Source: an uncultured bacterium (GTDB lineage Bacteria; Edwardsbacteria; CAYGWX01). Taken from it: a stretch of 64,000 bases of DNA. The stretch lies in contig CAYGWX010000005.1 in NCBI GenBank assembly GCA_964353855.1, positions 7,120 to 71,119 on the forward strand, given 5' to 3'. Shown here in pieces: positions 1-64,000 of this stretch (position 1 is the first letter of the stretch; every line of letters starts with the position of its first letter). The notes beneath the pieces were generated by a model that was given only the letters and a program-made list of their open reading frames with translations, did no database searches and was not told the DNA's origin. Position numbers and translations under genes: made by a program.

Positions 1-687
1 CTACGCATCCTTCCGCTCCAGCTTGAAGCTCCCTTCCTGAAGCTCCAGAATCTTGGCCAGGGCGCTCTCGCCCTCCTCCTTCGCCCACTTGGCCTTGGCG
101 ATGGCCCCGTTCTTGAACTGGACCACCCCGAAGGTGCCCCGCCGGGCCAGGTCAATGCGCCCGGTCCAGCCCCCGGCCAGGAACATGTCCACCAGCCCCT
201 GGATGGACGTGGTCTGCAGGGCCCCCTCCATCACCGGCTCGTGCTCCCCTAAGAGCATGCGGATGGACTCCGCTTCCAGGAGGCAGTCCGAGACGGCCTT
301 CATCAGATGCTTGCGGACCTCGGCCTTGACCAGGTAATGCCGGCAGCCCAGCAGGAGCCCCCGGGCTCGGCTCGCGAGGTCCCCCTTGGAGGTGAGGAAC
401 AGAAACGGGATGTTCCGGGCTTCGGGGTGCGCCTTGACCTTTTCGCAGAAGGCGAATCCGTCCATCCTCGGCATCAAGATATCCGAGACGATGAGGTCCG
501 GAAATCCCTTCTCCCCCCAAGCCGGATCGGTGTACATCCTGATCAGGCCCGCCTGCCCGTCCTCGGCGCCAACGACCGTGTACCCCGCCTCGCCGAGCTC
601 CTTGAGCACCAGGTTGCGGGTGAACTCATCGTCCTCAACCACCAGGATGGTTGGGCCCTGGGGGTCGGAGGATTCTTCTTTGGTCAC
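1..687 (-). CDS. Response regulator: N-terminal CheY-like receiver (REC) plus C-terminal DUF4388 (PATAN-like) domain
   Basis: REC motifs present: VVEDDE, phospho-Asp context SDILMP, LFLTSKG, then K. The C-terminal ~100 aa match the DUF4388 pattern also seen at 32926-33585. Probable GTG start at 685-687. Confidence 0.7.
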   Translation of the reverse strand: MTKEESSDPQGPTILVVEDDEFTRNLVLKELGEAGYTVVGAEDGQAGLIRMYTDPAWGEKGFPDLIVSDILMPRMDGFAFCEKVKAHPEARNIPFLFLTSKGDLASRARGLLLGCRHYLVKAEVRKHLMKAVSDCLLEAESIRMLLGEHEPVMEGALQTTSIQGLVDMFLAGGWTGRIDLARRGTFGVVQFKNGAIAKAKWAKEEGESALAKILELQEGSFKLERKDA

Positions 688-777
688 GGGGAGACCATCA
701 TGACAGGGATCAGGGATCCATGATTTTAGATTTTGAGTTTTGGATTATCGATCCCTTATTCCAAAATCCAAAATCCT

Positions 778-1449
778 TCAGGTGCGCTCCGCGCAGAAGT
801 TCCCCTCGGTCAGGCAGAGGATCGCGGTCAGGGCCTCCTGGCTTTCGATCCGCCCCCAGGCCACCCGGGATATCCGCCCTTCCGAGAATTCCACGCGCCC
901 TTCCACCCCTCTCCGGGAAACGCTCAGGATTCCGCTCCTCTCTCCCACCAGGAACTGGTCCACCAGGCTCTGGATGGAAACCTGGGTGAGGTCGCCCTCG
1001 ACCTTTCCGGAGTGCTCGGCCAGGAGGACCCGGGTCTGGCCCGCGTCCACCAGGCACTGGCTGACGACCCGGAGCAGGTCCATCTTCCGGAACGGCTTGA
1101 CGAGATAGCGCTGGCAGCCCAGGAGAAGACCCTCGGCCCGGTCGGCCACCCCGGAGCGGACGGTGAGGAAGAGGAAGGGGATGGGCCGGGTGCGGGGGTC
1201 CCCCTTGACCCGCTTGCAGAATTTGAAGCCGTCCATCTTGGGCATCATCACATCCGAGAGAATGAGCCCCGGCAGCCCTCCGCTCCCCCACAGAGACGGG
1301 TCACCCATCCTGGCCAATGCCTCTTCTCCGTCGGGCGCGCCTACCGTCTTGAACCCGAACTCCTCGAGGGCCCGCTGGATGACCTGGCGGACGGAAACCT
1401 CGTCCTCGACGACCAGGATCGTGGACTCTTTGGCTCGGAATGCGTTCAC
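778..1449 (-). CDS. Response regulator REC-DUF4388, tandem paralog of the 1-687 gene
   Basis: Same architecture (ILVVEDEVSVR, SDVMMPKMDG, FLFLTVRSG) with a C-terminal DUF4388-like region. Overlaps the SPFH stop by 4 nt. Confidence 0.7.
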   Translation of the reverse strand: MNAFRAKESTILVVEDEVSVRQVIQRALEEFGFKTVGAPDGEEALARMGDPSLWGSGGLPGLILSDVMMPKMDGFKFCKRVKGDPRTRPIPFLFLTVRSGVADRAEGLLLGCQRYLVKPFRKMDLLRVVSQCLVDAGQTRVLLAEHSGKVEGDLTQVSIQSLVDQFLVGERSGILSVSRRGVEGRVEFSEGRISRVAWGRIESQEALTAILCLTEGNFCAERT

Positions 1450-2351
1450 TGCCCTCCCAGGATCAAGGGCAGCCCGTTCTTGGGGTTGCCAATGACCACG
1501 ATCTTGGAATTCGGGGAAGCGGCCAGTTTCTCCGTGGCCTCGATCCCTTTCCAGTCCAGAAGTCCCTGGGTGACTCCGGCGGACACGATGGCCTGGAAGT
1601 CCGCGATTCCCTTGGCCTCGATACGCTTGCGGTCGGCCTCCGACCTCTCCTTATCCAGGACGAACTTCATCCGCTCGGCCTGCTGCTCCGCGGCCATCTT
1701 CTCGTTGATCGCCTCGGACACGGCCTCGGGCAGGGTAATGCTCCGCAGCAGGACGCGCTCCAGGATGAAGCCCCGGGCGAGCAAGGAATCGGAGAGCTCC
1801 TTGTGGATCTCCGAGGCCACCAGCTCGCGGCTCGAGGTGTAAAGCGCCTTGGCCTCGTACTTCACGGTGGCCCCCCGGCTGGCTGAGCGGGTCTGGGGGA
1901 TGAGGAAGACGTTGTCGTAATCTTTTCCGATGCCCTTATAAACTGAGACCGCCCGGTCCGGGGAGACGTGGTAGAGCACGGAGACGTCCAGGTGGACGTT
2001 CAAGCCCTCCGATGAAGGAACATTCATGATCTCCTGGACCTGGGTCGTCCGGGTGGGGGTCATCACCAGTTTGGAGAACGGGATGACGAAGTTCAGCCCT
2101 GGATACTTGGGGCCGGAGACCCAGCCGTAGAAGTCCATCACGCCCACGTGCCCGGCCGGGACCGAGCGCACGAAGGTCCCGAGAAGCCCGATCACCAGGG
2201 CGGCGAGGAAAGCCCGCAGGCCCCAGCGACGGAATTTGACCGGATCCACAAAGCCCCGGACCACTGCGGATTGAGCCGAGGCACTCCTTGCCGCGCTCAG
2301 GACAGCCCAGGCCACGACCCCGAGCACGAGCCAGAACCAGAACCACTGCAT
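1446..2351 (-). CDS. SPFH/Band-7 (prohibitin/HflKC-like) membrane protein
   Basis: N-terminal TM helix followed by an SPFH core (GHVGVMDFYG, long PHB-domain-like stretch, coiled-coil EQQAERMKF). RBS AAGAGGAG lies 7 nt upstream of the ATG. Confidence 0.8.
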   Translation of the reverse strand: MQWFWFWLVLGVVAWAVLSAARSASAQSAVVRGFVDPVKFRRWGLRAFLAALVIGLLGTFVRSVPAGHVGVMDFYGWVSGPKYPGLNFVIPFSKLVMTPTRTTQVQEIMNVPSSEGLNVHLDVSVLYHVSPDRAVSVYKGIGKDYDNVFLIPQTRSASRGATVKYEAKALYTSSRELVASEIHKELSDSLLARGFILERVLLRSITLPEAVSEAINEKMAAEQQAERMKFVLDKERSEADRKRIEAKGIADFQAIVSAGVTQGLLDWKGIEATEKLAASPNSKIVVIGNPKNGLPLILGGQ

Positions 2352-2391
2352 GGGTCAACTCCTCTTTTTAGGTTTATTCTCGAGAGAAACG

Positions 2392-3381
2392 TTAAGTGAG
2401 GTCGAACTCCCCGGCCAGGGGGAAAAGACCGAAGATGCCCCCGGTGTGCAGGAAGATGATCCGCTTTCCGAAACGCCGGTGGTCCTTCGCAAGTTCATGG
2501 GCCATGCCGTAGAAGGCCTTTCCCGTATAGACGGGGTCCAGGACCACGCCCTCCGTACGGGCCACTTCCCGAATCAACGCAAGCTCCTCGGGCCGGGTGA
2601 GGGCGTAGCCTCTTCCCACATAGCCGTCCTGGATCTCGATTTCTGAAGGAGTGAAGTCGAAGGATAACTTAAACCGGGCCCGCACTTTCTCCACGATGCC
2701 CGAGATGGTCTTCACGAAGTACTCCCGGTTGTCGCAGACGTTCACCCCCACGACCCGCCAGGGTAAGTCCAGAAGTTTGACCCCCAAAATGAGTCCCGCT
2801 CCGGTCCCCCCCGAACCGCAGGCGTAAATAAAAGTGGCTTCGCCTGACGGGACCTGATGTGCCAGTTCCTCAACCGCCTTGATGTAGCCCCAGGCCCCCA
2901 CCTCATCCGAGCCCCCCTCCGGAATCACATACGGTTTTCTTCCTGCTTTTAAAAACTCCTCTGCGGCCAGGCCCATGACCTCCATCCTGCGGCTGTATTC
3001 CTCGGGCGTGATCCAGCGGATCTGTGCACCCGCCAGCTTATCCAGGAAGATGTTCCCTTCAACGGAAGGAGGATTTTGCGGGTCCGGGACGCGCAAGAAC
3101 AGAAGGGAATCGAGGCCCCGTTGTCGTGCCGCGAATGCCACGGCCCGGCAGTGGTTGGATTGTCCCCCTCCGCAGGTGAGCACAACGTCGCACTCCCGGG
3201 CGGAAGCCTCGGCGATGAGGAACTCCAGCTTGCGAACTTTGTTCCCGGAGAGCTCCGCCCCGGTCATGTCGTCGCGCTTGACCCAGAGCTCCACGCCCAG
3301 CCGGTCGGACATCCGGTCCAGCCGCTGCAGGGGCGTGGGAAGGTGGGCCAGCTCGATGCGGGGCGGGTAAGGAAGCATCAT
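2392..3381 (-). CDS. PLP-dependent D-cysteine desulfhydrase / ACC deaminase family enzyme
   Basis: Family-typical KRDD, SGNKVRKLEFL (PLP lysine region) and GGxQSNH motifs. The ORF-track N-terminal 71 aa were trimmed to the internal MMLPYPP start, which overlaps the upstream stop in an ATGA arrangement. Confidence 0.75.
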   Translation of the reverse strand: MMLPYPPRIELAHLPTPLQRLDRMSDRLGVELWVKRDDMTGAELSGNKVRKLEFLIAEASARECDVVLTCGGGQSNHCRAVAFAARQRGLDSLLFLRVPDPQNPPSVEGNIFLDKLAGAQIRWITPEEYSRRMEVMGLAAEEFLKAGRKPYVIPEGGSDEVGAWGYIKAVEELAHQVPSGEATFIYACGSGGTGAGLILGVKLLDLPWRVVGVNVCDNREYFVKTISGIVEKVRARFKLSFDFTPSEIEIQDGYVGRGYALTRPEELALIREVARTEGVVLDPVYTGKAFYGMAHELAKDHRRFGKRIIFLHTGGIFGLFPLAGEFDLT

Positions 3382-4055
3382 CTCACGAAGCTCAAAAAGT
3401 TCCTGAGCACCCGGTCGGCACCCGTGGGGGCGGAGGGAATCTGCGCCAGGAGAACCTCGGGCTCGAGCCCGTGCTGCCGCAGTTTCTCCCACTCGTCGAG
3501 CACGCACTTCCGCCCTCTCTCGATCTCGATCTCGGGATGGAACTGCAAGCCCACCACGGGCTTGGTCTTGTGCACCATCGCCTGGATCGCACAATCCCGG
3601 GTGCGCGCAACGGCTTCGAATCCCTCCGGGAGCCGGCTGACCTGATCATAGTGCGCGGACATGACCCAGAAGGGATTCGGCAAGCCGTGGAACAGCGGGT
3701 GGGGTTTGGTGACCTCGACCGAGGTATAGGTCATCTCCGGGACCAGCGCCTTGGAAACGGCCCGGCGACCGTGAAGCGCACGAACGATGAGCTGGTGGCT
3801 GTAACAGACCCCTAACATGGGCTTGCCGCTTTCAAAGAACCTTCGGACATAATCAAGGAGGGGCTCAAGCCAGGGGTAGTCTTCGGTGACCGAATACTCC
3901 GAGCCCGTGAGCACCAGGATTCCAACCTCCAGGGGATCGGGGTAGCGATCCTTGAACCCGTTGATATAGATGCACTCGTGATCCGGCCCGAAGTCCCGTT
4001 TGAACCGGGGATAGCTTTCCTGGGTCTTGCTCAGGTCAATGATGTGAATGCGAAT
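3378..4055 (-). CDS. Class I glutamine amidotransferase-like protein
   Basis: Catalytic GVCYSHQ cysteine motif and the LQFHPE histidine motif. The open frame continues upstream of the track's GTG (3914) to LKIRIHIIDL with no ATG/GTG/TTG. GGAGG sits 7 nt before an ATT at 4053-4055; a CTG at 4059-4061 overlaps the upstream TGA stop. Confidence 0.6.
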   Translation of the reverse strand: MRIHIIDLSKTQESYPRFKRDFGPDHECIYINGFKDRYPDPLEVGILVLTGSEYSVTEDYPWLEPLLDYVRRFFESGKPMLGVCYSHQLIVRALHGRRAVSKALVPEMTYTSVEVTKPHPLFHGLPNPFWVMSAHYDQVSRLPEGFEAVARTRDCAIQAMVHKTKPVVGLQFHPEIEIERGRKCVLDEWEKLRQHGLEPEVLLAQIPSAPTGADRVLRNFLSFVR

Positions 4056-4057
4056 CT

Positions 4058-4270
4058 TCAGACCTCCTCGAGAAACGCCTGGGGCGCTGACGGGGCGCAG
4101 CCTTGAGGATGGCCGGACATCCAGTATTTTGGATTTTTGCTTTCAGACTTTAAATAGCCGGGGTCGGCCGAGATGACCTCTTGTAATTCGGATTGCACGG
4201 GCCCTAATCCAAGCCCTAACAATCCCAGGAAAGCCATTCCCGCAGCTTTCAGAAACGAACGTCTCTCCAC
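4058..4270 (-). CDS. Small (70 aa) protein with a twin-arginine (Tat) signal peptide
   Basis: MERRSFLKAAGMAFLGLLGLGLG is a canonical RRxFLK Tat motif plus h-region. The GTG start overlaps the pmbA stop by 1 nt. Tightly coupled within the tldD/pmbA operon. Confidence 0.5.
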   Translation of the reverse strand: MERRSFLKAAGMAFLGLLGLGLGPVQSELQEVISADPGYLKSESKNPKYWMSGHPQGCAPSAPQAFLEEV

Positions 4271-5607
4271 TAGTCCCCCTTCGTGAGCTTGAAGTTCCCG
4301 ACCTTGACCAGCGGAACCAGAAGATTGGCCCCGTACTGCTGGTACAGGGACAGGTCTTTCCCGACCATCTCGACGTGGCTGAGCATCTCCAGAATGCTTT
4401 GCTCGATGCGCATATCCCGCACGGCCCGGGTGATCTTGCCGTTCTCGATCAGGAAGGTGCCGTCCCGGGTCGTCCCGGTCACCTCGGTCTTCATCGGATT
4501 CAGGTAGTTCACGTACCAGAAATGCGTGATCAGGATACCCCTGTCCGTGGAGGCGATGATCTCCTCCCGCGTCTTTTCCCCCGGCATCATCACTAAATTC
4601 TTCGGGTATGGCCCGAAGGTGTTCCCGGGCTGGAGCGCGTGGCCGGTGGAGGTTACCTTGGCCTTGTTCGCATAATAGGTGTCAAAGACTACCTCCTTGG
4701 CTGCGCCCTTCTCGATCAAAACGACCTTTTGCTTAGGGACGCCTTCGTAATCAAAGGGCCGTCCGATCTGGAGAGGGTGATAGGCGTCGTCTACCAGGGT
4801 CACGTTCTCCCCGGCGATTTTCTGACCGATCTTCCCGGCCATGAAACTGCGGCCGGAGAGAAAGGTCTTGGCCCCGAATCCAAGGAATCCCAATAGGAGC
4901 AGCAGATGCCCCAACGCCCCCTCCTCCAGGATGACCGTGTAGAGGCCTTCCGGGAGTTCTACTTTATTTTTAGACCTCCGGGCCTTCTCTGCTGCAAGCT
5001 TGGCGCATGCTTCCACCCCCAGCTTGGCGGCATCCCGCCCCACCGCCTGGCCCCAACCCGAGGTGGTGTCATCCGCGCTCACGGTCAGGGAAAACGAGGC
5101 CGCGGTATCGCGAAAGCTCCGGTTCACGCCCAGGGAATTCACTACGGCCAGAAGCGTGATCGTCTGGTCGAATGCTCCGAAAGTCGTAAACCCGGAGGCT
5201 TTCGCCTCTTTTACCGCAATCCCAGCAGCCCTGGCCCGGTCATCCGGCGAGAACTTGGCAGTCCGTTCATTGTAACCGGGGAGCGAAGGCGGGTTCACGG
5301 AGGAAGGGTGGGCGAGGCTCACGAAATCCTTGTCCTCAGGGCTTTCCCTCGCAATGCTGCCGGCTTGCTCCACGACCCTCGTGAGCGAAGCGTCGTCCAG
5401 GGCATTGGTCTGGGCGATCCCGATGCGCTTGCCCAGGACCGTCCGGACGGTCAGGGTATGATCGTGCTGTTCAAGGTTCTGGTGGATGGCGTTTTCAGCA
5501 AACCGAGTCAGCGCCCGGGTGGTCTCCTCGAGGACCGCCTCGGTCTGGTCCGCCTTGGAGAGAGACAGGGCTTGATGGAGGATCTCGAGGGCTTTTTTCT
5601 CGTCCAC
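4270..5607 (-). CDS. pmbA: PmbA/TldE family metalloprotease partner subunit
   Basis: 445-aa TldD/PmbA-fold protein lacking HExxxH, immediately downstream of tldD with 0-nt spacing. Confidence 0.8.
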   Translation of the reverse strand: MDEKKALEILHQALSLSKADQTEAVLEETTRALTRFAENAIHQNLEQHDHTLTVRTVLGKRIGIAQTNALDDASLTRVVEQAGSIARESPEDKDFVSLAHPSSVNPPSLPGYNERTAKFSPDDRARAAGIAVKEAKASGFTTFGAFDQTITLLAVVNSLGVNRSFRDTAASFSLTVSADDTTSGWGQAVGRDAAKLGVEACAKLAAEKARRSKNKVELPEGLYTVILEEGALGHLLLLLGFLGFGAKTFLSGRSFMAGKIGQKIAGENVTLVDDAYHPLQIGRPFDYEGVPKQKVVLIEKGAAKEVVFDTYYANKAKVTSTGHALQPGNTFGPYPKNLVMMPGEKTREEIIASTDRGILITHFWYVNYLNPMKTEVTGTTRDGTFLIENGKITRAVRDMRIEQSILEMLSHVEMVGKDLSLYQQYGANLLVPLVKVGNFKLTKGD

Positions 5608-7053
5608 TTATGTCCCTCCCACCTTGACCTTCCGGAACCGGCACGGCGCCGCACCCTGGCCGGTCCGCATGTTCTGTCCCGGCTGGCCTTTGCCGCAGCT
5701 CGGAGTGCCCCAGACCTTCCATTCCCTCTCCCCGGCGATTCCATCTAGGGCGTTCCAAAACTCCACGGTGTTCCCGGAATAAAGCGGATTTTTGACCATC
5801 GCACCCAGCTTCCCTCCATGGATCTCGTATCCGATCTCGCAGCCCATCTTGAAACTCTCCCTCCGGTCATCGATGCTCCAGGAGGAGTTCCCAAGCATCA
5901 GGATGCCGTGGTCGGTCTCGGCGATGAGCTTCTCAAGAGAAGAAATGCCAGGGAGCAGGTTGATGTTAGTCATTCTGATCAAAGGCAGGTTCTGCCAACC
6001 CTGGGCCCGCATCGCGCCGGTGCTCTGGCGACCGATCTTCGTAGCCATCTCCCGATTCGTAAGATAGCCCGCTAAGAGGCCGTTTTTGATGAGTTCAACC
6101 CGTTGCGCCGGAACGCCCTCGTCGTCGTACCCGAAGGTTCCCAGCCCAAAGGGCGAGGTGGCATCCGCGGTGACAGTAATCAGGTCCGAGCCGTACTTGA
6201 GCTTGCCCAGCTTATCGGTCGTGGCGAAGCTCGTACCTGAGAAATTCTTCTCGGCTCCGAACACCCGGTCCAGCTCTAGAGGGTGTCCGATGGATTCGTG
6301 GATGATGAGCGAAACCGCTGGCCCGTCCAGGATGAGTATCGTAATATCCGGAAAACAATCCTTAGCTGAGAGCAGGGCCACGGCCTCCTCCCCGATCCGC
6401 TGGCATTCCTTTTCCATCGCCAATAGGCTGAGTAATTCATAGCCCCGGGTCTCGAACTGTCCTCCCCCTTGCGGGAAACTCCTTGTTCCTACTTCCCGCC
6501 GGGACTTCATCGCTGTGGCCTCGATGCCGGCTCCGGACTGATAGATCGTCTGTTCGATCTCGCTCCCTTCCGTCGAAGCGAACCAGGTCCGGGTACGGTG
6601 AAATTCTGCCGTGGCCGTAGCCTTGGTGACCCCCCTGACCTTCTGAATCAACTCATCGAGATGGGATAAAAAGGATGCCTTCTCCGACAGCGGAACCGCG
6701 AACGGATCTTTCTCAATCGCAGTGGTATGGGTTCCTGCGACCTTTCCCAGCGGAGCCAGGTGGACGGCTTCTTTCTTCAGCTTGGCGCTGGCTTTGGCGA
6801 TTTCGAGTGCCTTCTCAACCTCCCGCTTTACGCTGTCCTTGTCGGTTTCCGGCGTAGCGGCATACCCCCAAGCCCCTTCAACGAGCACGCGCACCCCAAC
6901 CCCCCGGCTTGCGGTGCGCGAGATGCCCTCCGGAGTCATTCCTGAAACGGTTAAGGACTCGTCCTCCATCTCCTCGAAACGGCAGTCGGCATAGGAAGCG
7001 CCCCGGCTTCGCGCCAGGTCGCAGGCTGAGAGGACGAGGTCCTTGGGCTCCAT
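5608..7053 (-). CDS. tldD: TldD family zinc metalloprotease
   Basis: HESIGHPLE (HExxxH) motif with glycine-rich TldD signatures. The track's 86-aa N-terminal extension was trimmed to MEPKDLVLS at 7051-7053, 2 nt after the upstream stop. Confidence 0.8.
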   Translation of the reverse strand: MEPKDLVLSACDLARSRGASYADCRFEEMEDESLTVSGMTPEGISRTASRGVGVRVLVEGAWGYAATPETDKDSVKREVEKALEIAKASAKLKKEAVHLAPLGKVAGTHTTAIEKDPFAVPLSEKASFLSHLDELIQKVRGVTKATATAEFHRTRTWFASTEGSEIEQTIYQSGAGIEATAMKSRREVGTRSFPQGGGQFETRGYELLSLLAMEKECQRIGEEAVALLSAKDCFPDITILILDGPAVSLIIHESIGHPLELDRVFGAEKNFSGTSFATTDKLGKLKYGSDLITVTADATSPFGLGTFGYDDEGVPAQRVELIKNGLLAGYLTNREMATKIGRQSTGAMRAQGWQNLPLIRMTNINLLPGISSLEKLIAETDHGILMLGNSSWSIDDRRESFKMGCEIGYEIHGGKLGAMVKNPLYSGNTVEFWNALDGIAGEREWKVWGTPSCGKGQPGQNMRTGQGAAPCRFRKVKVGGT

Positions 7054-7055
7054 GG

Positions 7056-7913
7056 CTAATCCGACAGGGTCACGCTGTGCGGGATGAGGTATATCCAGAG
7101 GGTCAAAAGCGTCCCCAGGATGGTCAGCCAGGCAAAGGCCTTGGGTCGGATGAGGTCCCGGGTGGAATCCTTCTGGAAGAGCGAGCGGTAGACCAGGATG
7201 AGCAAGACGAACCAGTAACCGAAGGCCAGGAGAGTCTTGTTGTCCGTGATGTCCCATCCAAACGGAAACCCGCTCCAGGGCGTGCCGAAGGTCTGTGCGG
7301 CCATGATCCACCCCAGGGGAAATCCCCCGATGAACAGGAACAATAAGGCCCAGAGGATCGGCTTCAAGGCCTGATGCACCGGCCGCCTGCCACCCAGGAT
7401 GTCGAAGGAGTAGAAGAAGGCCACGAGCAGGATGAACACCGCCGCGAACATGCAGAGCACGTGTCCGATGGTCACGAAAGGATGGACCACACCCTTAAAC
7501 TTGAGCAGGAAAGACTTGGATCCCGGCGCCTGGGCATCCGGCAGCGTGACCACCTGGCCCTGGGGCGTTTCGACCTGCAGGTAGTAATAAGCTCTTTGGC
7601 CTTTCTCCTGGTGCGGCACGAACCCGGAAAAGGTGTCCCTCAGCGCGACGCGCTCCATGGGTGCCCAGGAGAGGTTGCCCTGCTTCCCGATTTTATAATA
7701 TAGCTTGACGTTTCCCGGGTAAAGCGGGTTCGTGGTTGTGATGATGGCCTTGACCGGCGCGTCTCCGTCCCCGATCCATTCGCTGGTCGTGACATGCACG
7801 ATCCTGGCCCCCAGTTTTTCAACCACCATCGCCTGGCGGCGGTGCGTGGAGCCCTTGGACAGGGCAAAGAGCAGAAACACCACCACGAAGGCGATCCCGA
7901 GCTTCCATTTCAT
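7056..7913 (-). CDS. Integral membrane protein of unknown function, first gene of the tldD-pmbA operon
   Basis: N-terminal signal/TM, then a soluble domain of ~130 aa, then 4 predicted TM helices rich in W/F/G. 2-nt gap to tldD. Confidence 0.5.
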   Translation of the reverse strand: MKWKLGIAFVVVFLLFALSKGSTHRRQAMVVEKLGARIVHVTTSEWIGDGDAPVKAIITTTNPLYPGNVKLYYKIGKQGNLSWAPMERVALRDTFSGFVPHQEKGQRAYYYLQVETPQGQVVTLPDAQAPGSKSFLLKFKGVVHPFVTIGHVLCMFAAVFILLVAFFYSFDILGGRRPVHQALKPILWALLFLFIGGFPLGWIMAAQTFGTPWSGFPFGWDITDNKTLLAFGYWFVLLILVYRSLFQKDSTRDLIRPKAFAWLTILGTLLTLWIYLIPHSVTLSD

Positions 7914-8069
7914 GGGCCGACTTCTCCTAAGTTCTCACGATTCTCAAACTTATCAGTTTAACACCTTTCCCCTTGAAAAGTCAAGGGAAGTTAAGCCCGG
8001 AGTTACCTCCTGGCCTGCTTCGTCGAAGCGAGATGGAAATGGGCCGGCTGCATTTTCCACACCTTGACC

Positions 8070-8098
8070 TTGACAAAATCCTTTATCCATAGTATCCT
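8070..8098 (+). promoter_or_regulatory. Candidate sigma70 promoter for the GGDEF giant (TTGACA-17-TATCCT)
   Basis: TTGACA at 8070-8075, a 17-nt spacer, and TATCCT at 8093-8098. The ATG at 8116 follows about 10 nt after the predicted transcription start, with no SD. Confidence 0.35.
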
Positions 8099-8115
8099 TA
8101 TAAGATTAGAAAACC

Positions 8116-11100
8116 ATGACTTCCGAGACCGAAACCATCGGACTCCCCAGTGAGGAAAAGGACCTGGCCTCCCTGGTCGGCAAGCGGGTCATCGAGGATA
8201 TGCTCGCGGCCATCATCGGTTATCTGCCGACCCGGGCTGCCCTGTTCGATCCCCAGGGCCGGGCTCTCGTCGAGCTCTCTCCCTGTGACTATTGCCAGGC
8301 CCTGAAAGAACGGGACGGTTCCCCGGTGTGCACCGGGTTTTACTCGTCCTTCGTACAGGATACCGCACGGACCCAGACCCCACTGGAGCGGTCTTGCCCC
8401 GGAGGCTGCCTGATGCACTCCGAGCCCGTTCTGTTCGGCGGCCACACCCTGGGCGTCCTCCTGCTCCGTCTCTCGGCTCCCCCCACGGATCCGGCCGCGC
8501 TTGCGCCCATCGCCGATGCGTTCTCTCTTCCCAGTGAGGTTTTGCTCCAAAAGGCAGGCCGGGTCCCGAACTTCCCCGAGCCTCTCGTGCTGGCTGCCCG
8601 GGACCATCTCGCTCAAACCGCACGCTTAATCCCCGAACTCTACCGGGCTGTGCTGGCCGAACGCAAGGCGCGGGAACTGGCCGCCATCCAGGCCATCGTC
8701 GCCACGGTCAGCCAGGCCAAGGACGCCAAGAGCCTGGCCAAGCGCGCCATGGAGACGATCCTGGAGCTCCTGCATCTGGAGATCGGGGGCCTCGCTTTCT
8801 ACGATTCCCAAAAGGGCGAATTGGTCACCGCCGCGATCATCGGACTTCCCCCGGAGTTGGCGGTCCATTATGCCCGGATTTCCCTCAAGACGGGTTCCGG
8901 CATCGCAGCCCAGGTCGCCAAGACCCACCAGCCTATTTTGGTGACGGATGTCTCCCAGCCTTCCTTCACGGTGGGCAATTCCCAGGAAGTGATCAAGCAG
9001 CTCCGCATCTCCTCCCTGGTGATCATGCCGCTCCTCGTAGCCGGGGAGTTCGTCGGCGGCATCGAGGTCGCGGCCCAGGGCGAGCGGCGCTTTACCCAGG
9101 AAGATCTCGACCTCATTTCCTCGGTCGCCACTCCCCTCGGCGTGGGCCTGAGGCGCCTCCGCCTGCAAGAGGACCTCCAGACCCGGAACCAGGAACTCCT
9201 GGCTTTGAACTCCATCACGGCCAGCATCAGCCGCTCCCTGAACCTCGAGGCCATCCTCCACGATTCCCTGGACAACATCATCGAGCTCTTCCAGGCCCAG
9301 GGCGGGACGCTTTATCTCGTGGACGAGGCCGGGGAACGCCTCATCCTCTCCGCCTCCCGCAATGCGCCGGACTGGTACCTGACGATGGCCGGGACCCTCC
9401 CCTTCGGCGCGGGCCTCGGCGGTAAGACCGCCAAGGCGGGCGGCCCACCCCGCGTCGGGAACATGGCCGACCTCTACCAGGACTATCCCGACATCCTCCG
9501 CCGCATGGAGGAGACCTACGGCAAAGGGGGGGAGACCCTCTATGTCGCGGCTCCCCTGCTCTCCCGGGACCGCGTCCTCGGGGTCATGCATCTCGTGTTT
9601 CGCGGGCCCCGGGAGTTCCGCCCCGAGGAGCTCGGCCTTCTCGGCTCCATCGGGAACCAGATCGGCCCGGCCATCGAGAACGCCCGGCTTTACGAATCCG
9701 AGCACCGCCGCCGGGCCCAGCTCGCCGGGCTCTCCGAGATCGTCCGGGCCCTTTCCGCGGAGCACGATCTCGGGACCCTGCTCAAGATGATCGTGACCCG
9801 CGCCGCCGAGGTCATGCACGCCCAGGCCACCAGCCTGATGATGTGGGACGAGGAGGAAGAGCATCTCCTCATCCGGGCCAGCCAGGGCCTCAGCCCGAGA
9901 TACGCTTCCGAATACCGCATTCCCCGGGAACGGACCCTGAATCTGGAGACCTCCCCCGACGGAAGGTTCGTTCCGATCATTCTCGCTGAACTCGCCGAAC
10001 AGCCCTTTGGAAAAATGGAGTTTAACAGGGAAGAAGGCCTCTGTTCGTTATTGACCATCCCCCTCGCCGGGTCCAGGACCCCAATCCATCGGGGAAGGAG
10101 GGCCGGGCTCTCCGGGCTCCTGAACATCTACAGCAAGGGCGAGCCCCGGGAGTTCCGTCCCGAAGAGGTGGAGCTGGCCGCCATCTTCGCCGACCAGGCC
10201 GCCGTGGCCCTGGACAATGCCCGCCTCCTCGCCGAGCGCGAGCGTCGCATCGCCCAGCTCGGGGTCCTGAACCAGATCAGCCAGGCGATCAGCGCCACCC
10301 TGCGCTTCGACCAGCTTCTGGATTTGATCTACTGGCAGGTCAGCCGAGTCATGGATACGGCCAACTTCTACATCGCCCTGGCCTATCCGGAGAAGAACCT
10401 CCTGACCTTCGAATATTTCGTCGAGGACCGCAAGCGTTCGGAGCGCCAGAGCCGGCAGATGGCCAACGGCCTGACCGAACACATCCTGCGCAGCCGGAAA
10501 CCCTTGCTCATCTCCGGAAACATCGCCGCAGCCTGCCAGGACCTCGGGGTCGAGCTGATGGGTCGCCTGTCTCAATCTTATCTCGGGGTTCCGATGACGA
10601 TCGGCGAGACCATCATCGGGGTCATTGCGGTGCAGAGCTATACCCGTGAAGATGCTTACGGCACGGACGACCAGGAGCTCCTGGCCACCATCGCCCACCA
10701 GGCCGCCATCGCCGTGGAGAACGCCCGGCTCTACGAGTCCACGAGCCAGCGCATGAAGGAGATCGGCATCCTCTATCGCATCGCCCAGAGCCTCTCCACC
10801 TCCCTGGACCTGGACAGCCTGCTGGCGAGCTTCCTCGAGGTCCTGAACCAGGAGCTCGGATACCGCTGGGCCATCCTGCTCCTGGTGGACAGGGAGAAGA
10901 ATGAGCTGTTCATCCGGGCCTGCCCTCCGGATTATCCCCAGGAGGTCCAGGAGAAGGTCCGGTTCAAAATCGGGGCCGAGGGGATCTCGGGGCACGTGGC
11001 CCTGACCGGCGAGCCCGTGGTCCTTTCCGACGTCACCCGGGATCCGCGCTATGCCCCCGGACTGATCCAGGCGCGCTCCGAGATCGCGGTTCCGCTGAAG

Positions 11101-12846
11101 ATCGGGGGGGAGGTCATCGGAGTCCTGGACATCGAGGACCCGGCTCCCGGAGCCTTCGGGGACCGCGACCTCCGCCTGCTCACCTCCCTCGCCGCCCAGG
11201 TGGCCATCGCCATCGAGAACGCCCGGCTCTACCAGGCCACCTCGGAGCGCGCCAAGGAGCTGGCCATCCTCTACGATATCGGGCGCAACCTTACCCTGAA
11301 CCTGGACCTGGATAGTCTCCTGGACCAGATTTTAGGCGCCATGCAGGAATCCTTCGGCTACCTGAACTGCGCCATCCTGCTCCTGGACAGGGAGAAGAAC
11401 GAGCTCTTCATCAAGGCGGCCCGGGGATACACCGAGGAGGTCATCCGGAACCGCCGCATCCGGATCGGGGAGGAGGGCATCACCGGCTGGGTCGCGGCCC
11501 GCGGGGAGCCCCTGAACGTCCCCGATGTGAGTCGGAACGGGCGCTACGTCGAGGGGGTGGTCTCCAGCCGCTCCGAGCTGGCCGTGCCCCTGCGCATCGG
11601 CCAGGAGGTGATCGGGGTCCTGGACGTGGAGAGCCAGGAGGTCGCCGCCTTCCAGGAGAAGGACCTGCGCATGCTCACCTCCTTCGCCGCCCAGGCCGCC
11701 ATCGCCATCGAGAACGCCCGGCTCTACGCCAACCTCGAGGAGCGGGTCAAGGAGCTGGACATCCTCTCCCTGATCACCGGTCGGATCAACGCCGGTATCT
11801 CCATCTCCGAGACCCTGGAGACCGTCGTGGACGAGATCCGCAAGGTCATCCCCTACGATACCGCCATCCTCTACTTCTCCGATTCCGGGGGGACGACGCT
11901 TCACCCCCAGATCGTGCGGTTGGCCTCGTCGGAATTCCCCCAGGATTACATCGACCGGCTCCGCACCTTTCCCGTGCCTTTCGGCAAGGGCCTGGTCGGG
12001 TGGTCGGCCCAGGAGAAGGAGCCCTTGAACTGCCCCAACGTCCTCCAGGACCCCCGGCGCCTTGACCTTCCCGAGACGCCCGCTCTTCTCTCGGTCCTGG
12101 CCGTTCCCTTCGTCGTGGAGCAGAAGACCATCGGGGCCCTGGCCCTGTCCCAGCTCGGAGAGCGGCGGTTCGCTTCCTCCGATCTCCGGCTCCTTCGGGT
12201 CCTGGCCGACGATTGCGCCATCGCCATCCACAAGGCCCGGCTCTTCGACGAGACCCAGCGTCTGGCCATCCTGGACGGCCTCACCGGCCTGGCCAACAGC
12301 CGGCACTTCTACAACGAGCTCAAGAAGGAGATGGAGCGCGCCGAGCGCTACAGCAAGCCTGTGTCCCTCATCCTCTTCGACATCGATGACTTCAAGAAGG
12401 TCAACGATTCCCTGGGCCACCAGGTCGGGGACAACCTGCTCCGCGAGATGGCTCAGATCCTGCCCACCCTCACGCGCAAGAGCGACCTCCTGGCCCGCTA
12501 CGGCGGGGAGGAGTTCGCCGTGTTGCTGCCCGAGACCAGCCGGGAGCACGCCCTGGCCACAGCCGAGCGCATCCGGGCCAAGGTGGAGGGCCATGTCTAC
12601 CCCGGCGTGGACCTTCCCCGGGGCCGGATGACGATCAGCCTGGGAGTCGCCACCTATCCCTACGATGCGGCCACCCACCGGGATTTCGTCCGCGCCGCGG
12701 ACATCGCCCTGTACGCCGCCAAGCGGGCCGGAAAGAACCGGGTCTTCTCCTATGAGACCTTGAGCCTCAAGCAGTCCCCCGCCCCCGGCGGGGCCGGGGG
12801 GGAGCCTGACACCGGCTACGAGTTCCGCGGCTCCCCGCCTGAATGA
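8116..12846 (+). CDS. Giant multidomain diguanylate cyclase: N-terminal Cys-containing sensor (PocR-like), about 7 GAF domains, C-terminal GGDEF
   Basis: GAF domains are delimited by recurring AIENARLYE linker helices (six ENARLY-type plus HKARLF). The C-terminus carries RYGGEEF (GGDEF A-site) with an upstream DxLT region, so the active-site motif is intact. Confidence 0.8.
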   Translation: MTSETETIGLPSEEKDLASLVGKRVIEDMLAAIIGYLPTRAALFDPQGRALVELSPCDYCQALKERDGSPVCTGFYSSFVQDTARTQTPLERSCPGGCLMHSEPVLFGGHTLGVLLLRLSAPPTDPAALAPIADAFSLPSEVLLQKAGRVPNFPEPLVLAARDHLAQTARLIPELYRAVLAERKARELAAIQAIVATVSQAKDAKSLAKRAMETILELLHLEIGGLAFYDSQKGELVTAAIIGLPPELAVHYARISLKTGSGIAAQVAKTHQPILVTDVSQPSFTVGNSQEVIKQLRISSLVIMPLLVAGEFVGGIEVAAQGERRFTQEDLDLISSVATPLGVGLRRLRLQEDLQTRNQELLALNSITASISRSLNLEAILHDSLDNIIELFQAQGGTLYLVDEAGERLILSASRNAPDWYLTMAGTLPFGAGLGGKTAKAGGPPRVGNMADLYQDYPDILRRMEETYGKGGETLYVAAPLLSRDRVLGVMHLVFRGPREFRPEELGLLGSIGNQIGPAIENARLYESEHRRRAQLAGLSEIVRALSAEHDLGTLLKMIVTRAAEVMHAQATSLMMWDEEEEHLLIRASQGLSPRYASEYRIPRERTLNLETSPDGRFVPIILAELAEQPFGKMEFNREEGLCSLLTIPLAGSRTPIHRGRRAGLSGLLNIYSKGEPREFRPEEVELAAIFADQAAVALDNARLLAERERRIAQLGVLNQISQAISATLRFDQLLDLIYWQVSRVMDTANFYIALAYPEKNLLTFEYFVEDRKRSERQSRQMANGLTEHILRSRKPLLISGNIAAACQDLGVELMGRLSQSYLGVPMTIGETIIGVIAVQSYTREDAYGTDDQELLATIAHQAAIAVENARLYESTSQRMKEIGILYRIAQSLSTSLDLDSLLASFLEVLNQELGYRWAILLLVDREKNELFIRACPPDYPQEVQEKVRFKIGAEGISGHVALTGEPVVLSDVTRDPRYAPGLIQARSEIAVPLKIGGEVIGVLDIEDPAPGAFGDRDLRLLTSLAAQVAIAIENARLYQATSERAKELAILYDIGRNLTLNLDLDSLLDQILGAMQESFGYLNCAILLLDREKNELFIKAARGYTEEVIRNRRIRIGEEGITGWVAARGEPLNVPDVSRNGRYVEGVVSSRSELAVPLRIGQEVIGVLDVESQEVAAFQEKDLRMLTSFAAQAAIAIENARLYANLEERVKELDILSLITGRINAGISISETLETVVDEIRKVIPYDTAILYFSDSGGTTLHPQIVRLASSEFPQDYIDRLRTFPVPFGKGLVGWSAQEKEPLNCPNVLQDPRRLDLPETPALLSVLAVPFVVEQKTIGALALSQLGERRFASSDLRLLRVLADDCAIAIHKARLFDETQRLAILDGLTGLANSRHFYNELKKEMERAERYSKPVSLILFDIDDFKKVNDSLGHQVGDNLLREMAQILPTLTRKSDLLARYGGEEFAVLLPETSREHALATAERIRAKVEGHVYPGVDLPRGRMTISLGVATYPYDAATHRDFVRAADIALYAAKRAGKNRVFSYETLSLKQSPAPGGAGGEPDTGYEFRGSPPE

Positions 12847-12895
12847 CATGTGAAAGGCCTTAACCCATTGTCCCAACTACGCTTGGGCATTAAAA

Positions 12896-13105
12896 CCACT
12901 CCCTGGAGTGGAGCTTCCACTCACCTGAGTGAAGCCGCCACTCACCTGAGTGAAGCCGTCGCTCCCCTGAGTGAAACCACCACTCACCTGAGTGAAGCCG
13001 CTACTCACCCCAGTGAAGCCGCCACTCACCTGAGTGAAGCCGTCACTCCCCGGAGCGGAGCCGTCACTCTTAGGAGTGGAGACATCACTCCCCCTGGTAT
13101 CGGGG
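12896..13105. repeat. Array of about 9-10 tandem 21-bp direct repeats (consensus CACTCACCTGAGTGAAGCCGC), each with a 7-2-7 inverted repeat TCACTCA-cc-TGAGTGA
   Basis: Read directly from 12896 to 13105. Units are contiguous with no spacers. The 21-bp period equals two helical turns. Sits between the DGC stop and the pilT start. Confidence 0.8.
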
Positions 13106-13161
13106 GGACCACCCCCTTGACCCTGAGGCCCTAAATCTGGTAAACTCTTAGCTAAATTACG

Positions 13162-14304
13162 ATGCCCGAAAACGACTTCACCCACGAATACGGCGAAGCG
13201 CCCCTGGTTTCGCTCGAGGCCCTGCCCATCGACCAGCTCCTCGAGGAGCTGGTCCTGCGCAACGCCTCGGACATCCACCTCCGGGTGGGCGAGCCCCCGG
13301 CCTACCGGGTGTTCGGCGAGCTCACCCGCTCCGAGCTGACCCCCCTCTCCGCCGACGAGCTCAAGAAGCTCCTCTACGCCGTGATGAACGAGGAGCGGCG
13401 CGAGCGCTTCGAGCGCACCTGCGAGCTGGACATGTCCTACGCCATCCAGGGCGTGGCCCGCTTCCGCATCTCGGTCTTCCGCCAGCGCGGGGAGATCGGC
13501 GCCGTGCTCCGGGTCATCCCGCTCAAGCTCAAGTCCATCGACGACTGGGGCCTGCCCCAGATCATCAAGCAGTTCGCCACCCTGCCCAGAGGGCTCATCC
13601 TGGTCACCGGGCCCACCGGCTCCGGCAAATCCACCACCCTCTCCGCCATGGTGGACTACATCAACGAGTCCCGCCGGAGCCACATCATCACCATCGAGGA
13701 CCCCCTGGAGTACGTGCACCACGACAAGCAGTCCGTGGTGGAGCAGCGCGAGATCGGGGTGGATACCCGTTCCTTCGCCTCGGCCCTGGCCCACGTCATG
13801 CGCCAGAATCCGGACGTCATCATGGTCGGCGAGCTCCGCGACCATGAGACCATGTCCCTGGCCATGTCCGCGGCCGAGACCGGGCATCTCGTCCTCTCCA
13901 CCCTGCACACCATGGACGCCTCCCAGACCGTGGGCCGGATCATCGACGCCTTCTCCCCTGAGGAGCAGACCCAGGTGAGGCTCCAGCTCTCCACCGTGCT
14001 CCAGGGCGTGGTCTCCCAGACCCTGCTCCGTCGGACCGACGGCCCGGGCCTGGTGGCCGCCTTCGAGATCATGACCTGTACCGGGGCCATCAAGAGCCTC
14101 ATCCGCGAGGGCAAGACCCCGCAGATATATTCCCTGATCCAGACCGGCAGCCGTTACGGCATGCAGACCCTGGACCAGTCTTTGAAGGAGCTTCTGTTCA
14201 AGGGCATCGTCTCGGCCGAGGATGCCCTGGCCCGCTCGGCCAACCCCCAGGAGTTCGAGGGCGCCATCAATGCCCTCCAGCCCCCCCGGGGCCCGGGGGG
14301 CTGA
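13162..14304 (+). CDS. pilT: Type IV pilus retraction ATPase PilT family
   Basis: Walker A GPTGSGKST, Asp box, Walker B DVIMVGELRD, His box, and the PilT signature AIKSLIREGK. Confidence 0.85.
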   Translation: MPENDFTHEYGEAPLVSLEALPIDQLLEELVLRNASDIHLRVGEPPAYRVFGELTRSELTPLSADELKKLLYAVMNEERRERFERTCELDMSYAIQGVARFRISVFRQRGEIGAVLRVIPLKLKSIDDWGLPQIIKQFATLPRGLILVTGPTGSGKSTTLSAMVDYINESRRSHIITIEDPLEYVHHDKQSVVEQREIGVDTRSFASALAHVMRQNPDVIMVGELRDHETMSLAMSAAETGHLVLSTLHTMDASQTVGRIIDAFSPEEQTQVRLQLSTVLQGVVSQTLLRRTDGPGLVAAFEIMTCTGAIKSLIREGKTPQIYSLIQTGSRYGMQTLDQSLKELLFKGIVSAEDALARSANPQEFEGAINALQPPRGPGG

Positions 14305-14309
14305 CGGGC

Positions 14310-14504
14310 TTGAAGGTTCGTGATATGATCAAGAGGATCGAGACGGATGGCTGGTTTTTAATAGCCACGAAAGGCAGCCACCGCCAATACAAGCATCCCA
14401 CGAAACTGGGACGGGTAACCATTGCCGGCCAGCCTAACCATGACTTGGCCGCCGGAACCTTGAACAGTATCCTGAAGCAGGCCCGACTGAAGGAGTTGAA
14501 CTAG
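14310..14504 (+). CDS. hicA: HicA-family mRNA interferase toxin
   Basis: 64 aa with a YcfA/HicA-like KGSHRQYKHP motif. 5 nt after the pilT stop. Local GC is about 52% against about 68% in flanking DNA. Confidence 0.75.
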   Translation: MKVRDMIKRIETDGWFLIATKGSHRQYKHPTKLGRVTIAGQPNHDLAAGTLNSILKQARLKELN

Positions 14505-14506
14505 CA

Positions 14507-14719
14507 ATGCACCGCTTCCTTATCGTCATCGAAAGGGCCGACGGGAACTATTCGGCCTATTCTCCGGATCTTCCGGGGTGCGCGGCCACCGGCGCGACCC
14601 GCGAAGAGGCCGAACGGAACATGCACGAGGCCATCGAGATGCACGTTCGGGGGCTTGAGGAGGACAAGCTTCCTGTGCCCGAGTCCAATTCCTTCGCCGA
14701 ATACTTAGCCATACCATAA
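14507..14719 (+). CDS. hicB: HicB-family antitoxin
   Basis: 70 aa with the UPF0150/HicB N-terminal fold signature (YSAYSPDLPGCAATGATREEA). 2 nt after hicA. Confidence 0.7.
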   Translation: MHRFLIVIERADGNYSAYSPDLPGCAATGATREEAERNMHEAIEMHVRGLEEDKLPVPESNSFAEYLAIP

Positions 14720-14802
14720 GGGCAGCTAACCAACGAACCGATGTTTCCGTCCACCCGTCTAAGCGTTCAACCGTCTAACTTTTGCAGGGTGGGTTGATCC
14801 CC

Positions 14803-15873
14803 ATGCAGATGCTGGACCTGCTCTACGCCACCTTCACCAAGAACGCCTCCGACCTCGTCCTGAAGGCCGGCAGCCCGCCCCTGGTCCGCATCCAGGGCGA
14901 GCTCATCCCCCTGGCCTATCCGCCCCTCACCGCGGACGAGACCCGCGCCCTGGTCCTCTCCATCCTCACCCGGGTCCAGGTGGAGAAGCTGGAGCGGGAC
15001 CTCGAGCTGGACATCGCCACCAGCCTGTCCAACCTCGCCCGCTTCCGGGTGAACGTCTTCCACCAGCAGGGAACCCTGGCCATGGTCGCCCGGGTGGTGA
15101 GGAGCAAGATCCCCAGCCTGGATGACCTCGGCCTCCCGCTCGCGGCCAAGGCCCTGGCCTTGAAATCCAGGGGCCTGGTCCTGGTGACCGGCCCGGCCGG
15201 GTGCGGCAAGTCCACGACCCTGGCGGCGCTCTTAGAGTTCCGCAACCAGACCCTGCCCTGCCACATCATGACCATCGAGGACCCCATCGAGTTCGTCTAC
15301 CTGGGCAAGAAGGCCCTGGTCAACCAGCGCGAGATCGGGGTGGACACCCTCTCCTACGCCGAGGCCCTGCGCAGTGTCCTGCGCCAGGACCCGGACGCCA
15401 TCATGGTCGGGGAGCTCCGCGACCGCGAGACCCTGGGCATGGCCCTGACCGCGGCCGAGACCGGGCATCTGGTCCTCTCCACGATGCACACCTCCTCGGC
15501 CGTGGAGACGATCGACCGCATGGTCGGCATCTTCCCGGCCCACCAGGAATCCCAGGTCCGCCTGCAGATCTCGGTGAACCTGGGCGGCATCATCTGTCAG
15601 CAGCTCCTCGCCCGGGCGGACGGCAAGGGCCGGCTCCCGGCCTATGAGATCCTGCTGGTCAACGCCGCCGTGCGTTCCCTGATCCGCGAGGGCAAGACGG
15701 CCCAGCTCCCCTCCGCCATCCAGACCGGGGCCAGGCTGGGCATGTCCACGATGAACGCCTACCTCGCCGAGCTCGTCAAGCGGGGCGTGGTGACCCTCGA
15801 GGAGGCCATGAAGAAGACCGAGACCCCGGAGGAGCTGAAGGGGATGGCCGGAAGCAAGCCTTCGGCTTCCTAA
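14803..15873 (+). CDS. Second PilT/PilU-family ATPase paralog
   Basis: Walker A GPAGCGKST, DAIMVGELRD, and AVRSLIREGK. Start moved to the ATG at 14803 (MQMLDLLY); the track begins at a TTG at 14782. Confidence 0.8.
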   Translation: MQMLDLLYATFTKNASDLVLKAGSPPLVRIQGELIPLAYPPLTADETRALVLSILTRVQVEKLERDLELDIATSLSNLARFRVNVFHQQGTLAMVARVVRSKIPSLDDLGLPLAAKALALKSRGLVLVTGPAGCGKSTTLAALLEFRNQTLPCHIMTIEDPIEFVYLGKKALVNQREIGVDTLSYAEALRSVLRQDPDAIMVGELRDRETLGMALTAAETGHLVLSTMHTSSAVETIDRMVGIFPAHQESQVRLQISVNLGGIICQQLLARADGKGRLPAYEILLVNAAVRSLIREGKTAQLPSAIQTGARLGMSTMNAYLAELVKRGVVTLEEAMKKTETPEELKGMAGSKPSAS

Positions 15874-15900
15874 AGAAAAGGATAATCCGCCAAAAGAAGA

Positions 15901-15928
15901 GGGCCGCCCAATGGGCGGCCCTTTAATT
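15901..15928. terminator. Bidirectional rho-independent terminator between convergent pilT paralog and antitoxin
   Basis: GGGCCGCCC-aat-GGGCGGCCC stem-loop followed by TTTAATT on the plus strand and a T-rich run (CTCTTCTTTTG) on the minus strand. Confidence 0.6.
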
Positions 15929-15952
15929 GCGGGGTGGGCTCAAGGTCTATTT

Positions 15953-16189
15953 TCAGGAGCTGCGTTTCCGGGGTCCGAGGCCGTGCTTCGCTCGCCCGGA
16001 CAGTCGCCGTTTGATCTCGGCCAACCCGATCGTCGCGGCCTTGCCTTCCCTTTCCTTGGCCTGGCGCAGACAGCGCAGGTCCTCGTAATCCTCCAGCTCC
16101 TCCCGGAGCCTTAGGAATTGAGCATAGGGAAGAACGGCAAAGGCCTTTCTCCCGTTTTTTTCGATGATCTGGGCTTCCATATGGCTCAT
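15953..16189 (-). CDS. Type II antitoxin (Phd/YefM or RelB-like) partner of the upstream RelE-type toxin
   Basis: 78 aa, acidic/basic with a predicted N-terminal beta-strand then helices (KNGRKAFAVLPYAQFLRLREELED). 9 nt downstream of the toxin gene. Local GC is about 50%. Confidence 0.55.
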   Translation of the reverse strand: MSHMEAQIIEKNGRKAFAVLPYAQFLRLREELEDYEDLRCLRQAKEREGKAATIGLAEIKRRLSGRAKHGLGPRKRSS

Positions 16190-16198
16190 GGCTTCTCC

Positions 16199-16447
16199 CT
16201 ATCGGTAGGCTTCTCTGCGGTGGCGGATGCGATAGACGATGATCGTTCTCCCGTCCACTTCGAACAGCACGCGGTATGCGCCGACTCGCATGCGGTATTC
16301 CGGAGTGAAGTTCGTGAGGTGCTTCACGTCTCCCCGCAGGTCTTTTAGCATGGTTTCGATCTTTTCCAGGATACGGCTCTGCGCCCGGGTCGAAAGACGC
16401 TCCAGATCCTTGACGGCTCCGGGCTTGAACCGGACCTCGTAGGCCAT
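16199..16447 (-). CDS. RelE/ParE-family toxin
   Basis: 82 aa ending ...RTIIVYRIRHRREAYR, the typical RelE/ParE C-terminus. Toxin-first gene order as in higBA. Confidence 0.7.
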   Translation of the reverse strand: MAYEVRFKPGAVKDLERLSTRAQSRILEKIETMLKDLRGDVKHLTNFTPEYRMRVGAYRVLFEVDGRTIIVYRIRHRREAYR

Positions 16448-16601
16448 GTCTTCCCCGTATTATGGGATGGGTTCTGTTGCCGGGCTGACCGCGGACATCA
16501 TCTTGCTCGTCATCCTGAACTTGGTTCAGGATCTCGTCGTTTCTTATCTCACCTAAGAGGATTATACTCGAAACCGGGCTGAAAATCAAGGGGCTCCCCA
16601 A

Positions 16602-16734
16602 AAAGGAGGCGATGAAGAAGACCGAGACCCCGGAGGAGCTGAAGGGGATGGCTGGCACCCATCCCGCGCCCTCATAGCCGCCCCCCGGCGCAATCTAAGG
16701 ATAAAGTAAAAAGGGCCGCCCAAAAGGGCGGCCC
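16602..16734 (+). pseudogene. Relic copy of the pilT-paralog 3' coding end plus its terminator hairpin (insertion scar)
   Basis: A 41-bp run (atgaagaagaccgagaccccggaggagctgaaggggatggc) is identical to 15809-15849. It is followed by ctaaggataaag and GGGCCGCCC-aaaa-GGGCGGCCC, mirroring 15873-15921. Confidence 0.7.
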
Positions 16735-16952
16735 TTGTGTTTGTGGGGCGGGGGCGAAGCCCCGCCCCCCTCCTGTTACAACTCATTACCATTTTTTACT
16801 ATTCATTACTCTTCTTTTCCTTCCGTCTCACTATCTCACCTTCACGATCCGCACAATCTCGTCATGCTGAACTTGTTTCAGCATCTCTCTTCCCGGCATC
16901 ATTGCGAGGAGCGTAGCGACGAAGCAATCTCGCCGTACCTCCTCACTCCTTT

Positions 16953-19079
16953 CTACCTCACCTTCACAATCCTCCCTAACCCGGCCTCCCTTTCCAGCCC
17001 TCTGAGGAAGTACACCCCCGGCGCCAGCCCCTCCCCGACCCGGTCTCCCCGGAAGGTCCCGACCCTCCGTCCCGCTATGTCGTAGAGCGCGAATCGCTCG
17101 GCCTCGTGGCCCGGCACCGTGGTGAACGAGACGAATGGATTAGGTATGATCTTCAACCGTCCAACCGTCAACCCGTCCAACGATCTAACCGAGGGTTGGT
17201 CTTCCACGAACGACGTTCCGCCGTCCGTGGTCTTCAAAATCGTGCCGTCCGTTCCGACGGCGTACCCTGTGTTGTTATCAACGGGGAAATAAACCGAGTG
17301 AAGGATGGTGGACGATCCCGGATCCTGGCCCGTCCAATGGCTTCCCCCGTCCGTGGTTTTGAGGATGGTGCACAGACCTCGACTGTAATCTCCTCCCACG
17401 GCATATCCGGTTTGAGAACTCACCGGGAAATAGATTGAGAAGATATAATGAGTTGAATCCTGCCTTGTCCAGCTTGTCCCTCCGTTGGTGGTCTTCGCAA
17501 TGGTGTTAGCCCCTGCGGCATAGCCCGTTTGAGCATTGATCGGAAAGTGCACCGACAGGAGAGAGGGGTACGTTGAACTTTGATACACCCAATTGCTCCC
17601 GCCGTTCGTGGTCTTGTAGATACCTCCATCTCCCGCGATGTAACCGGTATCTGCATCCACAGGGAAGTAGACCGACCAGAGGTAATTGTTCGTAATGATT
17701 CGTTGGTCCACCCAGGTTGAGCCCCCGTCGGTGGTCTTCACGACGGCGCCTTGGTCACCTACGGCATAGCCGGTCTGGACATTCACGGGGAAATGGACGG
17801 AGCGCAGTGGGCTAAATATTCCAGTGTTCTGTCGCGTCCAAATCGCCCCGCCATCCGTGGTCTTCAAGGCATACGCTCCATACCCATCCGCCCCTACAAT
17901 GTAGCCGGTTTGGGCGTCCACCGGAAAATGCACGGCCCGAGTATATGAAAAGGATGTGTCCGCAGTCGGGCTTGCCCAGACGGTCCCTCCGTTGGTGGTC
18001 TTTAAAATAGTACCCCAGGGGCTGACGGAATAGCCGGTCTGAGCGCCTGTTGGGAAGGAGACCGAGAGCAAATCATAGGTTATTCCCTGAGTTTTTCTCA
18101 CCCAGGTATTTCCGCCATCCGTCGTCTTTAGAACCGACCCGCCTTCTCCCGCGATGTATCCTGTCTGGGCGTTTTGGGGAAAACCAACGGATAACAAAGA
18201 ATCCTTTACTGAGAAAACTTGATTGGCCCAGGTAGCTCCGCCATCCGTCGTTTTTAGAATGACGCCGGAAAAGGCAACTCGTGCTCCCACAGCATAACCG
18301 GTTAAGGCATTCATGGGGAAATGGACTGCATAGAGATTGTGGGACGTGCCTGCACTCTGCGGAGCCCAGGTGGTTCCGCCATTGGTAGTTTTTAATATCC
18401 TTCCGTTGGAGCCCGTTGCGTACCCCGTGGTGGCGTCCACAGAAAAATGGACCGAATAAAGGTCGTCCGTGGTTCCAGAATGCAGCGTGTCCCAGACGGC
18501 TCCCCCGTTTGTGGTCTTTCGGATGGCGCCTCCGCGTCCCGCGGCGTATCCGGTCTGGGCGTTCCCCGGAAAGTAAACCGAGCGAAGGCCGGGGTTGTAA
18601 TACAACGGCTGCGGAGCCCAGGTCGCACCCCCGTTGGTGGTCTTGAGGATGGTGGTATTGCTGCCGTCGTCGTCCCTGGCGATGTACCCGGTATCCGCCC
18701 CTGCTGGGAAGTGGACGCAGTAAAGGCGTGTGGTGAACCCTGAGGTCTGCCGGACCCAGGAGGTTCCGCCGTTTACGGTCTTGAGTATGATGCCGGAATC
18801 CCCCACGGCGTAGCCAGTTTGGGGCCCTGCCGGAAAATGCACAGAACGTAGGGTGAAGGTTGTTCCCGAGGTCAGGACCCTCCATGTGGCTCCCCCGTCC
18901 GTAGTTTTCATCATTGTTCCATAGGCTCCGACCGTGTATCCTGTGTTTTCGTCCACGAAGCACTGTCCGGCCAGCGTGTTCCCCTGCGGCAGGGGGTTCT
19001 GCCAGAACCATCCGGCCTGCCCGAATCCGGGCAATAAAAATAGCACGGCCGGGATCAAGACGAGTCTCAAGTAACACAT
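16953..19079 (-). CDS. Secreted BNR/Asp-box repeat double beta-propeller protein with T9SS C-terminal sorting domain
   Basis: At least 14 repeats of ILKTT(D/N)GG(A/T)TW (BNR S-x-D-x-G-x-T-W). The C-terminal ~80 aa match por_Secre_tail style (KIIPNPF...GVYFLR...). Start set at the ATG at 19079, with AAGGAGG 6 nt upstream and a signal peptide MCYLRLVLIPAVLFLL. Confidence 0.75.
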   Translation of the reverse strand: MCYLRLVLIPAVLFLLPGFGQAGWFWQNPLPQGNTLAGQCFVDENTGYTVGAYGTMMKTTDGGATWRVLTSGTTFTLRSVHFPAGPQTGYAVGDSGIILKTVNGGTSWVRQTSGFTTRLYCVHFPAGADTGYIARDDDGSNTTILKTTNGGATWAPQPLYYNPGLRSVYFPGNAQTGYAAGRGGAIRKTTNGGAVWDTLHSGTTDDLYSVHFSVDATTGYATGSNGRILKTTNGGTTWAPQSAGTSHNLYAVHFPMNALTGYAVGARVAFSGVILKTTDGGATWANQVFSVKDSLLSVGFPQNAQTGYIAGEGGSVLKTTDGGNTWVRKTQGITYDLLSVSFPTGAQTGYSVSPWGTILKTTNGGTVWASPTADTSFSYTRAVHFPVDAQTGYIVGADGYGAYALKTTDGGAIWTRQNTGIFSPLRSVHFPVNVQTGYAVGDQGAVVKTTDGGSTWVDQRIITNNYLWSVYFPVDADTGYIAGDGGIYKTTNGGSNWVYQSSTYPSLLSVHFPINAQTGYAAGANTIAKTTNGGTSWTRQDSTHYIFSIYFPVSSQTGYAVGGDYSRGLCTILKTTDGGSHWTGQDPGSSTILHSVYFPVDNNTGYAVGTDGTILKTTDGGTSFVEDQPSVRSLDGLTVGRLKIIPNPFVSFTTVPGHEAERFALYDIAGRRVGTFRGDRVGEGLAPGVYFLRGLEREAGLGRIVKVR

Positions 19080-19300
19080 CGCTTCCTCCTTTCCGTACCT
19101 ATCGGGTGAACAGGCTTTATGCCTCTGTTCCAAAGACCCTTATATCATAAGGCGAACCCCCCGATTTTGTCAAGCCCTCATTTTGACTTTTTTCATGCCT
19201 TCCCGTCTGGGGGGTTAATCCCTTCCATCCGTGGTTCTCTCGGTCTTTCCCCCAGCCCCGCCCTCAGCCTGCCCCGCCTGTCTCCGCTCCCTGCGCCAAT

Positions 19301-19424
19301 AATTAGTGTGAAGTTAGCGTGAAATTAGAGAGAAGTTAGTGTTAAATTAGTGTTAAATTAGACTTAAATTAGTGTTAAATTAGACACAACTTAGTGTGAA
19401 CTTGGCGTGAAGATGGCGTGAGGT
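19301..19424. repeat. AT-rich tandem repeat of about 10 units with a 12-bp period (TTAGTGTTAAAT / GGCGTGAAGATG)
   Basis: Direct reading. Lies 170-290 bp upstream of the BNR cargo gene start. The last units grade into the GGCGTGAGGTG form seen elsewhere in the window. Confidence 0.7.
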
Positions 19425-19568
19425 GCTCCTATAGTGCGTTGGTTTACTGTGAGTTATGGCTAAAAGGGGGGAGCTTAAGGGTGGGCTTGAACTTGGAACT
19501 GTCGCTGTAAGTACTTGAAGAAAAATAGGTTGGATTTGTTTAGCGATTGCCGTCAGCTCATTTCAGCC

Positions 19569-22500
19569 CTAAAAGTACGCCCGGACCTCGGCCCTGGCCA
19601 GGACCTGGGGCCGGGCTCCCTCCCGGGTCCTTCCGGAATAGGACACCCGGCCGGTGATGTACTCGTTGAGCTTCATCTCCCCTCCTAAACTGAAGTCGCC
19701 CGAGAACCCCACGGGCCTCTCCGTGATCACGTCCGCGGGCAGGAGCTCTTTGGGAGTCCTGGTCGTCCGGCGGGTGAGCACCCCGCTGAGTTCAAACTGG
19801 CCTTTGGTCGCAAACGTCCGCCTGAGTCCCGGCCTTGCCTGCAAGGCGAACAGCTCCATCTTTCCCAGGTAGGGATAGAAGGCCGGCTCCTCCACCCAGG
19901 TCCACATCGCTCCCGGCGAAAGCCGTATCTCCCAGGGGAGAGACGGCCGGTGCACCCAGCCCGCTCTGAGTGAGCGGTCCAGGACCTTGTTTTCTATCCC
20001 GATCTCCGTGCTCCCGTTCCGCGAAAGGCTCTGGTCTCCAACCAGCTCAAAGGTCGTCCGCTCGGTGGCGGCCACCCGGTAGGTCCCCTCGTGCTCGATC
20101 TCGAACCGTTCCGCATGCCGCCCCTCCACCCGGTTGTCTTCCTCGTCGCTCCTCCGGATGCGGTAGATCCACTCTCCCTGGACCTGCTCCGTCTTCTGGG
20201 AAATACTCAGTCTGGCCTCAAGGTACGTCCTCCCGTACACCGTGGCCTCGTCCCTCTGGAATGTGCCGGGGTTTAGAAGATAAACCTTCAGCCGGTCCTG
20301 CTCCCGGCTCTCCTCCTCTACCGAGGCGAACACGTCCGAGGAGATGGCCGAGAGTCCCGCGCCCCGGCCCAGAAGGATGAGCCTCTGTGAGGCCTTGAGC
20401 GTGGTCACCGGGCTCTCTCCTCCCTGGTCCAGGAGCACCCTTCGCCAGTCCCCTCCCGGAGAGCGGTAGTATCTTCCGGTCGCAGGATCACGACGCCAGT
20501 CCCCCTGTCCCTCGGTAACCTGATAGAACTGCTCGCTCTTGAGCGCCGTGGCCGTGTTGGTGAACTCGTAGCTGGTGTTGGAAGTGAGCGCCCCCTTGCT
20601 CGGGGAATAATCTAACAGGGCCTTTCCCAGTTCGGTTATCACCCCGCTCCCCACCCTTCCCGGCTCCATGACCTTCCTTCTCCGGGTGTAGGACAGGTTC
20701 GTGGAATAGCCCCCGGTTGAGGAAAACCCTGCCGTTCCTCCGTACGTCCGCGTCCTGGAATCCAGCACCCATCCACCGGGCTCATAGACCCTGTCCTTCC
20801 TCAGGCCCCCGGTGAGCTCTCCGGTCAAGCCTCCTCCGGTCTTCGGCCCAAGGCGATAGCCGAGTCCCCCTCCCGGTTCCTCGTACTCGTAGCCAGAGCG
20901 CAGGAGCCCCGCCCCGTATCCGCTCCAGCGCTCATGGGCATAGCTCGCCCTGGGAGTGAGCCACCTGATCTTCTGGCCCAGGGAGTAAAACTGTCTCTCT
21001 CTTCTCCGCTCATTCACCGAATCCGGGGAGGAGGAAAGGGTATCTGCAGACCTGACCAGCTCGGCCTGGGCCTTGACCATCGTGTTTCCGGATAACTCCA
21101 GACCCCCGCTCCGTCTCAGCGCCCAGCGCCCGTCCGTCCGGGAGAGCCTCCCGGCCTCGCCGGTTAGCGACCAATTGGGCCTGGGCTTATAGACCAGGCT
21201 TGCCTCCGCGTCCTTCTGGCCCAGGCCGAGTCCCTGGTCCAGGTTCCACTGATAGCCGTGATCCAGGGACCGTTGCTGATAAAAGGAGGAAAACTCAGGG
21301 GCGACCCAGTTGCCCCTCCCTTTGAACTCCAGATCCCCAAGCCCCTTCCCCGCCAAGTTCATTCTCTTCGGGGTCCAATCCCAGCTTCCCCTGAATGCCT
21401 TTCCTCGGGAGACGTGTCCCGGAAGGTCGCTGAAGGTGTTCCGGTCCCTTCGCGAGGCCGCGAATTCAAAGCTCGCCCCCCCTGCATCCTTCACCTTGTA
21501 ACCCAGGCTGGCGCCCACGAGTTCCATCCGCTCGGGCAGGGGAAGGAATGTCCTCGGGGTGTATTCCCCGGCCCCGTTTCCCACGAAGACATACCCACCC
21601 AGCGTCCCGTCATAGCGGTATTCCCCCCTTCCGGGGCCGACCCGGGAGAAGCTCACCTGATAGTCCCCCCGGGGCCGGCCTGAATAGGTGAAGATGGAGT
21701 CGGTCCGGATATAATCCCCGTTTCCCGGGCCCACATAGCTGGCCCCGGAAATGACCGCTTTCTTGGGGTCCGTGCCCGCCGCCCTCAGGGCCTCCCTGGT
21801 GGAATCGCTCAAGGCGAAGCTCAAGGGCCTCTCCCTCTCATCCTCCTCCCTGAGCCCGGTGAGAACCAGGCTGAGCCTGTCCCTGAGCCCTAGAAGGGTC
21901 TGTCTTCCTCCCGCGAAATTCCTGCGGTACAGGTCGTTGGTGTACTCGAAGTCTGCCGCGATTCTGGACTGGCCCGTGATCAGCCTCCTGGGCGTGAAGA
22001 AGAGCTCCCCGTTGGTGTAGTCTATCGTGTAGTCGTTGTTCTCGCCCCTTCTCAGGAGCTCCCCGTCCAGCCAGACTTTCTCGGTCCCGCCCAGGATCAC
22101 GATCTCCCGGCGCCCGGTCTCGGACGTCAGGGGATAAGGCCCCTGCTTCCCTTCCGTGCCGGAGAATCGGTTCTCCGCGAACCGACCCTTGGGCACGGCA
22201 TAGGCCAGGGTCAGCGTCCCGGGCTTGAAGTTTAGGTCCACCCTCGCCCCCGTCAGGCGGCGCTCCAGCGCGGTCCAGACCCCGTCTTTCAAAGCGAAGT
22301 CGTAGTCCCCGACCAGGGCCTGGCCCCGGTTCCCCCGGACGGCCAGAGAAACCTTGTCTATCTCCTCCAGACGTTCGGTCGTTCCCTCGGGCTGGATGGG
22401 CAGGTTCTCGTCCGACAGGAGCCCCTCCATCTCAACCCCGGACGTCACCTGTCCCGAAAGCGAGAGCCTGAGCGATTGTTCCAGGGAAAGATCCTGCTGG

Positions 22501-22967
22501 GTTCCCACCGAAAGCCCGAAGGTCTTGCTTCCTCCGAACCGGAACTCCGCGGGGTTCTCCGCCCCCGGGGCTTTGGCCTGGCTGTCCGAGACAGCGACCA
22601 GGGCCTGAGCGGTGTCCTCCCTGACCCGGAAGTGCGTGTAGGACCTGTTCATCGAAAAGGGCAGGACCTCGTAGGAGACGACCGCCCTCCGGCTTGCCTC
22701 CAGTCTCCCGGCAAAGTAGATCTCTCCCCGCTCGAAGTCCAAGACATACTCCCGGTCTCGGACAAGAAGACTGTCCCCCTTGCCCTCGGACTTTCGGAGG
22801 ATGCGGACGCTCTCGCTCCCGATCAGGATACGACCCGGGGAAAGGGTATAAGGCCCCGCATCCCCTCGCCCCTCGAGCGTATCGGTCCTCGTCTCCCCCA
22901 GACACAGGGCCGGGAGGACAAGAACCACCAAGAAGAGGAGGACTACCCTATGGTCCTTCCAGATCAT
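19569..22967 (-). CDS. Large (about 1130 aa) outer-membrane beta-barrel protein of unknown family
   Basis: Signal peptide MIWKDHRVVLLFLVVLVLPALCLG. The mature protein is essentially cysteine-free and rich in alternating G/Y/R/S/T beta-strand patterns, and ends in ...VRAYF (aromatic C-terminal residue typical of BAM substrates). Confidence 0.5.
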   Translation of the reverse strand: MIWKDHRVVLLFLVVLVLPALCLGETRTDTLEGRGDAGPYTLSPGRILIGSESVRILRKSEGKGDSLLVRDREYVLDFERGEIYFAGRLEASRRAVVSYEVLPFSMNRSYTHFRVREDTAQALVAVSDSQAKAPGAENPAEFRFGGSKTFGLSVGTQQDLSLEQSLRLSLSGQVTSGVEMEGLLSDENLPIQPEGTTERLEEIDKVSLAVRGNRGQALVGDYDFALKDGVWTALERRLTGARVDLNFKPGTLTLAYAVPKGRFAENRFSGTEGKQGPYPLTSETGRREIVILGGTEKVWLDGELLRRGENNDYTIDYTNGELFFTPRRLITGQSRIAADFEYTNDLYRRNFAGGRQTLLGLRDRLSLVLTGLREEDERERPLSFALSDSTREALRAAGTDPKKAVISGASYVGPGNGDYIRTDSIFTYSGRPRGDYQVSFSRVGPGRGEYRYDGTLGGYVFVGNGAGEYTPRTFLPLPERMELVGASLGYKVKDAGGASFEFAASRRDRNTFSDLPGHVSRGKAFRGSWDWTPKRMNLAGKGLGDLEFKGRGNWVAPEFSSFYQQRSLDHGYQWNLDQGLGLGQKDAEASLVYKPRPNWSLTGEAGRLSRTDGRWALRRSGGLELSGNTMVKAQAELVRSADTLSSSPDSVNERRRERQFYSLGQKIRWLTPRASYAHERWSGYGAGLLRSGYEYEEPGGGLGYRLGPKTGGGLTGELTGGLRKDRVYEPGGWVLDSRTRTYGGTAGFSSTGGYSTNLSYTRRRKVMEPGRVGSGVITELGKALLDYSPSKGALTSNTSYEFTNTATALKSEQFYQVTEGQGDWRRDPATGRYYRSPGGDWRRVLLDQGGESPVTTLKASQRLILLGRGAGLSAISSDVFASVEEESREQDRLKVYLLNPGTFQRDEATVYGRTYLEARLSISQKTEQVQGEWIYRIRRSDEEDNRVEGRHAERFEIEHEGTYRVAATERTTFELVGDQSLSRNGSTEIGIENKVLDRSLRAGWVHRPSLPWEIRLSPGAMWTWVEEPAFYPYLGKMELFALQARPGLRRTFATKGQFELSGVLTRRTTRTPKELLPADVITERPVGFSGDFSLGGEMKLNEYITGRVSYSGRTREGARPQVLARAEVRAYF

Positions 22968-23820
22968 AGATGAGGACCCTGTGGTTTCCGGTGTCCGAGA
23001 CGTACAGTTTCGCCCCGGAGCAGAGCACGAACCCTGGACGGGCAAGCCCTTTGATCTCACCCATCTCCTCCCCGGCCTCAGAGAACGCCACGACCCGGTC
23101 GTGGCCTGTGTCCGCGACCCATATTCTTCCCTTGCCGTCCAGGGCCACGCTCTCCGGGGCTTTGAGTCTTCCCTTCCCGAGGATGCTCTGGGGTTCGCCC
23201 CAGGTGCTGAAGGACTGGATCCGGTTGTTCCCCCATTCCGCGACCCAGAGGGTTTTATCAGGTTCGCTTACCGCCACGCCCATGGGCTCGGAGAGGTTTC
23301 CGAGCCCTGTCCCGAACCCTCCGAACGAGCGTAACAGGCTTCCGGCTCCGGATAGGACCAGGACTCGGTGGCTCCCTTTTTCGCAGACCACCACGTCCCC
23401 GCTTCGGGCGACAACCAGGCCCTGGGGGAGGAATAGGACCTCCTCGGGTTTATAAAAGTCGCCTAACGAGACCCCATAACGGTCCAGACGCATCATCCTG
23501 CTTCCCGGAAGGTCCGAGACCAAAAGGCCCGAGGTCCCGGAGAGCGCCAGTCCGGTGATTCCCCTGAAAAGCCCTTCTCCTGGGATTTCCCTGAGATACG
23601 TCCCCAGGGAATCGAAGGCCTGGACACGGTTGTTGCCCGCATCGGCCACATAGAGCGTTCCGCGCTCATCCAGGGTCAATGCCCCGGGAGAGAAGAACTC
23701 CCCTGGTCCGGTCCCCTTTCTTCCGATCGTGGCCAGAAGCTTCGGGGAGAACGTCCCTCCGGGCATGGCCGGGAGTGGCTGGATGAGGAAGAGATATAGG
23801 CTTAGGAGGATTGCTGACAT
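22948..23820 (-). CDS. NHL-repeat beta-propeller protein with signal peptide
   Basis: Repeated (Y/W)VAD(T/A)GNNR(I/V)Q/F motifs across 6 blades. Start/stop overlap the barrel gene by about 20 nt. Confidence 0.7.
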   Translation of the reverse strand: MSAILLSLYLFLIQPLPAMPGGTFSPKLLATIGRKGTGPGEFFSPGALTLDERGTLYVADAGNNRVQAFDSLGTYLREIPGEGLFRGITGLALSGTSGLLVSDLPGSRMMRLDRYGVSLGDFYKPEEVLFLPQGLVVARSGDVVVCEKGSHRVLVLSGAGSLLRSFGGFGTGLGNLSEPMGVAVSEPDKTLWVAEWGNNRIQSFSTWGEPQSILGKGRLKAPESVALDGKGRIWVADTGHDRVVAFSEAGEEMGEIKGLARPGFVLCSGAKLYVSDTGNHRVLIYDLEGP

Positions 23821-23892
23821 GTCGTTTCGGTCAAAAGGCCGCCCCGATCAAGTCTCGGGACGGCCTTTCATCGTTTGGCCTTTTTTAAGAGG

Positions 23893-25398
23893 TTACCTCA
23901 GAATCGTGAGCCGGCGCGTGGTGTTGAAGGCTGGCTCGCCCCGCTCCCTGGCCTCGAAACGACAGAAATAAACCCCGTTGGGCACCGCGTGTCCTTCTCC
24001 ATCCCGACCGTCCCAGGCCACCCGCTTGCTCCCCGGCGAAGACTCTCCCTCCGCAAGTTTGCGGATCCTCTGTCCCAGACTGTTGTAGACCCAGACCGAA
24101 ACCCAGGCTCTTCGGGGAACCTGGAAGCGGACTTCGGTGCGTTCCCTCATCGGGTTGGGATGGAGGGAAAGGCCGTATTCCGAGGGAATAAGCTGGCTTG
24201 GACCCGCCTCCACCCCGCTTCCCGGCCGGGCCACGAAGCGGTAGGTGATGCTCTCCGGCGCAGCGATCGGGTCCGTGTTCCAGATGTTGATCCCCTTGGC
24301 TACGCTGAAGCTGTCCGTGGCCCAGAGGAAATAGCGGATGGTGCAAGCCTGGGCCACGGAAGGAATCGTGTAGTAGTAACGATTCCCCCGGACGCTATCC
24401 CTGCTGACTCCGTGGTACAGGGTGTCCGGATCCCCGGGCCGCTTGTTGTAGAACAGCGAGTCCCGCCAGACTCCTCCGCTGTAGGTCGCGGTATCCGTAA
24501 TCGTGCTCGCCACACTGAACGGTCCTGAGAACTGGGTGTCCGGCCAGACCGTGGAGTTGGCGAAGTCCGGAAGGTAGAAGTTCCAGGGCCGACCGCTGAC
24601 CGTGTCCGCGGCCTGGATCCGGCGTTGCAGGAACATCTTGTCTACGACCACGAAGTTACTGTCCGCGCCGTTGGCCCCCATGACCGCGGCCACCCCGTTC
24701 CCCCCGCAGAACCGCCCGGGCGTGTCCCACTCGTAGATCACCCGGGTCTCGTTGGTCCCGAAGTTGTCGGTGAAAGTGTAGCGGTCGCGCAGGATGACGC
24801 AGGGCCAGAACTTGTTCCCGCTGAAGGGAACCTTGACCTTCCCACGACCCACGATCCTCTTGCGGTGTCCCTCGTTAAGTTCGTAGGGGAATCCCCCTAA
24901 GTCGTAGGACGCGGTGACGATCCGTTGCCAGCTGTCTCCGGGGCGCATCGGGAAGCGGTACATATCTACCCCCGGGGAAGGTTTGTAAACCATAAGAAAC
25001 CTGAATCCCCCCTGCTCCTGGTCGAAGCCCATGTTCCAGGTGGCGAAAGTATCCCGGCGTTCATAGACCCAGCTTTCCACCCCGGAGAGGGTATCCAACT
25101 CCACGAGCTGGGCCGTGGGAAAGGAATCCGGGGCCGGGGGCCTTCCCTGGGTGCGAGGTCGTAGGGAGGCCGGGACGCGGACCACGCCCGGCCAATTCAA
25201 CGTATCCGCGCACAGGTCCCAGACCCGCCGGTTGGGGTTGAACTCGTCCCAGAAGAACTGGTCCGAGTTCTGCATGTAGTCTCCGGAGACCCCGCGGAGG
25301 AAGGGTTGGGTTGTCCAGATCGTGAAGTTGTTATAACCTCCCGCCAGGGCCCCGTGGGCGCAGGCGAGAACGAGAAGGGTTCCCAAGACTGTACGCAT
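23893..25398 (-). CDS. Secreted protein of unknown function with T9SS C-terminal sorting domain
   Basis: C-terminus ...VWVYNSLGQRIRKLAEG...GVYFCRFEA...RLTILR is por_Secre_tail-like. Signal peptide after the internal M (MRTVLGTLLVLACAHGALA). Confidence 0.6.
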   Translation of the reverse strand: MRTVLGTLLVLACAHGALAGGYNNFTIWTTQPFLRGVSGDYMQNSDQFFWDEFNPNRRVWDLCADTLNWPGVVRVPASLRPRTQGRPPAPDSFPTAQLVELDTLSGVESWVYERRDTFATWNMGFDQEQGGFRFLMVYKPSPGVDMYRFPMRPGDSWQRIVTASYDLGGFPYELNEGHRKRIVGRGKVKVPFSGNKFWPCVILRDRYTFTDNFGTNETRVIYEWDTPGRFCGGNGVAAVMGANGADSNFVVVDKMFLQRRIQAADTVSGRPWNFYLPDFANSTVWPDTQFSGPFSVASTITDTATYSGGVWRDSLFYNKRPGDPDTLYHGVSRDSVRGNRYYYTIPSVAQACTIRYFLWATDSFSVAKGINIWNTDPIAAPESITYRFVARPGSGVEAGPSQLIPSEYGLSLHPNPMRERTEVRFQVPRRAWVSVWVYNSLGQRIRKLAEGESSPGSKRVAWDGRDGEGHAVPNGVYFCRFEARERGEPAFNTTRRLTILR

Positions 25399-25414
25399 CT
25401 CCTGTTCCTCCTTT

Positions 25415-26191
25415 CTAAAAGCCTCTTCCCACGGACAGAGAAACCCCGGGTTCAAGGTCCGGAGCCATGCCCAGCCTCCATTCCCAACGCTCCGGGGCTG
25501 CGCTCAAGCTCCGGTTGTGCTTGCCAGCAACCCGGGCCGCGTCCAGTCCCGACAGGATGCGGTGCACGATGGCCCATCCCATCACGTAGCTCGCCCGGTG
25601 CCTTGCCTCCAGGCTCCTGAGCCTCTGGTCCCGATAACTGAACCAGGCCGCTTGGTCTCTCCAGGCCCAGGTCCGGTCCCCGGAGTAAATCCGCGTGTTG
25701 ATGTATTCCTCCTGCTTCGCCTTGTCGTTGGGATACTGCTCCCGGGCCTCGCGGCGGATCCACTCGTTGGCCGAGTCGCTGGAGAAGAACTGCCCCAGAT
25801 CCTTGAAGTACTGGTCCGGTGCCCCGGAGGGATTCGTGCTCGCGTTGCCTGCGGCGAAAGCGGTATACCCGCCCCGGAGAATTCCCTCCTGGGATTTGCT
25901 CACCAGGAAATAGGTCCACAGACCGGCTTCTATCGTAAAATAGAGCTTGGCTGCTCCCTTGGACTCTGCATACCACTGCCCCATCCCCGGCAGAACCAGG
26001 GAGTAAAGCATGGCCCGCTTGGGCGACTTCCAGCCTGCGGGGTGGCCCGGAAGAGCAGGTTCCTTCATCTTAAGGGTATCATTTTCCTGAACCAGAAGGA
26101 GCGAATGGGATTCCAAGTAGAGGCCGGATGCTTTCGCTGCAGAAGGAAGTAACCCGACCGCAACGATCAGCAGGATAATCTTCCTCATCAT
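25415..26191 (-). CDS. Hypothetical secreted/periplasmic protein
   Basis: Signal peptide MMRKIILLIVAVGLLPSAAKA. No domain recognised with confidence. Confidence 0.4.
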   Translation of the reverse strand: MMRKIILLIVAVGLLPSAAKASGLYLESHSLLLVQENDTLKMKEPALPGHPAGWKSPKRAMLYSLVLPGMGQWYAESKGAAKLYFTIEAGLWTYFLVSKSQEGILRGGYTAFAAGNASTNPSGAPDQYFKDLGQFFSSDSANEWIRREAREQYPNDKAKQEEYINTRIYSGDRTWAWRDQAAWFSYRDQRLRSLEARHRASYVMGWAIVHRILSGLDAARVAGKHNRSLSAAPERWEWRLGMAPDLEPGVSLSVGRGF

Positions 26192-26196
26192 CGCTC

Positions 26197-29100
26197 CTAT
26201 TTAACCACCGCTATCTTCTTGATCCTGACCTCGCTCTTTCCGCCCGCTTTGGCCTCCACCCGGAAGAAGTAGACCCCGCTGGCGAAAGGCCCGGCGTCCC
26301 AGACGACCTCGTTCTCGGTCCCCGGAAAGCCCGTCCCGTCCATCTTGCTCACCAACTCCCCGGCCAGGGTATAGATTTCCACCTTCACCTGAGCCGCCTG
26401 TCCCAGCGAGTAGCGGATTTTAGTGCTCGACCGTACGGGATTTGGGTAGGCATAGACGCTGGAATTGGGCAGGAGCTCTCCCGAGGCCGCGGGGGCAGGT
26501 GGATAGAGGGCCGCGGGGTACAAACCCGTATGCTGGATGTTCTGGTGAATCATCGGCCAAGGAAACTCGGGAGGACCCTCAGTAGAGTAAGGCAAATGAT
26601 AAACATAGAGATAGCCGTCATCGCAACCGATAGCTAATCCAACGTGGGAATAGAGGCTTATGGGAGCTGGGTAAAAGGTAAAGATCGTTGGGGAAGATAG
26701 GACCGGCCCGCCCACCGTGAGAGGGAATCCATCCAGAGACTTCCCTTTGCCGTTGAACGCATATATCTTGGCGTCCGGCGAGCCCACCACGATGTCCAGT
26801 TTCCCGTCTCCATCCACGTCCCCGAGCGCCGGAGAGGATTGCACCGAGGTGGAATCGGAAATCTTGATCGGGAAGTTCGTGCAGATAGAGCCGTTGTAGT
26901 TGAAGGCGTACAGGTGACGCCCGGCGCTCACCACGGCCTCCAGATAGCCATCTTGGTCTATGTCCCCGAGGGCCGGTGTGGCGAAGGGGTCGTTCCCAAG
27001 GCTCGCAGGCCAGCCTGCAACCATTGAGCCATCGGGCTTGAAGGCGTAAAGCTTCTTCTCAAGGGTATTGACCGCGGACGCAACCACGATTTCCTGTTGT
27101 CCGTCTCGGTCAATGTCTCCGATGACCGGAGAAGTGTAGCCGTACCCCAGGCGTTCAACGATTTTAGGCCAGCCCGGTTTAGCCTTTCCATCAGCGCCCA
27201 ACACAAAAAGCCGACCATCTCCCGAGAGGAAAACGATCTCTTTCTGACCATCGCCGAAGAGGTCGGCCGCTGCCGGGGAGCTGAACACCTCAACCCCTAT
27301 GTCCACCGGGAATCCCGGCATCTCACGGAAGGTATCTCCGACGCTCGGACTCCACCAAGCATGGAGCTTTCGGTCATGCGATCCGAACACGATGTCCAGG
27401 TGGTTGTCTCCGTTCAGGTCCACCAGGAGCGGAGAAGACTCCACGAAGTCCCCGACGCGTTTGGGAAATCCTCGTACCGGCTCGGCCAGGGTATCTCTTC
27501 GGACAGGGTCCCATCGGGGCTTTGGCTTCAGGGCATATAAATAGCCGTCATTAGACCCGAACACGATTTCCAACGTATCATCCCCATTGATATCTCCAAT
27601 GGCTGGAGTAGAATACACGAAGCTGTCTGTCTCGGCGATGATCGCAGCCGGGGCCAAGACTTTGATGCTGTCCTTGCCCTGCTTTTCGTACCAGTAGAAG
27701 GAGTCCGGGTTGGAGATGAGTTTGCTTCCGTCCAGATGCCAGGCGTAGCACCGGCCGTCCGTGGAGGTCAGCACGATCTCCTTTTGTTCGTCCCCTTTAA
27801 GGTCCGCGACCATCGGCGAGTTCCAGTCCACAGCGTTTCCTGTGATTTGTGGAAACCCCGGCTGGGCCCAGTCCAGGGAGATATGCATGGGCATGACCGT
27901 GTCCGAGGCGCCGATGTCCGTGACCGTGATGTGGCTGAACGTTCCGTTGTTGGCTTTGGAGCTTGGGGTGGTTCCGTCCGCGAACCGAGGGTTGTTCGTC
28001 GCGCTGAAGGCGTCCGCGGAGTCCCCGTTCCAGAAGGGCGAGTCTGTCCAGTGCTGCAGGTCCATGATCCCGTCAGCCTCCATCAGGGCCACGGCCTTGG
28101 GCAGGCCGACCATGAGTTCGTTGTTCTTCCAGCGACTCCGGATGAGATCCTCGTCCACATGATAGATGAGCAGCCCCGAGCCCGGCAGGAAGGAGTCGAA
28201 CTGGTCAACGCTCACTTCCACTCCGTTGCGGATCGTCGCGCCCACGGTGTTGTTCTTGAGGAGGTCGGTCTGCTTGTTCTCCAGGAGGAAATATTCGTGC
28301 GAGTTGATCAGAACCTGAAGGATTGTCTGCGGCAGGTTCTCCACGGCCCGCAGAGAGTAGAGATCGTTCCTCTGGACGACCTGGGGCTTGACGAAGCCCA
28401 GGAACTTCTTGGGCCAGGCCCCCAGCTGGCAGGGGAAGAAACCCGGGGGATCGCCGTTGTAGCCCCCGCCGGACATCACCTCCCAGTTTCCCAGGCCCGC
28501 GGACTCGTAGTAGACGTCGTAGAGGTCCGGCAGTCCGAGCTGGTGACCGAACTCGTGGACGATGGTTCCCTGCAGGCCGGTGACCGCCTCCTCGTAGCGG
28601 TTCGTCTCCCCGATCACTGAACCTCCCGGCACCGTGTCCGTCCCGTGGTGCACCACGAAGGGGTCGGAGAGGAGGTCGAAAGTCAGGTTCGCCGCCGGGA
28701 TGTCCCAGGGGGCATAGCCAGCCTGGATGGCGAAGCCCGCGGAGATTTGGAGGTTCACCCCGGCATGGAATACAAAGAGGCCGTCGTAGTTCTGGAACCG
28801 GGGGACATCGGCCTCTGCGCCATGGATCGCGTCCACGAAAAGCTGGCCCAGACCCCAGCCCAGCTTGTTGGTTCCCTGCGTGTACCAGCTTCCGTAGTCG
28901 CTGTAATAGCCCATCTGATGCGGCACGGTATACGCCGCCCAGCTGTCCAGGCTGTCCGCGTCTTTGGGATAGATGTCCCACAGGATCTCCACCTTTCCGC
29001 CCTCATACCCCGTGGAGTCCGACTTCAGGCGTCCCCCGGCGTTGGCCAGGTAGAAGTTCCTCAGAAACTCCATCTGGCGGTGAAAATACCGGGTGTTGTG

Positions 29101-29481
29101 GACCGGGTCGTGGAGGATGTTCTTTTTGCCCGAAGCGTCCAGGGACTCCTGAAAGGCCGTGCGCTGGAACCGTCCGTCCCCGTAAGAGTTAATCTCCGCA
29201 TCCGGTTGGAACTCCACCTTGAGGACCAGAACCCGGAGGGTATCCCCCAGCGCATCGGCAGAGGGGCCCATCAGGTGCCGTCGCCGCGACCGCTTCTGCT
29301 CCAGGAGGTTCACGCCCCGCACCTGGTCCTTGGGGAACTTGGCCCAGGTGCTCATCGGGACCTTTGGAATGCGCGGGGGAGCGGAAGGGCCTAAGCTGAC
29401 CTTTACCCTGTCCCCTGCTGATACGTTGCCGGCCCAAAAAAAGCCCAGCAGTATAAAAATCTTATAGGTTTTCCCTGTCAC
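26197..29481 (-). CDS. M6 (immune inhibitor A-like) zinc metalloprotease with FG-GAP/VCBS repeats and T9SS C-terminal domain
   Basis: TIVHEFGHQLGLPDLYD (HExxH plus a downstream acidic residue). At least 5 repeats of D(I/L/V)(N/D)(G/R/Q)DG..(E/D)IV.GS.D. A sorting-domain-like C-terminus ending ...GVYFFRVEAK...IAVVK. Signal peptide present. Confidence 0.75.
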   Translation of the reverse strand: MTGKTYKIFILLGFFWAGNVSAGDRVKVSLGPSAPPRIPKVPMSTWAKFPKDQVRGVNLLEQKRSRRRHLMGPSADALGDTLRVLVLKVEFQPDAEINSYGDGRFQRTAFQESLDASGKKNILHDPVHNTRYFHRQMEFLRNFYLANAGGRLKSDSTGYEGGKVEILWDIYPKDADSLDSWAAYTVPHQMGYYSDYGSWYTQGTNKLGWGLGQLFVDAIHGAEADVPRFQNYDGLFVFHAGVNLQISAGFAIQAGYAPWDIPAANLTFDLLSDPFVVHHGTDTVPGGSVIGETNRYEEAVTGLQGTIVHEFGHQLGLPDLYDVYYESAGLGNWEVMSGGGYNGDPPGFFPCQLGAWPKKFLGFVKPQVVQRNDLYSLRAVENLPQTILQVLINSHEYFLLENKQTDLLKNNTVGATIRNGVEVSVDQFDSFLPGSGLLIYHVDEDLIRSRWKNNELMVGLPKAVALMEADGIMDLQHWTDSPFWNGDSADAFSATNNPRFADGTTPSSKANNGTFSHITVTDIGASDTVMPMHISLDWAQPGFPQITGNAVDWNSPMVADLKGDEQKEIVLTSTDGRCYAWHLDGSKLISNPDSFYWYEKQGKDSIKVLAPAAIIAETDSFVYSTPAIGDINGDDTLEIVFGSNDGYLYALKPKPRWDPVRRDTLAEPVRGFPKRVGDFVESSPLLVDLNGDNHLDIVFGSHDRKLHAWWSPSVGDTFREMPGFPVDIGVEVFSSPAAADLFGDGQKEIVFLSGDGRLFVLGADGKAKPGWPKIVERLGYGYTSPVIGDIDRDGQQEIVVASAVNTLEKKLYAFKPDGSMVAGWPASLGNDPFATPALGDIDQDGYLEAVVSAGRHLYAFNYNGSICTNFPIKISDSTSVQSSPALGDVDGDGKLDIVVGSPDAKIYAFNGKGKSLDGFPLTVGGPVLSSPTIFTFYPAPISLYSHVGLAIGCDDGYLYVYHLPYSTEGPPEFPWPMIHQNIQHTGLYPAALYPPAPAASGELLPNSSVYAYPNPVRSSTKIRYSLGQAAQVKVEIYTLAGELVSKMDGTGFPGTENEVVWDAGPFASGVYFFRVEAKAGGKSEVRIKKIAVVK

Positions 29482-29651
29482 GCGCTTTCCTCATTATTAG
29501 CTATGAAATTAAAAAGTTCCCTTCTGGCTTTTAAAGTGGCCCTGAGACACGCTATCAAGGCTGCAACAGATCATGGGTTTGTATCGGCTTGCTATCGTGG
29601 CACTTAGGCCATGCCGGTTAAAGCGGTTATGCCTAAAGACATCTTTCTATG

Positions 29652-29683
29652 GCTAAAAACACATCACTAACTGTGTTTTTAGC
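29652..29683. promoter_or_regulatory. Perfect 12-bp-arm inverted repeat GCTAAAAACACA-N8-TGTGTTTTTAGC upstream of the M6 protease gene
   Basis: Read directly. AT-rich stem (not a GC terminator) about 170 bp upstream of the 29481 start, so a candidate operator. Confidence 0.4.
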
Positions 29684-29696
29684 TAACAGGATGTGG

Positions 29697-29737
29697 GGAG
29701 GGCGTGAAGTGGGCGTGAAGTGGGCGTGAGGTGGGCG
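29697..29737. repeat. 3.5 tandem copies of the 12-bp unit GGGCGTGAAGTG
   Basis: Read directly. 215-255 bp upstream of the M6 protease start. Confidence 0.7.
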
Positions 29738-29953
29738 GAAACCCCTCTTGGATTGCGGAGCTTTGTTGGCCCTCCCCCTCGGGAGCTTGTCCCGTCGGAG
29801 GACGGGATAACTGAGCTTTGTCTGCCCTCTTTACGCGCGAAAGTTAAAGCCTCCGGCTTGCCCCGGATTTTTCGGAACCTGCCCACCACCCGCTCTAAAC
29901 CCGGATGAACCTGAAAAGGAACCCGACTCACTGAAGGTTCCTTTTCGTTTGCT

Positions 29954-30949
29954 TTAGAATTTTACGGACAGGGAGAACTTCTGATTGTACTTCTGGAGTT
30001 CGCCCCCGGGCTCCATGCCGTAGTCGAAGCTGAAGCGCTTGACCAGGACCCCGCCCCCGAAGGTCGGGCCCTTGATGTGCCCGGCCTCGTCGGTCACGTA
30101 GCCTGTGCGCAGGGCCAGGAGGTCGGAGTAGACGAACTCCGTGCCCAGGTGGGTCACGACCTCGTAGAGCTGGGTTCGCATCGGGTCATTCAGGTTCAGG
30201 AGCATCTTCGTCGCGTCCGCGGACAGGACCCATTTGCTCACCCGGTTGTCCATCAGGCGGTAAGCCGTGCCCACCCGCAGGTTTCGGGATAGAGGATCGG
30301 CGTTCTCGGCCTCGAGGTAGACCAGCTTCGGGCCGATGTTCTGCACGGTGACGCCCCAGCTCATGCGCTTGAACGGCCCCTTGTAGAGCATCCCGAAGTC
30401 GAAGGCCCAGGTCGTGGCCACCCCAGTCCCGCGGCTCCCGTCAATAGTCCCGGAGTAGAGATGGCTGTAGATGAGCTTGAAGTTTCCTCCCAGCCCCAGT
30501 TTCTTTCCCACCTTGGTGCCGTAGGAGAGGTGGGGGGACATCTCGTAGCTCGAGAACTCTCCCAGGACATTTCCTTCAGGGTCTGTCCGCAGGCTCCGGC
30601 CCTCGGAGAGAAAGATGAGGCTCCCGCCGACCGTCCCCCATCCCTTCACCGGCTGGACATAGGCTGCGAATTCGTAGTACAGGTCTCCGACGTCGCGCCA
30701 GATGTTGTTGAGCCAGGGGGAGTGCATCAGGGCCAACTCCCGGCGGTTAAGGAAGGCCAGACCTCCGGGATTGTAGTAAATCGCCGTGGCATCGTCCGCA
30801 ATGGCCACGAAGGCGCTGCCCATGCCCGCGGCCCGGGCCCCGGGTCGTATCATCAGGAAGATCGCTCCCCCCTCCGAGATCGCCCAAGCCCCGGAGGCCA
30901 GGGCTATAAAGAGGAGGGCCGTCAACCCAACCGTTAACCGTCTTACCAT
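29954..30949 (-). CDS. PorQ/PorV-like (UPF0164/FadL-like) outer-membrane beta-barrel
   Basis: Signal peptide, then IRPGARAAGMGSAFVAIADDATAIYYNPGGL matching the family motif AR..GMG.A..A..DD..A...NPAGL. Ends in F. 331 aa is the PorQ size class. Confidence 0.6.
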   Translation of the reverse strand: MVRRLTVGLTALLFIALASGAWAISEGGAIFLMIRPGARAAGMGSAFVAIADDATAIYYNPGGLAFLNRRELALMHSPWLNNIWRDVGDLYYEFAAYVQPVKGWGTVGGSLIFLSEGRSLRTDPEGNVLGEFSSYEMSPHLSYGTKVGKKLGLGGNFKLIYSHLYSGTIDGSRGTGVATTWAFDFGMLYKGPFKRMSWGVTVQNIGPKLVYLEAENADPLSRNLRVGTAYRLMDNRVSKWVLSADATKMLLNLNDPMRTQLYEVVTHLGTEFVYSDLLALRTGYVTDEAGHIKGPTFGGGVLVKRFSFDYGMEPGGELQKYNQKFSLSVKF

Positions 30950-30979
30950 AAACTTACATTCCTTTCTTAAGTCAAAAGT

Positions 30980-32899
30980 CTATCGAACGAGGAGGACTTT
31001 TTTTACATCGTGACCGAACCCGCTCTTCAAGAGACATAAGTAGGTACCACTAGCCACCGCCTTCCCCGATTCATTCTTTCCATCCCACAGGGGAATCAGG
31101 TTGCCGCGGTCGTAACGCCCTGGAAGCAGGTTGGTTCCCACCTCGAGTTCTCTCACTAAATCCCCGGTGGAGGCGTAGATATAAATCCTGACATCCCCGC
31201 CTTTGGTCAGATAAAAGGGCATGCGGAGCGGACCCTTGGCCGGCTCATAGGGATTGGGGAAGGGCTCGAAGAGAGCCTCTTGCTCCACCCCCGTCTTGGG
31301 AGGATAGGGATACCCCTGAGGAGTGTAATTCACCGCCCTCACCCCGTCCGGAATTCCCCAGCCTATTTTGTTGTCCGGTGCGCTGGCCTGGTTCGCGGTC
31401 ATCATCAGGGCCTCTCGGACTTGTTTCGGTCCCCAGGAGCGGGAGGGGTTGAGCGAATCTGTGTGCGCCTCCAAGAGCAGAGCCGCCAGCCCTGCAACGA
31501 TTGCTGTTGCGGTGGATGTCCCTGTGCCGCCGACTAAATGGTCGTATTTGCCTGTGGTGTCGTTAAAAGAATTACTGGCCATTATGACTAAATACGCTAA
31601 AGCTGAAACTTCTGGCTTCATGCGTCCGTCGGCGGTAGGCCCCACACAGGACTTGGACCACCAGCTTCCGTCCAGGGAACATCCCCCCACCGCCACGATG
31701 TTAAAGGCATCCGAAGGAGCCTTCAACCACGTCTGCCCGTCGTGGACGTTCCCGATGGCGTTCACGACCAAGATCCCGAAGCTGTCCGCGGCAATAGAGG
31801 CCATCTTGCTCGTCACCGCAGTCCGTCCATCCATGCTGTCCCGGGTATATTGCTGCCCCGTGTCCCCAGGGAAAATAGCATAGCCCAAGGAGCTCGAAAC
31901 GATATCCGCGCCGTTGGCTTCGGCCCACCTCATCGCCTCCACCCAGCGATGCTCTTCGATTTTCGTGTCGAATTCCCCCACGGACTTGTTGTGCTCGGTT
32001 TTGGCTAAGAGGAAATCCGCCCCGAACGCCGAGCCGATAAGGCGTCCGTATGAATATCCACCTAAGATGGAAAGCATCGCGGTCCCATGCTGAGTCTGTA
32101 TCCGGGTATACGGAGGGTTTTCACCCCATGTCGTGTCTTGGTTCTCATCGAAAGACGTGTGGTTGTCGTTATATAGGAAGTCCCACTCCTTAATTATCCT
32201 CACCCGCTTCAAGGATTCGTGGCCGGGGTATCGGTTGCCTAGTGAATCAACCCAGTCATGGTCGAACCCCGTGTCGAAAATCGCCAGCCTCACTCCGGCA
32301 CCGGTATAACCCATCTGGTGAAGGCCGGTAACGTTCACCTGTCGGAGCTGGAAGTCTGAAAGGCCGTAATCCAGGCCCGCAGGGCCTGGTATCCCTTGCC
32401 GTTCCGCCTGTTTCACGATAGGTTCGGCCTTGCGGATATAGACCGCTTCAGGGCGCAGTTCCCGAACGAAAGGAAGGCCCTCGATCTCTAACAGCGCCCT
32501 ACCGGAAGCTTCGACACATACTCCGTTCAACCATTCGGTCTGAGCCAGAATCCGGGCACCCCTGCCCTCTAGTTCCCTCATATATCGAGCCTCCAGGGGC
32601 AGGTCCAGAAAGGAGACAACGTTTTCCGTTCTCCGAACCTTGAGCCGCCGCTTCAGGGCATGCGGGTCAAGCCTCTTCTTAAAGGATTCTTTTTCCCCCT
32701 CAAAGGTTGCTTCGTCCGTGAAGCCCTTGTCCGTGAAAAAGACCCAGGCCCTCACCGGGGCATCGGGATCAGCAAGAAGGTGCGCTTTCCAGGCCGGGGA
32801 AGACTTCGGATTGGAAGGCGGGGTCACATAATCAGCCCCTGCCGCCCAGGAGACTACGAAAAGGACCAGGGCTCCCGCGATCAGCCCGATCCTGCTCAT
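30980..32899 (-). CDS. Subtilisin-like S8 serine peptidase with T9SS C-terminal sorting domain
   Basis: D-H-S triad contexts FDTGFD, HGTAMLSILGG and GTSTATAIVAG. C-terminus ...GTYLCLLKSGFGHDVKKVLLVR after a beta-sandwich-like tail. Signal peptide. Confidence 0.8.
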   Translation of the reverse strand: MSRIGLIAGALVLFVVSWAAGADYVTPPSNPKSSPAWKAHLLADPDAPVRAWVFFTDKGFTDEATFEGEKESFKKRLDPHALKRRLKVRRTENVVSFLDLPLEARYMRELEGRGARILAQTEWLNGVCVEASGRALLEIEGLPFVRELRPEAVYIRKAEPIVKQAERQGIPGPAGLDYGLSDFQLRQVNVTGLHQMGYTGAGVRLAIFDTGFDHDWVDSLGNRYPGHESLKRVRIIKEWDFLYNDNHTSFDENQDTTWGENPPYTRIQTQHGTAMLSILGGYSYGRLIGSAFGADFLLAKTEHNKSVGEFDTKIEEHRWVEAMRWAEANGADIVSSSLGYAIFPGDTGQQYTRDSMDGRTAVTSKMASIAADSFGILVVNAIGNVHDGQTWLKAPSDAFNIVAVGGCSLDGSWWSKSCVGPTADGRMKPEVSALAYLVIMASNSFNDTTGKYDHLVGGTGTSTATAIVAGLAALLLEAHTDSLNPSRSWGPKQVREALMMTANQASAPDNKIGWGIPDGVRAVNYTPQGYPYPPKTGVEQEALFEPFPNPYEPAKGPLRMPFYLTKGGDVRIYIYASTGDLVRELEVGTNLLPGRYDRGNLIPLWDGKNESGKAVASGTYLCLLKSGFGHDVKKVLLVR

Positions 32900-32925
32900 C
32901 GGACGCGCCTTCTCCCAAAGATCAT

Positions 32926-33585
32926 CTATTTCTTCCCTTTACCGCCGCCGAAAAGCTTGAACCCGCCCGCCTTGGCCTTATCGTCGCTCGCCGCAGCAGC
33001 CGCCGGGCTGGGGGGAACATAAGCTGGAATCGGTTCGGCCTTGGGCTTCTCCGTAACCTTGAGAAGACCCAGGGCCACGAGCTCATAAACCACCTTGCAG
33101 ACCTCGAACTCGGTCATCGCGCACTCCTCGCATATCTGCCGGATCGTCCGGGTGCCCTCCACCAGGGCCAGGACCTTCCACTCGTGGGGCTCTAACTTGA
33201 TGTTCTCCAGCTCCGGGCTGGGCTCCGGGACGATGGTGACGAGGAGGTCGATGTGCGGGACGAGTTTCTTGATCTCGGCCCACTCGTCCGTTTGCCGGGC
33301 CACCTCCAGGACGAGCTGCTGGATCGAGGACTCCACGCTTTTCAGGTTAGCTTTGAGATCGGGCTCGAACACGAACCGTCCGGAGTGCCACTGCAGGACC
33401 CGGCAGATCGCTTTGTCCCCTACCAGGGTCGAGGAGGTGGCGTGCACTGCGATCCCCTCTTGGAAGTAGATGGTCCCGTCGCCGTCGTCCGTGTTGACTT
33501 TCAGGGCGCCGTTTTTCTTGCCCATATGGACGAGCTGGATCACATCCGTGAGCACAAAATCCTGAAGATTTCCTTCTAAGGCCAT
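32926..33585 (-). CDS. Stand-alone DUF4388 (PATAN-like) domain protein
   Basis: N-terminus LEGNLQDFVLTDVIQLVHMGKKNGALKV...GRFVFE aligns with the C-terminal halves of the two REC-DUF4388 regulators. 26 nt upstream of the S8 peptidase gene. Confidence 0.6.
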   Translation of the reverse strand: MALEGNLQDFVLTDVIQLVHMGKKNGALKVNTDDGDGTIYFQEGIAVHATSSTLVGDKAICRVLQWHSGRFVFEPDLKANLKSVESSIQQLVLEVARQTDEWAEIKKLVPHIDLLVTIVPEPSPELENIKLEPHEWKVLALVEGTRTIRQICEECAMTEFEVCKVVYELVALGLLKVTEKPKAEPIPAYVPPSPAAAAASDDKAKAGGFKLFGGGKGKK

Positions 33586-33625
33586 GGCTGCTCCTAACCT
33601 GGGGTTATGCTACCAGAAAAAAACT

Positions 33626-34588
33626 CTATGGAGTGGCCGCATAGCGGCCCATACTGGCGAATTTATCGCTGCGCTGGGCGATAAGTGACTCCGGCGGGAT
33701 CTCCTCCAGATCCTCGAAGGCGGAAAGGATCTCGCGCTTCAGGGTCTCGGCCATCGCGTCCGGGTTCCGGTGCGCACCGCCCAAGGGCTCCGGGATTAGC
33801 TTGTCCACGATGCCCAACTCCAGACAATCTGCTGAGGACAGCTTGAAGGCCTCGGCGGCCTCGGGAGCCCGTCCGGCGTCACGCCAGAGGATGGAGGCGC
33901 ACCCCTCGGGCGTGATGACCGAGTAATACGCATGTTCCAGCATCAACACCCGGTCCCCGACCGCAATCGCGATCGCCCCGCCCGAGCCTCCCTCCCCGAG
34001 GATCACCACCACGATGGGCACCGGAAGCCGGGCCATGATGAACTGGCTCCTCGCAATGGCCTCGGCAATCCCCCGTTCCTCGGCCTTGTCACCGGGAAAG
34101 GCTCCCTGGGTGTCCACCAGAGAGAGGATGGGAAAGTGGAACTTGGCCGCCAACTGAAACAGCCGGTAAGCTTTGCGGTAACCCTCGGGGTGAGCCTGGC
34201 CGAAGTTCCGCCTAAGTTTCTCCTTCGTATCCCGGCCCTTTTGCTGGCCAACGATCATCATTCGCTTCCCCTGGATTAGGGCCAAACCGCCGACGATCGC
34301 CTGGTCGTCACGGAACAGGCGGTCGCCGTGCAACTCGAACCATTCCTCAGCCATTCGTCCGATGTAGTCGAGGGAGTAAGGCCGCTGCGGATGCCGGGCC
34401 AGAAGGACGCGCTGCCAACGGGTCATATGGCTGAAGATATCCTGTTTGAGATGGACCGCTTTCGCTTCCAGCCGTCGGATTTCGTCCCGGGCATCCAGGT
34501 TCCCGGCTGCGGCCGCGGCCTGGAGCTCCCGGATCTTCTGTTCCACTTCGGCGATCGGCTTTTCGAACTCGAGATAGTGGTCTGACAT
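33626..34588 (-). CDS. accA: Acetyl-CoA carboxylase carboxyltransferase alpha subunit
   Basis: Full-length AccA signature (RLFQLAAKFHFPILSLVDTQGAFPG, GEGGSGGA). Confidence 0.9.
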   Translation of the reverse strand: MSDHYLEFEKPIAEVEQKIRELQAAAAAGNLDARDEIRRLEAKAVHLKQDIFSHMTRWQRVLLARHPQRPYSLDYIGRMAEEWFELHGDRLFRDDQAIVGGLALIQGKRMMIVGQQKGRDTKEKLRRNFGQAHPEGYRKAYRLFQLAAKFHFPILSLVDTQGAFPGDKAEERGIAEAIARSQFIMARLPVPIVVVILGEGGSGGAIAIAVGDRVLMLEHAYYSVITPEGCASILWRDAGRAPEAAEAFKLSSADCLELGIVDKLIPEPLGGAHRNPDAMAETLKREILSAFEDLEEIPPESLIAQRSDKFASMGRYAATP

Positions 34589-34591
34589 CTT

Positions 34592-34960
34592 CTAACGCGT
34601 CGTGAAAGCCGCGATGCCCGCCCCGCACCCCAAGGCGTCCGCCACCAGGTCTCTTTTTGAGAACCCCGTGGGAGACCGCTTGCGATCATAAACCTCTTTT
34701 CCAAGGCCGATGGACAGGGTCACCCCGGACGAGGCCGCCCGGGCTTGCTCTTTTCGCATCCCCATCTTCTTGTAGGCGACGTAGTATCCTGCCCCGGCCA
34801 GCGCTAGGGAAACCGCAAAATGTTTGAGCTTGTCTTTACCGAACCACGGGGCTTTGGGTTTCTTCTTGACCTCTTGGGCAAATCCTCCGCCCGTCAGGAG
34901 GGACACGGCCAATAACAGAACGAGGCCGGGTTTAAACTCGCTTCTAAAGCTTGGAAGAAT
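34592..34960 (-). CDS. Small YfiM/DUF2279-like lipoprotein-type protein
   Basis: Signal-like KPGLVLLLAVSLLTGGGFA, then DKLKHF...GFSKRDLVADALG. The only start candidate between the upstream stop (34974-76) and the signal peptide is ATT at 34958-60, preceded by AGGAAAAG. Confidence 0.4.
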   Translation of the reverse strand: MLPSFRSEFKPGLVLLLAVSLLTGGGFAQEVKKKPKAPWFGKDKLKHFAVSLALAGAGYYVAYKKMGMRKEQARAASSGVTLSIGLGKEVYDRKRSPTGFSKRDLVADALGCGAGIAAFTTR

Positions 34961-34973
34961 GTGACTTTTCCTG

Positions 34974-35867
34974 TTACCAGGAATAGCCCAACCCCGCCCG
35001 GTGGGTCGGCCCGAGCCGGTTCGGGACGAAGGCGTAATCCAGGATAATCTTCCCAACCCGGAATCCCACACCGGTGGACAGGTTTTCCGTGTCCGAACGG
35101 AACTTGTATCCCGCCCTTAATGCCAATTTCTCTCGGTACCAGTACTCCCCGCCGAGTTGGACTTTAAGCGGGATATCCACGGCTTTGACTAAGTCCATCC
35201 CCGCCGATCCTCGTCCTCTCCAAATCCTCCGCTCGGGCTCGTATCCCATGCCCAACTTGAAAGTCGTAGGTAGCTTGTAGCCCTCCCTAACTAGCTTGAA
35301 CTTCGGTCCGAGGTTGGCGACGACCCCTGCGGCCCTGAGACCCCTGAACGGCGTATTGTAGGCCACCCCGAGGTCCCAGGCCCAGCCTGTGCCATGGTCT
35401 ACGTAGATGCGTTCGTAAAGCCGCTTGTAGGTGAAACCCGCCTCCAGATTCTCGCCGAACTTCATCGCCAAGCTGGCACCGAAGGCGAAGTCATAGGCGG
35501 AGAAGGTTTCTAAGGGAAACTCCGTGGCCTCGTCCCTGAGTTCCAAGCCACCCACATAAAGCCCGCCCAGCGAAAGCCCCAAGGCCATACCCCCCGTGCT
35601 CGCCCCCCAGGCTACCTGTTCATAACGCACATCTTGCATCCACTCGTTGTGTCCCAAGGCGATGTTCTGTCCCCGGAACCCCAAAAGCCGGGCCGGGTTC
35701 CAGTAGGTTGCAGAGGCATCCCGGGCAAGGGCTGTCCCGCAGTCCCCCATGGCCGCGCTCCGCGCCCCCGCTCCGATCTTGAGGAAGGAAAGCGCCGTCG
35801 TTCCCGGGGCGGAACTCCAAGCCAGAACCGGGATTAACAGCAGAACGAATGGCCAGGTTTTATTCAT
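34974..35867 (-). CDS. Second PorQ/PorV-like outer-membrane beta-barrel paralog
   Basis: IGAGARSAAMGDCGTALARDASATYWNPARL motif after a signal peptide. Ends in W. Confidence 0.6.
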   Translation of the reverse strand: MNKTWPFVLLLIPVLAWSSAPGTTALSFLKIGAGARSAAMGDCGTALARDASATYWNPARLLGFRGQNIALGHNEWMQDVRYEQVAWGASTGGMALGLSLGGLYVGGLELRDEATEFPLETFSAYDFAFGASLAMKFGENLEAGFTYKRLYERIYVDHGTGWAWDLGVAYNTPFRGLRAAGVVANLGPKFKLVREGYKLPTTFKLGMGYEPERRIWRGRGSAGMDLVKAVDIPLKVQLGGEYWYREKLALRAGYKFRSDTENLSTGVGFRVGKIILDYAFVPNRLGPTHRAGLGYSW

Positions 35868-36022
35868 CGCAACCTTTCAAGCGCAAGATAGTTATTATAA
35901 ACGAAAGGAACTCTAAAGTCAATAGCCTAAGGATATGTTCCTGCGGGATTTGACGCAATCGCTTGACTTCTATGGCGTTACAGCGAAACATCCTTGCGGC
36001 CTTCTTCGCCTTCATTCCCCTG

Positions 36023-36051
36023 TGATCCCACCCCGTAGGGGTGGGATCACG
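36023..36051. terminator. Perfect 13-bp-arm GC-rich hairpin GTGATCCCACCCC-gta-GGGGTGGGATCAC
   Basis: Read directly. 136 bp downstream of the PAP2 gene stop at 36187 (the end of the rnf-tatC operon), about 180 bp upstream of the PorQ-like gene. No clear U-tract. Confidence 0.45.
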
Positions 36052-36075
36052 GATCAGCAACCCGCCTCGGAGCTG

Positions 36076-36146
36076 AGGGAGGTAACAGGGAGGGATCAGG
36101 GAGGAAAGAGGGAGGGATGTGGGCGTGCAATGGGCTTTTAATGGGG
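36076..36146. repeat. Four tandem 11-bp AGGGAGGnnnn units followed by a GTGGGCGTGCAATGGG motif
   Basis: Read directly. 210-280 bp upstream of the PorQ-like gene. The GTGGG(C/T)GT(G/T)CAATGGG motif recurs at 50059-50075. Confidence 0.65.
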
Positions 36147-36186
36147 GAGCGGTGGGCGTTCAACCCTCCCTCACACCTCCTCTCCT

Positions 36187-36759
36187 CTACAGTTCGAACC
36201 TCAGGATCGGTCCCTGGAACTTGATGACCAGTATCCCTGACGCGACCCCCAGCGCCGCCCCCGCAGCCACATCCGAGGGGTAGTGCCTCCCTAAGTAGAT
36301 GCGGGAAAGCCCGATAACCGTTGCCCCCAGATAAGCAGGTATAGCCAATTTCCGGTACCTCGCAGCAACGACCGTGGCCAAAGAAAAGGCTCCAGTCGCA
36401 TGTCCCGAGGGAAACGAGGAATTCCAGCGTCCGGATTCATCTCCGTCCGGCCTGGTGCGGTTCACCATCCCTTTAAGTCCCTCGACTACTAAACCGCTCC
36501 CGCCCAGGGCTATAGCCGCCAGTTTCGCGCTGTCTTTCTCCCGCCTCTTTCCGAAAGTCTCTCCGGCCAGGCAGAGCGCCATCCCTGCCGACGCCTCCCC
36601 GGCCTTGGAAGCTCCCTTCATCACCGGGTCAAGGGTCGACGAATGCCACCGCTCGTGGATCTGCCGATACCATTTACTATCCAGGCTTTCTGCTTGAGCA
36701 ACATCGGTCACCGACAGGAGCAACAGCAACACGAGAACTCCTCGAACGATGGGGTTCAT
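36187..36759 (-). CDS. PAP2-family membrane/periplasmic phosphatase
   Basis: KxxxxxxRP, SFPSGHA and SRIYLGRHYPSDV motifs. Start trimmed to MNPIVRG, which overlaps the tatC stop in an ATGA arrangement. Confidence 0.75.
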   Translation of the reverse strand: MNPIVRGVLVLLLLLSVTDVAQAESLDSKWYRQIHERWHSSTLDPVMKGASKAGEASAGMALCLAGETFGKRREKDSAKLAAIALGGSGLVVEGLKGMVNRTRPDGDESGRWNSSFPSGHATGAFSLATVVAARYRKLAIPAYLGATVIGLSRIYLGRHYPSDVAAGAALGVASGILVIKFQGPILRFEL

Positions 36760-37514
36760 GCCGCCCGCGCCTCGCCTAACTGGGTTGCGGTCTTCTCCTT
36801 TTTCTTCACCGCCAGATAAGAGATCCAAATCCCCATCTCGTACAGGATGATCAGGATTCCCGCCTGGATGAAAAGCGAGAAAATGTCCTGGGTCGGGGTC
36901 AGGGCCGCGATGGTGAAGGCGATGACGATGGCGAAGCGACGCTGCTTTCTCAGGGATTGCGGGGTCACGATCCCCAGGCGCACCAGGAAGACGATGACCA
37001 CCGGAACCTCGAAGATCAGCCCGCAGGCTAGCATGAACCAGAACACGAAGCCGAGATAGCTGTTGGCCTCCAGCAGGGGCTCCACCTGTCCGGTCCCGAA
37101 CAGGAGGAGCATCTTGATCCCTAGGGGCAGGATACCGTAGTAGCAGAACAGGACCCCTAGAATGAAGAGGATTGTGGAGGCAAAGGCCGCCGGAATGATG
37201 TTGCCCTTTTCTCGCCGGTTCAGAGCCGGGGAAACGAAGGCCCAGAATTCGTAGAACAGGATGGGGAGGGCCAAAAGGACGCCCAGGCCCAGCCCTACCT
37301 TAAAGCGTACCAGAAACCCTCCGGCCACGCCGAAGAAGTAGAGCTTGGTGTCCGGCCGGAACGCCTTGAGGGGAATGACCAGCCAGTCCAGGACCCGGGG
37401 GAAAAGGAAGAAGCCGGCGATGGAGGTCGTCCCCAGCGCCGCGAGGCAGACGATCAGGCGCCCTCTCAGCTCCTCGAGGTGTTCGAGAAAGGGCATCTCT
37501 CGTTCTTCGGGCAT
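36756..37514 (-). CDS. tatC: Twin-arginine translocase subunit TatC
   Basis: Six-TM TatC with N-terminal FLEHLEELRGRL and conserved loops. No tatA visible nearby. Confidence 0.85.
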   Translation of the reverse strand: MPEEREMPFLEHLEELRGRLIVCLAALGTTSIAGFFLFPRVLDWLVIPLKAFRPDTKLYFFGVAGGFLVRFKVGLGLGVLLALPILFYEFWAFVSPALNRREKGNIIPAAFASTILFILGVLFCYYGILPLGIKMLLLFGTGQVEPLLEANSYLGFVFWFMLACGLIFEVPVVIVFLVRLGIVTPQSLRKQRRFAIVIAFTIAALTPTQDIFSLFIQAGILIILYEMGIWISYLAVKKKEKTATQLGEARAA

Positions 37515-37518
37515 CGCT

Positions 37519-38481
37519 CTATAACCGGAACTCCAGATGGCCCAGCGCCCCGAAGATGGTCACCGCCCTGGGCTTGCAGACCTCGAAGCACAGACCACAC
37601 CCGATACAGGCCTCCCGGGTGATCTTGTGCTGCTTGTCGGGCTCGCCCACGATGCAGTGCGTGGGGCAGACCACGAGACAGTCCCCGCAACCCGTGCAGG
37701 TCGTCCCGATGAATGCCGTGGGCCGCACCGGCACCCGATCCACGAAGGACCGGGGAGGGCAGAGGTGGGCGCAGATTCCGCAAGAGCGGCAAGCCTTGAA
37801 GTCGATGACCGGCAGGTTCCTTTCAAACGAGATGGCCTTATCCGGGCAGACCGGGGCGCACTTCCCGCAAGTATCGCACCCCCGGGAACACTTTTGAGTA
37901 ACCATTTCACCCGCCTCTTCGGCCCGGCAGGCGATGTAGACCTTCTGAGGGCTGGGGATCATCACGAGGACATCGTTCGGACAGATGGCCACGCAGAGCA
38001 TGCATCCGGTGCAGGTGGACTCCTCTATCCGGGGAAGTCGCTGTTCATCCATGCGGATCGCATCCTCCGGGCAGACCGCCACGCAGGTCGCCATCTCCAG
38101 ACATCCGAACAGGCATGTCCTCTGACCCCCGCCTAGGAGCATCGCGGCCCGGCAGTCCGGAATCCCGTCGTAGCGGTAGCGTTCGTGGCACTCCTCCTTC
38201 CCGCCCTGGCAGGCTAAGACTGCGATCGCTTGTTTCTCCTCGGGTACGAAGTCATCCAGGAAGACCCGATCCAGTTCCCTCAGGAACACTTCACCCAGGA
38301 ACGGGCAGGCTTTGGGCTTAACCTTGTGATCGGTAAGGGAGACGGCGAATCCAATACATCCCCTCTCCTCGCCGCACAGGCCGCAGTTGCTTCCCGGAAG
38401 AAGGTCGAGGATCCTTTCGGTTCTTTGTGATGGAGTTGTTTTCGAAGATTCGCTATCGATGGTTTCGATTTCTGTATTCAT
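37519..38481 (-). CDS. RnfB-like soluble polyferredoxin (N-terminal Cys4 Fe-S domain plus about five [4Fe-4S] CxxCxxCxxxCP motifs)
   Basis: N-terminal CGLCGEERGC...C resembles the RnfB FeS domain. Five ferredoxin-type motifs follow: CSRGCDTCGKCAPVCP, CRSCGICAHLCP, CTGCGDCLVVCP, CIGCGLCFEVC and CTGCMLCVAICP. No N-terminal TM helix. Start trimmed to M14. Confidence 0.6.
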   Translation of the reverse strand: MNTEIETIDSESSKTTPSQRTERILDLLPGSNCGLCGEERGCIGFAVSLTDHKVKPKACPFLGEVFLRELDRVFLDDFVPEEKQAIAVLACQGGKEECHERYRYDGIPDCRAAMLLGGGQRTCLFGCLEMATCVAVCPEDAIRMDEQRLPRIEESTCTGCMLCVAICPNDVLVMIPSPQKVYIACRAEEAGEMVTQKCSRGCDTCGKCAPVCPDKAISFERNLPVIDFKACRSCGICAHLCPPRSFVDRVPVRPTAFIGTTCTGCGDCLVVCPTHCIVGEPDKQHKITREACIGCGLCFEVCKPRAVTIFGALGHLEFRL

Positions 38482-38491
38482 GTCACCTTTT

Positions 38492-39064
38492 TCAGGGGTA
38501 GAGGCGAAACGCCCGGGCAAGACCCATCAGGACCATCGAGAATAGGCCGAGGAGGATTAGGACCGAGGGAAGGCCATTCAATGATTTCGGGATCGGCGCC
38601 CCCTTAAGCCTTCCGCGGAAAGTCGCCAGAAGAAAGAGGATAAGGCCATAGCCCAGGGTTGCCCCCAAGCCCTTCGCAGTCATTGAAAGAAAGCCCTCAG
38701 GCTCGGAAAGGATCAGGAGAATCGTGCCAAAGAAAGCGCCGTTCGCCGGAAGCAGACTGAGGTGAGACGTAAAGCCTTGCTCCGGAAACCACTTCAGGGA
38801 TACCGCTCGTTCCCCCCATATCACCAGGCTCGCCGCCCCCAGGAAGAGAATCCACTTAAACCCGTCGAGGAAACCAAGAAAAGGAGCGATCACCCAGCAG
38901 ACCCAGAGGCTTGGCAGGAGCGCGAGGAAGTATGCGGCGAAGTGGGGGCGAGCGGTTCGGTACTTCTGAGTGAACCCCAAGGCCGCGCCGGGGACGACGA
39001 GCCTGTCGGTGAGAACGTTCCAAGCCAGTCCGGCCGAGAGGAGCGCGAATCCTATTTCACGCAC
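38492..39064 (-). CDS. Divergent RnfA-like membrane subunit
   Basis: C-terminus ...APIPKSLNGLPSVLILLGLFSMVLMGL matches the RnfA/NqrE tail. The N-terminal GLCPF motif is not conserved. Confidence 0.5.
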   Translation of the reverse strand: MREIGFALLSAGLAWNVLTDRLVVPGAALGFTQKYRTARPHFAAYFLALLPSLWVCWVIAPFLGFLDGFKWILFLGAASLVIWGERAVSLKWFPEQGFTSHLSLLPANGAFFGTILLILSEPEGFLSMTAKGLGATLGYGLILFLLATFRGRLKGAPIPKSLNGLPSVLILLGLFSMVLMGLARAFRLYP

Positions 39065-39659
39065 GGCGCCTGACCCTCCCCAGGAATCCCAAGCCTAACC
39101 CGACCACAAGAAACGCACCAAAAGGCAGAGCGAAGCCCGAGGCCGCATGGGTATGCCATTTCTCGCCCAAGATCGGGAACCCCCAGACCGTTCCCAGGCC
39201 TAAAAGCTCGCGCAGGAAGCTCATCGCGATCATGAGCCCGCTGAATCCGAGGCCCATCCCCAGCGCGTCCACCGCCGAATGACCAGCCGTCTGGTGCCTG
39301 GCGAAGGCTCCGGCCCTTCCCAGAACGATCTCGTTCACGGCTAAAAGGGGAAGGAATATCCCCAGGCGCATCGCCAAACCGCCCCACAGGGCATGGGTGG
39401 CCGCTTGAGCCAGAGCCGTGTAGACCGTGGCGACGATGATGAACGCCGTCAGCCGATAATGGGCTCCGAGGAACGCCCGAAGGAGGGAAACCGTGAGGTT
39501 TGTTGCCAGGAGCACGGCCACCAGGGCTGCGGAAATGAGTGCCGCTTCTCTGAGGGTGGTCGAGAGGGCCAGTAGTGGACAGAGCCCGGCGATGCCCCGA
39601 ATCAAGGGGTTCTCGGAAAAGAATCCTTTGGTCAATATCTCGCCCGAGGTTAGCTTCAT
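39057..39659 (-). CDS. RnfE-like membrane subunit
   Basis: NPLIRGIAGLCPLLALSTT matches the RnfE/NqrD GLCPLLA motif. Six-TM profile. Confidence 0.6.
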   Translation of the reverse strand: MKLTSGEILTKGFFSENPLIRGIAGLCPLLALSTTLREAALISAALVAVLLATNLTVSLLRAFLGAHYRLTAFIIVATVYTALAQAATHALWGGLAMRLGIFLPLLAVNEIVLGRAGAFARHQTAGHSAVDALGMGLGFSGLMIAMSFLRELLGLGTVWGFPILGEKWHTHAASGFALPFGAFLVVGLGLGFLGRVRRRA

Positions 39660-40576
39660 CGCCTACGGTCTCCGAGCCGATCCAGGAGCGGAGTAGCCAG
39701 GCTGACCGCCAAAGGCAAAACGAAAAGCCCTTCGGGGTCCCCTCCCATTCCTCGCAGGAGGGCAATCAGGGCTCCCAGGGAGAGCCCGAAGACCCACTGA
39801 CCTCCGTGCGCCAGGGGAGTCGTTAGCGGATCCGTGGATAGAAAGACGATCAGGAAGTAAAGCGAAGGCATGCACAGGACTTGCCGGATGTCTCCGTGAA
39901 ACCAGACGTGGGACCCATCCCCCAGACGCGTTCCGAGTCCGACAAGGAGGAGAGCGCCCATGGCGATCCTCCATTTTATGCCCTGACCAAGAAGGAAGAC
40001 GGCGCCCAGAACCAGGAGTGCCGCCGAGGCTTCTCCGTTCAGATGCCCCGGACGGAAAAGGAAATCGTTTACCGAGGCCAGCCCGATGCCGTGCCAGGTG
40101 TCGGGAAGGGTTAAAGGAAAGTCGGCTTTTATCGGGGTGCGGTGAAAATAGTTGGGCCAGGAAAGATAGACAAAGAGCCTCCCGGCCAGGGCCGGATGGA
40201 GAAAGTAGAAGCCGTTTCCTCCGAACGCCTCCTGTCCGATGAGGATTCCGAAAGCGGTTCCCGCACACGCCAGCCAGGGAGGGGCGCCGGAAGGAAGCGT
40301 GAGAGCCATAAGACAGCCCATGAGAGCGCCATGGCCGTTCGTAATCCTCAAGGGAAGGCCGCGCATTCGGCAACACAAACTCTCGGCCAGGATGGCCGTT
40401 AGGATCCCCGAGACAAGAAGGACGAAGCTCTCCAGGCGCCAGAGGAAGAGGGCGCCAGCAACGGCGGGGAGGAGGGCCAATCCCCAGCTGAGATGATAGG
40501 ACGACAGCGACGCCCCGGAAAACTCATGAGGGGAGCTTGAGACGATCACTCCCTTTAGCCTCATGGGGAGCGCCAT
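39656..40576 (-). CDS. RnfD-like membrane subunit
   Basis: IVSSSPHEF (cf. RnfD IASSPYTH) and FYFLHPALAGRLFV (cf. NPAMIGYVV). Start set at MALPMRLKG, 1 nt after the rnfC-like stop. I could not find an SGAT-type FMN-attachment motif. Confidence 0.55.
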   Translation of the reverse strand: MALPMRLKGVIVSSSPHEFSGASLSSYHLSWGLALLPAVAGALFLWRLESFVLLVSGILTAILAESLCCRMRGLPLRITNGHGALMGCLMALTLPSGAPPWLACAGTAFGILIGQEAFGGNGFYFLHPALAGRLFVYLSWPNYFHRTPIKADFPLTLPDTWHGIGLASVNDFLFRPGHLNGEASAALLVLGAVFLLGQGIKWRIAMGALLLVGLGTRLGDGSHVWFHGDIRQVLCMPSLYFLIVFLSTDPLTTPLAHGGQWVFGLSLGALIALLRGMGGDPEGLFVLPLAVSLATPLLDRLGDRRR

Positions 40577-40577
40577 T

Positions 40578-41867
40578 TCAAGAGGCAGGAACTCTGTCTC
40601 TACCTTCGCCACGCTTCTCCAATTCCTTTTTCGCAAACCGGAACCCATGGACCAGCTTGAGGTGCGAGGGGCAAGTCCAGGCGCAAGCTCCGCATTCGCT
40701 ACATTCCTCCAGCCCATAGGCCCGGGCGACTTCCCAATCCTCTAACTGGCAGGCCTCGAAGAGGCGGGCGGGATTTAGATCGTGAGGGCAGGCTTCCAGG
40801 CACCAGCCGCAACGGAGGCAGGGTTCCTCCCTCAGGATCTCAGCGTCTTCGCGTTTGATGAGGAAAATGCTGTGCGTTTCCCTTCCGATCCCGGCCCGGT
40901 CATCGAACTGCGCCCAGCCCCGCATCGCATCCCCGGCCACGACTTTCCCCAGACTCTCGGGCTCGACACCGCAAAAGGAAAGGACCGCTGAGAGCGGAGT
41001 CCCGATCCGCACCCTCAGGTTGCGGGAAGAGGAAATTCCGCTTCCGGACACCGTGATCAACCTTTCAAGAACAGGATGCCTCCAGATCATCGCCTCAGCA
41101 AGAAGAAAGATGCTTTCGGCCTCTACGATAAGGGCGAATCCTGCATCGTCGACCAGATCCTTCAGCACCCTTCGAGGCAGGATCGTGGAGAGCAAAATAT
41201 CTTCCTCAGCCTGGGGATAGAGCCCGGAGACGCAAACCAGCGCAATGTTCTCCATAGCCTTCACCACTCGTTTCCAGGCCGCAAAGACCTGGGCAGGTCT
41301 CGGTTCCACAGCGATCAAGACTCTCTGGCAGGCATAGAGGCGCTGGAGGATTTCCAGGCCTGCCCGAATCGTATCCGAGAACTCCAAGACCAGCCTCTGT
41401 GCTCCTGCCGAATAAGGGTCGTCATGAAAGCCGGTGACCACCAGAACTTCTACGGCCCTCTCCGGGATGGGTGGCAAGTTCAAGCCCTTTCCCCAAACGG
41501 TCTTAAGAAGTTCCGCCTGTCCGAGCCTGCGAAAATCACGGGTCGGCTCAAAGACCTCCTTTTCGTCCAAGCGTTCGATCCTGACCGATGGCTCCTGGAA
41601 CCCCGTGAGGTGCGGTAAAAGCTCTATCGCTTCCACTCTTCCGGAGATCGGCGCCAGCAAAGGCACCTGGTCCTCGGCCAACAGGTCTCCGGCCTTGACC
41701 TTGCTCCCCTTTTGGACCGCGGGTTTCAACGCTCTTCCATCGAGGGCAAGGAGGGGGACCACGACCCAGTTGGGAACCGGAATGGTTTCGATAGGAGTCT
41801 GCCAGGCAGGCTCTTTGGAAAGGGGAATCCCCCCCCGGAACGGGCGCCCCCGCAGGATCCTTTTCAT
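40578..41867 (-). CDS. RnfC-like subunit with two [4Fe-4S] motifs but lacking the canonical NADH/FMN-binding signatures
   Basis: Collinear with RnfC: N-terminal GGIPL (cf. GGIHPP), a VKAGD SLBB-like region, and C-terminal CLRCGWCLEACP and CSECGACAWTCP. The position of GLGGAGFPT reads GKGLNLPPI, and CEPY reads HDDPY. Confidence 0.55.
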   Translation of the reverse strand: MKRILRGRPFRGGIPLSKEPAWQTPIETIPVPNWVVVPLLALDGRALKPAVQKGSKVKAGDLLAEDQVPLLAPISGRVEAIELLPHLTGFQEPSVRIERLDEKEVFEPTRDFRRLGQAELLKTVWGKGLNLPPIPERAVEVLVVTGFHDDPYSAGAQRLVLEFSDTIRAGLEILQRLYACQRVLIAVEPRPAQVFAAWKRVVKAMENIALVCVSGLYPQAEEDILLSTILPRRVLKDLVDDAGFALIVEAESIFLLAEAMIWRHPVLERLITVSGSGISSSRNLRVRIGTPLSAVLSFCGVEPESLGKVVAGDAMRGWAQFDDRAGIGRETHSIFLIKREDAEILREEPCLRCGWCLEACPHDLNPARLFEACQLEDWEVARAYGLEECSECGACAWTCPSHLKLVHGFRFAKKELEKRGEGRDRVPAS

Positions 41868-41936
41868 CCCGACAGACCGATGCCCTCCGGAAGGCGATGT
41901 TCCAGAGGGCGTTCCGTAATTCGCGGATCTCTCATC

Positions 41937-42392
41937 TTACTTATGTTTCTCTAACAGCCTGCGCAGTTCCTCCATGAACTCCTTGCTGTCCTTGAAGGAG
42001 CGGTAGACCGAGGCGAAGCGGACGTAGGCCACGCCATCCAAGTCCTTCAGGGCTTCCATGACCAGTTCCCCCACCTCCTGGCTCGTGACCTCGCTTTTGC
42101 CCGTGGCGGTCAGCTCCCCTTCCACGCTCTCCACGATCTTCTCCAGGGCGTTGATTCCGATCGGCCGCTTCTCGCAGGCCTTCCGCATGCCCCGCAGCAG
42201 CTTCTCCCGGTCAAAGGGCTCCCGCCTTCCATCCTTCTTGACCACCACCAGGGGTGGCTCCACGTACTCGTAGGTCGTAAAGCGCCGCTTGCAGGAGAGG
42301 CATTCCCGCCGGCGGCGGATGGCGTCTCCGTCCCGGGACAGCCGGGAATCGATCACCCGGTCCTTCTGGAATCCGCAAACCGGACAGCGCAT
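41937..42392 (-). CDS. nrdR: Transcriptional repressor NrdR
   Basis: MRCPVCG...C zinc ribbon plus ATP-cone. The track's 44-aa N-terminal extension was trimmed. The ATG overlaps the upstream stop by 1 nt. Confidence 0.85.
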
Positions 42393-42871
42393 TACTTGGC
42401 CTTCGGCTTGAACAGCTCCACCTTGAGCTTCGCCTCCTTGAGTATCTGTCGGGAGAGCTCGTCGGGGTACCCTTTCCGTACCACGATCCTCTTGATCCCT
42501 GCGTTGATGACCATCTTCGTGCACAGGACGCAGGGGTGATGCGTGGAATAAAGCGTCGCGCCCTGGATGTTCACGCCCGAGGTCGCCGCCTGAATGATGG
42601 CGTTCTGCTCGGCATGGATGGCCCGCGAGACCTCATGCCTTTCTCCGGAGGGAACGCCCAGGCGATCCCGTAGGCAGCCCCCCAATTCATCGCAGTGCAG
42701 CAGCCCGGCCGGCGGGCCGTTGTATCCCGTGGCCAGGATCCTCTTGTCCTTGACCAGGAGGGCCCCCACCGACCGGCGCAGACAGGTGGAACGCCGGGAC
42801 ACGAGGTCGGTGATGCCCATGAAATACTCGTCCCAGGAGGGTCTACCGTCTGTTTTCTTGCTTCGCTTCAA
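42392..42871 (-). CDS. dCMP/CMP deaminase (ComEB-like), zinc-binding
   Basis: HAEQNAI and [15 protein letters not shown] motifs. Confidence 0.85.
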
Positions 42872-42877
42872 AAAGGC

Positions 42878-43288
42878 CTATCTCGGAGGCAGGCCTGCCC
42901 CCTCCTGGAAGGAGAGCTCCCCTTTGACCTCGGTCAGGCAGTCCGAGAGCACGTTCATCTGGTGCAGGGCGATGGTCTCCTCCAGGGCCTGGCGGGCGAT
43001 CAGCCCCATATCCACCAAGATGTCCCCCAGGCGTGTGGCCCCGGCGGACTCTCGCTGCTTGCTCAGGGCCTGCTTGAGCTGCTCGCGGTCGATCTTCCCG
43101 GCCTCGGTCAGGATGTCCCCGATGAGCTTCTTCCTCTCGTCCGAGGAAAAGCTTACCACCTCCCCGTGGGCGAAGGCCACGTGCTCGCATACCTCCGCGC
43201 TCTCGATGGTCAGGGTCCCTGTCCAGCGCTCGGCCTTGGCTTTGGAAACCACTTCGTTGAAGGTCATCAGTCCCAACTTCTTTGCCAT
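42878..43288 (-). CDS. DUF4388-like domain followed by two tandem T2SSE_N/MshEN-like motifs
   Basis: WTGTLTIESAEVCEHVAFAHGEVVSF (DUF4388 pattern), then KKLIGDILTEAGKIDREQLKQALSKQ and TRLGDILVDMGLIARQALEETIALHQ, which follow the RLGxxLxxxGxxxxxxLxxxLxxQ motif. Start trimmed to MAKKLG after the glyA stop. Confidence 0.45.
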   Translation of the reverse strand: MAKKLGLMTFNEVVSKAKAERWTGTLTIESAEVCEHVAFAHGEVVSFSSDERKKLIGDILTEAGKIDREQLKQALSKQRESAGATRLGDILVDMGLIARQALEETIALHQMNVLSDCLTEVKGELSFQEGAGLPPR

Positions 43289-43304
43289 GATAGCCTCCTC
43301 CCTC

Positions 43305-44558
43305 TTATAGGCGGTTGGCGTAGAGAGGAAAATGTCTGCAGAGCGACCCGACATCGCTCTTCACCTCGGTCGCAACCTTCTCATCTCCGGGATGAGAAAG
43401 CACCTTGTCCAACAAGCCGGCGATGGCGACCATCTCGGGTTCCTTCATGCCCCGGGTGGTCAGGGCCGGGGTGCCCAAGCGGATCCCGCTCGTCACCGTG
43501 GGCTTCTGGGTTTCAAAGGGCACGGTGTTCTTGTTCACCGTGATCCCGGATGCCCCCAGGACGTCCTCGGCCTGCTTTCCGGTGATCCCCTTGGTCGTGA
43601 GGTTCACGAGCAGGAGGTGGGTGTCAGTTCCCCCCGAGACCAGGTGGTAGCCCCGCCGTTTCATCTCCTCGGCCAGGGCCCGGGCGTTCTTCACCACCTG
43701 GGACTGGTAGGTCTTGAACTCCGGCTCCAGGGCCTCCTTCAGGGCCACGGCCTTGGCCGCGATGCAGTGCATCAGGGGTCCGCCCTGCATCCCGGGCATC
43801 ACGGTCCGGTCCACATCCTTGGCGTACTTCGCCTTGCACATAATCATCCCGCCACGCGGCCCCCGCAGGGTCTTGTGCGTGGTCGTGGTCACGAGGTCGG
43901 CGTAGGGGACCGGGGAGGGGTGCAGGCCGGTGGCGACCAAGCCGGCGATGTGGGCGATGTCCACCATGAGCGTGGCCCCCACCTCGTCGGCGATCTCCCG
44001 GAACTTGGCGAAGTCCAGGGTCCGGGGATAGGCGCTGGCCCCGGCCAGGATCATCTTGGGTTTGTGGACCTGGGCCATTTTGCGGAGCTCGTCGTAGTCG
44101 ATGGTCTCGGTCCGCTGGGACACCCCGTAGGAGATGCAGTTGTAGAACTGGCCGGAGAAGTTCACCTTGTACCCGTGGGTCAGGTGCCCGCCGTGGGAGA
44201 GGTCCAGGCCGAGGAAGGTGTCCCCCAACTTCAGGAGGACCATGTAGGCCGCCATGTTGGCCTGGGCCCCGGCGTGGGGCTGGACATTGGCGTGGTCGCA
44301 CCCGAAGAGCTGTTTGGCCCGCTCCCGGGCAAGGTTTTCGGCCACGTCTACGAACTCACACCCTCCGTAGTAGCGCTTTCCGGGAAGCCCCTCGGCGTAC
44401 TTGTTGGTCATCACCGAGCCCAGGGCCTCCAGGACCGCGTCGGAGACGAAGTTCTCCGAGGCGATGAGCTCCAGGCCGTCGGCTTGGCGCCGGGTCTCAT
44501 TTAGGATGGCCTCGTAAATGTCCGGATCGTACTGTCTCAGGGGCAATGAATTCATCAT
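43305..44558 (-). CDS. glyA: Serine hydroxymethyltransferase
   Basis: Full-length SHMT with the [14 protein letters not shown]-lysine motif. Confidence 0.95.
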
Positions 44559-44568
44559 ACCTCCAGGG

Positions 44569-45018
44569 CTATCTTTCGATCTGTTTTATTTTATCGATCC
44601 TTCTCCCGTGCCGCCCGCCCTCGAAGGAAGAGTCCAGCCAGGCCTCGGCGATCACCTTGGCGGTCTCCTCGGAGACGAAGTCCGCGGCCAGGACGAGCAC
44701 ATTGGCATCGTTGTGCGCCCGGGCCAGCCGGGCCATCTCGGGAGAGAAGCACAGGGCGGCCCGGATGCCCTTCACCTTGTTGGCCGACATCGCCATGCCG
44801 TTCCCTGTGGCGCACATCAGGATCCCCTGGAAGGCCTGGCCCCCGGCCACGGCCTGGGCCGCCGGGATCCCGTAGTCCGGGTAATCGCAGGACTCCTGGC
44901 TGTTCGTGCCGAAGTCCTTGACCTCGTAGCCCTTGGACATAAGCAGGGCCTTCAGGGTTTCCTTGAGGTGGAGCCCCTGATGGTCCGCGGCCAGAGCGAT
45001 GAGCTTGCCTTTATCCAT
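44569..45018 (-). CDS. rpiB: Ribose-5-phosphate isomerase B (RpiB/LacAB family)
   Basis: 149 aa with the [17 protein letters not shown] motif. Confidence 0.85.
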
Positions 45019-45027
45019 AACCTTTAA

Positions 45028-45056
45028 AGTATAAAGGATTTCCCATATTTTTTCAA
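45028..45056 (-). promoter_or_regulatory. Near-consensus sigma70 promoter (TTGAAA-17-TATACT) driving rpiB-glyA-...
   Basis: On the minus strand, TTGAAA is the reverse complement of 45051-45056. A 17-nt spacer follows, then TATACT (reverse complement of 45028-45033), then AAGG and the ATG about 9 nt downstream. Confidence 0.5.
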
Positions 45057-45167
45057 GGGGAAAAGGTGCCCCTGGTGTCTATAAAAGAGGGCAAGGGCAA
45101 GGACATCGGATGATCAATAGAAATCAGAGGAGAATATCAGCTAACTTACGCCCCGGGAATGGCGCGA

Positions 45168-45962
45168 TCAAACCTCTGCCAACTCTCCGCGAAAGATCGT
45201 TACGGCTTCTCCGCCTAATCGCACCCGATCCCCCTCGACGCGGACCCGCACCATCCCTCCCCGGGCTGAAGCCTGATAGGCTACCATCTCTTTCTTGCCC
45301 AGACGTCCTATCCAGAACGGCCCCAGACAGCAGTGCGCGGACCCGGTCACCGGGTCCTCCGGAACTCCGGCCCCGGGGGCAAAGAACCGCGACACGAAAT
45401 CAAATCCCGGTGTGGAGGCCATGCTCGTGACGATGACTCCCCGAACTTCGATCCGCTTGAGCTTTTCGTGATCGGGCTTGAGCCTCCGGACCATCTCTTC
45501 CGATTCCACCTCCACGAGGTAGTCGAACCGGCTCTTGCCCACCGTCTTGGGGACCACCCCCAAGGCCTCGCTCAATCCCTTCGGTGCCTTCGCCGGAGAA
45601 GGGGGTGTGGCCGGGAAATCCAGCTCGATCTCCTCCCCCACCTTCCGGGCCGTGAGCAGGCCGCTTTTGGTGTGAAACCGCGCCTCCTTGTCCCCCGCCA
45701 GCAGGCCGGCCTCCCAGAGCACATGGGCGCTCGCCAGGGTCGCATGCCCGCAGAGGTCCACCTCCACCGCCGGGGTGAACCAGCGCAGGCCGTAACCATC
45801 CTCCCGGGGAACGAGAAAAGCCGTCTCGGAGAGGTTCATCTCCCGGGCCACGTTCTGCATCCAGCCCACCTCCCGCTCTTCGGGAAGCAGACAAACCCCG
45901 GCCGGATTCCCGGCAAACGGCTTCTTCGTGAAGGCATCCACCTGATAGATTTTTATTCCCAT
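45168..45962 (-). CDS. PhzF-family (phenazine biosynthesis-like) isomerase/epimerase
   Basis: MGIKIYQVDAFT..PFAGNPAGV N-terminus and DAP-epimerase-like fold signatures. Confidence 0.8.
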   Translation of the reverse strand: MGIKIYQVDAFTKKPFAGNPAGVCLLPEEREVGWMQNVAREMNLSETAFLVPREDGYGLRWFTPAVEVDLCGHATLASAHVLWEAGLLAGDKEARFHTKSGLLTARKVGEEIELDFPATPPSPAKAPKGLSEALGVVPKTVGKSRFDYLVEVESEEMVRRLKPDHEKLKRIEVRGVIVTSMASTPGFDFVSRFFAPGAGVPEDPVTGSAHCCLGPFWIGRLGKKEMVAYQASARGGMVRVRVEGDRVRLGGEAVTIFRGELAEV

Positions 45963-46164
45963 TAAGAAACTCTAAATGTCCGCGCAATGCTACGATGCAA
46001 GCCTTTCTGGTCCTCCTTGGAAATCAGGGGCAACCACTATATATTGTGGTCCCCTCGGAATTGTCTCGTAAGCAGCGCCGATAAAGCTCGGTTACGTCTG
46101 TTGAACCAAAACAGCCCGCAGAATGGGGATCTCCGAAAGGCCTCCGAAATCCGAGAGGGGTTCC

Positions 46165-46212
46165 CGCCTACCTCACGCCTACCTCACGCCTACCTCACGC
46201 CTACCCCACCCC
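46165..46212. repeat. 3 tandem copies of CCTCACGCCTAC (reverse complement GGCGTGAGGTAG)
   Basis: Read directly. Opposite orientation to the copies at 29697 and 47495. Confidence 0.7.
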
Positions 46213-46214
46213 CT

Positions 46215-46275
46215 TTTGGATACCCGACCACTATATATAGTGGGTGTTCCCTTTTTCACAATGAACGGCTGATTT
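46215..46275. repeat. Copy B of a 55-60 bp repeated element whose core is the perfect palindrome CCACTATATATAGTGG
   Basis: CCGACCACTATATATAGTGGGTGTTCCCTTTTTCACAATGAACGGCTGATTTTGGAGG. Related copy A lies at 46024-46060 and copy C at 46915-46975 (CCGACCACTATATGTTGTGGTGGTCCCCTATTTCACAAGGAGAGGCTGTTGTGAG). Confidence 0.7.
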
Positions 46276-46334
46276 TGGAGGTTGAGCCAGTGGATTAGAA
46301 CAAACATGCGTCGTGCTTATTTGCACCTAAAGTT

Positions 46335-46787
46335 CTATTCGGTTATTCTTAAGATAAATACACCCTTCGGATCAACCTGTTTTACTATTTCAAATACATG
46401 TTCTTTCTCGGGCTGTTTTGTCGAGTAAGAACGTCCATCCCTCGTATTCAAGTCGACGGTGCCATCGTGAGACGTGGTGACTGCAAACACTTTCCCTTCC
46501 ATTATTAATTGTTTCGCTTGGTACCATTCTATTTTCTCTTTTGGGGAATTGCGAACGATCTGCCAAAAAAAGGGGCGTAGAAAGGAGAGGTCAGAGAACG
46601 CAAGCAAGATTCGATGAGAATCACGTAAAGCCTCTTTCTCACGCTGGGTTATTGCAAGCTCATTAGATTTAAAACAGGGGACTAGTTGATCAACAAATTC
46701 GTCTGCCGGCATTTTCTTCGGATTCTCAGCCATCGCGATGCAAACGAATCCTATAAAGAAGGAAACTACCAAAGGCAACCGCATCAT
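46335..46787 (-). CDS. Hypothetical secreted protein encoded in a low-GC (about 40%) cassette
   Basis: Signal peptide MMRLPLVVSFFIGFVCIAMA. Codon usage and GC differ sharply from flanking DNA. Flanked by repeat copies B and C. Confidence 0.5.
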   Translation of the reverse strand: MMRLPLVVSFFIGFVCIAMAENPKKMPADEFVDQLVPCFKSNELAITQREKEALRDSHRILLAFSDLSFLRPFFWQIVRNSPKEKIEWYQAKQLIMEGKVFAVTTSHDGTVDLNTRDGRSYSTKQPEKEHVFEIVKQVDPKGVFILRITE

Positions 46788-46859
46788 TTTACACCTCCTG
46801 AGATAATAACCAGTTCAATTATCTAATGCCGCATGGCATGCATCGCTGGCGATGCTCTT

Positions 46860-46915
46860 CCTCCAAATAATCATCCCCAAAAGCAACATGATCACCCCAA
46901 CGGTCTTCAAACCCC
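46860..46915. pseudogene. About 55-bp relic fragment of the lspA 3' coding end (about 90% identical to 50278-50335)
   Basis: ctcttcctccaaataatcatccccaaaagcaacatgatcaccccaacggtc aligns with ctcttcctccaaataaccatccccaaaagcaacataatcacccccacggtc inside lspA (codons VTVGVIMLLLGMVIWRK). Same orientation. Confidence 0.7.
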
Positions 46916-47380
46916 GACCACTATATGTTGTGGTGGTCCCCTATTTCACAAGGAGAGGCTGTTGTGAGATAAATCATAGCATAATCAGCCCCATAAGGAC
47001 AAGGGGGCAGGCAGGAGCGGGAAGAAACCCGTTGCCATCTTCGGTTCGACAAAAAGGTCAGGGCTAAGAGCCCTGGCCCAAAGGAGGAGGCGATCCGGTC
47101 AGGATGCTCCCCCCATCCACTCCCGCTCTTTTCACCGGCATTGCACTGGCTTTACCCCGGCTTTACACCCTCTTTACACCCATTTAGCACCCTTCGGGAG
47201 GCTATACAAGGAGAGATCGTGCTGCGTGCGCCCGGAAGAGAGGCTTCGGAAGGATTTAGATCGGCACCAGTCTACTGATCGGATGTCGTCTGCCAACAGA
47301 AGGATGTCTGCATCTCCGTTAAAAGCCAAGGGGTTCCCCTTGTACAAGAGACACCCCTATGGCCTTTCTGATGTTACAAG

Positions 47381-49666
47381 CTACCTCACCACCACCATCT
47401 TTCTGGTGAGGGTCTGATCACAACCTTCGGCCCTCAGAAAGTAAACCCCGCTCCTCACCTCCTTTCCACTTCCATCTTTTCCGTCCCAATACACCTCGTG
47501 AGGCGTAAGGCGTGAGGCGTAAGGTGCAAACGACCTTACGACCCGGCCCGTAACATCGTAAACGCTCAGACGAACCGGCCCCAGAGCCACTGGCCCGAGT
47601 CGAATCGTACATCCCCCTTTTACCGGATTAGGGCTGATCGAAACATCAAATGACTCGGCCTTAAATGGATGGGCAACTTCCTGACCGACCCCGGATATGA
47701 TGGAATCCACGCCGAAGACCAGAAGATTTCCCAGATAGGCTCCGCCATAAGCTACGTTGAAGTTCTCGCCCCAGACATCCGTAATCGTCCAACCAGATTC
47801 ATAATGCCGGACAGACTGCGCCGGGTGAGGATTGCTTACATCCACCAGGTCCATCCGTCCACAGTATTCCACGGACTGATAATAATAGGTTCGCCCCCCT
47901 ACCCAGACATAGTGAGGGGCGAAGTAATGCAGCCCATACAGGGCATCCTCCCCGATTGAATGACTATACCATCCCGCTGTATCCGGACGCACCGGGTTGG
48001 CTACGGTAATGATATAGAGCCCATCCCCAGGATTCCGGAAATAGGCTAAGATATAGCCCAAGGTATCCGCAAACTCTACGTCTTTTCCGCCAGGTGCAGG
48101 CCAGTCCCAGTCATATGCGTTGCGCGGACTACGCGGATCGCTCACATCAATCACATGAAACGTCCAAGGCAACCCGTCCGGCACATAGGCGTATTGCCCA
48201 CGAACCCACAAATCGTAAACTCCATCGCCAGGACCCCGCCACCTCCCTAAAAAGTAGGGATTCCGGGGATCCGCCACATTCACAGTCCACAAATTGTCAC
48301 CGAAATGTCCCGAAAGATAGACCAGCGTGTCCTGCACAAAGATGCCGTAGGCCACCCCGGTCTGCAATCCAGACCAGCGCCCGATCACCGTAGGCTGGGC
48401 CGGATTCCGAATGTCCACAATAACCAGTCCGCTATCTCCCTCGGCGGCGTAAAGCAGAGAGTCCTTCAACATGATGTCAAGCGTCCTCCAGGGTATCTCC
48501 AAGTGGCCAAGCTCAACAGGCTGAGAGGGGTTAGACACATCCAGCACCCGAAGCCCGTCCATGCCGTGGGCCACATAGAGATAATTCCCCTGCTTCACCA
48601 ACTCCCAGCAGGCATCCCCGGTAGGATAATGAGTAATCTCCCGAGGCTGGGAAGGATTTCGAACGTCCATCACCCGAAGGCCCTTGCCGCCGTCGGCAAA
48701 GTAGACCAAACTGTCTTTGGCAAAGACATCACCCCCTGAGCCTGGTGTCTCGTAACGACCCAGCTCAACAGGATTTGCCGGATCTGTGATATCAATAACC
48801 CACATGTGGCTGAGACTGCTTGGGGGATAACGATCATATTCAAAATAGTCCTCGCAGAGGTAAGCAAGGTTGCCAGAGACGGTAACGCTGCGAGGAAAGA
48901 CATATTGACCGCTGGGACGGAAGCATTTTATTTTCAGAGGGACTTGGGGATTCTTTACGTTTACTATACAGAGGCCGCTATCCAATGCCGCAACATAAGC
49001 TAGCGTATCACGGATGATGAGATCCATCGTACCACCAAGCCCCGTACATCGTCCCACTTTACGAACATCAAAGGGATCGCGGATATTATACACTGCGAGT
49101 TCAGAAGTCCACCCCGCACCGACAACATAAGCCAGCGTGTCCACCACTTGTATTTTCTTCCCCCAACTGGTATCGTAACCCGCTACCACAAAGGGAGAAG
49201 CAGGGTCGTTCACATTGATCACGAACAAATCCGAGGAATCCTGCATCCCACCGCTCCCAACTACGTATGCGAGAGAATCTTTAACCCAAACTCCATGCAT
49301 ATGATACCCGCACCTCACCTTCCCCACCACCCTCGGAGCCCTCACATCCCGCACATCCACAATCGCCAGACCGTTATAAGCATCTACCAGATAGGCATAG
49401 CCGTTCTGGACGAAGAGGTCCTCTATGATGGAGAAATTCACATCATACGCCCTGCCCATCTCCACAGGATTCGCCGGGTCCGAAACATCCAAAATAAGCA
49501 GGCCGCAGCTCACTCCCACATAGGCGTAGTCCCCTTGCACCACTACCTGACGGGCAGGGCCTAAGAGGGTCTGGCCCAAAAGCCGCATCCCCAGGCTGTC
49601 CCGAGGGAAAGCCGAGGAAGTTCCTGCAATGCAAACAAGGACAAAGATTAAAAATAGGATGCGCTT
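47381..49666 (-). CDS. LVIVD-repeat beta-propeller protein with T9SS C-terminal sorting domain
   Basis: At least 12 repeats of G(L)x(I/V)(V/I)D(V)S(N/D)PxxP. C-terminus ...GVYFLRAEG...KMVVVR. Signal peptide MKRILFLIFVLVCIAGTSSA after the internal start; the track's longer start is 49735. Confidence 0.75.
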   Translation of the reverse strand, partial: KRILFLIFVLVCIAGTSSAFPRDSLGMRLLGQTLLGPARQVVVQGDYAYVGVSCGLLILDVSDPANPVEMGRAYDVNFSIIEDLFVQNGYAYLVDAYNGLAIVDVRDVRAPRVVGKVRCGYHMHGVWVKDSLAYVVGSGGMQDSSDLFVINVNDPASPFVVAGYDTSWGKKIQVVDTLAYVVGAGWTSELAVYNIRDPFDVRKVGRCTGLGGTMDLIIRDTLAYVAALDSGLCIVNVKNPQVPLKIKCFRPSGQYVFPRSVTVSGNLAYLCEDYFEYDRYPPSSLSHMWVIDITDPANPVELGRYETPGSGGDVFAKDSLVYFADGGKGLRVMDVRNPSQPREITHYPTGDACWELVKQGNYLYVAHGMDGLRVLDVSNPSQPVELGHLEIPWRTLDIMLKDSLLYAAEGDSGLVIVDIRNPAQPTVIGRWSGLQTGVAYGIFVQDTLVYLSGHFGDNLWTVNVADPRNPYFLGRWRGPGDGVYDLWVRGQYAYVPDGLPWTFHVIDVSDPRSPRNAYDWDWPAPGGKDVEFADTLGYILAYFRNPGDGLYIITVANPVRPDTAGWYSHSIGEDALYGLHYFAPHYVWVGGRTYYYQSVEYCGRMDLVDVSNPHPAQSVRHYESGWTITDVWGENFNVAYGGAYLGNLLVFGVDSIISGVGQEVAHPFKAESFDVSISPNPVKGGCTIRLGPVALGPVRLSVYDVTGRVVRSFAPYASRLTPHEVYWDGKDGSGKEVRSGVYFLRAEGCDQTLTRKMVVVR

Positions 49667-49988
49667 CATTTGAAATGCTCCCATTGATGCAAAAGGAGAC
49701 CTATGCCCCTTTCTCAGGGGTGTCTCCTTTCTCATCTTCCAGCTTCAACCCGACCGAACCGAACCATCCGAACCACATCTTCACCTAACCCTCCTCAACC
49801 GAATAAGGAGCCCGAAAGCCAACTCACGGAAGAGAAACGATGGTGCGCTGCTTGCCTGGCTGTTAAAGCATAACAAATTCAGGCGGCGACGTCAAGCTCA
49901 AAATCAACGAAGGCAGATAAATCCCTTGAAATGAGTGCTCAATTATATACTTCCATCCCCAATCCGCATTAAAAAACCCCTGAAATAC

Positions 49989-50075
49989 GTGGGGTGGGTG
50001 TACAGTGGGTGTTTGGTGGGTGTTCAATGGGTGTTCAATGGGCCCCCAAAACGAAGGTCTGGGTGGCCCATAGGA
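49989..50075. repeat. Tandem 12-bp GGTGGGTGTTCA / ATGGGTGTTCA repeats
   Basis: Read directly. 320-400 bp upstream of the LVIVD cargo gene. Confidence 0.65.
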
Positions 50076-50243
50076 AACCCACTCACAATTTTGGGGTGGC
50101 CCACCCTCTCCTTTTTGCCCTTTCCGTCAATTCCTCGTAACCCCTTGAAGATGGCCCTGATTGCGTAAAATTGGCTCATTTCACCCAACCAAGAATAAAA
50201 TCATGTTTACTTAATAGACGACATAAGGAACAAAAGGAGGGAG

Positions 50244-50810
50244 CTACAGAATGTGGGAAGTCAAAACCTTCGCTTTTTCGGACGTAATACTCTTCCTCCA
50301 AATAACCATCCCCAAAAGCAACATAATCACCCCCACGGTCACCCCGGCATCCGCCAGGTTGAACACCGGCCAGCGATCGAGATGATAACTCCCGATATGG
50401 ATATCGGGAATATTCACATCGATGAAATCCCGCACCTCGCCCCAAAGGAGCCGGTCGATGAAGTTCCCGATGGCCCCGCCCAGGATCAGGGCAAAAGCCA
50501 GAAGGTTCCAGGGAGAACGATCTTTAATTTTGAAGTAGTAAAGGAGGATGAGGAGGATAGCGATGAGGGAGAAAACAAGAAAGGCCGCATTCGAGCCCAT
50601 CTTCAGGCTGAACGCGCCATGCGGATTGCGGATGTAGGTCAGACGGACCGCATCGCCCAGGACCGGAAGGGAGGACCCCAGGGCCATCCGGGCCGCCACC
50701 AGGGCTTTGGTGAGCTGGTCCAGCAGGACCCAGAGCGGACTGAGGATGAGGAGGAAGCCGAGGCCGCGAACCCGGAGACTATCGGATCTTCCGGGCCTCT
50801 CGGGCCTCAT
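50244..50810 (-). CDS. lspA: Lipoprotein signal peptidase II
   Basis: LspA motifs FNLADAGVTVGV and NPHGAFSL. Conserved ileS-lspA synteny. Confidence 0.85.
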   Translation of the reverse strand: MRPERPGRSDSLRVRGLGFLLILSPLWVLLDQLTKALVAARMALGSSLPVLGDAVRLTYIRNPHGAFSLKMGSNAAFLVFSLIAILLILLYYFKIKDRSPWNLLAFALILGGAIGNFIDRLLWGEVRDFIDVNIPDIHIGSYHLDRWPVFNLADAGVTVGVIMLLLGMVIWRKSITSEKAKVLTSHIL

Positions 50811-51183
50811 CTTCCTCTTTGCGGCACTTCATGCACAGCCGGGCGTGAGGCATCGCCTCCAGGCGGGTCTTCTCGATGGCCTTGGTGCACTTCTCGCACT
50901 TCCCGAAGCTCCCCTCATAAATCTTGCGCAGAGCGTCGTCCACCTCCAGGAGCAGCTGGCCCTCGCTGGAGGCCAGCATGTACTCCCGCTCCCGGTCGAT
51001 GGCGTCCGTGCCCAGGTCGGCCATGTGGAAGGAGTAGGCCGAGAGGTCGCCCGAGGAATCCCTGGACGTGCGCTCGAATATCTCCTTTTTCATCACGTCC
51101 AGGATCCCATTCAGGCGCTTGTGCTCCTCCATGAGATTCTTCTCGAACTTCTCCATCTCCTTCTTCGTCAACACGTAGTTCAC
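50779..51183 (-). CDS. DksA/TraR-family C4 zinc-finger regulator
   Basis: CEKCTKAI...CMKC C4 finger with an N-terminal coiled coil. Confidence 0.75.
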   Translation of the reverse strand: MNYVLTKKEMEKFEKNLMEEHKRLNGILDVMKKEIFERTSRDSSGDLSAYSFHMADLGTDAIDREREYMLASSEGQLLLEVDDALRKIYEGSFGKCEKCTKAIEKTRLEAMPHARLCMKCRKEEDEAREARKIR

Positions 51184-54100
51184 CCCCCTCCCTCCCGCGA
51201 TAAGATGATCGTGGCTTTCTCCCCGTTCACGATTTGTTCCTTGGCGATGTCCCCGCCCCCGTCCCCCTCGGAAAGGGTCAGGGCCAGGGTCTCGCGCTTG
51301 ACGTACTCCGTCTGCCTGGCGAGGGCCTGCATGAGCCGCTCGGTCGTCCGGTATCGTATGTGGATGCGGTCCGTGACCCGGAAGCGGGCCTCCCGGCGCA
51401 TCGCCTGGACCAGGTGCACGAACTCCCGGGCCAGACCCTCGTCCTCCAGGGCCTCGCTGCGGGTGAGGTCCAGGGCCAGGGCCAGCCCGTCCTGCTCCCG
51501 GACCGCCCAGCCCGGCTTCTCCTTCTTCAGGATCTCCACGTCGTCCCGGTGGACCTTCCCGGTTCTCATCTCCACGAAGGCCAGTTCCCCGTTGGCCAGC
51601 TTGACCACCACCTCGGCTTTCACGCCCTCCAGCTCCTCGGCCACGGCTTTAGCCTCCTTGCCGAACTTCGGGCCCAGGCGGTCGTAGCGGGGCTTCAGGG
51701 TGAACGTCCAGAACCCGTCCAGGTTCGACCGGACCTCCAGGGCCTTGACATTCAGCTCCTCCCGGATCAGGTCCCCCAGATCCGCCAGGGCCTGTTTTTC
51801 GCTCTCGCTTGCGGCAACGACCGCGAGGAGGGGAAGCGGCTGGCGGACCTTAAGCTGGCGGTCGTTCCGGATCGAGCGGGCCAGGGCCACCACCCGGCGC
51901 ACGAAATCCATCCTTTCCTCCAGGGACGGGTCCAGGACGGCCTCGTCCCAGGCCGGGAAGTCCGTGTGGTGCACGCTCTCCGGGGCACGTGAGTCCACCG
52001 AGCGCACCAGGTTCTGGTACATCTCCTCAGCCAGGAAGGGCAGGATCGGAGCGATGAGCTTGACCATGGAAACCAGGCCCTCGTACAGGGTCTCGTAGGC
52101 CATGCGTTTGTCCTGGTCATCCTCGGACTTCCAGAACCGCCGGCGCGAGCGGCGCACGTACCAGGTGGAGAAGTCCTCCAGGAAGACCTCGACCCCCCGG
52201 ACCAGGGGTGCGAGGCTGTAGGCCTCGTAGAGCTGGTCGGCCTCGCGGATCAGGCCATGCAGACGGGAGAGGATCCAGCGGTCCAGCAGGGGACGTTCGC
52301 CCTTGGGGCTCGACCCTTCACCCGGCACGAACCCGTCGATCCCGGCGTAGGTCACGAAGAAGGAATATACGTTCCAAAAGGTCAGGAGCTTGCGCTTGAC
52401 CTCCTCCCCGGCCGAGTACCCGAAGTTCAGGTTCAGCTCCGGGTTGTGGCCGACGAACATCCAGCGCATCACCTCCGCGCCCATCCTCTCTGCGGCCTCG
52501 TCGGACAAGATGGCGTTGCCCTTGGACTTGTGCATCTCCTCGCCCCGCTCGTCTTTCATCGTAGCGAAGCCGAGGAGCTTCTTGAACGGGGCCTTCCCCT
52601 CCAGGACCGTGCTCATCGCCAGGATGGAATAGAACCAGTTGCGGAACTGGCCCGGGAAGGACTCGGTGATGAAGTCCGTGGGGAACCACTCCTGCCAGTA
52701 GGTTCGGTCGAAGGGATAGCCCTTGGCCGGGTCGTTCCGCTCCACTACCGGGCGCACCGTGGAATAGGGCACTATCCCGGCGTCCAGCCAGACGTTGCCC
52801 ACGTCCGGGATGCGGGTCACTTTGGCCCCGCATTTGGGGCAAGCGATCTTGACCGCATCGATGTGCGGGCGATGCGGAGAGTGACCGTGGAAGGCTTCCC
52901 AGCCTTCCACGGCCCGGCTTTTCAACTCTTCCCGCCCGCCGAGGACGTCGAAGCCTCCGCAGGCGCACTCGTAGATCGGCAGGGCCAGGCCCCAGTAGCG
53001 CTTCTTGGAGATGCACCAGTCCGCCATGTTCCGGAGCCAATCCAGCTCCCGCTCCTTGCCGAAGGCCGGGATCCAGGTCTCGACCTGCTCCACGGCCTCC
53101 ATGATCTCGTGGCGCAGGTCCTTCATCGAGATGAACCACTCATCCACCAGACGGAAGATGAGCTCGCTGTCGCAACGCCAGCACACGGGGTAACGGTGGT
53201 GGTGGTCCTCCACCCGGAAGAGGAGCTCCTTCTCCCCCAGGTTCTCGATGATCGCCTCGGCGACTTTCTGGACATCCTGGCCCGTGAGCCAATCGAAGCC
53301 CGCACCATAGATGCCGAACTCGTCCAGGGGGGCGACCACGGCCAGGCCTTCCTCCTTACCCAACAGGAAATCCTCTTTCCCGCATCCCGGGGCGATGTGC
53401 ACCATACCGGTTCCCTCGGCCTCGCTCGTTTCCTCCCAGGCTACAACGCGGTGTTCGATCCCCACTTGAGCCGGAAGCTCGTCGAAGGGGCCGCGGTAGC
53501 GCCAGCCCACCATCTCTTTCCCCGAAAGCTCTCCCAGAACTTCATAGGGACCGTCCAACTGGCTCGTCAGGCTCTTCGCCAGATAGTAGACTTGGTCATT
53601 CTGCCTCACCTTGGCATAGGTTATCTCCGGATGCACGGAAACCGCTACATTGGAGGTAAGGGTCCAAGCCGTGGTCGTCCAGACCAGAAGAAATTCCTTA
53701 TCCCGTCCCAAGATGGGAAGCTTGATCGTCACCCCGGGGTGGGTGAGATCCTGGTAGCCCTCGGTCGCGATCTCCATGTCCGAGATCGCTGTGCCGCAGC
53801 GCGAGCACCAGGGCATCACGTCGTGGCCCTTGTAGATCCAGCCCCGCTCGTGGCAGCGCTTCAGGAAGTGCCAGATGGTGTAGTTGTTCTCCTCGGCCAT
53901 CGTGAAATAGGAGTGCGCTTTGTTCAGCCAGTCGGGGTCGTCCAGGGGGGTGTCCCACTCCCCCCAATCCATCCACATCCCAAGGCGGATGGAGCTGGCC
54001 GTCTGGAGCTTGGAATACAGGTGCACCCGCTGCTTGCATTTCTCGACGAAGGCGTCCACCCCGAAGCGGTCGATGTCCCGCTTGGAGGTGAACCCTAGCT

Positions 54101-54398
54101 CCTTCTCGACCTCCACCTCGATCCACAGCCCTTGGCAGTCGAACCCGTTCTGGAACCTCTGGTTGAAGCCTTTCATCGCCCGGTAGCGCTGGAAGACGTC
54201 CTTGTAGGACCGCCCCCAGGCGTGGTGCACGCCCATCGGGTTGTTGGCCGTGATCGGACCGTCCAGGAAGGCCCAGCGCTTACCGCTCTGGGCGAGCTTT
54301 TCGACCAGCTTCTCGAACGAGCGGCTCTCCTGCCAGAACCGCAGGATCTCGTTCTCCAGCTTGGGAAAGTTCAGATCTTGGGGGACGGGCTTGTACAT
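51180..54398 (-). CDS. ileS: Isoleucyl-tRNA synthetase
   Basis: 1072 aa with HIGH-type (GVHHAWG) and KMSKS-type (KSKGN) motifs and a zinc-finger C-terminus. Confidence 0.95.
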   Translation of the reverse strand: MYKPVPQDLNFPKLENEILRFWQESRSFEKLVEKLAQSGKRWAFLDGPITANNPMGVHHAWGRSYKDVFQRYRAMKGFNQRFQNGFDCQGLWIEVEVEKELGFTSKRDIDRFGVDAFVEKCKQRVHLYSKLQTASSIRLGMWMDWGEWDTPLDDPDWLNKAHSYFTMAEENNYTIWHFLKRCHERGWIYKGHDVMPWCSRCGTAISDMEIATEGYQDLTHPGVTIKLPILGRDKEFLLVWTTTAWTLTSNVAVSVHPEITYAKVRQNDQVYYLAKSLTSQLDGPYEVLGELSGKEMVGWRYRGPFDELPAQVGIEHRVVAWEETSEAEGTGMVHIAPGCGKEDFLLGKEEGLAVVAPLDEFGIYGAGFDWLTGQDVQKVAEAIIENLGEKELLFRVEDHHHRYPVCWRCDSELIFRLVDEWFISMKDLRHEIMEAVEQVETWIPAFGKERELDWLRNMADWCISKKRYWGLALPIYECACGGFDVLGGREELKSRAVEGWEAFHGHSPHRPHIDAVKIACPKCGAKVTRIPDVGNVWLDAGIVPYSTVRPVVERNDPAKGYPFDRTYWQEWFPTDFITESFPGQFRNWFYSILAMSTVLEGKAPFKKLLGFATMKDERGEEMHKSKGNAILSDEAAERMGAEVMRWMFVGHNPELNLNFGYSAGEEVKRKLLTFWNVYSFFVTYAGIDGFVPGEGSSPKGERPLLDRWILSRLHGLIREADQLYEAYSLAPLVRGVEVFLEDFSTWYVRRSRRRFWKSEDDQDKRMAYETLYEGLVSMVKLIAPILPFLAEEMYQNLVRSVDSRAPESVHHTDFPAWDEAVLDPSLEERMDFVRRVVALARSIRNDRQLKVRQPLPLLAVVAASESEKQALADLGDLIREELNVKALEVRSNLDGFWTFTLKPRYDRLGPKFGKEAKAVAEELEGVKAEVVVKLANGELAFVEMRTGKVHRDDVEILKKEKPGWAVREQDGLALALDLTRSEALEDEGLAREFVHLVQAMRREARFRVTDRIHIRYRTTERLMQALARQTEYVKRETLALTLSEGDGGGDIAKEQIVNGEKATIILSREGGG

Positions 54399-54408
54399 GA
54401 TTAAAAGA

Positions 54409-55329
54409 TTATTTCGCGTCCAGCGGGTCGAAGTGACAGATCTTCTGGAACTCCTTGAACCGGGCCACGATCTCCTCCGGGGCCAGGGTCTTGAACCGCT
54501 CCAGGCCGAACCGTTCCACGCAGAACGAGGCCATCACGCTTCCGTAAATCATGGCCTGGCGCACACTGGCCTCGTCGGCGCTCCCCTTCCGGGCGAGCGA
54601 GCCCACGAAGCCTCCGGCGAAGCTGTCCCCGGCGCCGGTGGGGTCCTGGACCTCCTCCACCGGATAGGCCGGGGCCGAGAAGATGGAGTCTTCGTAGAAC
54701 ATCAGGGCCCCGTGTTCGCCCTTCTTCACGATCACGATCTTGGGCCCGAAGAGCTGGATGGCACGGGCCGCCTTGACCAGATTGGGCTCCTGGGTGAGCT
54801 GGCGGGCCTCGGCGTCATTCAGGATCATCACGTTCACCCGGGACATGGTCTCGAACAGCTGCGGCCGCTTGGATTCGATCCAGTAGTTCATCGTGTCGCA
54901 GGCCACGAGCTTGGGCTTCCGGACCTGGTTCAGGACCTCCATCTGCAGTTCGGGATCGATGTTGGCCAGGAAAACATAAGGGGCGTCGCGATAGGCCTCC
55001 AGGACCACGGGATGGAAGTCCTGGAAGACCCCCAGCTCGGTCTTCAACGTCTCGGCGTCGTGCAGGTCGTAGTCGTAACGCCCCTGCCAGCGGAAGGTCT
55101 TTCCTCCCGGGACCACGGCAAGCCCGCGCAGGTCCCCGCCGCGCTCCTCCAGGAAGGCCAGGTCCCCGCGGGGGAAATCGTCGCCCACCACGGCCGTGAC
55201 CTTGAGCGTGCTGAAGAAGCTGGCGCTGGCCGAGAAATAAGAAGCCGAGCCGCCGACCACCTCGCTGGCATGGCCGAACGGCGTGCGGATGTTGTCCAGG
55301 GCCACCGAACCTACGACCAGGATGCTCAC
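54409..55329 (-). CDS. PfkB-family carbohydrate/nucleoside kinase
   Basis: Ribokinase-like fold with the TGAGDSFAGGF anion-hole motif. Confidence 0.8.
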   Translation of the reverse strand: MSILVVGSVALDNIRTPFGHASEVVGGSASYFSASASFFSTLKVTAVVGDDFPRGDLAFLEERGGDLRGLAVVPGGKTFRWQGRYDYDLHDAETLKTELGVFQDFHPVVLEAYRDAPYVFLANIDPELQMEVLNQVRKPKLVACDTMNYWIESKRPQLFETMSRVNVMILNDAEARQLTQEPNLVKAARAIQLFGPKIVIVKKGEHGALMFYEDSIFSAPAYPVEEVQDPTGAGDSFAGGFVGSLARKGSADEASVRQAMIYGSVMASFCVERFGLERFKTLAPEEIVARFKEFQKICHFDPLDAK

Positions 55330-56153
55330 GGAAGCTTCTCCGCGATCCGGGTGATGAGCCGGCGGAGCCTGGGCTCGGCCTCGGCGGCGATGGCCAGGAC
55401 CTCCTCGATCCGGGTCGGCTTTAAGGTTTCGGGAAGGCCCATGTCCGTGATCAGGGAGAACCCCAGGACCCGCAGGCCGGAATGACGGGCCACCAGGACC
55501 TCCGGGATCGTGGACATGCCCACCGCATCCGCCCCGATGATGCGCAAAAACCGGTACTCGGCCGCGGTCTCCAGGTTCGGCCCGGTGACCGCGGCATATA
55601 CCCCTTTGACCAGAGTGATGCCTTCTTCCAGGGCGGCTTTCTCGGCCAAGCTTAAGAGTTTCCTATCGTAACATTCGAACATGTCCGGGAACCGCGGGCC
55701 CAGGCGGTCGTCGTTCTCCCCGATAAGAGGGTTCTGGCCCAGGAGGTTGATGTGGTCCGTGACCGCCATGATGTCCCCGCTCTTGAACAGGGGGTTCAAG
55801 CCCCCCGAGGCATTGGAGACCACCAGGATCCCGGCCCCCAAGGCCCCCATCACTCGGACCGGAAATGTAATCTGCTCCGGGGAGTAGCCCTCATAGAAGT
55901 GGAACCGCCCCTGCATGGCCACCACCGGCTTTCCGGAGAGGGTCCCGAACAGGAGCTTTCCGGCATGGCTCTCCACTGTGGAGGCCGGGAAATAAGGGAT
56001 CTCCTCGTAGGGGATGGTCGCCTCCAGGACGATGTCTTTGGCCAGCCCACCCAGCCCGGTCCCCAGGATGATCCCTGCGACGGGACTGGTCGCTACTTTC
56101 GCTTTCAGAGCGGCTGCGGTCTCTTCGATTCTTTTCTTGAGTTGGGTCATCAT
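55326..56153 (-). CDS. Purine nucleoside phosphorylase (PNP/MTAP family)
   Basis: GTGLGG and ADAVGMSTIPEV motifs. 275 aa. Confidence 0.85.
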   Translation of the reverse strand: MMTQLKKRIEETAAALKAKVATSPVAGIILGTGLGGLAKDIVLEATIPYEEIPYFPASTVESHAGKLLFGTLSGKPVVAMQGRFHFYEGYSPEQITFPVRVMGALGAGILVVSNASGGLNPLFKSGDIMAVTDHINLLGQNPLIGENDDRLGPRFPDMFECYDRKLLSLAEKAALEEGITLVKGVYAAVTGPNLETAAEYRFLRIIGADAVGMSTIPEVLVARHSGLRVLGFSLITDMGLPETLKPTRIEEVLAIAAEAEPRLRRLITRIAEKLP

Positions 56154-56452
56154 CTCCCTTTGCTCAGGGCCAGTAGCGCCCGTTCGGCGTCCCTTTGGCT
56201 GATGCCGGCGACCTCTATCGTTTTCTCTCGGGAGCGCTCCCCATGCGCGATCCTCACCGCCCTGCGGCGGAGGCCCAGGACTTCAGCCAGGAAGGCGATG
56301 AGGTGTGCGTTGGCCACCCCCTCCACCGGCGGCGCGGTGACCCGCACGGCGAAGACGCCGCCCGGGCGGATCTCGGCGACCTCCTCCCGCCTGGCCCGGG
56401 GGATCACGTGGATCCGGAGCCGAGCCACAGGGTGCTGGTCGGGCTTCTCCAT
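56150..56452 (-). CDS. YggU/DUF167 family protein
   Basis: 100 aa with a UPF0235 pattern (IHVIPRARREEV...GANAHLIAFLAEVLG). Confidence 0.75.
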   Translation of the reverse strand: MEKPDQHPVARLRIHVIPRARREEVAEIRPGGVFAVRVTAPPVEGVANAHLIAFLAEVLGLRRRAVRIAHGERSREKTIEVAGISQRDAERALLALSKGR

Positions 56453-56958
56453 TAGAAATCTTCTTCCAGGGCCTCGGCCTTAGGGGGGGACGAAGGAGCC
56501 GCCACTCTGCCGGAATGCATCTCCTCCAGAAGGTTGAGCTGGGACTCCACCAAACTCTTGAACTGGGCGATGAAAGCATTCCGCTGCTGTTCCAGGACGG
56601 CCACATCCCGTTGCAGGCCCTGGGCCCTGTGGCGCGCCTCGGTCACGATCCCATCGGCCTTGTGCTGGGCCTCCCTTAGCAGGAGGTCGGCCTCGGCCCG
56701 GGCGTTCTCCTTGATTCCCTCCGTGGTCTGCTGGGCCGCGAGCATGGTTTCCCGGAGGGCTTTCTCCATCTTGCGGTAATCCTCGATCTGGGCGTCCAGG
56801 CCGGCCATGCGCTCCAAGAGGGCGGCGTTCTCCCGGGCCAACTCCTCGAACTCCTTGGCGACCATCTCCAGGAACGCCTGCACCTCGCCGGTCTCGTAGC
56901 CCCGCATGCCCTTCTTGAATGTCTGTTTGCGAATGTCCAACGGCGTTACCTTTGCCAT
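56452..56958 (-). CDS. divIVA: DivIVA domain cell-division protein
   Basis: N-terminal MAKVTPLDIRKQTFKKGMRGYETGEVQAFLE followed by coiled coil. Confidence 0.8.
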   Translation of the reverse strand: MAKVTPLDIRKQTFKKGMRGYETGEVQAFLEMVAKEFEELARENAALLERMAGLDAQIEDYRKMEKALRETMLAAQQTTEGIKENARAEADLLLREAQHKADGIVTEARHRAQGLQRDVAVLEQQRNAFIAQFKSLVESQLNLLEEMHSGRVAAPSSPPKAEALEEDF

Positions 56959-56967
56959 CGCTCCCTC

Positions 56968-57663
56968 TTAATTCCTCGCTCCAAAGATCGCCGTGCCGAT
57001 TCGGACCATCGTAGCCCCCTCCTCGATGGCGACCTCGAAATCGTTCGTCATGCCCATCGAAAGATGTTCCATCGCAACGTTGGGGAAAGCACACCTTGCG
57101 ATCTCATCCCGGAGTCTCCTCAAGTTCCGAAAGCAGACCCGGGCCTCCTCCATGGGGCCGAACGACCCGACCGTCATCAAACCCTTCACGGAAAGGCCTT
57201 CCACCGTTGCGATGCGCTCCAGCTCCTCCCCGGCCCGTTCGGGTGAGAGGCCGTATTTCGTGACTTCCCCAGAGGTGTTCACCTCCACGAGCACCGGTAC
57301 CGACTTTCCCAACTCCCTCGCCCGCTTCCCCACGGCCTGGGCCAGGTGCAGGGAATCGACGGCATGGATCCAATCGAAGATATCCACCGCCTTCCGGGCC
57401 TTGTTCGTCTGCAGGTGGCCGACCAGGTGCCAGGCCACCTGGTCGCGGATCTCGCGGATCTTCTCCTCGGCCTCTTGGACCCGGTTCTCGCCCAGGGCAC
57501 TGATCCCTGCCCGGATGACCTCCTGGATCCTCTCCGCCGGAACGGTCTTGGTCACAGCCACGAGCAGGATCTCCTCGGGCTTACGACCGCTCCTTCGGGC
57601 TGCGCCGGCGATGCGCTCCCGGACCTCGGCCACAGCCTCGGCGATCTCAGGATAACTTTTCAT
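56968..57663 (-). CDS. yggS: YggS-family PLP homeostasis protein
   Basis: LVAVTKTVP, HLVGHLQTNKARK and alanine-racemase N-domain fold signatures. Confidence 0.85.
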   Translation of the reverse strand: MKSYPEIAEAVAEVRERIAGAARRSGRKPEEILLVAVTKTVPAERIQEVIRAGISALGENRVQEAEEKIREIRDQVAWHLVGHLQTNKARKAVDIFDWIHAVDSLHLAQAVGKRARELGKSVPVLVEVNTSGEVTKYGLSPERAGEELERIATVEGLSVKGLMTVGSFGPMEEARVCFRNLRRLRDEIARCAFPNVAMEHLSMGMTNDFEVAIEEGATMVRIGTAIFGARN

Positions 57664-57721
57664 TATAACGAAATCCTTCGCCGGAATGCAAGTGCCATCG
57701 GACGTTTTATGGAAGCGAATC

Positions 57722-57796
57722 TGGTGGGCCCTCTGGGATTCGAACCCAGGACCGACGGATTATGAGTCCGCTGCTCTACCCTTGAGCTAAGGGCCC
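57722..57796 (-). tRNA. tRNA-Met (anticodon CAT); elongator type, possibly tRNA-Ile2 if lysidinylated
   Basis: The reverse complement reads GGGCCCTTAGCTCAAGGGTAGAGCAGCGGACTCATAATCCGTCGGTCCTGGGTTCGAATCCCAGAGGGCCCACCA. It has a 7-bp acceptor stem, a T-loop GGTTCGAATCC, an anticodon loop CTCATAA and an encoded CCA. The G1-C72 pair argues against an initiator tRNA. Confidence 0.85.
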
Positions 57797-57799
57797 CCG

Positions 57800-58276
57800 T
57801 TATCTCAGATTGACGGCCACCGACCCCAGGTACCCGGTGCATCCTACCGCGTCCAGCTGGCAGAATCGGAAATAGGAGAAGACGATCCAGTGGCTCCCCT
57901 GGGGAAGGTAGGTCAGGCTCGACCAGGTCCCTGTCCGGTTGAGGTCATTCGGCCCCAGGACCACAAGGGCGATTTCCAGCCGGTAAATGTCGTTCGCCGG
58001 CAGGTTTACGGCCAGGCTCTCGGTCTCCAACGAGGTGCTGTCGTTTACCCCTCCTGTGGCCAGGATTCCGAGAACGCTTCCATAGGTCGTGCGGGTGTCC
58101 GAGGATTTCACGCTGCACATCGTCTGCACCTGGTTCAAGCTCGTAGACGGGTTGTTCACCGCGAGCACGATAGGCGGTGGCATCGCCCGGTCTTCTGGAA
58201 CCGGCATGATCTCCACCGGACTGTTGATGCACCCGGCCAAGACGGCCAGGCATAAAACGCAGAGGATCTTCCACAT
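57800..58276 (-). CDS. Hypothetical lipoprotein
   Basis: MWKILCVLCLAVLAGC lipobox. No domain recognised. Its stop codon lies 3 nt from the tRNA 5' end. Confidence 0.45.
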   Translation of the reverse strand: MWKILCVLCLAVLAGCINSPVEIMPVPEDRAMPPPIVLAVNNPSTSLNQVQTMCSVKSSDTRTTYGSVLGILATGGVNDSTSLETESLAVNLPANDIYRLEIALVVLGPNDLNRTGTWSSLTYLPQGSHWIVFSYFRFCQLDAVGCTGYLGSVAVNLR

Positions 58277-58287
58277 GGCGCACCTCC

Positions 58288-59424
58288 TCACGCTTTGCGC
58301 TTCAAGACTGCGATGAGGCGGTCCACCTCCTCGTCGCTGTTGTAGAAATGCGGGGAGACCCGCACCCCACCCTCCCGGTAGGACACGATGATCTTCTCAT
58401 GCTCCAGGGCTTCCATTAGGGCATTATCCCTTTTGCCCGTGAAAGATATGATCCCGGAACGATGCTTGGCCGCAAGAGAGCTCCTGATTTTGTAAGGGCT
58501 ATCCCGGAGGTAGTCCAGGAGCCGGCCCGTGAGCCCCAGGATACTATTCTCAACCCTCTTCATCCCCACTTCGGCGAGCATCCCGAGGGCCTCCCGGAAC
58601 CCGTAAAGATCCTGATAGGGATGCGAGCCCAACTCGAACTTACGGACGTCGGAGAATGGTTTCCGCTGGTAATTCCGCAGGTTCTTCCAGTCCGTATTCC
58701 AGTCCACTCCCAGCCATCCCGCGAACCTGGGTTTGAGCCTGGGAAGCATCCGCTTGGAGATGAAGAAGAAGCCGGACCCGTGCGGCGAGAGGAGCCATTT
58801 GACCCCGCCCGCAGAAAGAAAGTCCACCCCGGCCTGCCTCACGTTCAGATCGAGCCCTCCCACGCCCTGCATCCCGTCGACCACGAAGAAAATCCCTCGC
58901 AGGCGGCAGAGATCGCTCGTAGCTTTCAAGTCCGTGCGGTATCCGTTGAAGTACTGCACCCAGGACAGGGCTAGGATCTTCGTGCGGCGGGTGAGGCCCC
59001 GCGCGATGCTCTCCATGTCCGCGAAGCCCTCCCGTGCTTTGAAGAAACGAACCTTAACCCCATTCCTTCTGAGGGCCAGCCAAGGATAAACGTTCGCGGG
59101 AAACTCCACATCCGAGAGCAGGACTTCATCCCCTGTCCGGAGGTCCAGTCCATGGGCCGCGACATTCAGCCCAAAGGTCGCATCGTAGCCCATGCCGATC
59201 TCCCCGGCTTCGCACCTGAGCATCCCGGCCAGCAGAGCCCGGCACTCGTCCATCTTCCGGAAGGAGGTCGCGTCATGGGCATGCTGGGTGTGCACCGCCC
59301 GATCGAGGAACCCGTCGATCGCCCGCCACACCCTGAGGCTCATCGGTCCGTGACTGGCGTGGTTCAGGTAGGTGAATCGCCGGGTTATGGGAAACTCGGC
59401 GCGGTACCGGGAAAAGCCTTTCAA
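58288..59424 (-). CDS. Class V aminotransferase-fold PLP enzyme (cysteine desulfurase / SufS-like or kynureninase-like)
   Basis: FTYLNHASHGP, VVDGMQGVGG and the SAGGVKWLLSPHGSGF PLP-lysine region. Confidence 0.75.
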   Translation of the reverse strand: MKGFSRYRAEFPITRRFTYLNHASHGPMSLRVWRAIDGFLDRAVHTQHAHDATSFRKMDECRALLAGMLRCEAGEIGMGYDATFGLNVAAHGLDLRTGDEVLLSDVEFPANVYPWLALRRNGVKVRFFKAREGFADMESIARGLTRRTKILALSWVQYFNGYRTDLKATSDLCRLRGIFFVVDGMQGVGGLDLNVRQAGVDFLSAGGVKWLLSPHGSGFFFISKRMLPRLKPRFAGWLGVDWNTDWKNLRNYQRKPFSDVRKFELGSHPYQDLYGFREALGMLAEVGMKRVENSILGLTGRLLDYLRDSPYKIRSSLAAKHRSGIISFTGKRDNALMEALEHEKIIVSYREGGVRVSPHFYNSDEEVDRLIAVLKRKA

Positions 59425-59428
59425 AAAG

Positions 59429-61162
59429 TTATCCTACGCCGTCGGCATATCCCCGGAGCTTCTGGCTCCGGCTGGGATGCCTTAGCTTGCGCAGGGCCTT
59501 GACCTCGATCTGCCTCACTCGCTCACGGGTTACGTTGAACATCACTCCGACCTCCTCCAGGGTGCGCGGATATCCGTCCCCGATCCCAAAACGAAGGCGG
59601 ATCACTCGCTCCTCCCGCTTAGTCAGGGTGGAGAGGACCTGTTCGATCTGGTCCTGCAACAAGAGGTAGGCCGCGGATCGGGTGGGCGAAGAGGCCGCGG
59701 GGTCCTCCACGAAGTCCCCGAAGTGGCTGTCCTCATCCTCCCCGATGGGCTTGTCCAATGAGATGGGCTCTTGGGCCACCTTCAGGATGGCTTTTACCCG
59801 TTCCGAGGCCATCTCCAGACGCTCCGCGATCTCTTCCGGAGAGGGCTCCCGGCCAAGCTCCTGGACCAGCTTCCGGGAGGCCTTCACCACCCGGTTGATG
59901 GCATCGATCATGTGCACCGGCACTCGGATGGTTCGAGCCTGGTCCGCGATCGCCCGAGTGATCGCCTGCCGGATCCACCAAGTGGCATAGGTCGAGAACT
60001 TGTAGCCCTTGCGGTAGTTGAACTTGTCTACGGCCTTCATTAAGCCGGAGTTTCCCTCCTGGATCAGATCCGAGAACTCCAGGCCGCGGTTGGCGTAGCG
60101 CTTGGCCGTGGAGATAACCAGCCGCACGTTGGCTTCTACCATCTCCCGCTTAGCCCGCTGAACGGCTTCCTCGTGCTCGGAGATGGTGTCCAGGATATGG
60201 CGGATCTCGAGGACCGACCGGCCAGCGTCGGTTTCCAGCAGGCGGATCTTCCTCTTGGCCACCCCGATCCTCGCCAGGTGTTCCCGACGGAGGCTCTCCA
60301 GTTCGCGGAGGTGCGGAGCCTGCTTTTTCTGCTCTGGCGCTCGCTTTCGAGCAATCGCCCCTCGTTCCTCCCAGACGTGGGCGATCTCCTGCTCGAAGCC
60401 CTGAATCTCCTCATAATGGGCATCAGCCTCCCTGATCATCTTTCGGAGCCAAACCACGGCCCCGTCCAGCAGACGGGGGTGGAGCCGGAGGGCGGCCATC
60501 TGGGTGGCCACCTCCTCGCGCTTCTCTGCGATCTTCGCCTGAAGAACGTCTAAGCGCCTTTCGGAGAGGCCGTCGCGGCTCTTTCGGGTCAGGCGCTCCA
60601 AGTCCTGGGTCGAGCGCCGGGCCTTGCGAATCAAGGCGAGGGCTCGCTGCCGCTCCCGCCAACCGGAGTACCGCGGGCTCCAGCCCCCCAGGTCGATCTG
60701 GATGAAATCCTCCAGCGGGATCTTGCCTTTTTCCACGCGTCGAACCTCCTCCAGGAAGTCCTTCATGCAGGAGTTGCAGGAGAAGACCAAGCGCACGACT
60801 TCCCGCTTGTTGGCGTCGATCCGCATCGCGATTTCGGTCTCGCGGTCCCGGTCCAAGAGCGGCACCCGACCGATCTCCCGCAGGTAGGTTCGCACGGGAT
60901 CATCGAAGCGGGTGATCGGCTCCGGGGGGCCCGGCTCCCGGCGCCGCCTCTTGACCTCGACCTTGACCGCAGCGACCTGCTCCTCGGAATCCACCACCTC
61001 GATTCCCATTTCCCGGAGCATCATCATGATGTTGTCGATCTCGTCCGGGGAGATGATGTCCTCGGGCAGGATCTCGTTGATCGTCTGATAGGTGATGAGC
61101 TTCTTGGCTTTCCCGATGGCGATGAGCTTGTTGATCCGTTTCTTGAGCATCGCCCGATTCAT
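59429..61162 (-). CDS. rpoD: RNA polymerase primary sigma factor (sigma-70)
   Basis: Regions 1.1 to 4 with [51 protein letters not shown]. Confidence 0.95.
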
Positions 61163-62889
61163 TTTCTCTCACCTCCTTTGAGCAGGCCTTGGTATTTCGA
61201 GGTTAGGCTCCGGGCAGCCGCTTGGTCCTTGGTACGTTCCGCCTCGGCGATGGCGCCCAGCAGGTCGTGCGAGCGCGCTTTCGTCCTCAGGTGCTTCAGC
61301 TCGTTCAGGCACTTTTCGAACAAGCGCTCCTCCTGTTCTTCTTTCTCCTGAAAGGCCCAGGAAGCCACCATTCGCTGGGATTCCTCGGATCCCAGCCAGC
61401 TCATGAAATCGGCGGAGTCCGTCCTTTTCCCCTTGGCGAGCAGGGCATAAACCTCCAGGACGACCCCGTCCCGGAAGGGGTCCTCGCCCAGAATCTCGCG
61501 GACCGGATCCATTCGCTCCGGCTGCTTGGCCAGTAAACGCAGAACCTCCCGCTCCAGCGCCATCTCACGTGTACTCCTTGCCTTGGGCGTTGGCATGGGC
61601 AGAGCCCCGCCTGTTTTCTTCGCCAGGCTCCGGGAGAGCACCGCCTCGGAGAGCCCGACCTTCCCCGCCAGTTTCTGCAGGTAGAGCCGCTGCCGGATTT
61701 CGTCCTTGAACCTCGCCAGCAGCTCCAGGAGTTCCTTCACCGCCCGGGACTTCCCCGCCGGGCTAGCCAGATCGTAGGTCTTGGCCAGCCGGTCCAGCTC
61801 GAAGTCGATCAGATCCCGTTTCTCGCTTAATGCCCGCTCCAGACCCTCCCGCCCTTCCTCCCGAAGGAGACGGTCCGGGTCCATTCCTGGAGGGGGCGTC
61901 GCCACATAGATATCCAGGTCAACTTCAAGGAGCGCCTCGAAAGCCCGGCGGACGGCTTTTTGGCCGGCCTCGTCGTTGTCGTAGAACAAAACCGCTTCGC
62001 TGGCGAACCGGCCGACCAGTCTGGCCTGGTCCGGAGTAAACGCCGTGCCCAACGTGGCCACGATGTTTTTGACCCCGGCCTGATAGGGAGATAGGAAGTC
62101 CAGATAACCCTCTACCACCACGGCGTTCCCGGCGTCCCGGATCGTTCCCTTGGTCTGAAACAAACCGTAAAGAAGCCGCCCCTTTTGGTAGATCGCTGTC
62201 TCCGGGGAGTTCAGATACTTCGGCTCCTCCTTCTCGTCCAGCCTCCGTCCCCCGAACCCCGCGACCTTGCCCGAGAGGTTTACGATTGGAAACATCAGGC
62301 GGTGCCGGAAGCGGTCGTAGAACCCCTCCTTCCCTTCGCGGGCCAGAACGAGGCCCGCCCTCTCCAGGGATCGAGGCTGATGGTTATCCGCCAGCGCAGC
62401 TTTGATTAGCCCATCCCAAGAGGGCAGAGCGTAACCCAACCCGAAGGTTTCCGCTACGTCCTCGCTGAGGCCGCGCTGGGCCAGATAGTCGCGCGCCTCG
62501 CGGCCCTGCGCTCCTTTCAGGTTCCGCTGGAAGCACCTCGCGGCATAAGCGTTGGCCGCATATACGGCCTCCGATTCCTCGCTTCTTCCCCCGTCCTCCC
62601 TGGGCAAGGACAAACCAGCCCGCTTGGCTAGGAACCGCACGGCATCAGCGAAACCCATTCGCTCGTGCTGCATGAGGAAACTGTAGACGTTCCCCCCCGC
62701 ACCACATCCGAAGCAATGATAAACCTGCTTCTCCGGGCTCACCACGAAGGAGGGCGTCCGCTCAGCATGGAACGGACAGCGGGCTTTGAAGTGGCGTCCG
62801 ACCCGCTTCAGGGGCACGTACATCGCAATCACGTCCACGAGGTCGTTCCGCTCTCTAATCTCCTCAATCAGGCGATCGGGAAAGCGCAT
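61159..62889 (-). CDS. dnaG: DNA primase
   Basis: [30 protein letters not shown] zinc ribbon with TOPRIM. dnaG-rpoD operon. Confidence 0.95.
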
Positions 62890-62899
62890 CCCCCTCCGG

Positions 62900-63991
62900 C
62901 TATCGCTCGTTAAGCGAGCTGTAGTTCCGGCCGCGCTTTCCCGGTGAGACGCGCACTTTTCCCCGTGCCACCAGACTGTCCAGGGTCATCTGCGCCGTGG
63001 AGTAACTTACCCCCAGAACCTTCTCCACCTGGCCGATCCCCATCGTACCGTGCTTTTTCATGTGCCGAACCAGAACCTCACCCCGCAGCCTGCGGCGGTG
63101 GTCGCCCTCCGCGATCATGCGCTCCCGCCAGGCCTCGGTCCGCTCCGGGGTCCAGAACCCTCCTCGCTGGGGAATGGGAATCCCCCGCGCCCTGCGGAAC
63201 TCCTCGATCGACCCCCAGATTTTGCGGATGCGGGGCAGGAGCTTCTTCCAGCGTCGGGAGCGGAACAGCTCGGTGCTGGAGGGGTCATGCCCGAATTCCC
63301 TGCGGCAGGCCTTGTATTCGGTCAGGGTTCTTTCCAGCCTGCTCTTCCGCCTGAGCTCGCCCATATCGATCTTGTAGGCCTGCATCAGGAACTTCACTTC
63401 CCAGCGCTTTAGGCGGTAGCGGTTCTTCAACTGCTCCACACTGCCCAGCTCCTTCAGGGCCGCCTTGAGCCTCCCCGGCGTCCACTCTCTGCGCAGGGTC
63501 TTCCTGCGGGCTGAGGAGGCCGGCTCCCAGTTGATCCAGCGCCGCTCCCGACCCCGCTCCAGGATCTGTCGCACCCGCTCCCGAGAGAGGTCCAGCTTTC
63601 GCCCCACCGCGGCATAGGTCCCCAGGGCATAGAACAGCTTGACGATGTGGTGGGTCCTTACGGTGTTCCGTTCGATCATCCGCCGGCTCTGCCCGGGCTG
63701 AGGAAGCGGCAGATCCCTCTTCCGGCAGAGGTAGCGTTCGGCCTCCTCCCGCAGAAGCCCCAGGGAGATTTTCCCCAAGTTCCGGAGCGACAACAGCGTG
63801 GTGGAGGGAGTGGCGAGAAGCTGCCCCATGTTTTTCACCTTGAGCGTCCGGAGAGCGTTCAGGCTTCTCCGGTTCAGCTCCAAGGCCGAGAGCGGAACCT
63901 CGTAAAGCCCCTCCGACCGGATCCACGCATCCTGTTCCGCCTCCAGCCTGCCCCGCCGGAAGAGCGGGCAGGAGTTCAACAGTCTCTGCAA
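62900..63991 (-). CDS. Predicted DNA-binding protein: RpoA alpha-CTD-like HhH module, sigma-70 region-4-like HTH, and a C-terminal winged helix
   Basis: LSALELNRRSLNALRTLKVKNMGQLL (alphaCTD-like), GRKLDLSRERVRQILERG (region-4-like), GIGQVEKVLGVSYSTAQMTLDSLVARGKVRV (wHTH). Occupies the rpsU slot upstream of dnaG. Confidence 0.45.
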   Translation of the reverse strand: MQRLLNSCPLFRRGRLEAEQDAWIRSEGLYEVPLSALELNRRSLNALRTLKVKNMGQLLATPSTTLLSLRNLGKISLGLLREEAERYLCRKRDLPLPQPGQSRRMIERNTVRTHHIVKLFYALGTYAAVGRKLDLSRERVRQILERGRERRWINWEPASSARRKTLRREWTPGRLKAALKELGSVEQLKNRYRLKRWEVKFLMQAYKIDMGELRRKSRLERTLTEYKACRREFGHDPSSTELFRSRRWKKLLPRIRKIWGSIEEFRRARGIPIPQRGGFWTPERTEAWRERMIAEGDHRRRLRGEVLVRHMKKHGTMGIGQVEKVLGVSYSTAQMTLDSLVARGKVRVSPGKRGRNYSSLNER

Positions 63992-64000
63992 TTCTTCGAG

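Follow-up and report, generated by a model that had tools for sequence, protein, structure and literature searches.

The locus considered here lies in a 64,000-nt stretch of a contig from an uncultured Edwardsbacteria genome (hereafter the window, that is, the whole stretch of DNA that was analysed) and contains four open reading frames, all present and all on the plus strand. pilT1 (13162-14304, 380 aa) codes for a PilT-type ATPase of type IVa pilus retraction with the Walker A motif GPTGSGKST, hicA (14310-14504, 64 aa, TTG start) for a HicA-family toxin that is a predicted mRNA interferase, hicB (14507-14719, 70 aa) for a short HicB antitoxin, and pilT2 (14803-15873, 356 aa from the ATG at 14803) for a further PilT-type ATPase with the Walker A motif GPAGCGKST. 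As a preliminary description of this DNA had stated, hicA begins 5 nt after the pilT1 stop codon (CGGGC, read from the sequence), hicB begins 2 nt after hicA, and 83 nt separate hicB from the second ATPase gene; the last distance, a spacer at 14720-14802, is counted to the pilT2 ATG at 14803.

Both ATPases score well above the cut-off of the NCBIfam PilT/PilU model TIGR01420 (468 bits for pilT1 and 440 bits for pilT2, cut-off 319), in agreement with their Walker A motifs and with the earlier reading of two PilT-family ATPases. The tandem had been described as pilT-pilT/U; two ATPase genes of the adjacent type are indeed there, but the second is by structure scores a PilT paralogue and not a PilU. 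The best solved relatives of pilT1 are PilT proteins (5zfq, 394 bits, versus 281 bits for PilU 9n32), and pilT2, which is 49% identical to pilT1 in pairwise alignment, scores 331-346 bits against solved PilT versus 274 bits against PilU 9n32, so that its assignment as PilU was rejected. An AIRNLIRE-like motif, which we take to be a mark of PilT, is kept in both proteins (AIKSLIRE and AVRSLIRE). The pair resembles pilT-pilU and tandem pilT arrays in having two adjacent co-directional TIGR01420 ATPases, and tandem arrays of two or three pilT genes are common in Armatimonadota and in other loci that we retrieved. It differs from pilT-pilU in that the second gene is PilT-like and a toxin-antitoxin cassette separates the two genes in this strain. 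One Armatimonadota clade carries a 212-aa gene of another kind between its pilT paralogues.

HicA matches the Pfam family HicA_toxin (PF07927) with E = 3e-19 and 69.1 bits (gathering score 27), and its residues 4-59 cover model positions 2-57 of 58, which is a full-length family match. The TTG start is backed by homologues whose alignment begins at MKVRD. Residues G22-S23-H24 are invariant in 28 homologues, and H24 aligns with a residue that in the Burkholderia HicA chain 4c26, an H24A mutant, is Ala. By these comparisons the protein is a member of the HicA family with the conserved, predicted catalytic His in a G-S-H motif. Among 16 alleles it shows no amino-acid change, with four synonymous polymorphisms.

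HicB matches HicB_lk_antitox (PF15919) with E = 3.5e-11 and 43.8 bits (cut-off 27), and this match spans only model positions 1-66 of 123. It aligns to residues 2-58 of the HicB structures 4p78 and 6g1n, which are 142-143 aa long, and also to the N-domain of 6g1c. The protein stops at residue 70, and the C-terminal HTH/RHH of classical (Class 3/4) HicB is absent, so that the predicted product corresponds to the N-terminal HicA-binding domain only, without a DNA-binding domain. Since lengths of 69-72 aa are shared by almost all of the 120 best homologues, the short HicB is not a truncation artefact; in 74 metagenomic relatives, HicB lengths of 69-71 aa are the commonest and most hicA-hicB gaps fall between -4 and +6 nt. 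A Shine-Dalgarno sequence for hicB (AAGGAG) lies within the last codons of hicA. The hicB alleles differ at three non-synonymous and no synonymous sites, a pattern that appears to fit simple purifying selection poorly, although the numbers are tiny.

Judged by its gene order and predicted proteins, the module is a Class 1 compact hicAB as defined by Gerdes (2024, mBio 15:e03293-23, PMC10865869), a class with HicA of 60-85 aa, HicB of 60-90 aa and no DNA-binding domain, whose regulation was left open in that study. It shares with this class the order hicA then hicB, the sizes (64 and 70 aa), the 2-nt gap and the uniform size of its homologues, but differs from it in having no upstream non-coding region, in lying 5 nt past the stop codon of a host gene within a host operon, and in having its start codon within a hairpin that spans the host stop codon. 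The classical hicAB systems of E. coli K-12, Yersinia pestis (HicA3B3) and Burkholderia pseudomallei likewise have the toxin gene first, a dsRBD-type HicA with a catalytic His and an N-terminal partial RNase-H-like domain of HicB; in those systems this domain neutralises the toxin, and in E. coli one of the two hicAB transcripts favours hicB translation. The classical HicB, however, is 142-145 aa long and represses its own promoter through a C-terminal HTH/RHH, and here neither that domain nor a dedicated promoter region is present.

The preliminary description had proposed that hicAB was inserted between formerly adjacent pilT genes and that orthologous loci be compared. This comparison gave, rather than hicAB at this position in all relatives, loci lacking hicAB at 94-98% nucleotide identity in the pilT genes (L082, L111 and L112), at about 92-95% (L108 at 92-95%, and L109-110 at about 92% in pilT2, pilT1 being largely off those contigs), at about 86% (L083) and at 68% amino-acid identity (L084), and it supports the proposal. 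These close relatives came from exact-protein look-ups and not from a scan of GTDB genomes with PilT2, which returned only relatives of at most 53% identity; the latter were used as distant outgroups, and 80 of 80 such GTDB loci, many tandem pilT arrays among them, are without hicAB. In the three closest empty alleles, the pilT1 stop codon is followed by CGCC and the ATG of pilT2, the aligned junction reading ...GGGAGGGTAG CGCC ATGCAGATG... and carrying a GGAGG Shine-Dalgarno sequence. L082 and L111 are identical at this junction, and L112 differs by one base. The gap between the two genes is 4-12 nt in the empty loci, except for 88 nt in L083. The ATG at 14803 is the pilT2 start common to the empty alleles, and a TTG at 14782 falls within the insert-specific spacer.

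The filled form was found in about 30 contigs from several studies (1 + 2 + 16 + 11 contigs listed by the exact-protein look-ups) and appeared independently in assemblies from JGI, ENA and Logan, as against about 10 contigs with an empty junction. In all filled alleles pilT1 ends with GGGGGCTGA, followed by CGGGC (CGGAC in L099), and the same junctions are present in 18 of the 18 filled loci that were fetched. The inserted segment (14305-14802) thus consists of 498 nt in place of the 4-nt CGCC junction, and includes the 83-nt spacer, which arrived with the insert. DNA homology to hicAB of other hosts (78% and 70% identity) is confined to the coding region (14311-14709 of the window) and begins at the hicA start codon, which indicates that the insert brought no promoter region; only 5 nt are shared with neither the pilT1 nor the hicA coding sequence. 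At the level of aligned sequence, the insertion, its boundaries and its presence/absence polymorphism are established. The insertion had also been called recent. That word should here be read as a presence/absence polymorphism that segregates in a recombining population; the cassette is not private to one strain, being found in about 30 contigs.

Base composition is less informative than had been assumed. The GC content is 52.8% for hicA, 59.6% for hicB and 56.3% for the module, versus 67.0% and 68.1% for the pilT genes, so the earlier contrast of about 52% against about 68% exists with respect to the pilT genes, but the lower figure fits hicA only. The module lies at the 14.5th percentile of 410-bp windows. 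The GC3 of hicA and hicB (0.71-0.73) is average for the window (mean 0.75, sd 0.12, 44 ORFs), and it is the pilT genes, with GC3 of 0.94 and 0.96, that are its outliers. The contrast between hicAB and pilT therefore arises because the pilT genes have extreme GC3; low GC is by itself a weak mark of foreign origin, and after the GC3 survey we rejected composition as decisive proof of it.

Allele diversity differs between the cassette and its flanks. Segregating sites number 7 of 410 in hicAB versus 83 of 1180 in the flanking pilT sequence (p = 1.7e-5), and 4 of 136 versus 64 of 393 at third codon positions (p = 1.2e-5), so that hicAB is about a quarter as diverse as its flanks. The spacer, with 8 segregating sites in 83 nt, is not different from the flanks (p = 0.18). 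Since the spacer should be as young as hicAB and is yet flank-like, the low diversity of hicAB may reflect constraint rather than youth. The empty allele L082 groups with the filled alleles in the pilT1 tree and with the empty alleles in the pilT2 tree, and this switch points to recombination at the junction.

The search for homologues gave more than 5,000, the closest of which are about 80-85% identical and occur in unrelated gene contexts in Planctomycetota, Chloroflexota, Nitrospirota, Zixibacteria, TA06 and a Methanosarcinales archaeon. Tight embedding, defined as a co-directional upstream gene within 30 nt, was seen at 8 of 62 loci in a crude ORF-based survey of the 74 metagenomic relatives; promoter-less embedding is recurrent, and as a rule for the whole cassette family it was rejected. 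As to a vehicle, no close relative of HicB was found in IMG/VR viral contigs and no DNA match in PLSDB plasmids, the window holds no second copy of the insert, and the insert has no terminal inverted repeats. No mechanism of insertion emerged, neither an integrase nor a transposase having been noticed. An integron-type reading was also rejected, as the TTGA-like cores at both ends do not fit GTTRRRY and the spacer folds no better than shuffled sequence (z = +0.85). As regards a target-site duplication, the left junction (GGGGGGCTGACGGGC), right junction (GGGTGGGTTGATCCCC) and empty site (GGGAGGGTAGCGCC) resemble each other weakly, with no exact 7-mer in common, and given their G-rich composition this resemblance may well be due to chance. 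PADLOC gave no defence-system match.

A literature search for hicAB together with pilT returned only papers that use the term "PilT N-terminus (PIN) domain". In ANME-1 archaea, hicAB indels separate close strains and cross-phylum transfer was inferred (Nat Commun 2026, PMC13385816). Our locus is similar in that hicAB insertions or deletions distinguish closely related environmental strains. It differs in that the ANME-1 cases lie in variable hotspots with other defence genes, whereas our insertion point is known to the single base and lies inside a conserved, housekeeping-type operon junction. A second cassette lies downstream on the minus strand (15953-16447), with a phd-like gene (15953-16189; PhdYeFM E = 1e-3, below the cut-off) and a parE-like gene (16199-16447; ParE_toxin E = 5.5e-13). 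This parE-type cassette is 99.6% identical among its carriers and absent from L082, L083, L086/087 and L111-112. The presence of a second strain-variable cassette nearby shows that the immediate surroundings of pilT2 accept toxin-antitoxin cassettes repeatedly.

A GC-rich hairpin on the plus strand (14263-14317, core inverted-repeat arms 14272-14289 and 14292-14309) spans the last pilT1 codons, the stop codon, a G-run and the hicA TTG. Its predicted RNA fold has -37.9 kcal/mol (z = -3.4, with none of 200 shuffles as good), versus -29.1 (z = -1.5) and -21.8 kcal/mol for empty-allele junctions, so a weaker hairpin was already present in the empty allele. There is no U-tract after its stem, and no compensatory changes were seen in it among the alleles. 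Upstream of pilT1, a sigma-70-like promoter candidate on the plus strand (13117-13146, TTGACC-18-TAAACT) agrees with the consensus at 9 of 12 positions and has an extended TG; it is likely the source of the transcript that carries hicAB, with the qualification that the sigma-70 consensus may not be that of the host. No terminator-like site was found on the plus strand between pilT1 and the end of pilT2. A second GC-rich hairpin after pilT2 (15900-15922), whose stem has 10 bp, 9 of them GC, was called on the minus strand; it is a candidate bidirectional terminator, and the pilT1-hicAB-pilT2 transcript likely ends there. A duplicate of this hairpin lies at 16709-16737. A search of Rfam gave nothing in the insert and only sub-threshold matches to the hairpin at 16700-16800. 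In the spacer at 14720-14802, a 15/16-nt sequence is repeated in tandem (14748-14762 and 14764-14778) and a weak G-rich run precedes the pilT2 ATG, but no promoter-like or terminator-like site was found; the spacer is absent from the empty alleles and not conserved beside other hicAB copies. The 5-nt gap, the homology that starts at the hicA start codon and the absence of a terminator-like site are consistent with co-transcription of hicAB with pilT1.

Our overall account, which we consider probable, is that a single insertion placed a compact, promoter-less hicA-hicB pair in the 4-nt, translationally coupled junction of a PilT-type tandem, and that this took place in a species-level population of an uncultivated bacterium. 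Since then, homologous recombination in the pilT genes on either side would have spread the cassette between strains or taken it out of them, so that filled and empty alleles now coexist. The position of the empty L082 among filled alleles in the pilT1 tree, and the equal distance of empty and filled alleles from the window (95-98%), would also suit a history in which hicAB is ancestral here and the lineages with the 4-nt junction lost it through precise deletions, on more than one occasion. Such deletions, however, must restore the exact stop-CGCC-ATG arrangement together with GGAGG, identically in L082 and L111 and one base off in L112. Moreover, L083 (86% nt), L084 (68% aa) and 80 of 80 GTDB loci are without hicAB, the diversity of the cassette is about a quarter of that of its flanks, and the position of L082 is explained by recombination, its pilT2 grouping with the empty alleles; we thus regard ancestral presence as very unlikely. 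Since the window belongs to a metagenome-assembled genome, and contigs can be wrongly joined at short repeats, a chimera of a hicAB contig and the pilT locus might be suspected. The identical junctions in about 30 contigs from differing studies, archives and assemblers (JGI, ENA, Logan), with allelic differences throughout, refute this, and its probability is practically nil.

It is also conceivable that the cassette has a promoter of its own, in the end of pilT1 or at the junction, and is expressed independently like classical hicAB operons. In most of its relatives, 60-350 nt of non-coding DNA precede the cassette, and a sigma-70-like site (CTGACG-17-TATGAT, 9 of 12 positions and a TG, 14301-14329) is present at the junction, the consensus again perhaps not being that of the host. 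But the -10 element of this site (14324-14329) lies downstream of the TTG at 14310 and cannot serve full-length hicA, HicB lacks a DNA-binding domain for the control of a promoter, and only 5 nt lie outside the pilT1 and hicA coding sequences. An own promoter is therefore, in our assessment, unlikely. Alternatively, the embedded hicAB could be an inert or decaying passenger whose main effect is polar, disturbing the expression of pilT2. The purely non-synonymous differences of hicB, the weak hicA TTG start buried in a hairpin, the lack of a PADLOC defence-model match and the many strains that live without the cassette would all agree with this. Against it, both the hicA and the hicB ORFs are intact in 18 of 18 filled loci, the HicA protein is invariant despite four synonymous polymorphisms, and the catalytic G22-S23-H24 is retained; the preservation of the family at about 80% identity across phyla also argues for function. 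The passenger reading is distinctly unlikely.

Under single insertion followed by spread or loss through recombination, expression of the cassette may be pictured as follows. hicAB would be transcribed as part of the pilT1-pilT2 mRNA. With the hicA TTG and the G-run inside a stable hairpin, hicA would be translated at a low level, mainly by ribosomes terminating on pilT1, and the hicB ATG with its upstream AAGGAG would allow efficient translation. In this way there would be more antitoxin than toxin with no need for transcriptional autoregulation, and depletion of HicB would lead to mRNA cleavage by HicA. pilT2 would have lost its direct coupling to pilT1 and now lie behind the 83-nt spacer. 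From the arrangement of these signals we tentatively suggest, with more doubt than confidence, that in compact Class 1 hicAB the toxin/antitoxin ratio could be set purely in translation by way of a borrowed host gene: only ribosomes that terminate on the upstream gene would translate hicA, its weak start being hidden by the hairpin that spans the stop codon, and hicB would use its own strong ribosome-binding site encoded within hicA.

Overall, the locus illustrates toxin-antitoxin mobility clearly, but in an ordinary form. Knowledge of HicAB or of pili is unchanged by it, as strain-level hicAB indels and cross-phylum transfer have already been documented. What it provides is a base-resolved, naturally replicated before/after pair for a toxin-antitoxin insertion, with both alleles in one population. 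It indicates that a hicAB module without a DNA-binding domain and without a promoter can persist within a conserved operon junction, and it offers a concrete model of how antitoxin may be kept above toxin in compact modules. If the suggestion of a ratio set in translation is true, it would answer the question of regulation that is open for the commonest hicAB classes, and toxin synthesis would be a read-out of pilT1 translation.

Four ORFs lie head-to-tail on the + strand in the order pilT1 (13162-14304, 380 aa), hicA (14310-14504, 64 aa), hicB (14507-14719, 70 aa) and pilT2 (14803-15873, 356 aa counted from its ATG). The gaps between them, read from the window sequence, are 5, 2 and 83 nt. 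The four-gene arrangement and spacings of the preliminary description are confirmed, as are the two Walker A variants that it quoted for the ATPases. hicA matches Pfam HicA_toxin with 69 bits and hicB matches HicB_lk_antitox with 43.8 bits (cut-off 27 for each). Homologues from other organisms support the TTG start of hicA: their alignments begin at residue 1 (MKVRD...), where they have ATG.

pilT1 and pilT2 score 468 and 440 bits, respectively, against TIGR01420 PilT/PilU (curated cut-off 319), and are 49% identical in a pairwise comparison. The tandem had been described in terms of pilT-pilU, but this was not borne out: for both ATPases, solved PilT proteins score 331-394 bits versus 274-281 bits for PilU, and each is therefore nearer to PilT by bit score. 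Judged by sequence, the tandem is a pilT-pilT paralogue pair and not pilT-pilU. Upstream of pilT1 is a multi-GAF gene with a GGEEF motif (GAF-GGDEF gene, 8116-12846), whose synteny with the pilT pair is kept in relatives with and without hicAB alike. In one Armatimonadota clade (L009-L012, L016, L027 and L028), a gene of ~212-217 aa (e.g., L010 5333-5986) separates the second of the tandem pilT paralogues from the third, and therefore pilT arrays can host other embedded genes. Its motifs (LVIGEE...G...IPLYG..TSLNVAVA) suggest a candidate SpoU/TrmH-type methyltransferase.

The preliminary description held that hicAB is an insertion in a once-adjacent pilT pair, and the comparison of alleles lacking it (empty) and carrying it (filled) settles this. 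The PilT2 search returned an orthologue series stepping down through 98, 91, 89 and 68% identity. An empty ENA locus (L082) is 95.7-97.5% identical to the window over the GAF-GGDEF gene, pilT1 and pilT2, and its junction reads ...GGG AGG GTAG CGCC ATGCAGATG..., with 4 nt from the pilT1 stop to the pilT2 start. The same 4-nt junction is found in two JGI loci (L111 and L112) and in at least 5 of the 7 contigs bearing protein P0370. hicAB is also absent from L083 (~86% nt identity), whose 88-nt spacer is unrelated to that of the window, from L084 (PilT2 68% aa identity; 12-nt gap), and from all 80 GTDB loci found with PilT2, many of which consist of two or three tandem pilT genes. JGI, ENA and Logan assemblies yielded ~30 contigs with the filled arrangement, of which one is 100% identical to the window, and the junction architecture is the same in 18 of the 18 filled loci fetched, which excludes an assembly artefact.

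The insert (14305-14802, 498 nt) replaces CGCC of the empty alleles. pilT1 ends in GGG GGC TGA in every filled allele and in GGA GG(G/A) TAG in every empty one; therefore, either the left boundary lies within the last two pilT1 codons or these bases were retuned after insertion. The search for a vehicle turned up none, with no viral or plasmid match, no inverted terminal repeats and no convincing target duplication for the insert, and no second hicAB copy within the window. The 83-nt spacer (14720-14802) holds a tandem 15/16-nt repeat (14748-14778; CGTCCACCCGTCTAA and CGTTCAACCGTCTAA), present in all filled alleles and followed by a TAACTTTTG stretch. The L083 spacer (1051-1140) has a direct repeat of its own (GTGAAAGTG, two copies); it has the short strings ACCCGT and AAGCGTTC in common with the window spacer, which may be chance or may go back to an earlier event at the pilT1/pilT2 junction.

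Base composition had been offered as a sign of recent arrival. The GC content of about 52% given for the module holds for hicA (52.8%) but not for hicB (59.6%) or the pair (56.3%). The contrast with the pilT genes (67-68%) is real locally, but it is due to their extreme composition and is no proof of foreign origin. Whole-window GC is 60.7%, and among 410-bp windows the hicAB segment ranks at the 14.5th percentile. Among the 44 non-overlapping long ORFs of the window (mean GC3 0.75, sd 0.12; 32% below 0.73), hicA (0.71) and hicB (0.73) are average, while pilT1 (0.94) and pilT2 (0.96) are the highest. The latter values suggest strong codon bias in the pilT genes, of which high expression is a possible source. 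Cassette GC follows host GC, a few points under its surroundings, in two other hosts as well (0.54 within a 0.59 locus and 0.42 within a 0.49 locus).

Divergence of the filled alleles from the window is 1-5% in the pilT genes, compared with only 0.5-1.5% in hicA and hicB. Over 16 distinct filled alleles, 7 of 410 hicAB sites segregate versus 83 of 1180 in the flanking pilT genes (Fisher p = 1.7e-5), and 4/136 versus 64/393 at third codon positions (p = 1.2e-5). This low diversity is consistent with the cassette being younger than the point at which its flanks coalesce. However, the 83-nt spacer (8/83 segregating sites) is indistinguishable from the flanks (p = 0.18), and constraint on hicAB may therefore be part of the explanation. 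Neighbour joining of pilT1 places the filled alleles in one clade, with the empty L108, L111 and L112 outside and the empty L082 nested within, whereas in the pilT2 tree L082 groups with empty alleles and the filled ones are split. We read this conflict as a single insertion, with the cassette then moved or removed by homologous recombination within the genes on either side. The insertion appears to postdate the split from the 86% lineage (L083), so "recent" stands in that sense, narrowed to a presence/absence polymorphism in a population of ~95% identity or more.

The HicA motif G22-S23-H24 is invariant among the homologues aligned, and H24 aligns to the catalytic position of Burkholderia HicA. 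HicB aligns to the HicB structures (142-143 aa) only over their N-terminal domain, which binds HicA, and stops where their linker starts; in Pfam, its match takes in model positions 1-66 of 123. The protein has no DNA-binding domain. The compact module with its 70-aa HicB thus fits Class 1 hicAB (HicB of 60-90 aa, no DNA-binding domain; Gerdes 2024, PMC10865869). More than 5,000 homologues each were found for HicA and HicB, a very large family with unusually high conservation. The best non-syntenic homologues, with 80-90% identity, belong to Sedimentisphaerales, Chloroflexota, Nitrospirota, Zixibacteria, TA06, Thermodesulfobacteriota, Brocadiales and a Methanosarcinales archaeon. Unrelated housekeeping genes flank the cassette in the two closest non-syntenic contexts examined, and DNA similarity there (78% and 70%) is limited to the coding region (window 14311-14709). 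In essence, the mobile unit consists of the two ORFs, and the 83-nt tail is particular to the present insertion.

Just downstream of pilT2 is a second strain-variable toxin-antitoxin pair on the - strand, with a parE-like gene (16199-16447; PF05016 E = 5.5e-13) and a weakly matching phd-like gene (15953-16189). The pair (15953-16447) is flanked by repeats (15806-15925 and 16604-16740), which are imperfect direct copies of the final ~70 nt of pilT2 together with its GC-rich hairpin. It is missing from L082, L083, L086/087, L111 and L112, and is 99.6% identical between carriers whose pilT genes differ by 2-5%; the combinations hicAB+/parDE+, hicAB+/parDE- and -/- all occur. The GC-rich hairpins at 16700-16800 (AAAAGGGCCGCCC twice, and GGGGCGGGGGCGAAGCCCCGCCCC) gave several sub-threshold Rfam hits (e.g., Leu_leader, 36.6 bits; gathering score 50) and most probably represent terminator-like stems, not members of the Rfam families hit.

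The 5-nt pilT1/hicA gap and the start of homology at the start codon indicate that the insert brought no promoter, and HicB, lacking a DNA-binding domain, could not regulate one. The sole promoter-like match at the junction has a -10 element that falls past the start of hicA, and no terminator-like site was found on the + strand from pilT1 through the end of pilT2. This is most simply read as one pilT1-hicA-hicB-pilT2 transcript, which would begin upstream of pilT1 at a candidate promoter-like site (13117-13146). Just upstream of this site, between the GAF-GGDEF gene and pilT1, is a tandem array (12896-13094) in which a 21-nt unit (CCACTCACCTGAGTGAAGCCG) occurs ~8-9 times. The array has a 42-nt higher-order period and a small palindrome (CACTCA..TGAGTG) in each unit; it could be a set of sites for a regulator, or a REP-like element. 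The region between the two genes spans 315 nt in the window versus ~168 nt in L082, and is not alignable there.

The last pilT1 codons, the stop, a G-run and the hicA TTG form a predicted hairpin of -37.9 kcal/mol (z = -3.4, 0/200 shuffles), whereas the empty-allele hairpins over the GGAGG and ATG of pilT2 are weaker (-29.1 and -21.8 kcal/mol). The coupled position once held by pilT2 thus seems to have been taken by hicA. With its weak start codon within a stable stem, hicA would depend for most of its translation on ribosomes terminating on pilT1. The hicB ATG is preceded by AAGGAG, which lies in the hicA codons for the conserved ...LKE terminus, and this asymmetry would keep antitoxin above toxin without autoregulation. 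pilT2 would now be uncoupled, behind a spacer bearing only a weak G-rich run. Such tight embedding is recurrent but not typical in the cassette family, as a co-directional gene ends within 30 nt upstream in 8 of the 62 relatives surveyed.

Overall, the preliminary interpretation is upheld, with corrections to the pilT-pilU reading of the pair, the GC argument and the meaning of "recent". Insertions and deletions of hicAB at strain level, as well as its transfer between phyla, have already been documented, e.g., in ANME-1 (PMC13385816), and Class 1 modules have been described by Gerdes 2024 (PMC10865869), where their regulation was posed as an open question. The value of the present locus is modest and twofold: an empty/filled site pair resolved to the base within a conserved operon junction, and a testable translation-level model of how a module with neither promoter nor DNA-binding domain may be expressed.

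Follow-up and report, generated by a model that had tools for sequence, protein, structure and literature searches.

The gene pilT2, which encodes a paralog of the PilT/PilU-family type IV pilus retraction ATPases, is directly adjoined at its 3' end by a convergent toxin-antitoxin (TA) operon. All positions refer to the window, meaning the whole 64-kb stretch of DNA that was analyzed (Table 1). Orthologs of pilT2 with 98% identity are present in L001, L006, L009, L010, and L013, and the nearest named PilT relatives, from Candidatus Edwardsbacteria, are 57% identical. The TA cassette has a G+C content of 57% compared with 68% for pilT2, in agreement with the original prediction of a low-GC cassette, and the RelE-type toxin and pilT paralog that it had named were recovered by profile searches, with a weak match only for the antitoxin.

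The toxin matched the RelE/ParE family profile PF05016 (5.5e-13; 49.8 bits, above the cutoff of 23), and among its PDB matches RelE3 was the best (3bpq_B, 1.2e-8), with Rv2866 also matched (3g5o_B, 5.7e-4). Its 182 homologs are about 82 amino acids long. Residues R52, R54, R59, R73, R77, and Y81 are invariant at the sequence level in 22 homologs, and the best structural relatives are RelE proteins. The antitoxin gene lies 9 nt downstream of the toxin gene on the same strand, a pairing kept in all homologous loci, and the antitoxin is 100% identical in 5 other samples. It resembles Phd/YefM antitoxins only weakly, with scores below the cutoffs for PF02604 (E = 1.1e-3; 19.1 bits against 29.8) and TIGR01552 (1.2e-3; 18.2 bits against 20.8), and a PDB sequence search gave no match for it. 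The cassette is most likely to be an ordinary type II addiction or defense module, in which a RelE-like toxin would cleave mRNA in a ribosome-dependent manner and a labile antitoxin would neutralize it. Toxin-first order, a promoter and terminator of its own, lower G+C, and patchy distribution are features shared with higBA-like type II RelE/ParE modules, but the antitoxin is no HTH protein of the HigA type and is instead weakly similar to Phd/YefM, at a score under the Pfam cutoff.

The insert is approximately 0.8 kb long and is trimmed to promoter, toxin, antitoxin, and terminator, with about 15–30 nt of spare DNA at each end. The promoter is the sole promoter-like site in 15600–17000 and is conserved in all loci that hold the cassette (filled loci). 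A later, palindromic mini-element of 51 nt sits in the TA leader; without it the insert is about 0.75 kb. The mini-element appears as an alignment gap in L003, L005, L007, and L013, forms a hairpin of −16.7 kcal/mol, and has a related copy at 16858–16887. Two hairpins with GGGCCGCCC and GGGCGGCCC as their arms were found exactly where they had been predicted, at 15901–15921 and 16713–16734, and fold at −25 to −31 kcal/mol on both strands. The terminator beside pilT2 reaches −30.7 and −28.4 kcal/mol on the two strands and is predicted to end both pilT2 on the plus strand and the TA operon on the minus strand.

Table 1. Positions of genes, repeats, and regulatory features at the pilT2 locus
Feature	Position	Strand	Description
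pilT2	14803..15873	+	PilT/PilU-family type IV pilus retraction ATPase paralog; TIGR01420 5.7e-132, PF00437
Imported tail of pilT2	from 15849	+	Last 8 codons
Direct repeat copy 1	15800..15849	+	AGGAGGCC + exact 41-mer + C; encodes EEAMKKTETPEELKGMA of pilT2
Replacement tail (GSKPSAS + stop) and short 3' UTR, imported	15850..15899	+	Allele class C
Imported bidirectional intrinsic terminator	15900..15922	.	GGGCCGCCC-AAT-GGGCGGCCC; terminator-like on minus strand
Antitoxin gene	15953..16189	-	78 aa; weakly Phd/YefM-like; second in operon
Toxin gene	16199..16447	-	82 aa; RelE/ParE superfamily, PF05016; first in operon
Palindromic mini-element	16502..16552	.	About 51 nt, in TA leader; secondary insertion; window and L004 only
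TA operon promoter	16561..16589	-	Sigma-70-like, TTGATT-17-TATAAT; 10/12 positions match
Direct repeat copy 2	16604..16653	+	AGGAGGCG + exact 41-mer + T; start of displaced relic
Relic of ancestral pilT2 tail (GTHPAPS + stop), 3' UTR, and bidirectional terminator	16654..16736	+	Allele class B
Relic terminator hairpin	16711..16736		Terminator-like on both strands

Flanking repeats made from the 3' end of pilT2

The exact 41-mer ATGAAGAAGACCGAGACCCCGGAGGAGCTGAAGGGGATGGC occurs twice in the window, at 15808–15848 and 16612–16652; the original prediction had both copies right but placed them 1 nt and 3 nt away. Chance would be expected to give no such match in the window, even with 3 mismatches allowed. 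The repeat reaches 8 nt further upstream, as AGGAGGCC in copy 1 and AGGAGGCG in copy 2, and 49 of the 50 nt in this extended core, which includes AGGAGGC, are identical. The real pilT2 genes of two filled strains, L003 and L013, carry copy 1 with the same sequence, and the junction ccccaaaa/AGGAGGCS at copy 2 is the same in every filled locus. Outside the core, the two copies align at approximately 56% identity with indels. What had been described as a duplication of about 110 bp thus consists of a near-perfect 50-nt core and, after it, about 75 nt in which the homologous tail and terminator have diverged.

In the relic, AGGAGG ends 2 nt before an ATG and comes from pilT2 codons carried along in the duplication (GAG GAG GCC, E E A), and so it is not an independently evolved ribosome-binding site. 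The proposal that AAAGGAGG lies 4 nt before the ATG of a 21-codon relic ORF was not borne out: the Shine-Dalgarno-ATG spacing of 2 nt is poor, and both the motif and the ORF are by-products of the duplication. A 17-nt inverted match between the antitoxin gene (16090–16106) and the core was judged to be a chance similarity arising from E-E-L codons in GC-rich DNA.

Filled and empty sites, allele classes, and related cassettes

In six relatives (L001, L002, L006, L009, L010, and L016) the site is empty, and a single tail is followed by a single terminator, the arrangement that the original prediction had suggested searching for, and filled sites with identical junctions were found in five independent samples (L003, L004, L005, L007, and L013). 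The cassette is present or absent between pilT2 and the gene for a BNR-propeller protein across strains with 98% identical PilT proteins. Empty sites in relatives together with filled sites in independent assemblies indicate an insertion polymorphism and not an assembly artifact, and the idea of an insertion scar around the TA cassette gains direct support from the empty sites in close relatives. The insert is the same in six samples, and no larger version was seen among them. Across these strains, hicAB is likewise present or absent between pilT1 and pilT2; a junction duplication at this neighboring insertion was considered and rejected, because the GGGNGGGT-TGA similarity was reached by 1108 of 2000 shuffles.

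The two copies of the gene end belong to different allele classes. Class C, the tail and terminator attached to pilT2, was seen only as copy 1 of filled loci; it is absent from the six empty sites and 51–72% identical to the tails and terminators of empty-site strains. The downstream copy is the ancestral one, now displaced. In the window (class B) it shares 81% identity with the one functional tail and terminator that the empty-site strain L010 has, and in the other filled strains the relic is of class A, 91–95% identical to the empty site of L016 (95% for the relic of L003). Within one genome, copy 1 is approximately 60–67% identical to its own relic. Since the relic matches empty-site alleles and copy 1 does not, the replacement tail and terminator are likely to have been imported and not copied from the target, contrary to the target duplication originally proposed. 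The terminator stems of classes A and C differ by compensatory changes (GGGGCGGCC versus GGGCCGCCC), which suggests that both are old, functional alleles.

The cassette itself has diverged little. Between the window and L013, synonymous differences were found at 1 of 117 sites in the TA genes and at 41 of 274 (about 15%) in pilT2 (Fisher p = 3.6e-6), and across six samples the cassette interior differs by 0.3–1.5% compared with 4–5% for pilT2. Among the three filled strains, differences between pilT2 haplotypes extend to within 9 nt of the repeat. Despite the nearly identical TA genes, the tail and terminator of L013 are 29% different from those of the window; the imported segment thus varies between strains, and later recombination within the locus has to be assumed.

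The exact toxin sequence is not on record; its 96–98% identical relatives all occupy the same pilT2 site, and the next relatives are at most 73% identical. A search of genome contigs for the core pattern returned only an unrelated archaeal match, PLSDB gave no DNA match for the cassette on plasmids, and the toxins found in IMG/VR were only 35–39% identical. No copy of high identity was found at other gene tails, where the original prediction had proposed looking, but a homologous cassette in L022/L023 (toxin 73% identical) lies between 87-nt repeats that duplicate the promoter, ribosome-binding site, and first 17 codons of sdhC. These repeats are 78–89% identical. The relic beside the toxin promoter differs from TA-less orthologs at 1 of 52 nt, compared with 5 of 52 for the functional, more divergent copy next to the antitoxin terminator, the same polarity as at pilT2. 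The sdhC and pilT2 repeat sets share no sequence, so att specificity is not common to the related cassettes, a finding that speaks against a recombinase dependent on a fixed att site. In four other contexts of homologous cassettes (L018-21, L024, L028-30, and L031-33) no significant flanking repeats were found, and the insertion route is thus not general for the cassette family. A 15-nt CACAGAG-type match in L018/L020 resembles a dispersed repeat motif.

In line with the original prediction that the cassette lacks an integrase, neither an integrase nor a transposase was found in the cassette or among the 48 ORFs scanned across the window, and between the repeats no ORFs other than the toxin and antitoxin genes have family support. 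The cassette ends carry no terminal inverted repeats, with the end-to-end inverted alignment reached by 57–64 of 500 shuffles. A transposon, IS, or MITE with a target-site duplication was rejected on these grounds and because the repeats are 50–125 nt long and of different allele classes.

Possible routes of insertion

Our preferred account, to which we would give an even chance, is that host recombination placed the TA operon within the final 50 nt of pilT2, in a homology-guided event of the Campbell type (or an equivalent one-sided homologous event), and that the operon then spread through recombination. In Campbell-type integration of a non-replicating circle with a gene fragment, as with suicide plasmids and F-primes, a single crossover duplicates a short homology around the insert and leaves two chimeric copies, a complete gene and a truncated relic. 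The pilT2 locus has the same topology, but its homology extends over only about 125 nt, of which 50 nt are near-identical. The incoming DNA would have carried the TA operon together with a diverged pilT2 3' end and terminator of its own, and would have recombined with the chromosome by a single crossover within the pilT2 end. On the left of the resulting attL/attR-like product, pilT2 runs through the shared 50-nt core into the imported GSKPSAS tail and bidirectional terminator; pilT2 thus stays intact, and the TA operon would be terminated. On the right, beside the TA promoter, a second core precedes the displaced ancestral tail and terminator, which may still terminate the convergent BNR-propeller gene. 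The filled allele would then have spread among diverged strains by recombination, and recombination between the repeats could remove the cassette again. A circular intermediate would be expected to have the junction ccccaaaaAGGAGGCG-core-CGGAAGCAAGCC (cassette end, core, and class C tail). The cassette encodes no recombinase, and we infer that host homologous recombination, and not a dedicated integrase, made the joint. Several points count against the proposal. Neither a circular form nor a natural vehicle, an excision product, or a donor locus (the TA genes behind a class C tail, with no relic) was observed directly. Fifty nucleotides is close to the lower limit for efficient RecA-dependent recombination. 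The non-uniform imported segment in L013 and the four contexts without flanking repeats also tell against it, and an integrase may lie elsewhere in the genome, beyond the 64-kb window. In addition, both cores in every filled strain are of the same haplotype, whereas each empty-site strain has at least one core SNP; had a simple crossover taken place within the core, one of the copies should have kept SNPs from the recipient.

A similar structure might have been left by a site-specific integrative element whose tyrosine or serine recombinase acts at the 3' end of pilT2, with the cassette as its remnant or mobilized by it in trans, although we regard this as unlikely. The 41–50-nt identity would then be the att core, and the new gene end would have come with the element, in the manner of e14 and phage 21 at icd; all but the addictive TA pair would later have been deleted, or the integrase would lie elsewhere in the genome. 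TA modules are the genes likeliest to survive the decay of an element. The exact core, imported replacement tail, and displaced ancestral tail amount to a hybrid attL/attR-like structure, which also lends weight to the likeness to att-site reconstitution noted originally, the junctions are identical in all filled strains, and haplotypes differ right up to the repeat, as expected of a crossover confined to the core. There is a precedent in icd/icdC of E. coli, which flank e14: the e14 or phage 21 insert supplies a diverged replacement 3' end that keeps the target gene full length, the displaced 3' end persists as a relic at the far end, and the direct repeats can recombine, which restores a chimeric gene (PMC13626634; PMC3603311). 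Gene-end direct repeats, a replacement end, a displaced relic, and empty attB-like sites are also found at the pilT2 locus. However, e14 is about 15 kb long with its own integrase and excision functions, whereas the pilT2 insert holds the TA operon only, with no recombinase gene in it or among the ORFs scanned and no larger version to accompany its tightly trimmed form. The relative in L022 has the same architecture on a different repeat, the sdhC 5' end, which is unlike a fixed att specificity and would need a second, independent, and equally tidy decay.

The similar repeat lengths at the two independent loci (79–125 nt and 87 nt) and the clean start and stop of cassette-specific DNA at the repeat boundaries would also suit a long target-site duplication of approximately 80–130 nt, made up of AGGAGGC, core, tail, and terminator, that arose by staggered-cut or replication-based insertion and whose copies later diverged or were partly replaced. 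Such an origin would also fit L013, where the two copies agree at 92% across the 79 nt that end in a common TGAGCAAG. We nevertheless consider it quite improbable, since the relic and copy 1 differ so sharply in their likeness to empty-site alleles; divergence in place would have to strike only the copy that is under selection and remodel a perfect hairpin through compensatory changes, none of the six empty sites has a class C allele, and the cassette has neither terminal inverted repeats nor a transposase. The circumstance that the original prediction had named as fatal, a second copy made by a chimeric or collapsed contig, is a general risk of metagenome assemblies, with nothing further in its favor here, and is effectively refuted. 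Both copies lie on one contig in independent assemblies, pipelines, and samples (L003 from ENA, ERZ27247851; L013 from JGI, Ga0315296), L004 and L007 also have the relic-TA junction, L005 has the TA-pilT2 junction, and the copies differ downstream of the core, so this is not a collapsed repeat.

Homology-guided insertion also invites comparison with the minimal mobile elements of Neisseria, small cassettes between conserved genes that have no mobility genes, whose spread is ascribed to transformation and flanking homology, and that can be identical in distant strains and variable between close ones (PMC3787668). The pilT2 cassette is likewise present or absent between the same neighbors, no mobility genes were found in it, and the locus is at the edge of the variable BNR-propeller gene. 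By definition, minimal mobile elements need no gene-end duplication, whereas the pilT2 cassette has a 50-nt repeat with hybrid alleles at both of its ends, a sign that it arose by a single crossover and not by allelic replacement alone. In the literature searched, there was no direct precedent for a TA cassette between duplicated gene ends.

Chromosomal TA modules are patchy in distribution and clearly mobile, and most lie outside recognizable mobile elements; to our knowledge, their route into such sites is poorly documented. The pilT2 locus provides a natural before-and-after series, with empty and filled sites and hybrid repeats, along with toxin-inactivated derivatives and what may be a deletion product, in which insertion appears to preserve the interrupted gene via an imported spare gene end and without an encoded recombinase. 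The second, independent case at the sdhC end suggests that the pattern may recur. If it does, gene-end relics beside TA promoters could be a computational signature for dating and tracing TA acquisition. A wider and rather doubtful generalization is that this subfamily of RelE/Phd cassettes is a class of integrase-free, homology-guided "hitch-hiking" islets, each carrying a short captured host gene terminus (the 3' end and terminator at pilT2, the promoter and 5' end at sdhC) as a portable attachment site. Such an islet would use host recombination, repair the gene it interrupts, and leave the old terminus as a relic, and, if this holds, it would represent a general and so far unnamed route for TA modules into core chromosomal operons.

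In L005 and L007, the toxin gene alone is broken by a 196-nt insertion and the antitoxin gene is intact, an indirect hint about the predicted toxicity.

A toxin–antitoxin operon between two copies of the pilT2 end

The 41-nt sequence reported to recur exactly at the 3' end of pilT2 was confirmed at two positions, with 0 occurrences expected by chance, and the repeat core is 49/50 nt identical when the preceding AGGAGGC is included. In each copy the core is followed by seven codons (the tail) and a stop, then by a motif of AGGATAA type and a perfect hairpin, GGGCCGCCC/GGGCGGCCC; this post-core part is ~56% identical between the copies, with indels. Both hairpins fold at -25 to -31 kcal/mol on either strand and have a terminator-like score. 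Copy 1 is attached to pilT2, and the second copy, the relic, lies beside the promoter of the toxin–antitoxin (TA) operon. The sequence read as a Shine-Dalgarno upstream of the relic ATG turned out to be the duplicated codons GAG GAG GCS, ending only 2 nt from that ATG.

Apart from ~15–30 nt of spare DNA per end, the repeats enclose just the promoter, the two TA genes and the terminator, and no terminal inverted repeats were found at the cassette ends. The sole sigma-70-like promoter of the region reads leftward, 15 nt from the second repeat. G+C content is 57% for the cassette versus 68% for pilT2. By family criteria, the cassette is predicted to be a conventional RelE-type type II TA module; its antitoxin is weakly Phd/YefM-like.

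Positions of features in the window, unless a relative's contig is named, and synonymous comparison with L013, the other fully covered filled genome
Feature	Position	Context	Window versus L013
21-nt tandem array	12896-13094	between large GAF/GGDEF gene (8116-12846) and pilT1	
pilT1 (PilT family)	13162-14304	tandem with pilT2	divergence 0.105
hicAB pair	14310-14719 (hicA 14310-14504, hicB 14507-14719)	between pilT1 and pilT2 (14305-14802)	3/91 sites differ
pilT2 (PilT family)	14803-15873	tandem with pilT1	divergence 0.150
Exact 41-mer	15808-15848 and 16612-16652	pilT2 end and relic	
pilT2 last 39 nt	15835-15873		
Antitoxin, 78 aa	16189-15953	second gene of operon; strand opposite to pilT2	1/56 sites differ
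RelE/ParE toxin	16447-16199	first gene of operon; strand opposite to pilT2, downstream of it	0/61 sites differ
Palindromic mini-element	16502-16552	5' leader of TA operon	
TA promoter	16589-16561	leftward	
Related hairpin elements	16858-16887; L001 3842-3898; L009 1269-1306	intergenic	
cattgcgaggagcgtagcgacgaagcaatc motif	16888-16935	beside hairpin element	
BNR-propeller gene	16953-19133 (-)	convergent, downstream	
196-nt insertion	L005 203-398; L007 424-619	within toxin gene	
sdhC-end repeats	L022 877-963 and 1762-1848 (L023 too)	885 nt apart	

The insertion lies in a convergent gene pair, pilT2 and a BNR-propeller gene. As the sequence itself shows, pilT2 keeps its full reading frame after insertion and acquires a bidirectional terminator, which is predicted to end the TA transcript too; the old bidirectional terminator remains with the BNR-propeller gene and would shield the TA promoter from read-through. 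The convergent gene encodes a Ycf48/BNR-type beta-propeller protein, likewise found in L003, L006, L010 and L013, of 407–726 aa and <60–63% identity between strains with 98% identical PilT proteins. Several copies share a similar C-terminal ...VKVR peptide. The gene is strain-variable, and its product is probably secreted.

Empty and filled sites in other samples

Relatives were collected as contigs of other samples with 98% PilT2 protein identity, and more were recovered by a scan for the core pattern. The search for an empty site called for in the original prediction succeeded in L001, L006, L009, L010, L016 and the more distant L002 (89%), all of which lack TA genes and have a single tail and a single terminator. 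In L003 and L013 the TA pair is enclosed by both repeat copies; of the filled site, L004 and L007 cover the relic-TA side and L005 the TA-pilT2 side. The junctions are common to all filled sites, including ccccaaaa joined to AGGAGGCS at the relic. An assembly artefact, named at the outset as the outcome that would undo the observation, is excluded by this recurrence of the filled arrangement with identical junctions on contigs of other samples, and we regard it as very improbable.

Ancestry of the repeats and mode of insertion

Three allele classes were defined on the segment from the core end to the hairpin end. Class A comprises most empty sites and the relics of L003, L004, L007 and L013 (within-class identity 78–95%), class B the empty site L010 and the window relic (81% identical to each other), and class C is confined to the copy joined to pilT2 in filled loci (75–94%); identity between classes is 51–72%. 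Classes A and C each have a perfect hairpin, with different stems (GGGGCGGCC versus GGGCCGCCC), and are therefore long-separated functional alleles rather than fresh copies. The tail and terminator that function in empty site L016 have a 95% identical counterpart in the L003 relic, and the two loci stay colinear further downstream, whereas the pilT2-attached copy of L003 is only 64% identical to its own relic. Because the relic matches empty-site alleles and the pilT2-attached copy of the same genome does not, the downstream copy is the original one, now displaced, and pilT2 is served today by a tail and terminator that came with the cassette.

The pilT2 tail has the pattern G-[ST]-x-P-x-x-S and is yet hypervariable, far above the synonymous divergence of the remaining gene: of the 111 sites at which the 98%-identical strains vary, 22 fall in the last 39 nt (window, L001, L006, L009, L010, L013 and L016). 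It behaves like the edge of a variable region.

A homologous cassette was found at the sdhC 5' end on contigs L022 and L023, with a toxin 73% identical, an antitoxin of the same length and spacing, and an extra small ORF (67 aa, HicB-like) upstream of the toxin. On each side lies one of two 87-nt direct repeats, copies of the sdhC promoter, RBS and first 17 codons, which share 78% identity over their full length and 89% within the 53 coding nt. Next to the toxin promoter is the relic, whose encoded peptide, MRTKRGLWAWLLQRITA, equals that of TA-less orthologs. The functional sdhC copy, next to the antitoxin terminator, encodes MRTKRGLMAWLLQRATA and has diverged more: over 52 nt it shows 5 differences, the relic 1. 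The polarity is that of the window, with the relic at the toxin-promoter side and the divergent functional copy at the terminator side. The L022 relic copy ends in a 20-codon ORF (MRTKRGLWAWLLQRITARPA). The original prediction proposed a search for the same cassette flanked by other gene tails; what was found is this homologue at a different gene end. Homologous cassettes in four other contexts had no flanking repeat, which makes the pattern a recurrent one, though not a universal one.

The hybrid structure follows attL/attR logic, not that of a target-site duplication, and resembles the classical case of icd/icdC around prophage e14, where a gene end is replaced and the original left as a relic (PMC13626634; PMC3603311). 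Of the insertion scar first described, the att-site-like part holds; the target duplication does not, since relic and copy 1 fall into different allele classes, and a long duplication of this kind is improbable. A decayed or trans-mobilised integrase element is a somewhat better candidate, though still an unlikely one. Comparison of the pilT2 and sdhC repeat sets revealed no common sequence, which argues against a recombinase with a fixed att site, and L022/L023 would need a second tidy decay of a large element to exactly a TA operon, which is not parsimonious. No integrase or transposase was found when 48 ORFs of the 64-kb window were scanned against Pfam; the scans gave housekeeping and type IX secretion genes (RpoD, DnaG, IleRS, SHMT, NrdR, Rnf, TatC, AccA and PorV). 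A search of plasmid DNA with the cassette gave no match, and viral contigs held only remote relatives.

We favour a homology-guided single-crossover (Campbell-type) insertion, to which we give about an even chance. The incoming DNA would bring the TA operon together with a short copy, foreign in origin, of the adjoining gene's terminus, and host recombination would catalyse the insertion; the filled allele could then spread in the population through homologous recombination and occasionally be lost via deletion between the repeats. RelE/ParE modules, gene-end replacement with a relic (icd) and islets exchanged via flanking homology, as in the Neisseria minimal mobile elements (PMC3787668), are already known. 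What is new is their combination, seen at two unrelated gene termini: an insert of 0.8 kb that holds no genes but the TA pair, lacks a recombinase and is flanked by hybrid gene-end repeats. No published description of it was found in the literature searched, with incomplete coverage. On structure and population the evidence is solid; the mechanism is one that we infer, and its generality rests on two loci.

Spread, recombination and neighbouring elements

Any two strains differ at 41–55/1071 nt of pilT2, the differences are arranged as a mosaic, and the filled strains form no cluster of their own; the strains are a recombining population. Between the window and L013, synonymous divergence is far lower in the TA genes than in pilT2 (Fisher p=3.6e-6), and the cassette interior is 0.3–1.5% divergent across six samples. 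The TA genes therefore have a much more recent ancestor than the flanking genes and have moved from strain to strain. At 9 nt ahead of the repeat, the window, L003 and L013 still have different pilT2 haplotypes, so the shared block starts essentially at the repeat. The L013 tail and terminator differ by 29% from those of the window, and the additional differences die away at the antitoxin stop codon; recombination has therefore taken place inside the locus as well. All filled strains have one and the same haplotype in both cores, and in no empty site is the core free of SNPs; this uniformity and the L013 divergence complicate a simple picture of spread. Empty site L006 pairs a class A terminator with a tail of the K type (GSKPAAS), the type that copy 1 has in filled loci. 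It may be the product expected of repeat-mediated deletion from an L013-like allele, or equally another tail allele.

The hicAB pair is a second TA cassette, placed exactly between the pilT1 stop and the pilT2 start, and the hicA TTG start occupies the former pilT2 ATG position. Where contigs cover this junction, hicAB is absent from L001, L006, L009 and L010, with 4 nt from pilT1 stop to pilT2 ATG (tagcgccATG), and from L002, with a ~90-nt spacer; among the other filled strains only L013 covers the region, and it has the pair. Between these two genomes, window and L013, hicAB diverges by 0.033 at synonymous sites, compared with 0.10–0.15 in the pilT genes (Fisher p=0.007 versus pilT1 and pilT2 together). 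No significant flanking duplication was found at the hicAB insertion.

The ~51-nt palindromic mini-element in the TA leader (core ATCCTGAAC-TTGG-TTCAGGAT) is present in the window and L004 and absent from L003, L005, L007 and L013, and is therefore a secondary insertion polymorphism; related hairpin elements are found in intergenic DNA nearby. In L005 and L007, an identical 196-nt insertion splits the toxin gene after codon 34 and leaves the antitoxin gene intact. Imperfect inverted repeats at its termini (TTACTCGGAGC/GCTCCCCGTAA) and the duplication of a TA dinucleotide make it MITE-like; it has no copy in the window. A 17-nt stretch of the antitoxin gene (16090-16106, codons REELED) is 88% complementary to the core (15825-15841/16629-16645, codons PEELKG); E-E-L codons in GC-rich DNA probably match here by chance. 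The tandem array upstream of pilT1 has ~8–9 copies with 78–83% matches (consensus CCACTCACCTGAGTGAAGCCG). The motif cattgcgaggagcgtagcgacgaagcaatc is itself an inverted repeat and presumably resembles a dispersed intergenic repeat family of many environmental genomes.

Follow-up and report, generated by a model that had tools for sequence, protein, structure and literature searches.

Interspersed intergenic repeats are known from several bacterial groups, including MIRU of mycobacteria, BOX of pneumococcus and REP/BIME of enterobacteria, and their units are 35-100 bp long. Shorter repeats are found at regulator-binding sites: SARP sites consist of heptamer-plus-4 direct repeats, and winged-helix-type 11-nt repeats have the box consensus TT(A/T/C)ACA. 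The TAAA tract of meningococcal nadA, a repeat in the distal promoter, reportedly tunes expression via spacing. On transcripts, rut sites are C-rich, G-poor, unstructured stretches of about 70-80 nt which are not exact tandem repeats, and Rho contacts are spaced 11 nt. Repeats with 11-nt units have been recorded as DRus of the Streptomyces PhoP PHO box, direct repeats with strict 11-nt spacing and up to 6-8 units (PMC2275107), as the three 11-bp repeats of the CarH operator (PMC9304148), and as the two sets of five ParR-bound 11-bp repeats of plasmid R1 parC (PMC2241845). Prokaryotic intergenic DNA is generally enriched in tandem repeats (PMC12418385), and no dispersed 11-bp tandem repeats were described in the literature searched.

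In this study, we analyzed a window of 64,000 nucleotides (64 kb) from a deep-branching FCB-group genome of an uncultured bacterium, whose long non-coding spacers contain exact 11-bp arrays that have been gained, lost or overwritten between relatives. The arrays and their neighbouring features are as follows, with positions counted from the first letter of the window.

12896-13094, no strand assigned: related 21-bp (two-turn) array, nine units, CCACTCACCTGAGTGAAGCCG
16772-16829, no strand assigned: weak array of ~10-bp period, TCATTACTAT three times
19144-19173, minus strand: sigma-70-like promoter of the BNR gene, TTGACA-18-TATGAT
19301-19423, plus strand: array A19, 11 units of 11 bp, AT-shifted AATTAGTGTTA grading into TGGCGTGAGGT
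29684-29747, plus strand: array A29, GGGCGTGAAGT three to four times plus edge units
35894-35922, minus strand: sigma-70-like promoter of the PorV/PorQ-like gene, TTGACT-17-TATAAT, identical in four relatives
36022-36050, minus strand: hairpin after A36 on the sense strand
36072-36163, plus strand: array A36, eight in-register units, AGGGAGGnnnn four times and then TGGGCGTGCAA-type four times
46020-46257, minus strand: conserved module of ~240 bp
46034-46049, no strand assigned: second palindrome of the module
46152-46219, minus strand: array A46, three full AGGCGTGAGGT units plus edge units, G-rich strand minus, inside the module
46228-46243, no strand assigned: first palindrome of the module, CCACTATATATAGTGG
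46913-46961, minus strand: palindrome/promoter-like part of the module as a solo copy, lying upstream of a 150-aa hypothetical gene
47121-47198, minus strand: array A47, ~7 GGGTGTAAAGA-type units, G-rich strand minus
47495-47527, minus strand: period-7/14 repeat inside the C-terminal sorting domain of the LVIVD protein, not a member
49987-50054, plus strand: array A50, GTGGGTGTTCA four and a half times

A sliding test with a 33-bp frame, at least 24 matches and lags of 4 to 25 bp was applied to the window. Six regions were recovered at lag 11, with a harmonic at 22, and each of the other lags gave no region or one, among them the 21-bp array. The tandem repeats are genuine and far above chance. 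Arrays were confirmed at the sites listed by an earlier sequence-only reading, except for 47495-47527, and the period of 11-12 bp given there is corrected to exactly 11, its 12-letter units having borrowed one base of the next unit. The repeat at 47495-47527 was ruled out as a family member, being coding sequence of period 7/14 for the peptide ...SFAPYASRLTPHEVYWDG... of the LVIVD ORF. When 1.21 Mb of loci from other FCB-group genomes were put through the same test, lag 11 gave no region; these control loci came from a GTDB genome scan with the S8 peptidase, in which the top match reached only 40% identity, and the scan therefore gave no close genome.

Between 12.8 and 50.3 kb, eight spacers reach 290 bp or more, and each of them contains an array (six 11-bp, one 21-bp and one weak 10-bp); the six 11-bp arrays of the window are all intergenic. 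The 21-bp array, which occupies the spacer between the GAF-GGDEF gene and pilT, and the weak array, which sits between the BNR stop codon and two strong hairpins, lie outside the range covered by the sequence-only reading. Arrays are direct repeats of 4-11 units without small ORFs; the 11-bp units are non-palindromic, and palindromic units are confined to the 21-bp array, each unit of which includes CACTC-N4-GAGTG. On the G-rich strand the units share the skeleton T-G-G-G-Y-G-T-K-M-A-R, and units at separate loci are related to one another, the terminal units of A19 being 87% identical to the A29 array. Units within one array are homogenised. Over A19, A36, A47 and A50 together, about 90 substitutions from the unit consensus were counted and no phase-breaking indel. 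A conserved core with variable positions is visible in the AGGGAGGnnnn part of A36, in A50 and in the A46 orthologues, where CGTGA is invariant; a 7+4 core/spacer pattern gave column-permutation p values of 0.10-0.78 per array and was not significant in any single array. In a wedge model with assumed parameters, curvature gave a mixed picture, being high for A19, A47 and the 16.7-kb array and for no other array. The earlier view of one family with a shared motif and no match to a described element was upheld: in the Rfam 15 scan only tRNA-Met reached its gathering score, permissive thresholds over 45.9-47.45 kb returned nothing below E = 0.68, the tRNA scan gave nothing relevant to the arrays, and neither the unit pair nor the A29/A46 flank gave a match when viral contigs were scanned.

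Most arrays follow a stop codon or terminator and precede the next promoter. The start codon of the next minus-strand gene is 170-320 bp from every array, in agreement with the upstream placement reported earlier, and A50, for example, lies 252-319 bp upstream of the LVIVD start codon. Predicted sigma-70-like promoters, near-consensus in sequence, adjoin the start codons, and the arrays lie 128-250 bp upstream of their -35 elements, the distance spanned by A19 before the -35 element of the BNR gene (16953-19133); upstream of A19 is an unannotated 1163-aa ORF. A36 begins 24 bp past the PAP2 stop codon, A29 lies beyond a canonical intrinsic terminator, and A47 is flanked by two terminator-like hairpins. 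The sense strands of A19, A29, A36 and A50 are composed of 27-50% C and 7-16% G, those of A46 and A47 are G-rich and that of the 16.7-kb array is purine-rich. It had been stated that all G-rich copies are on the plus strand, which does not apply to the arrays before phzF and the hypothetical gene, where the orientation is opposite. Among sense-strand folds of the spacers, the hairpin after A36 alone was robust, and the A19 fold was no better than shuffles (z = -0.14).

The relatives compared had identities of 77-94% and covered about half of the arrays. Within-array indels between them are exactly 11 or 44 bp. A29 has exactly one unit fewer in L085 (29703-29713 missing), and A36 is shorter by 44 bp in L090 and by 11 bp in L087, so that unit number, as the earlier reading had proposed to check, varies by one unit at the 29.7-kb array and by one and four units at the 36.1-kb array. 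These whole-unit length changes fit replication slippage or unequal exchange. A29, the M6-protease array, is absent from L087, the 77% relative, where the spacer is short. At the A36 site of L085, the 88% relative, an unrelated 11-bp array is present instead; the L085 spacer is unrelated in sequence yet has the same layout, array included, and the replacement array, like A36, is situated between a stop codon and a hairpin without U-tract and has a pyrimidine-rich sense strand. The hairpin after A36 shows a compensatory stem change in L087 and a wholly different stem in L085, and its loop CUACG is kept. Two distinct arrays at new sites were found in relatives, preceding rpiB and an SBP_bac_5/TonB gene, and arrays are more numerous and longer in the window genome than in the relatives. 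Candidate 11/12-bp arrays in L094 were excluded as arms of long terminator hairpins. For the BNR protein no orthologue above 49% identity was found, which gave no help for the comparison of A19; an exact-protein look-up of the LVIVD protein returned no record, and the Logan contigs recovered by exact-protein look-ups all terminate within arrays, so copy number is not readable from them.

A46 differs from the labile arrays in lying within the module conserved in four genomes, which runs in the order palindrome/promoter-like site, G-run, three CGTGA-core units, GGAAACCCC... and second palindrome, with 32-nt inverted arms that are 78% complementary. The first palindrome and a promoter-like site overlap; by eye the latter reads TTGTGA-16-TATATA, and the scan reports it as GTGAAA-18-TATAGT at 46259-46230. 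Palindrome-to-palindrome spacing is exactly 194 bp in all four genomes, being maintained via +1/-1 compensating indels in L098 and L096, and column identity over the 268 columns of the module is 83%, compared with about 77% for coding DNA genome-wide. Its units have changed in concert (AGGCGTGAGGT in the window, AGTCGTGAAGT in L093, CGGCGTGAGTA and TGGCGTGAATA in L098), and their CGTGA core is invariant down to the 77% relative. The consensus RNA structure pairs only the two palindromes (covariation term -0.44). One full copy occurs per genome sampled, in a different genomic context in L096; the window adds one partial copy and one solo fragment, and A29 is part of a decayed, inverted, partial paralogue (29681-29842). 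With respect to MITEs, terminal inverted repeats are present as the 32-nt arms, and inspection by eye of 46010-46019 and 46258-46267 showed no target-site duplication. The three CGTGA-core units between palindromes fixed 194 bp apart are most likely a real regulatory device, and the spacing and invariant cores point to constraint on at least one family member. Expansion of the unit seen in this module probably gave rise to the longer, labile arrays.

When compared with OmpR/PhoB-type operators, the arrays are similar in their head-to-tail direct repeats, exact 11-bp spacing and several units per site. Units of OmpR/PhoB-type operators have a conserved core of 6-7 bp with 4-5 variable positions, and by eye a core with variable positions seems discernible in some of the arrays too. 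Read on the reverse strand, the units are TTCACGCC, TTTACACC and TTAACACT, and the cores TTCAC, TTTACA and TTAACA resemble the GTTCAY and TT(A/T/C)ACA boxes. However, OmpR/PhoB-type boxes abut or replace the -35 element, whereas good -35 hexamers lie 128-250 bp downstream of the arrays; known boxes diverge by point mutation and are kept between relatives, whereas the arrays consist of near-identical, recently duplicated units of changing number; and, unlike known winged-helix operators, they reach 11 units and have a core that differs by locus. No winged-helix response regulator (Trans_reg_C) is encoded in the window. The likeness to MIRU, BOX and REP lies in dispersal among spacers, often just past stop codons, in strain-variable unit number, mixed orientation and lineage restriction, and in many intergenic copies with a shared consensus, here eight arrays in 64 kb; the 11-bp unit of one helical turn, with neither a hairpin in the unit nor small ORFs, sets the present family apart. 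R1 parC likewise has runs of 5-10 near-identical 11-bp direct repeats, which form a one-face platform for cooperative protein binding, but the present arrays, unlike parC and iterons, are chromosomal and occupy many loci in 64 kb, and no par or rep genes adjoin them in the window. As in the nadA tract, tandem repeats of strain-variable number are found upstream of a core promoter; here, however, the A46 module, of fixed length, is the only place where a flanking operator pair is known, and the array unit is a full helical turn, so that unit changes preserve phase rather than alter it. Four of the arrays share with rut sites a C-rich, G-poor, unstructured sense strand of ~60-120 nt after a stop codon, but others have the opposite strand composition and one lies past an intrinsic terminator.

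An explanation that we consider unlikely, though a serious contender, is that the arrays are functionless minisatellite-like DNA, in which one ancestral 11-bp array was spread by a dispersed or mobile module and has since changed by slippage and homogenisation where spacers are least constrained, its period being inherited and not selected. The partial inverted paralogue at A29, the altered context of the module in L096 and its inverted arms, the relatedness of units at different loci, the loss, resizing and overwriting of arrays between relatives, their greater number and length in the window genome, their position mostly between stop codon or terminator and next promoter, and the general enrichment of tandem repeats in prokaryotic intergenic DNA (PMC12418385) are all consistent with it. 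On the other hand, A19, A36, A47 and A50 share with the module only the unit itself, the module ends showed no target-site duplication by eye, the register survives heavy substitution, the 194-bp spacing is kept by compensating indels, the CGTGA cores are invariant, and an unrelated 11-bp array stands at the same site in L085. Action at the RNA level appears quite improbable; C-rich, G-poor, unstructured 3'-UTR tracts with an 11-nt period would then lie just in front of a stabilising hairpin and serve either in Rho loading (rut) or as repeated motifs of the seed or anti-Shine-Dalgarno type. The sense-strand composition of A19, A29, A36 and A50, the pyrimidine-rich A36 and L085 replacement, both between stop codon and U-tract-free hairpin, a stable hairpin within ~10-45 nt downstream in 7 of 9 arrays, the predicted lack of structure in the arrays and the apparent resemblance of the A36 units CCCUCCCU to the anti-Shine-Dalgarno sequence would suit such a role, but the sense strand is rich in G at A46 and A47 and in purines at the 16.7-kb array, A29 follows a canonical intrinsic terminator, and either orientation can be rationalised post hoc.

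The sequence-only reading had proposed common control of T9SS cargo expression, by enhancer-like sites for a sigma-54 bEBP or by phase-variation tracts, and this is now largely refuted and very improbable. The co-orientation of A19, A29, A36 and A50, 170-320 bp before the BNR, M6-CTD, PorV/PorQ-like and LVIVD-CTD genes, and the differing unit number between relatives speak for it. However, a -24/-12 scan (TGGCAC-N5-TTGCW, up to 2 mismatches) gave 15 matches against 19.5 expected, none of them falling on the minus strand in the interval from an array to its gene; the genes have sigma-70-like promoters, and the arrays are direct repeats as opposed to the inverted repeats, usually paired, that are typical of bEBP sites. 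Placement before T9SS-related genes holds for 4 of 8 window arrays, but the other four precede phzF, a small hypothetical gene, pilT and an unannotated gene, and both new-site arrays of the relatives also precede non-T9SS genes; orientation varies, the M6 array is missing in L087 and the PorQ-like array is replaced in L085. Genes after long spacers in this window are mostly cargo genes anyway. The arrays are not tied to T9SS genes. As for slipped-strand phase variation, the variation in unit number at A29 and A36 shows that this type of dynamics is real, but the tracts, 130-250 bp upstream of the -35 element, are in neither promoters nor ORFs, and classical phase variation is therefore unlikely. 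Formation of G-quadruplexes or R-loops by one G-triplet per 11 nt is scarcely credible: GGG recurs each 11 nt in A29, A36, A47 and A50, and A36 has near-canonical G3-N1-8 runs, but G-triplets are missing from A19 and from the L085 and L092 arrays, 8-nt loops are poor for quadruplexes, and 4 of the 6 11-bp arrays would put the C-rich strand in flanking-gene transcripts.

The reading that we favour, tentatively and at a little short of even confidence, is a lineage-specific interspersed tandem-repeat family whose unit is about one helical turn, which would be resized by slippage and may act, or be tolerated, at the level of double-stranded DNA. We infer this level from the unit length, since whole-turn units hold flanking sites in helical register; any action is probably exerted on the DNA, via helical register or a one-face protein-binding platform. 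On every turn the G-triplet would face the same way and an A-rich patch would lie half a turn off, and such a layout would suit cooperative head-to-tail protein binding or bending, by analogy with the 11-bp direct-repeat operators of winged-helix regulators. The effect, if any, would be distance and curvature tuning and not on/off switching of genes. Against a DNA-level role, the unit cores are too different between arrays for one sequence-specific protein, and the arrays lie 130-250 bp from the predicted -35, unlike known activator boxes; that close relatives have lost or replaced arrays speaks against an essential role, and the uniform period could follow from descent of one dispersed element without any function. 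A bolder extension, which on the sequence evidence we regard as distinctly unlikely, would make the arrays iteron-like loading platforms: almost every long spacer would have one face coated by an oligomeric DNA-binding protein particular to the lineage, as a genome-wide insulator, terminator or nucleoid-organising system, unit and protein would co-evolve by concerted evolution, and the 194-bp two-palindrome module would be the most constrained form.

These results remove a tempting but unsupported tie to type IX secretion and describe a repeat family of a deep, uncultured lineage in which essentially all long spacers are occupied by it. The practical consequence is that k-mer assemblies of this organism all break at the arrays, which would at the same time provide ready variable-number markers for strain tracking in these sediment populations. 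If a protein binds the arrays, 11-bp direct-repeat recognition would be extended from single operators to genome-wide architecture. If the one-turn unit is the sole invariant, the family would let helical phasing in bacterial regulatory DNA be studied as a natural experiment.

Tandem arrays were detected with Tandem Repeats Finder and by scanning for autocorrelation at lags of 4 to 25 (33-bp window, at least 24 matches), and both methods recovered those proposed in the sequence-only reading. In the window, lag 11 gave six regions and any other lag from 4 to 25 gave none or one, except the harmonic at 22 and one 21-bp array. The identical scan of other FCB-group genomes (1.21 Mb, 80 loci) returned no lag-11 region. 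According to Pfam scans, all six 11-bp arrays (named by kb position, with coordinates of the lag-11 regions) occupy spacers flanked by co-directional minus-strand genes.

A19, 19301-19423: flanked by an unannotated ORF of 1163 aa and by a BNR/Ycf48-like gene, both minus strand
A29, 29684-29747: flanked by a PorV-like gene and by the gene of an M6 protease that carries a Por_Secre_tail domain, both minus strand
A36, 36072-36127, extended in register to 36163: between PAP2 and a PorV/PorQ-like gene, both minus strand
A46, 46152-46219: flanked by a hypothetical gene (150 aa) and by phzF, both minus strand
A47, 47130-47195: between an LVIVD cargo gene and the 150-aa hypothetical gene, both minus strand
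A50, 49989-50051: between lspA and the LVIVD gene, both minus strand
21-bp array, 12893-13093 by the lag scan and 12896-13094 as repeat units: unit CCACTCACCTGAGTGAAGCCG x about 9, each unit with a palindrome CACTC-N4-GAGTG; takes up the spacer that separates a GAF-GGDEF gene from pilT, both plus strand
Weak 10-bp array, 16.7 kb: 3' of the BNR stop codon

The period is exactly 11 bp and not 11-12 bp as first read, since the 12-letter units each include one base of the following unit. Measured against the unit consensus, the arrays show about 90 substitutions and not one indel that breaks the phase, so the whole-turn period survives in degenerate units. The arrays have in common the skeleton T-G-G-G-Y-G-T-K-M-A-R on the G-rich strand, the terminal units of A19 are 87% identical to the A29 array, and reverse-strand readings of the unit are TTCAC, TTTACA and TTAACA. 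Either orientation occurs: the sense strand is C-rich and G-poor in A19, A29, A36 and A50, and G-rich in A46 and A47. The segment 47495-47527, originally counted with the family, is a coding repeat of period 7/14 within the LVIVD protein's C-terminal sorting domain and was thus excluded. The half-site GAGTGAAG of the 21-bp array is similar to GCGTGAAG of the 11-bp units.

As the remaining apparent gaps were found to be coding (HicAB, NHL, DUF2279, Rnf and GATase), a helical-period array is present in each of the eight spacers that measure 290 bp or more in the interval from 12.8 to 50.3 kb. A position upstream of T9SS-related genes, as initially described, holds for four of the eight arrays and not for the other four, and the arrays show no tie to gene class. 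Promoter and terminator calls were consensus matches only. Near-consensus sigma-70-type promoters are predicted to adjoin the start codons, so that the arrays lie 130-250 bp upstream of the predicted -35 elements.

35922-35894: predicted sigma-70-type promoter TTGACT-17-TATAAT, identical in four relatives
19173-19144: predicted sigma-70-type promoter TTGACA-18-TATGAT

The 1163-aa ORF (19569-23060, minus strand) is kept in the relatives L085 and L087 and matches no Pfam domain below an E-value of 0.01, and a HicA/HicB toxin-antitoxin pair (14310-14720) is inserted amid two PilT-like ATPase genes. A 363-373-aa protein conserved in relatives (62900-63991, minus strand; L096 304-1425; L101 5592-6713), encoded between mutS2 on one side and dnaG-rpoD on the other, combines RNA polymerase alpha-CTD-like, sigma-70 region 4 helix-turn-helix and C-terminal winged-helix domains, and is predicted to be an unusual multi-domain DNA binder.

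The lineage appears to branch deeply in the FCB group. Its SHMT shares 73% identity with Zixibacteria sequences and its IleRS 59% with those of WOR-3 and TA06; only a small number of metagenome contigs come closer, and the GTDB set contains no close genome. The sole close relatives come from JGI metagenomes (Ga03152xx) and from a small number of assemblies in ENA and Logan. Syntenic contigs of about 94, 91, 88, 80 and 77% DNA identity were collected by metagenome scan and exact-protein look-ups. The analysis covers 64 kb of the genome itself and about 140 kb from its close relatives, and orthologous sequence entered the comparison for A29, A36 and A46 among the eight arrays.

Variation in unit number, the prediction of a slipped-strand tract, was confirmed in these relatives: A29 is kept in L085 with exactly one unit fewer, and A36 is shorter inside the array by 44 bp in L090 and by 11 bp in L087. 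The A29 site of L087 has a short spacer and no array. At the A36 site of L085 the spacer is wholly unrelated and the layout is alike, running from the stop codon through a pyrimidine-rich 11-bp array (CTCCTAAATTA x2.5) and a hairpin with a CUACG loop to the conserved promoter. 11-bp arrays at new sites exist as well, such as that of L092 (TGCACCTGGCT x5.3), upstream of rpiB, with a stop codon on one side and a UUCG-loop terminator on the other. Array length changes in whole units, the units are homogenised, turnover is rapid and the family is lineage-specific. The proposal of sigma-54 enhancers for T9SS genes fails on gene class (four of eight arrays), on promoters (a -24/-12 search gave 15 matches against 19.5 expected, none suitably placed) and on conservation, with A29 missing from L087 and the A36 spacer replaced in L085; the proposed tie of the arrays to T9SS regulation is not supported by these results.

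In L094, an 80% relative, two array-like tracts were excluded as arms of long terminator hairpins; these are paralogous (6880-7010 and 8010-8130), lie in rnf-tatC operon spacers, and have GGTTRCG / CGYAACC units followed by a T-run. The hairpin at 36022-36050 (minus strand, 13-bp stem), 3' of the PAP2 gene, is not followed by a U-tract; its stem has a compensatory change in L087 and is completely different in L085, and the CUACG loop is kept in all. A 55-bp segment at 29775-29829 with hairpin CCCGTCGGAGGACGGG, edged by short GCCCTC direct repeats, is absent in L085 and present in L086. Several contigs (L001, L002, L083, L084, L086, L100 and L102), from short-read k-mer assemblies of this organism (ERR3804373/4) and, for one, from JGI, end within or next to arrays, so MAGs of this lineage are expected to be fragmented at exactly such sites.

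The region 46265-50260 (hypothetical gene, A47, LVIVD and A50) is an insertion: lspA and phzF are adjacent in L096, the 77% relative, and in the window one junction is marked by 51 bp at 46855-46905 that duplicate the 3' end of lspA (matching 50290-50340). The similarity of A29 and A46 extends beyond the array, and a profile of the A46 region found one full copy of this module of about 240 bp in each of four genomes, together with two incomplete copies.

46020-46257, window: full copy
1086-1347, L093: full copy
11696-11957, L098: full copy
14999-15261, L096: full copy, downstream of phzF and not upstream
29681-29842, window: partial inverted copy
46903-46959 by profile, 46913-46961 as a solo copy, window: solo fragment

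In order, the module consists of the palindrome CCACTATATAtaGTGG, overlapping a promoter-like site (TTGTGA-16-TATATA by eye, GTGAAA-18-TATAGT by scan), a run of G, three units whose CGTGA core is invariant, GGAAACCCC... and a second palindrome. Its columns are 83% identical, against about 77% for L096 coding DNA. The spacing of the two palindromes is exactly 194 bp in each of the four genomes, and in L098 and L096 it results from compensating +1/-1 indels. The module is evidently constrained in length and core sequence. The non-core positions of the three units vary between genomes and agree inside each genome, a pattern indicative of concerted evolution, and the two CCACTATATAtaGTGG palindromes may represent a facing pair of promoters or operators.

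The whole-turn period is the only property shared by all arrays, and its retention through about 90 substitutions points to a constraint that would act on double-stranded DNA. The arrays could preserve the helical register of flanking sites, or could form a one-face platform for cooperative binding or bending. Curvature parameters belong to general background, as do comparisons with MIRU/BOX/REP elements, the Bacillus PhoP box, MraZ boxes and Rho contact spacing. The view that the arrays are functionless and that their period was inherited from a single dispersed element explains most of the facts but leaves the module constraint and the register retention unexplained. A role at the RNA level, as Rho loading or as 3'-UTR motifs that precede a hairpin, suits four or five arrays and agrees with the recurrent order of array and hairpin, but the orientation of the others disagrees; quadruplex formation fails on the AT-shifted arrays.

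Compared with known systems, the arrays match in form the direct-repeat operators of 11 nt known from the literature, whose spacing is strictly 11 nt and whose units number up to 6-8 (PMC2275107), with further examples in CarH (PMC9304148) and ParR/parC (PMC2241845). However, they lie far from the -35 element, are too labile, differ in core from one array to another, and have a core-plus-spacer pattern without significance inside single arrays; the Pfam scans also showed no winged-helix response regulator encoded in the window. The function of the family is unproven, the repeat observation itself is robust, and one member, the A46 module, is clearly under constraint. The arrays are a lineage-specific variant of interspersed variable-number repeats that had not been described before, and their defining feature is a unit of one helical turn.
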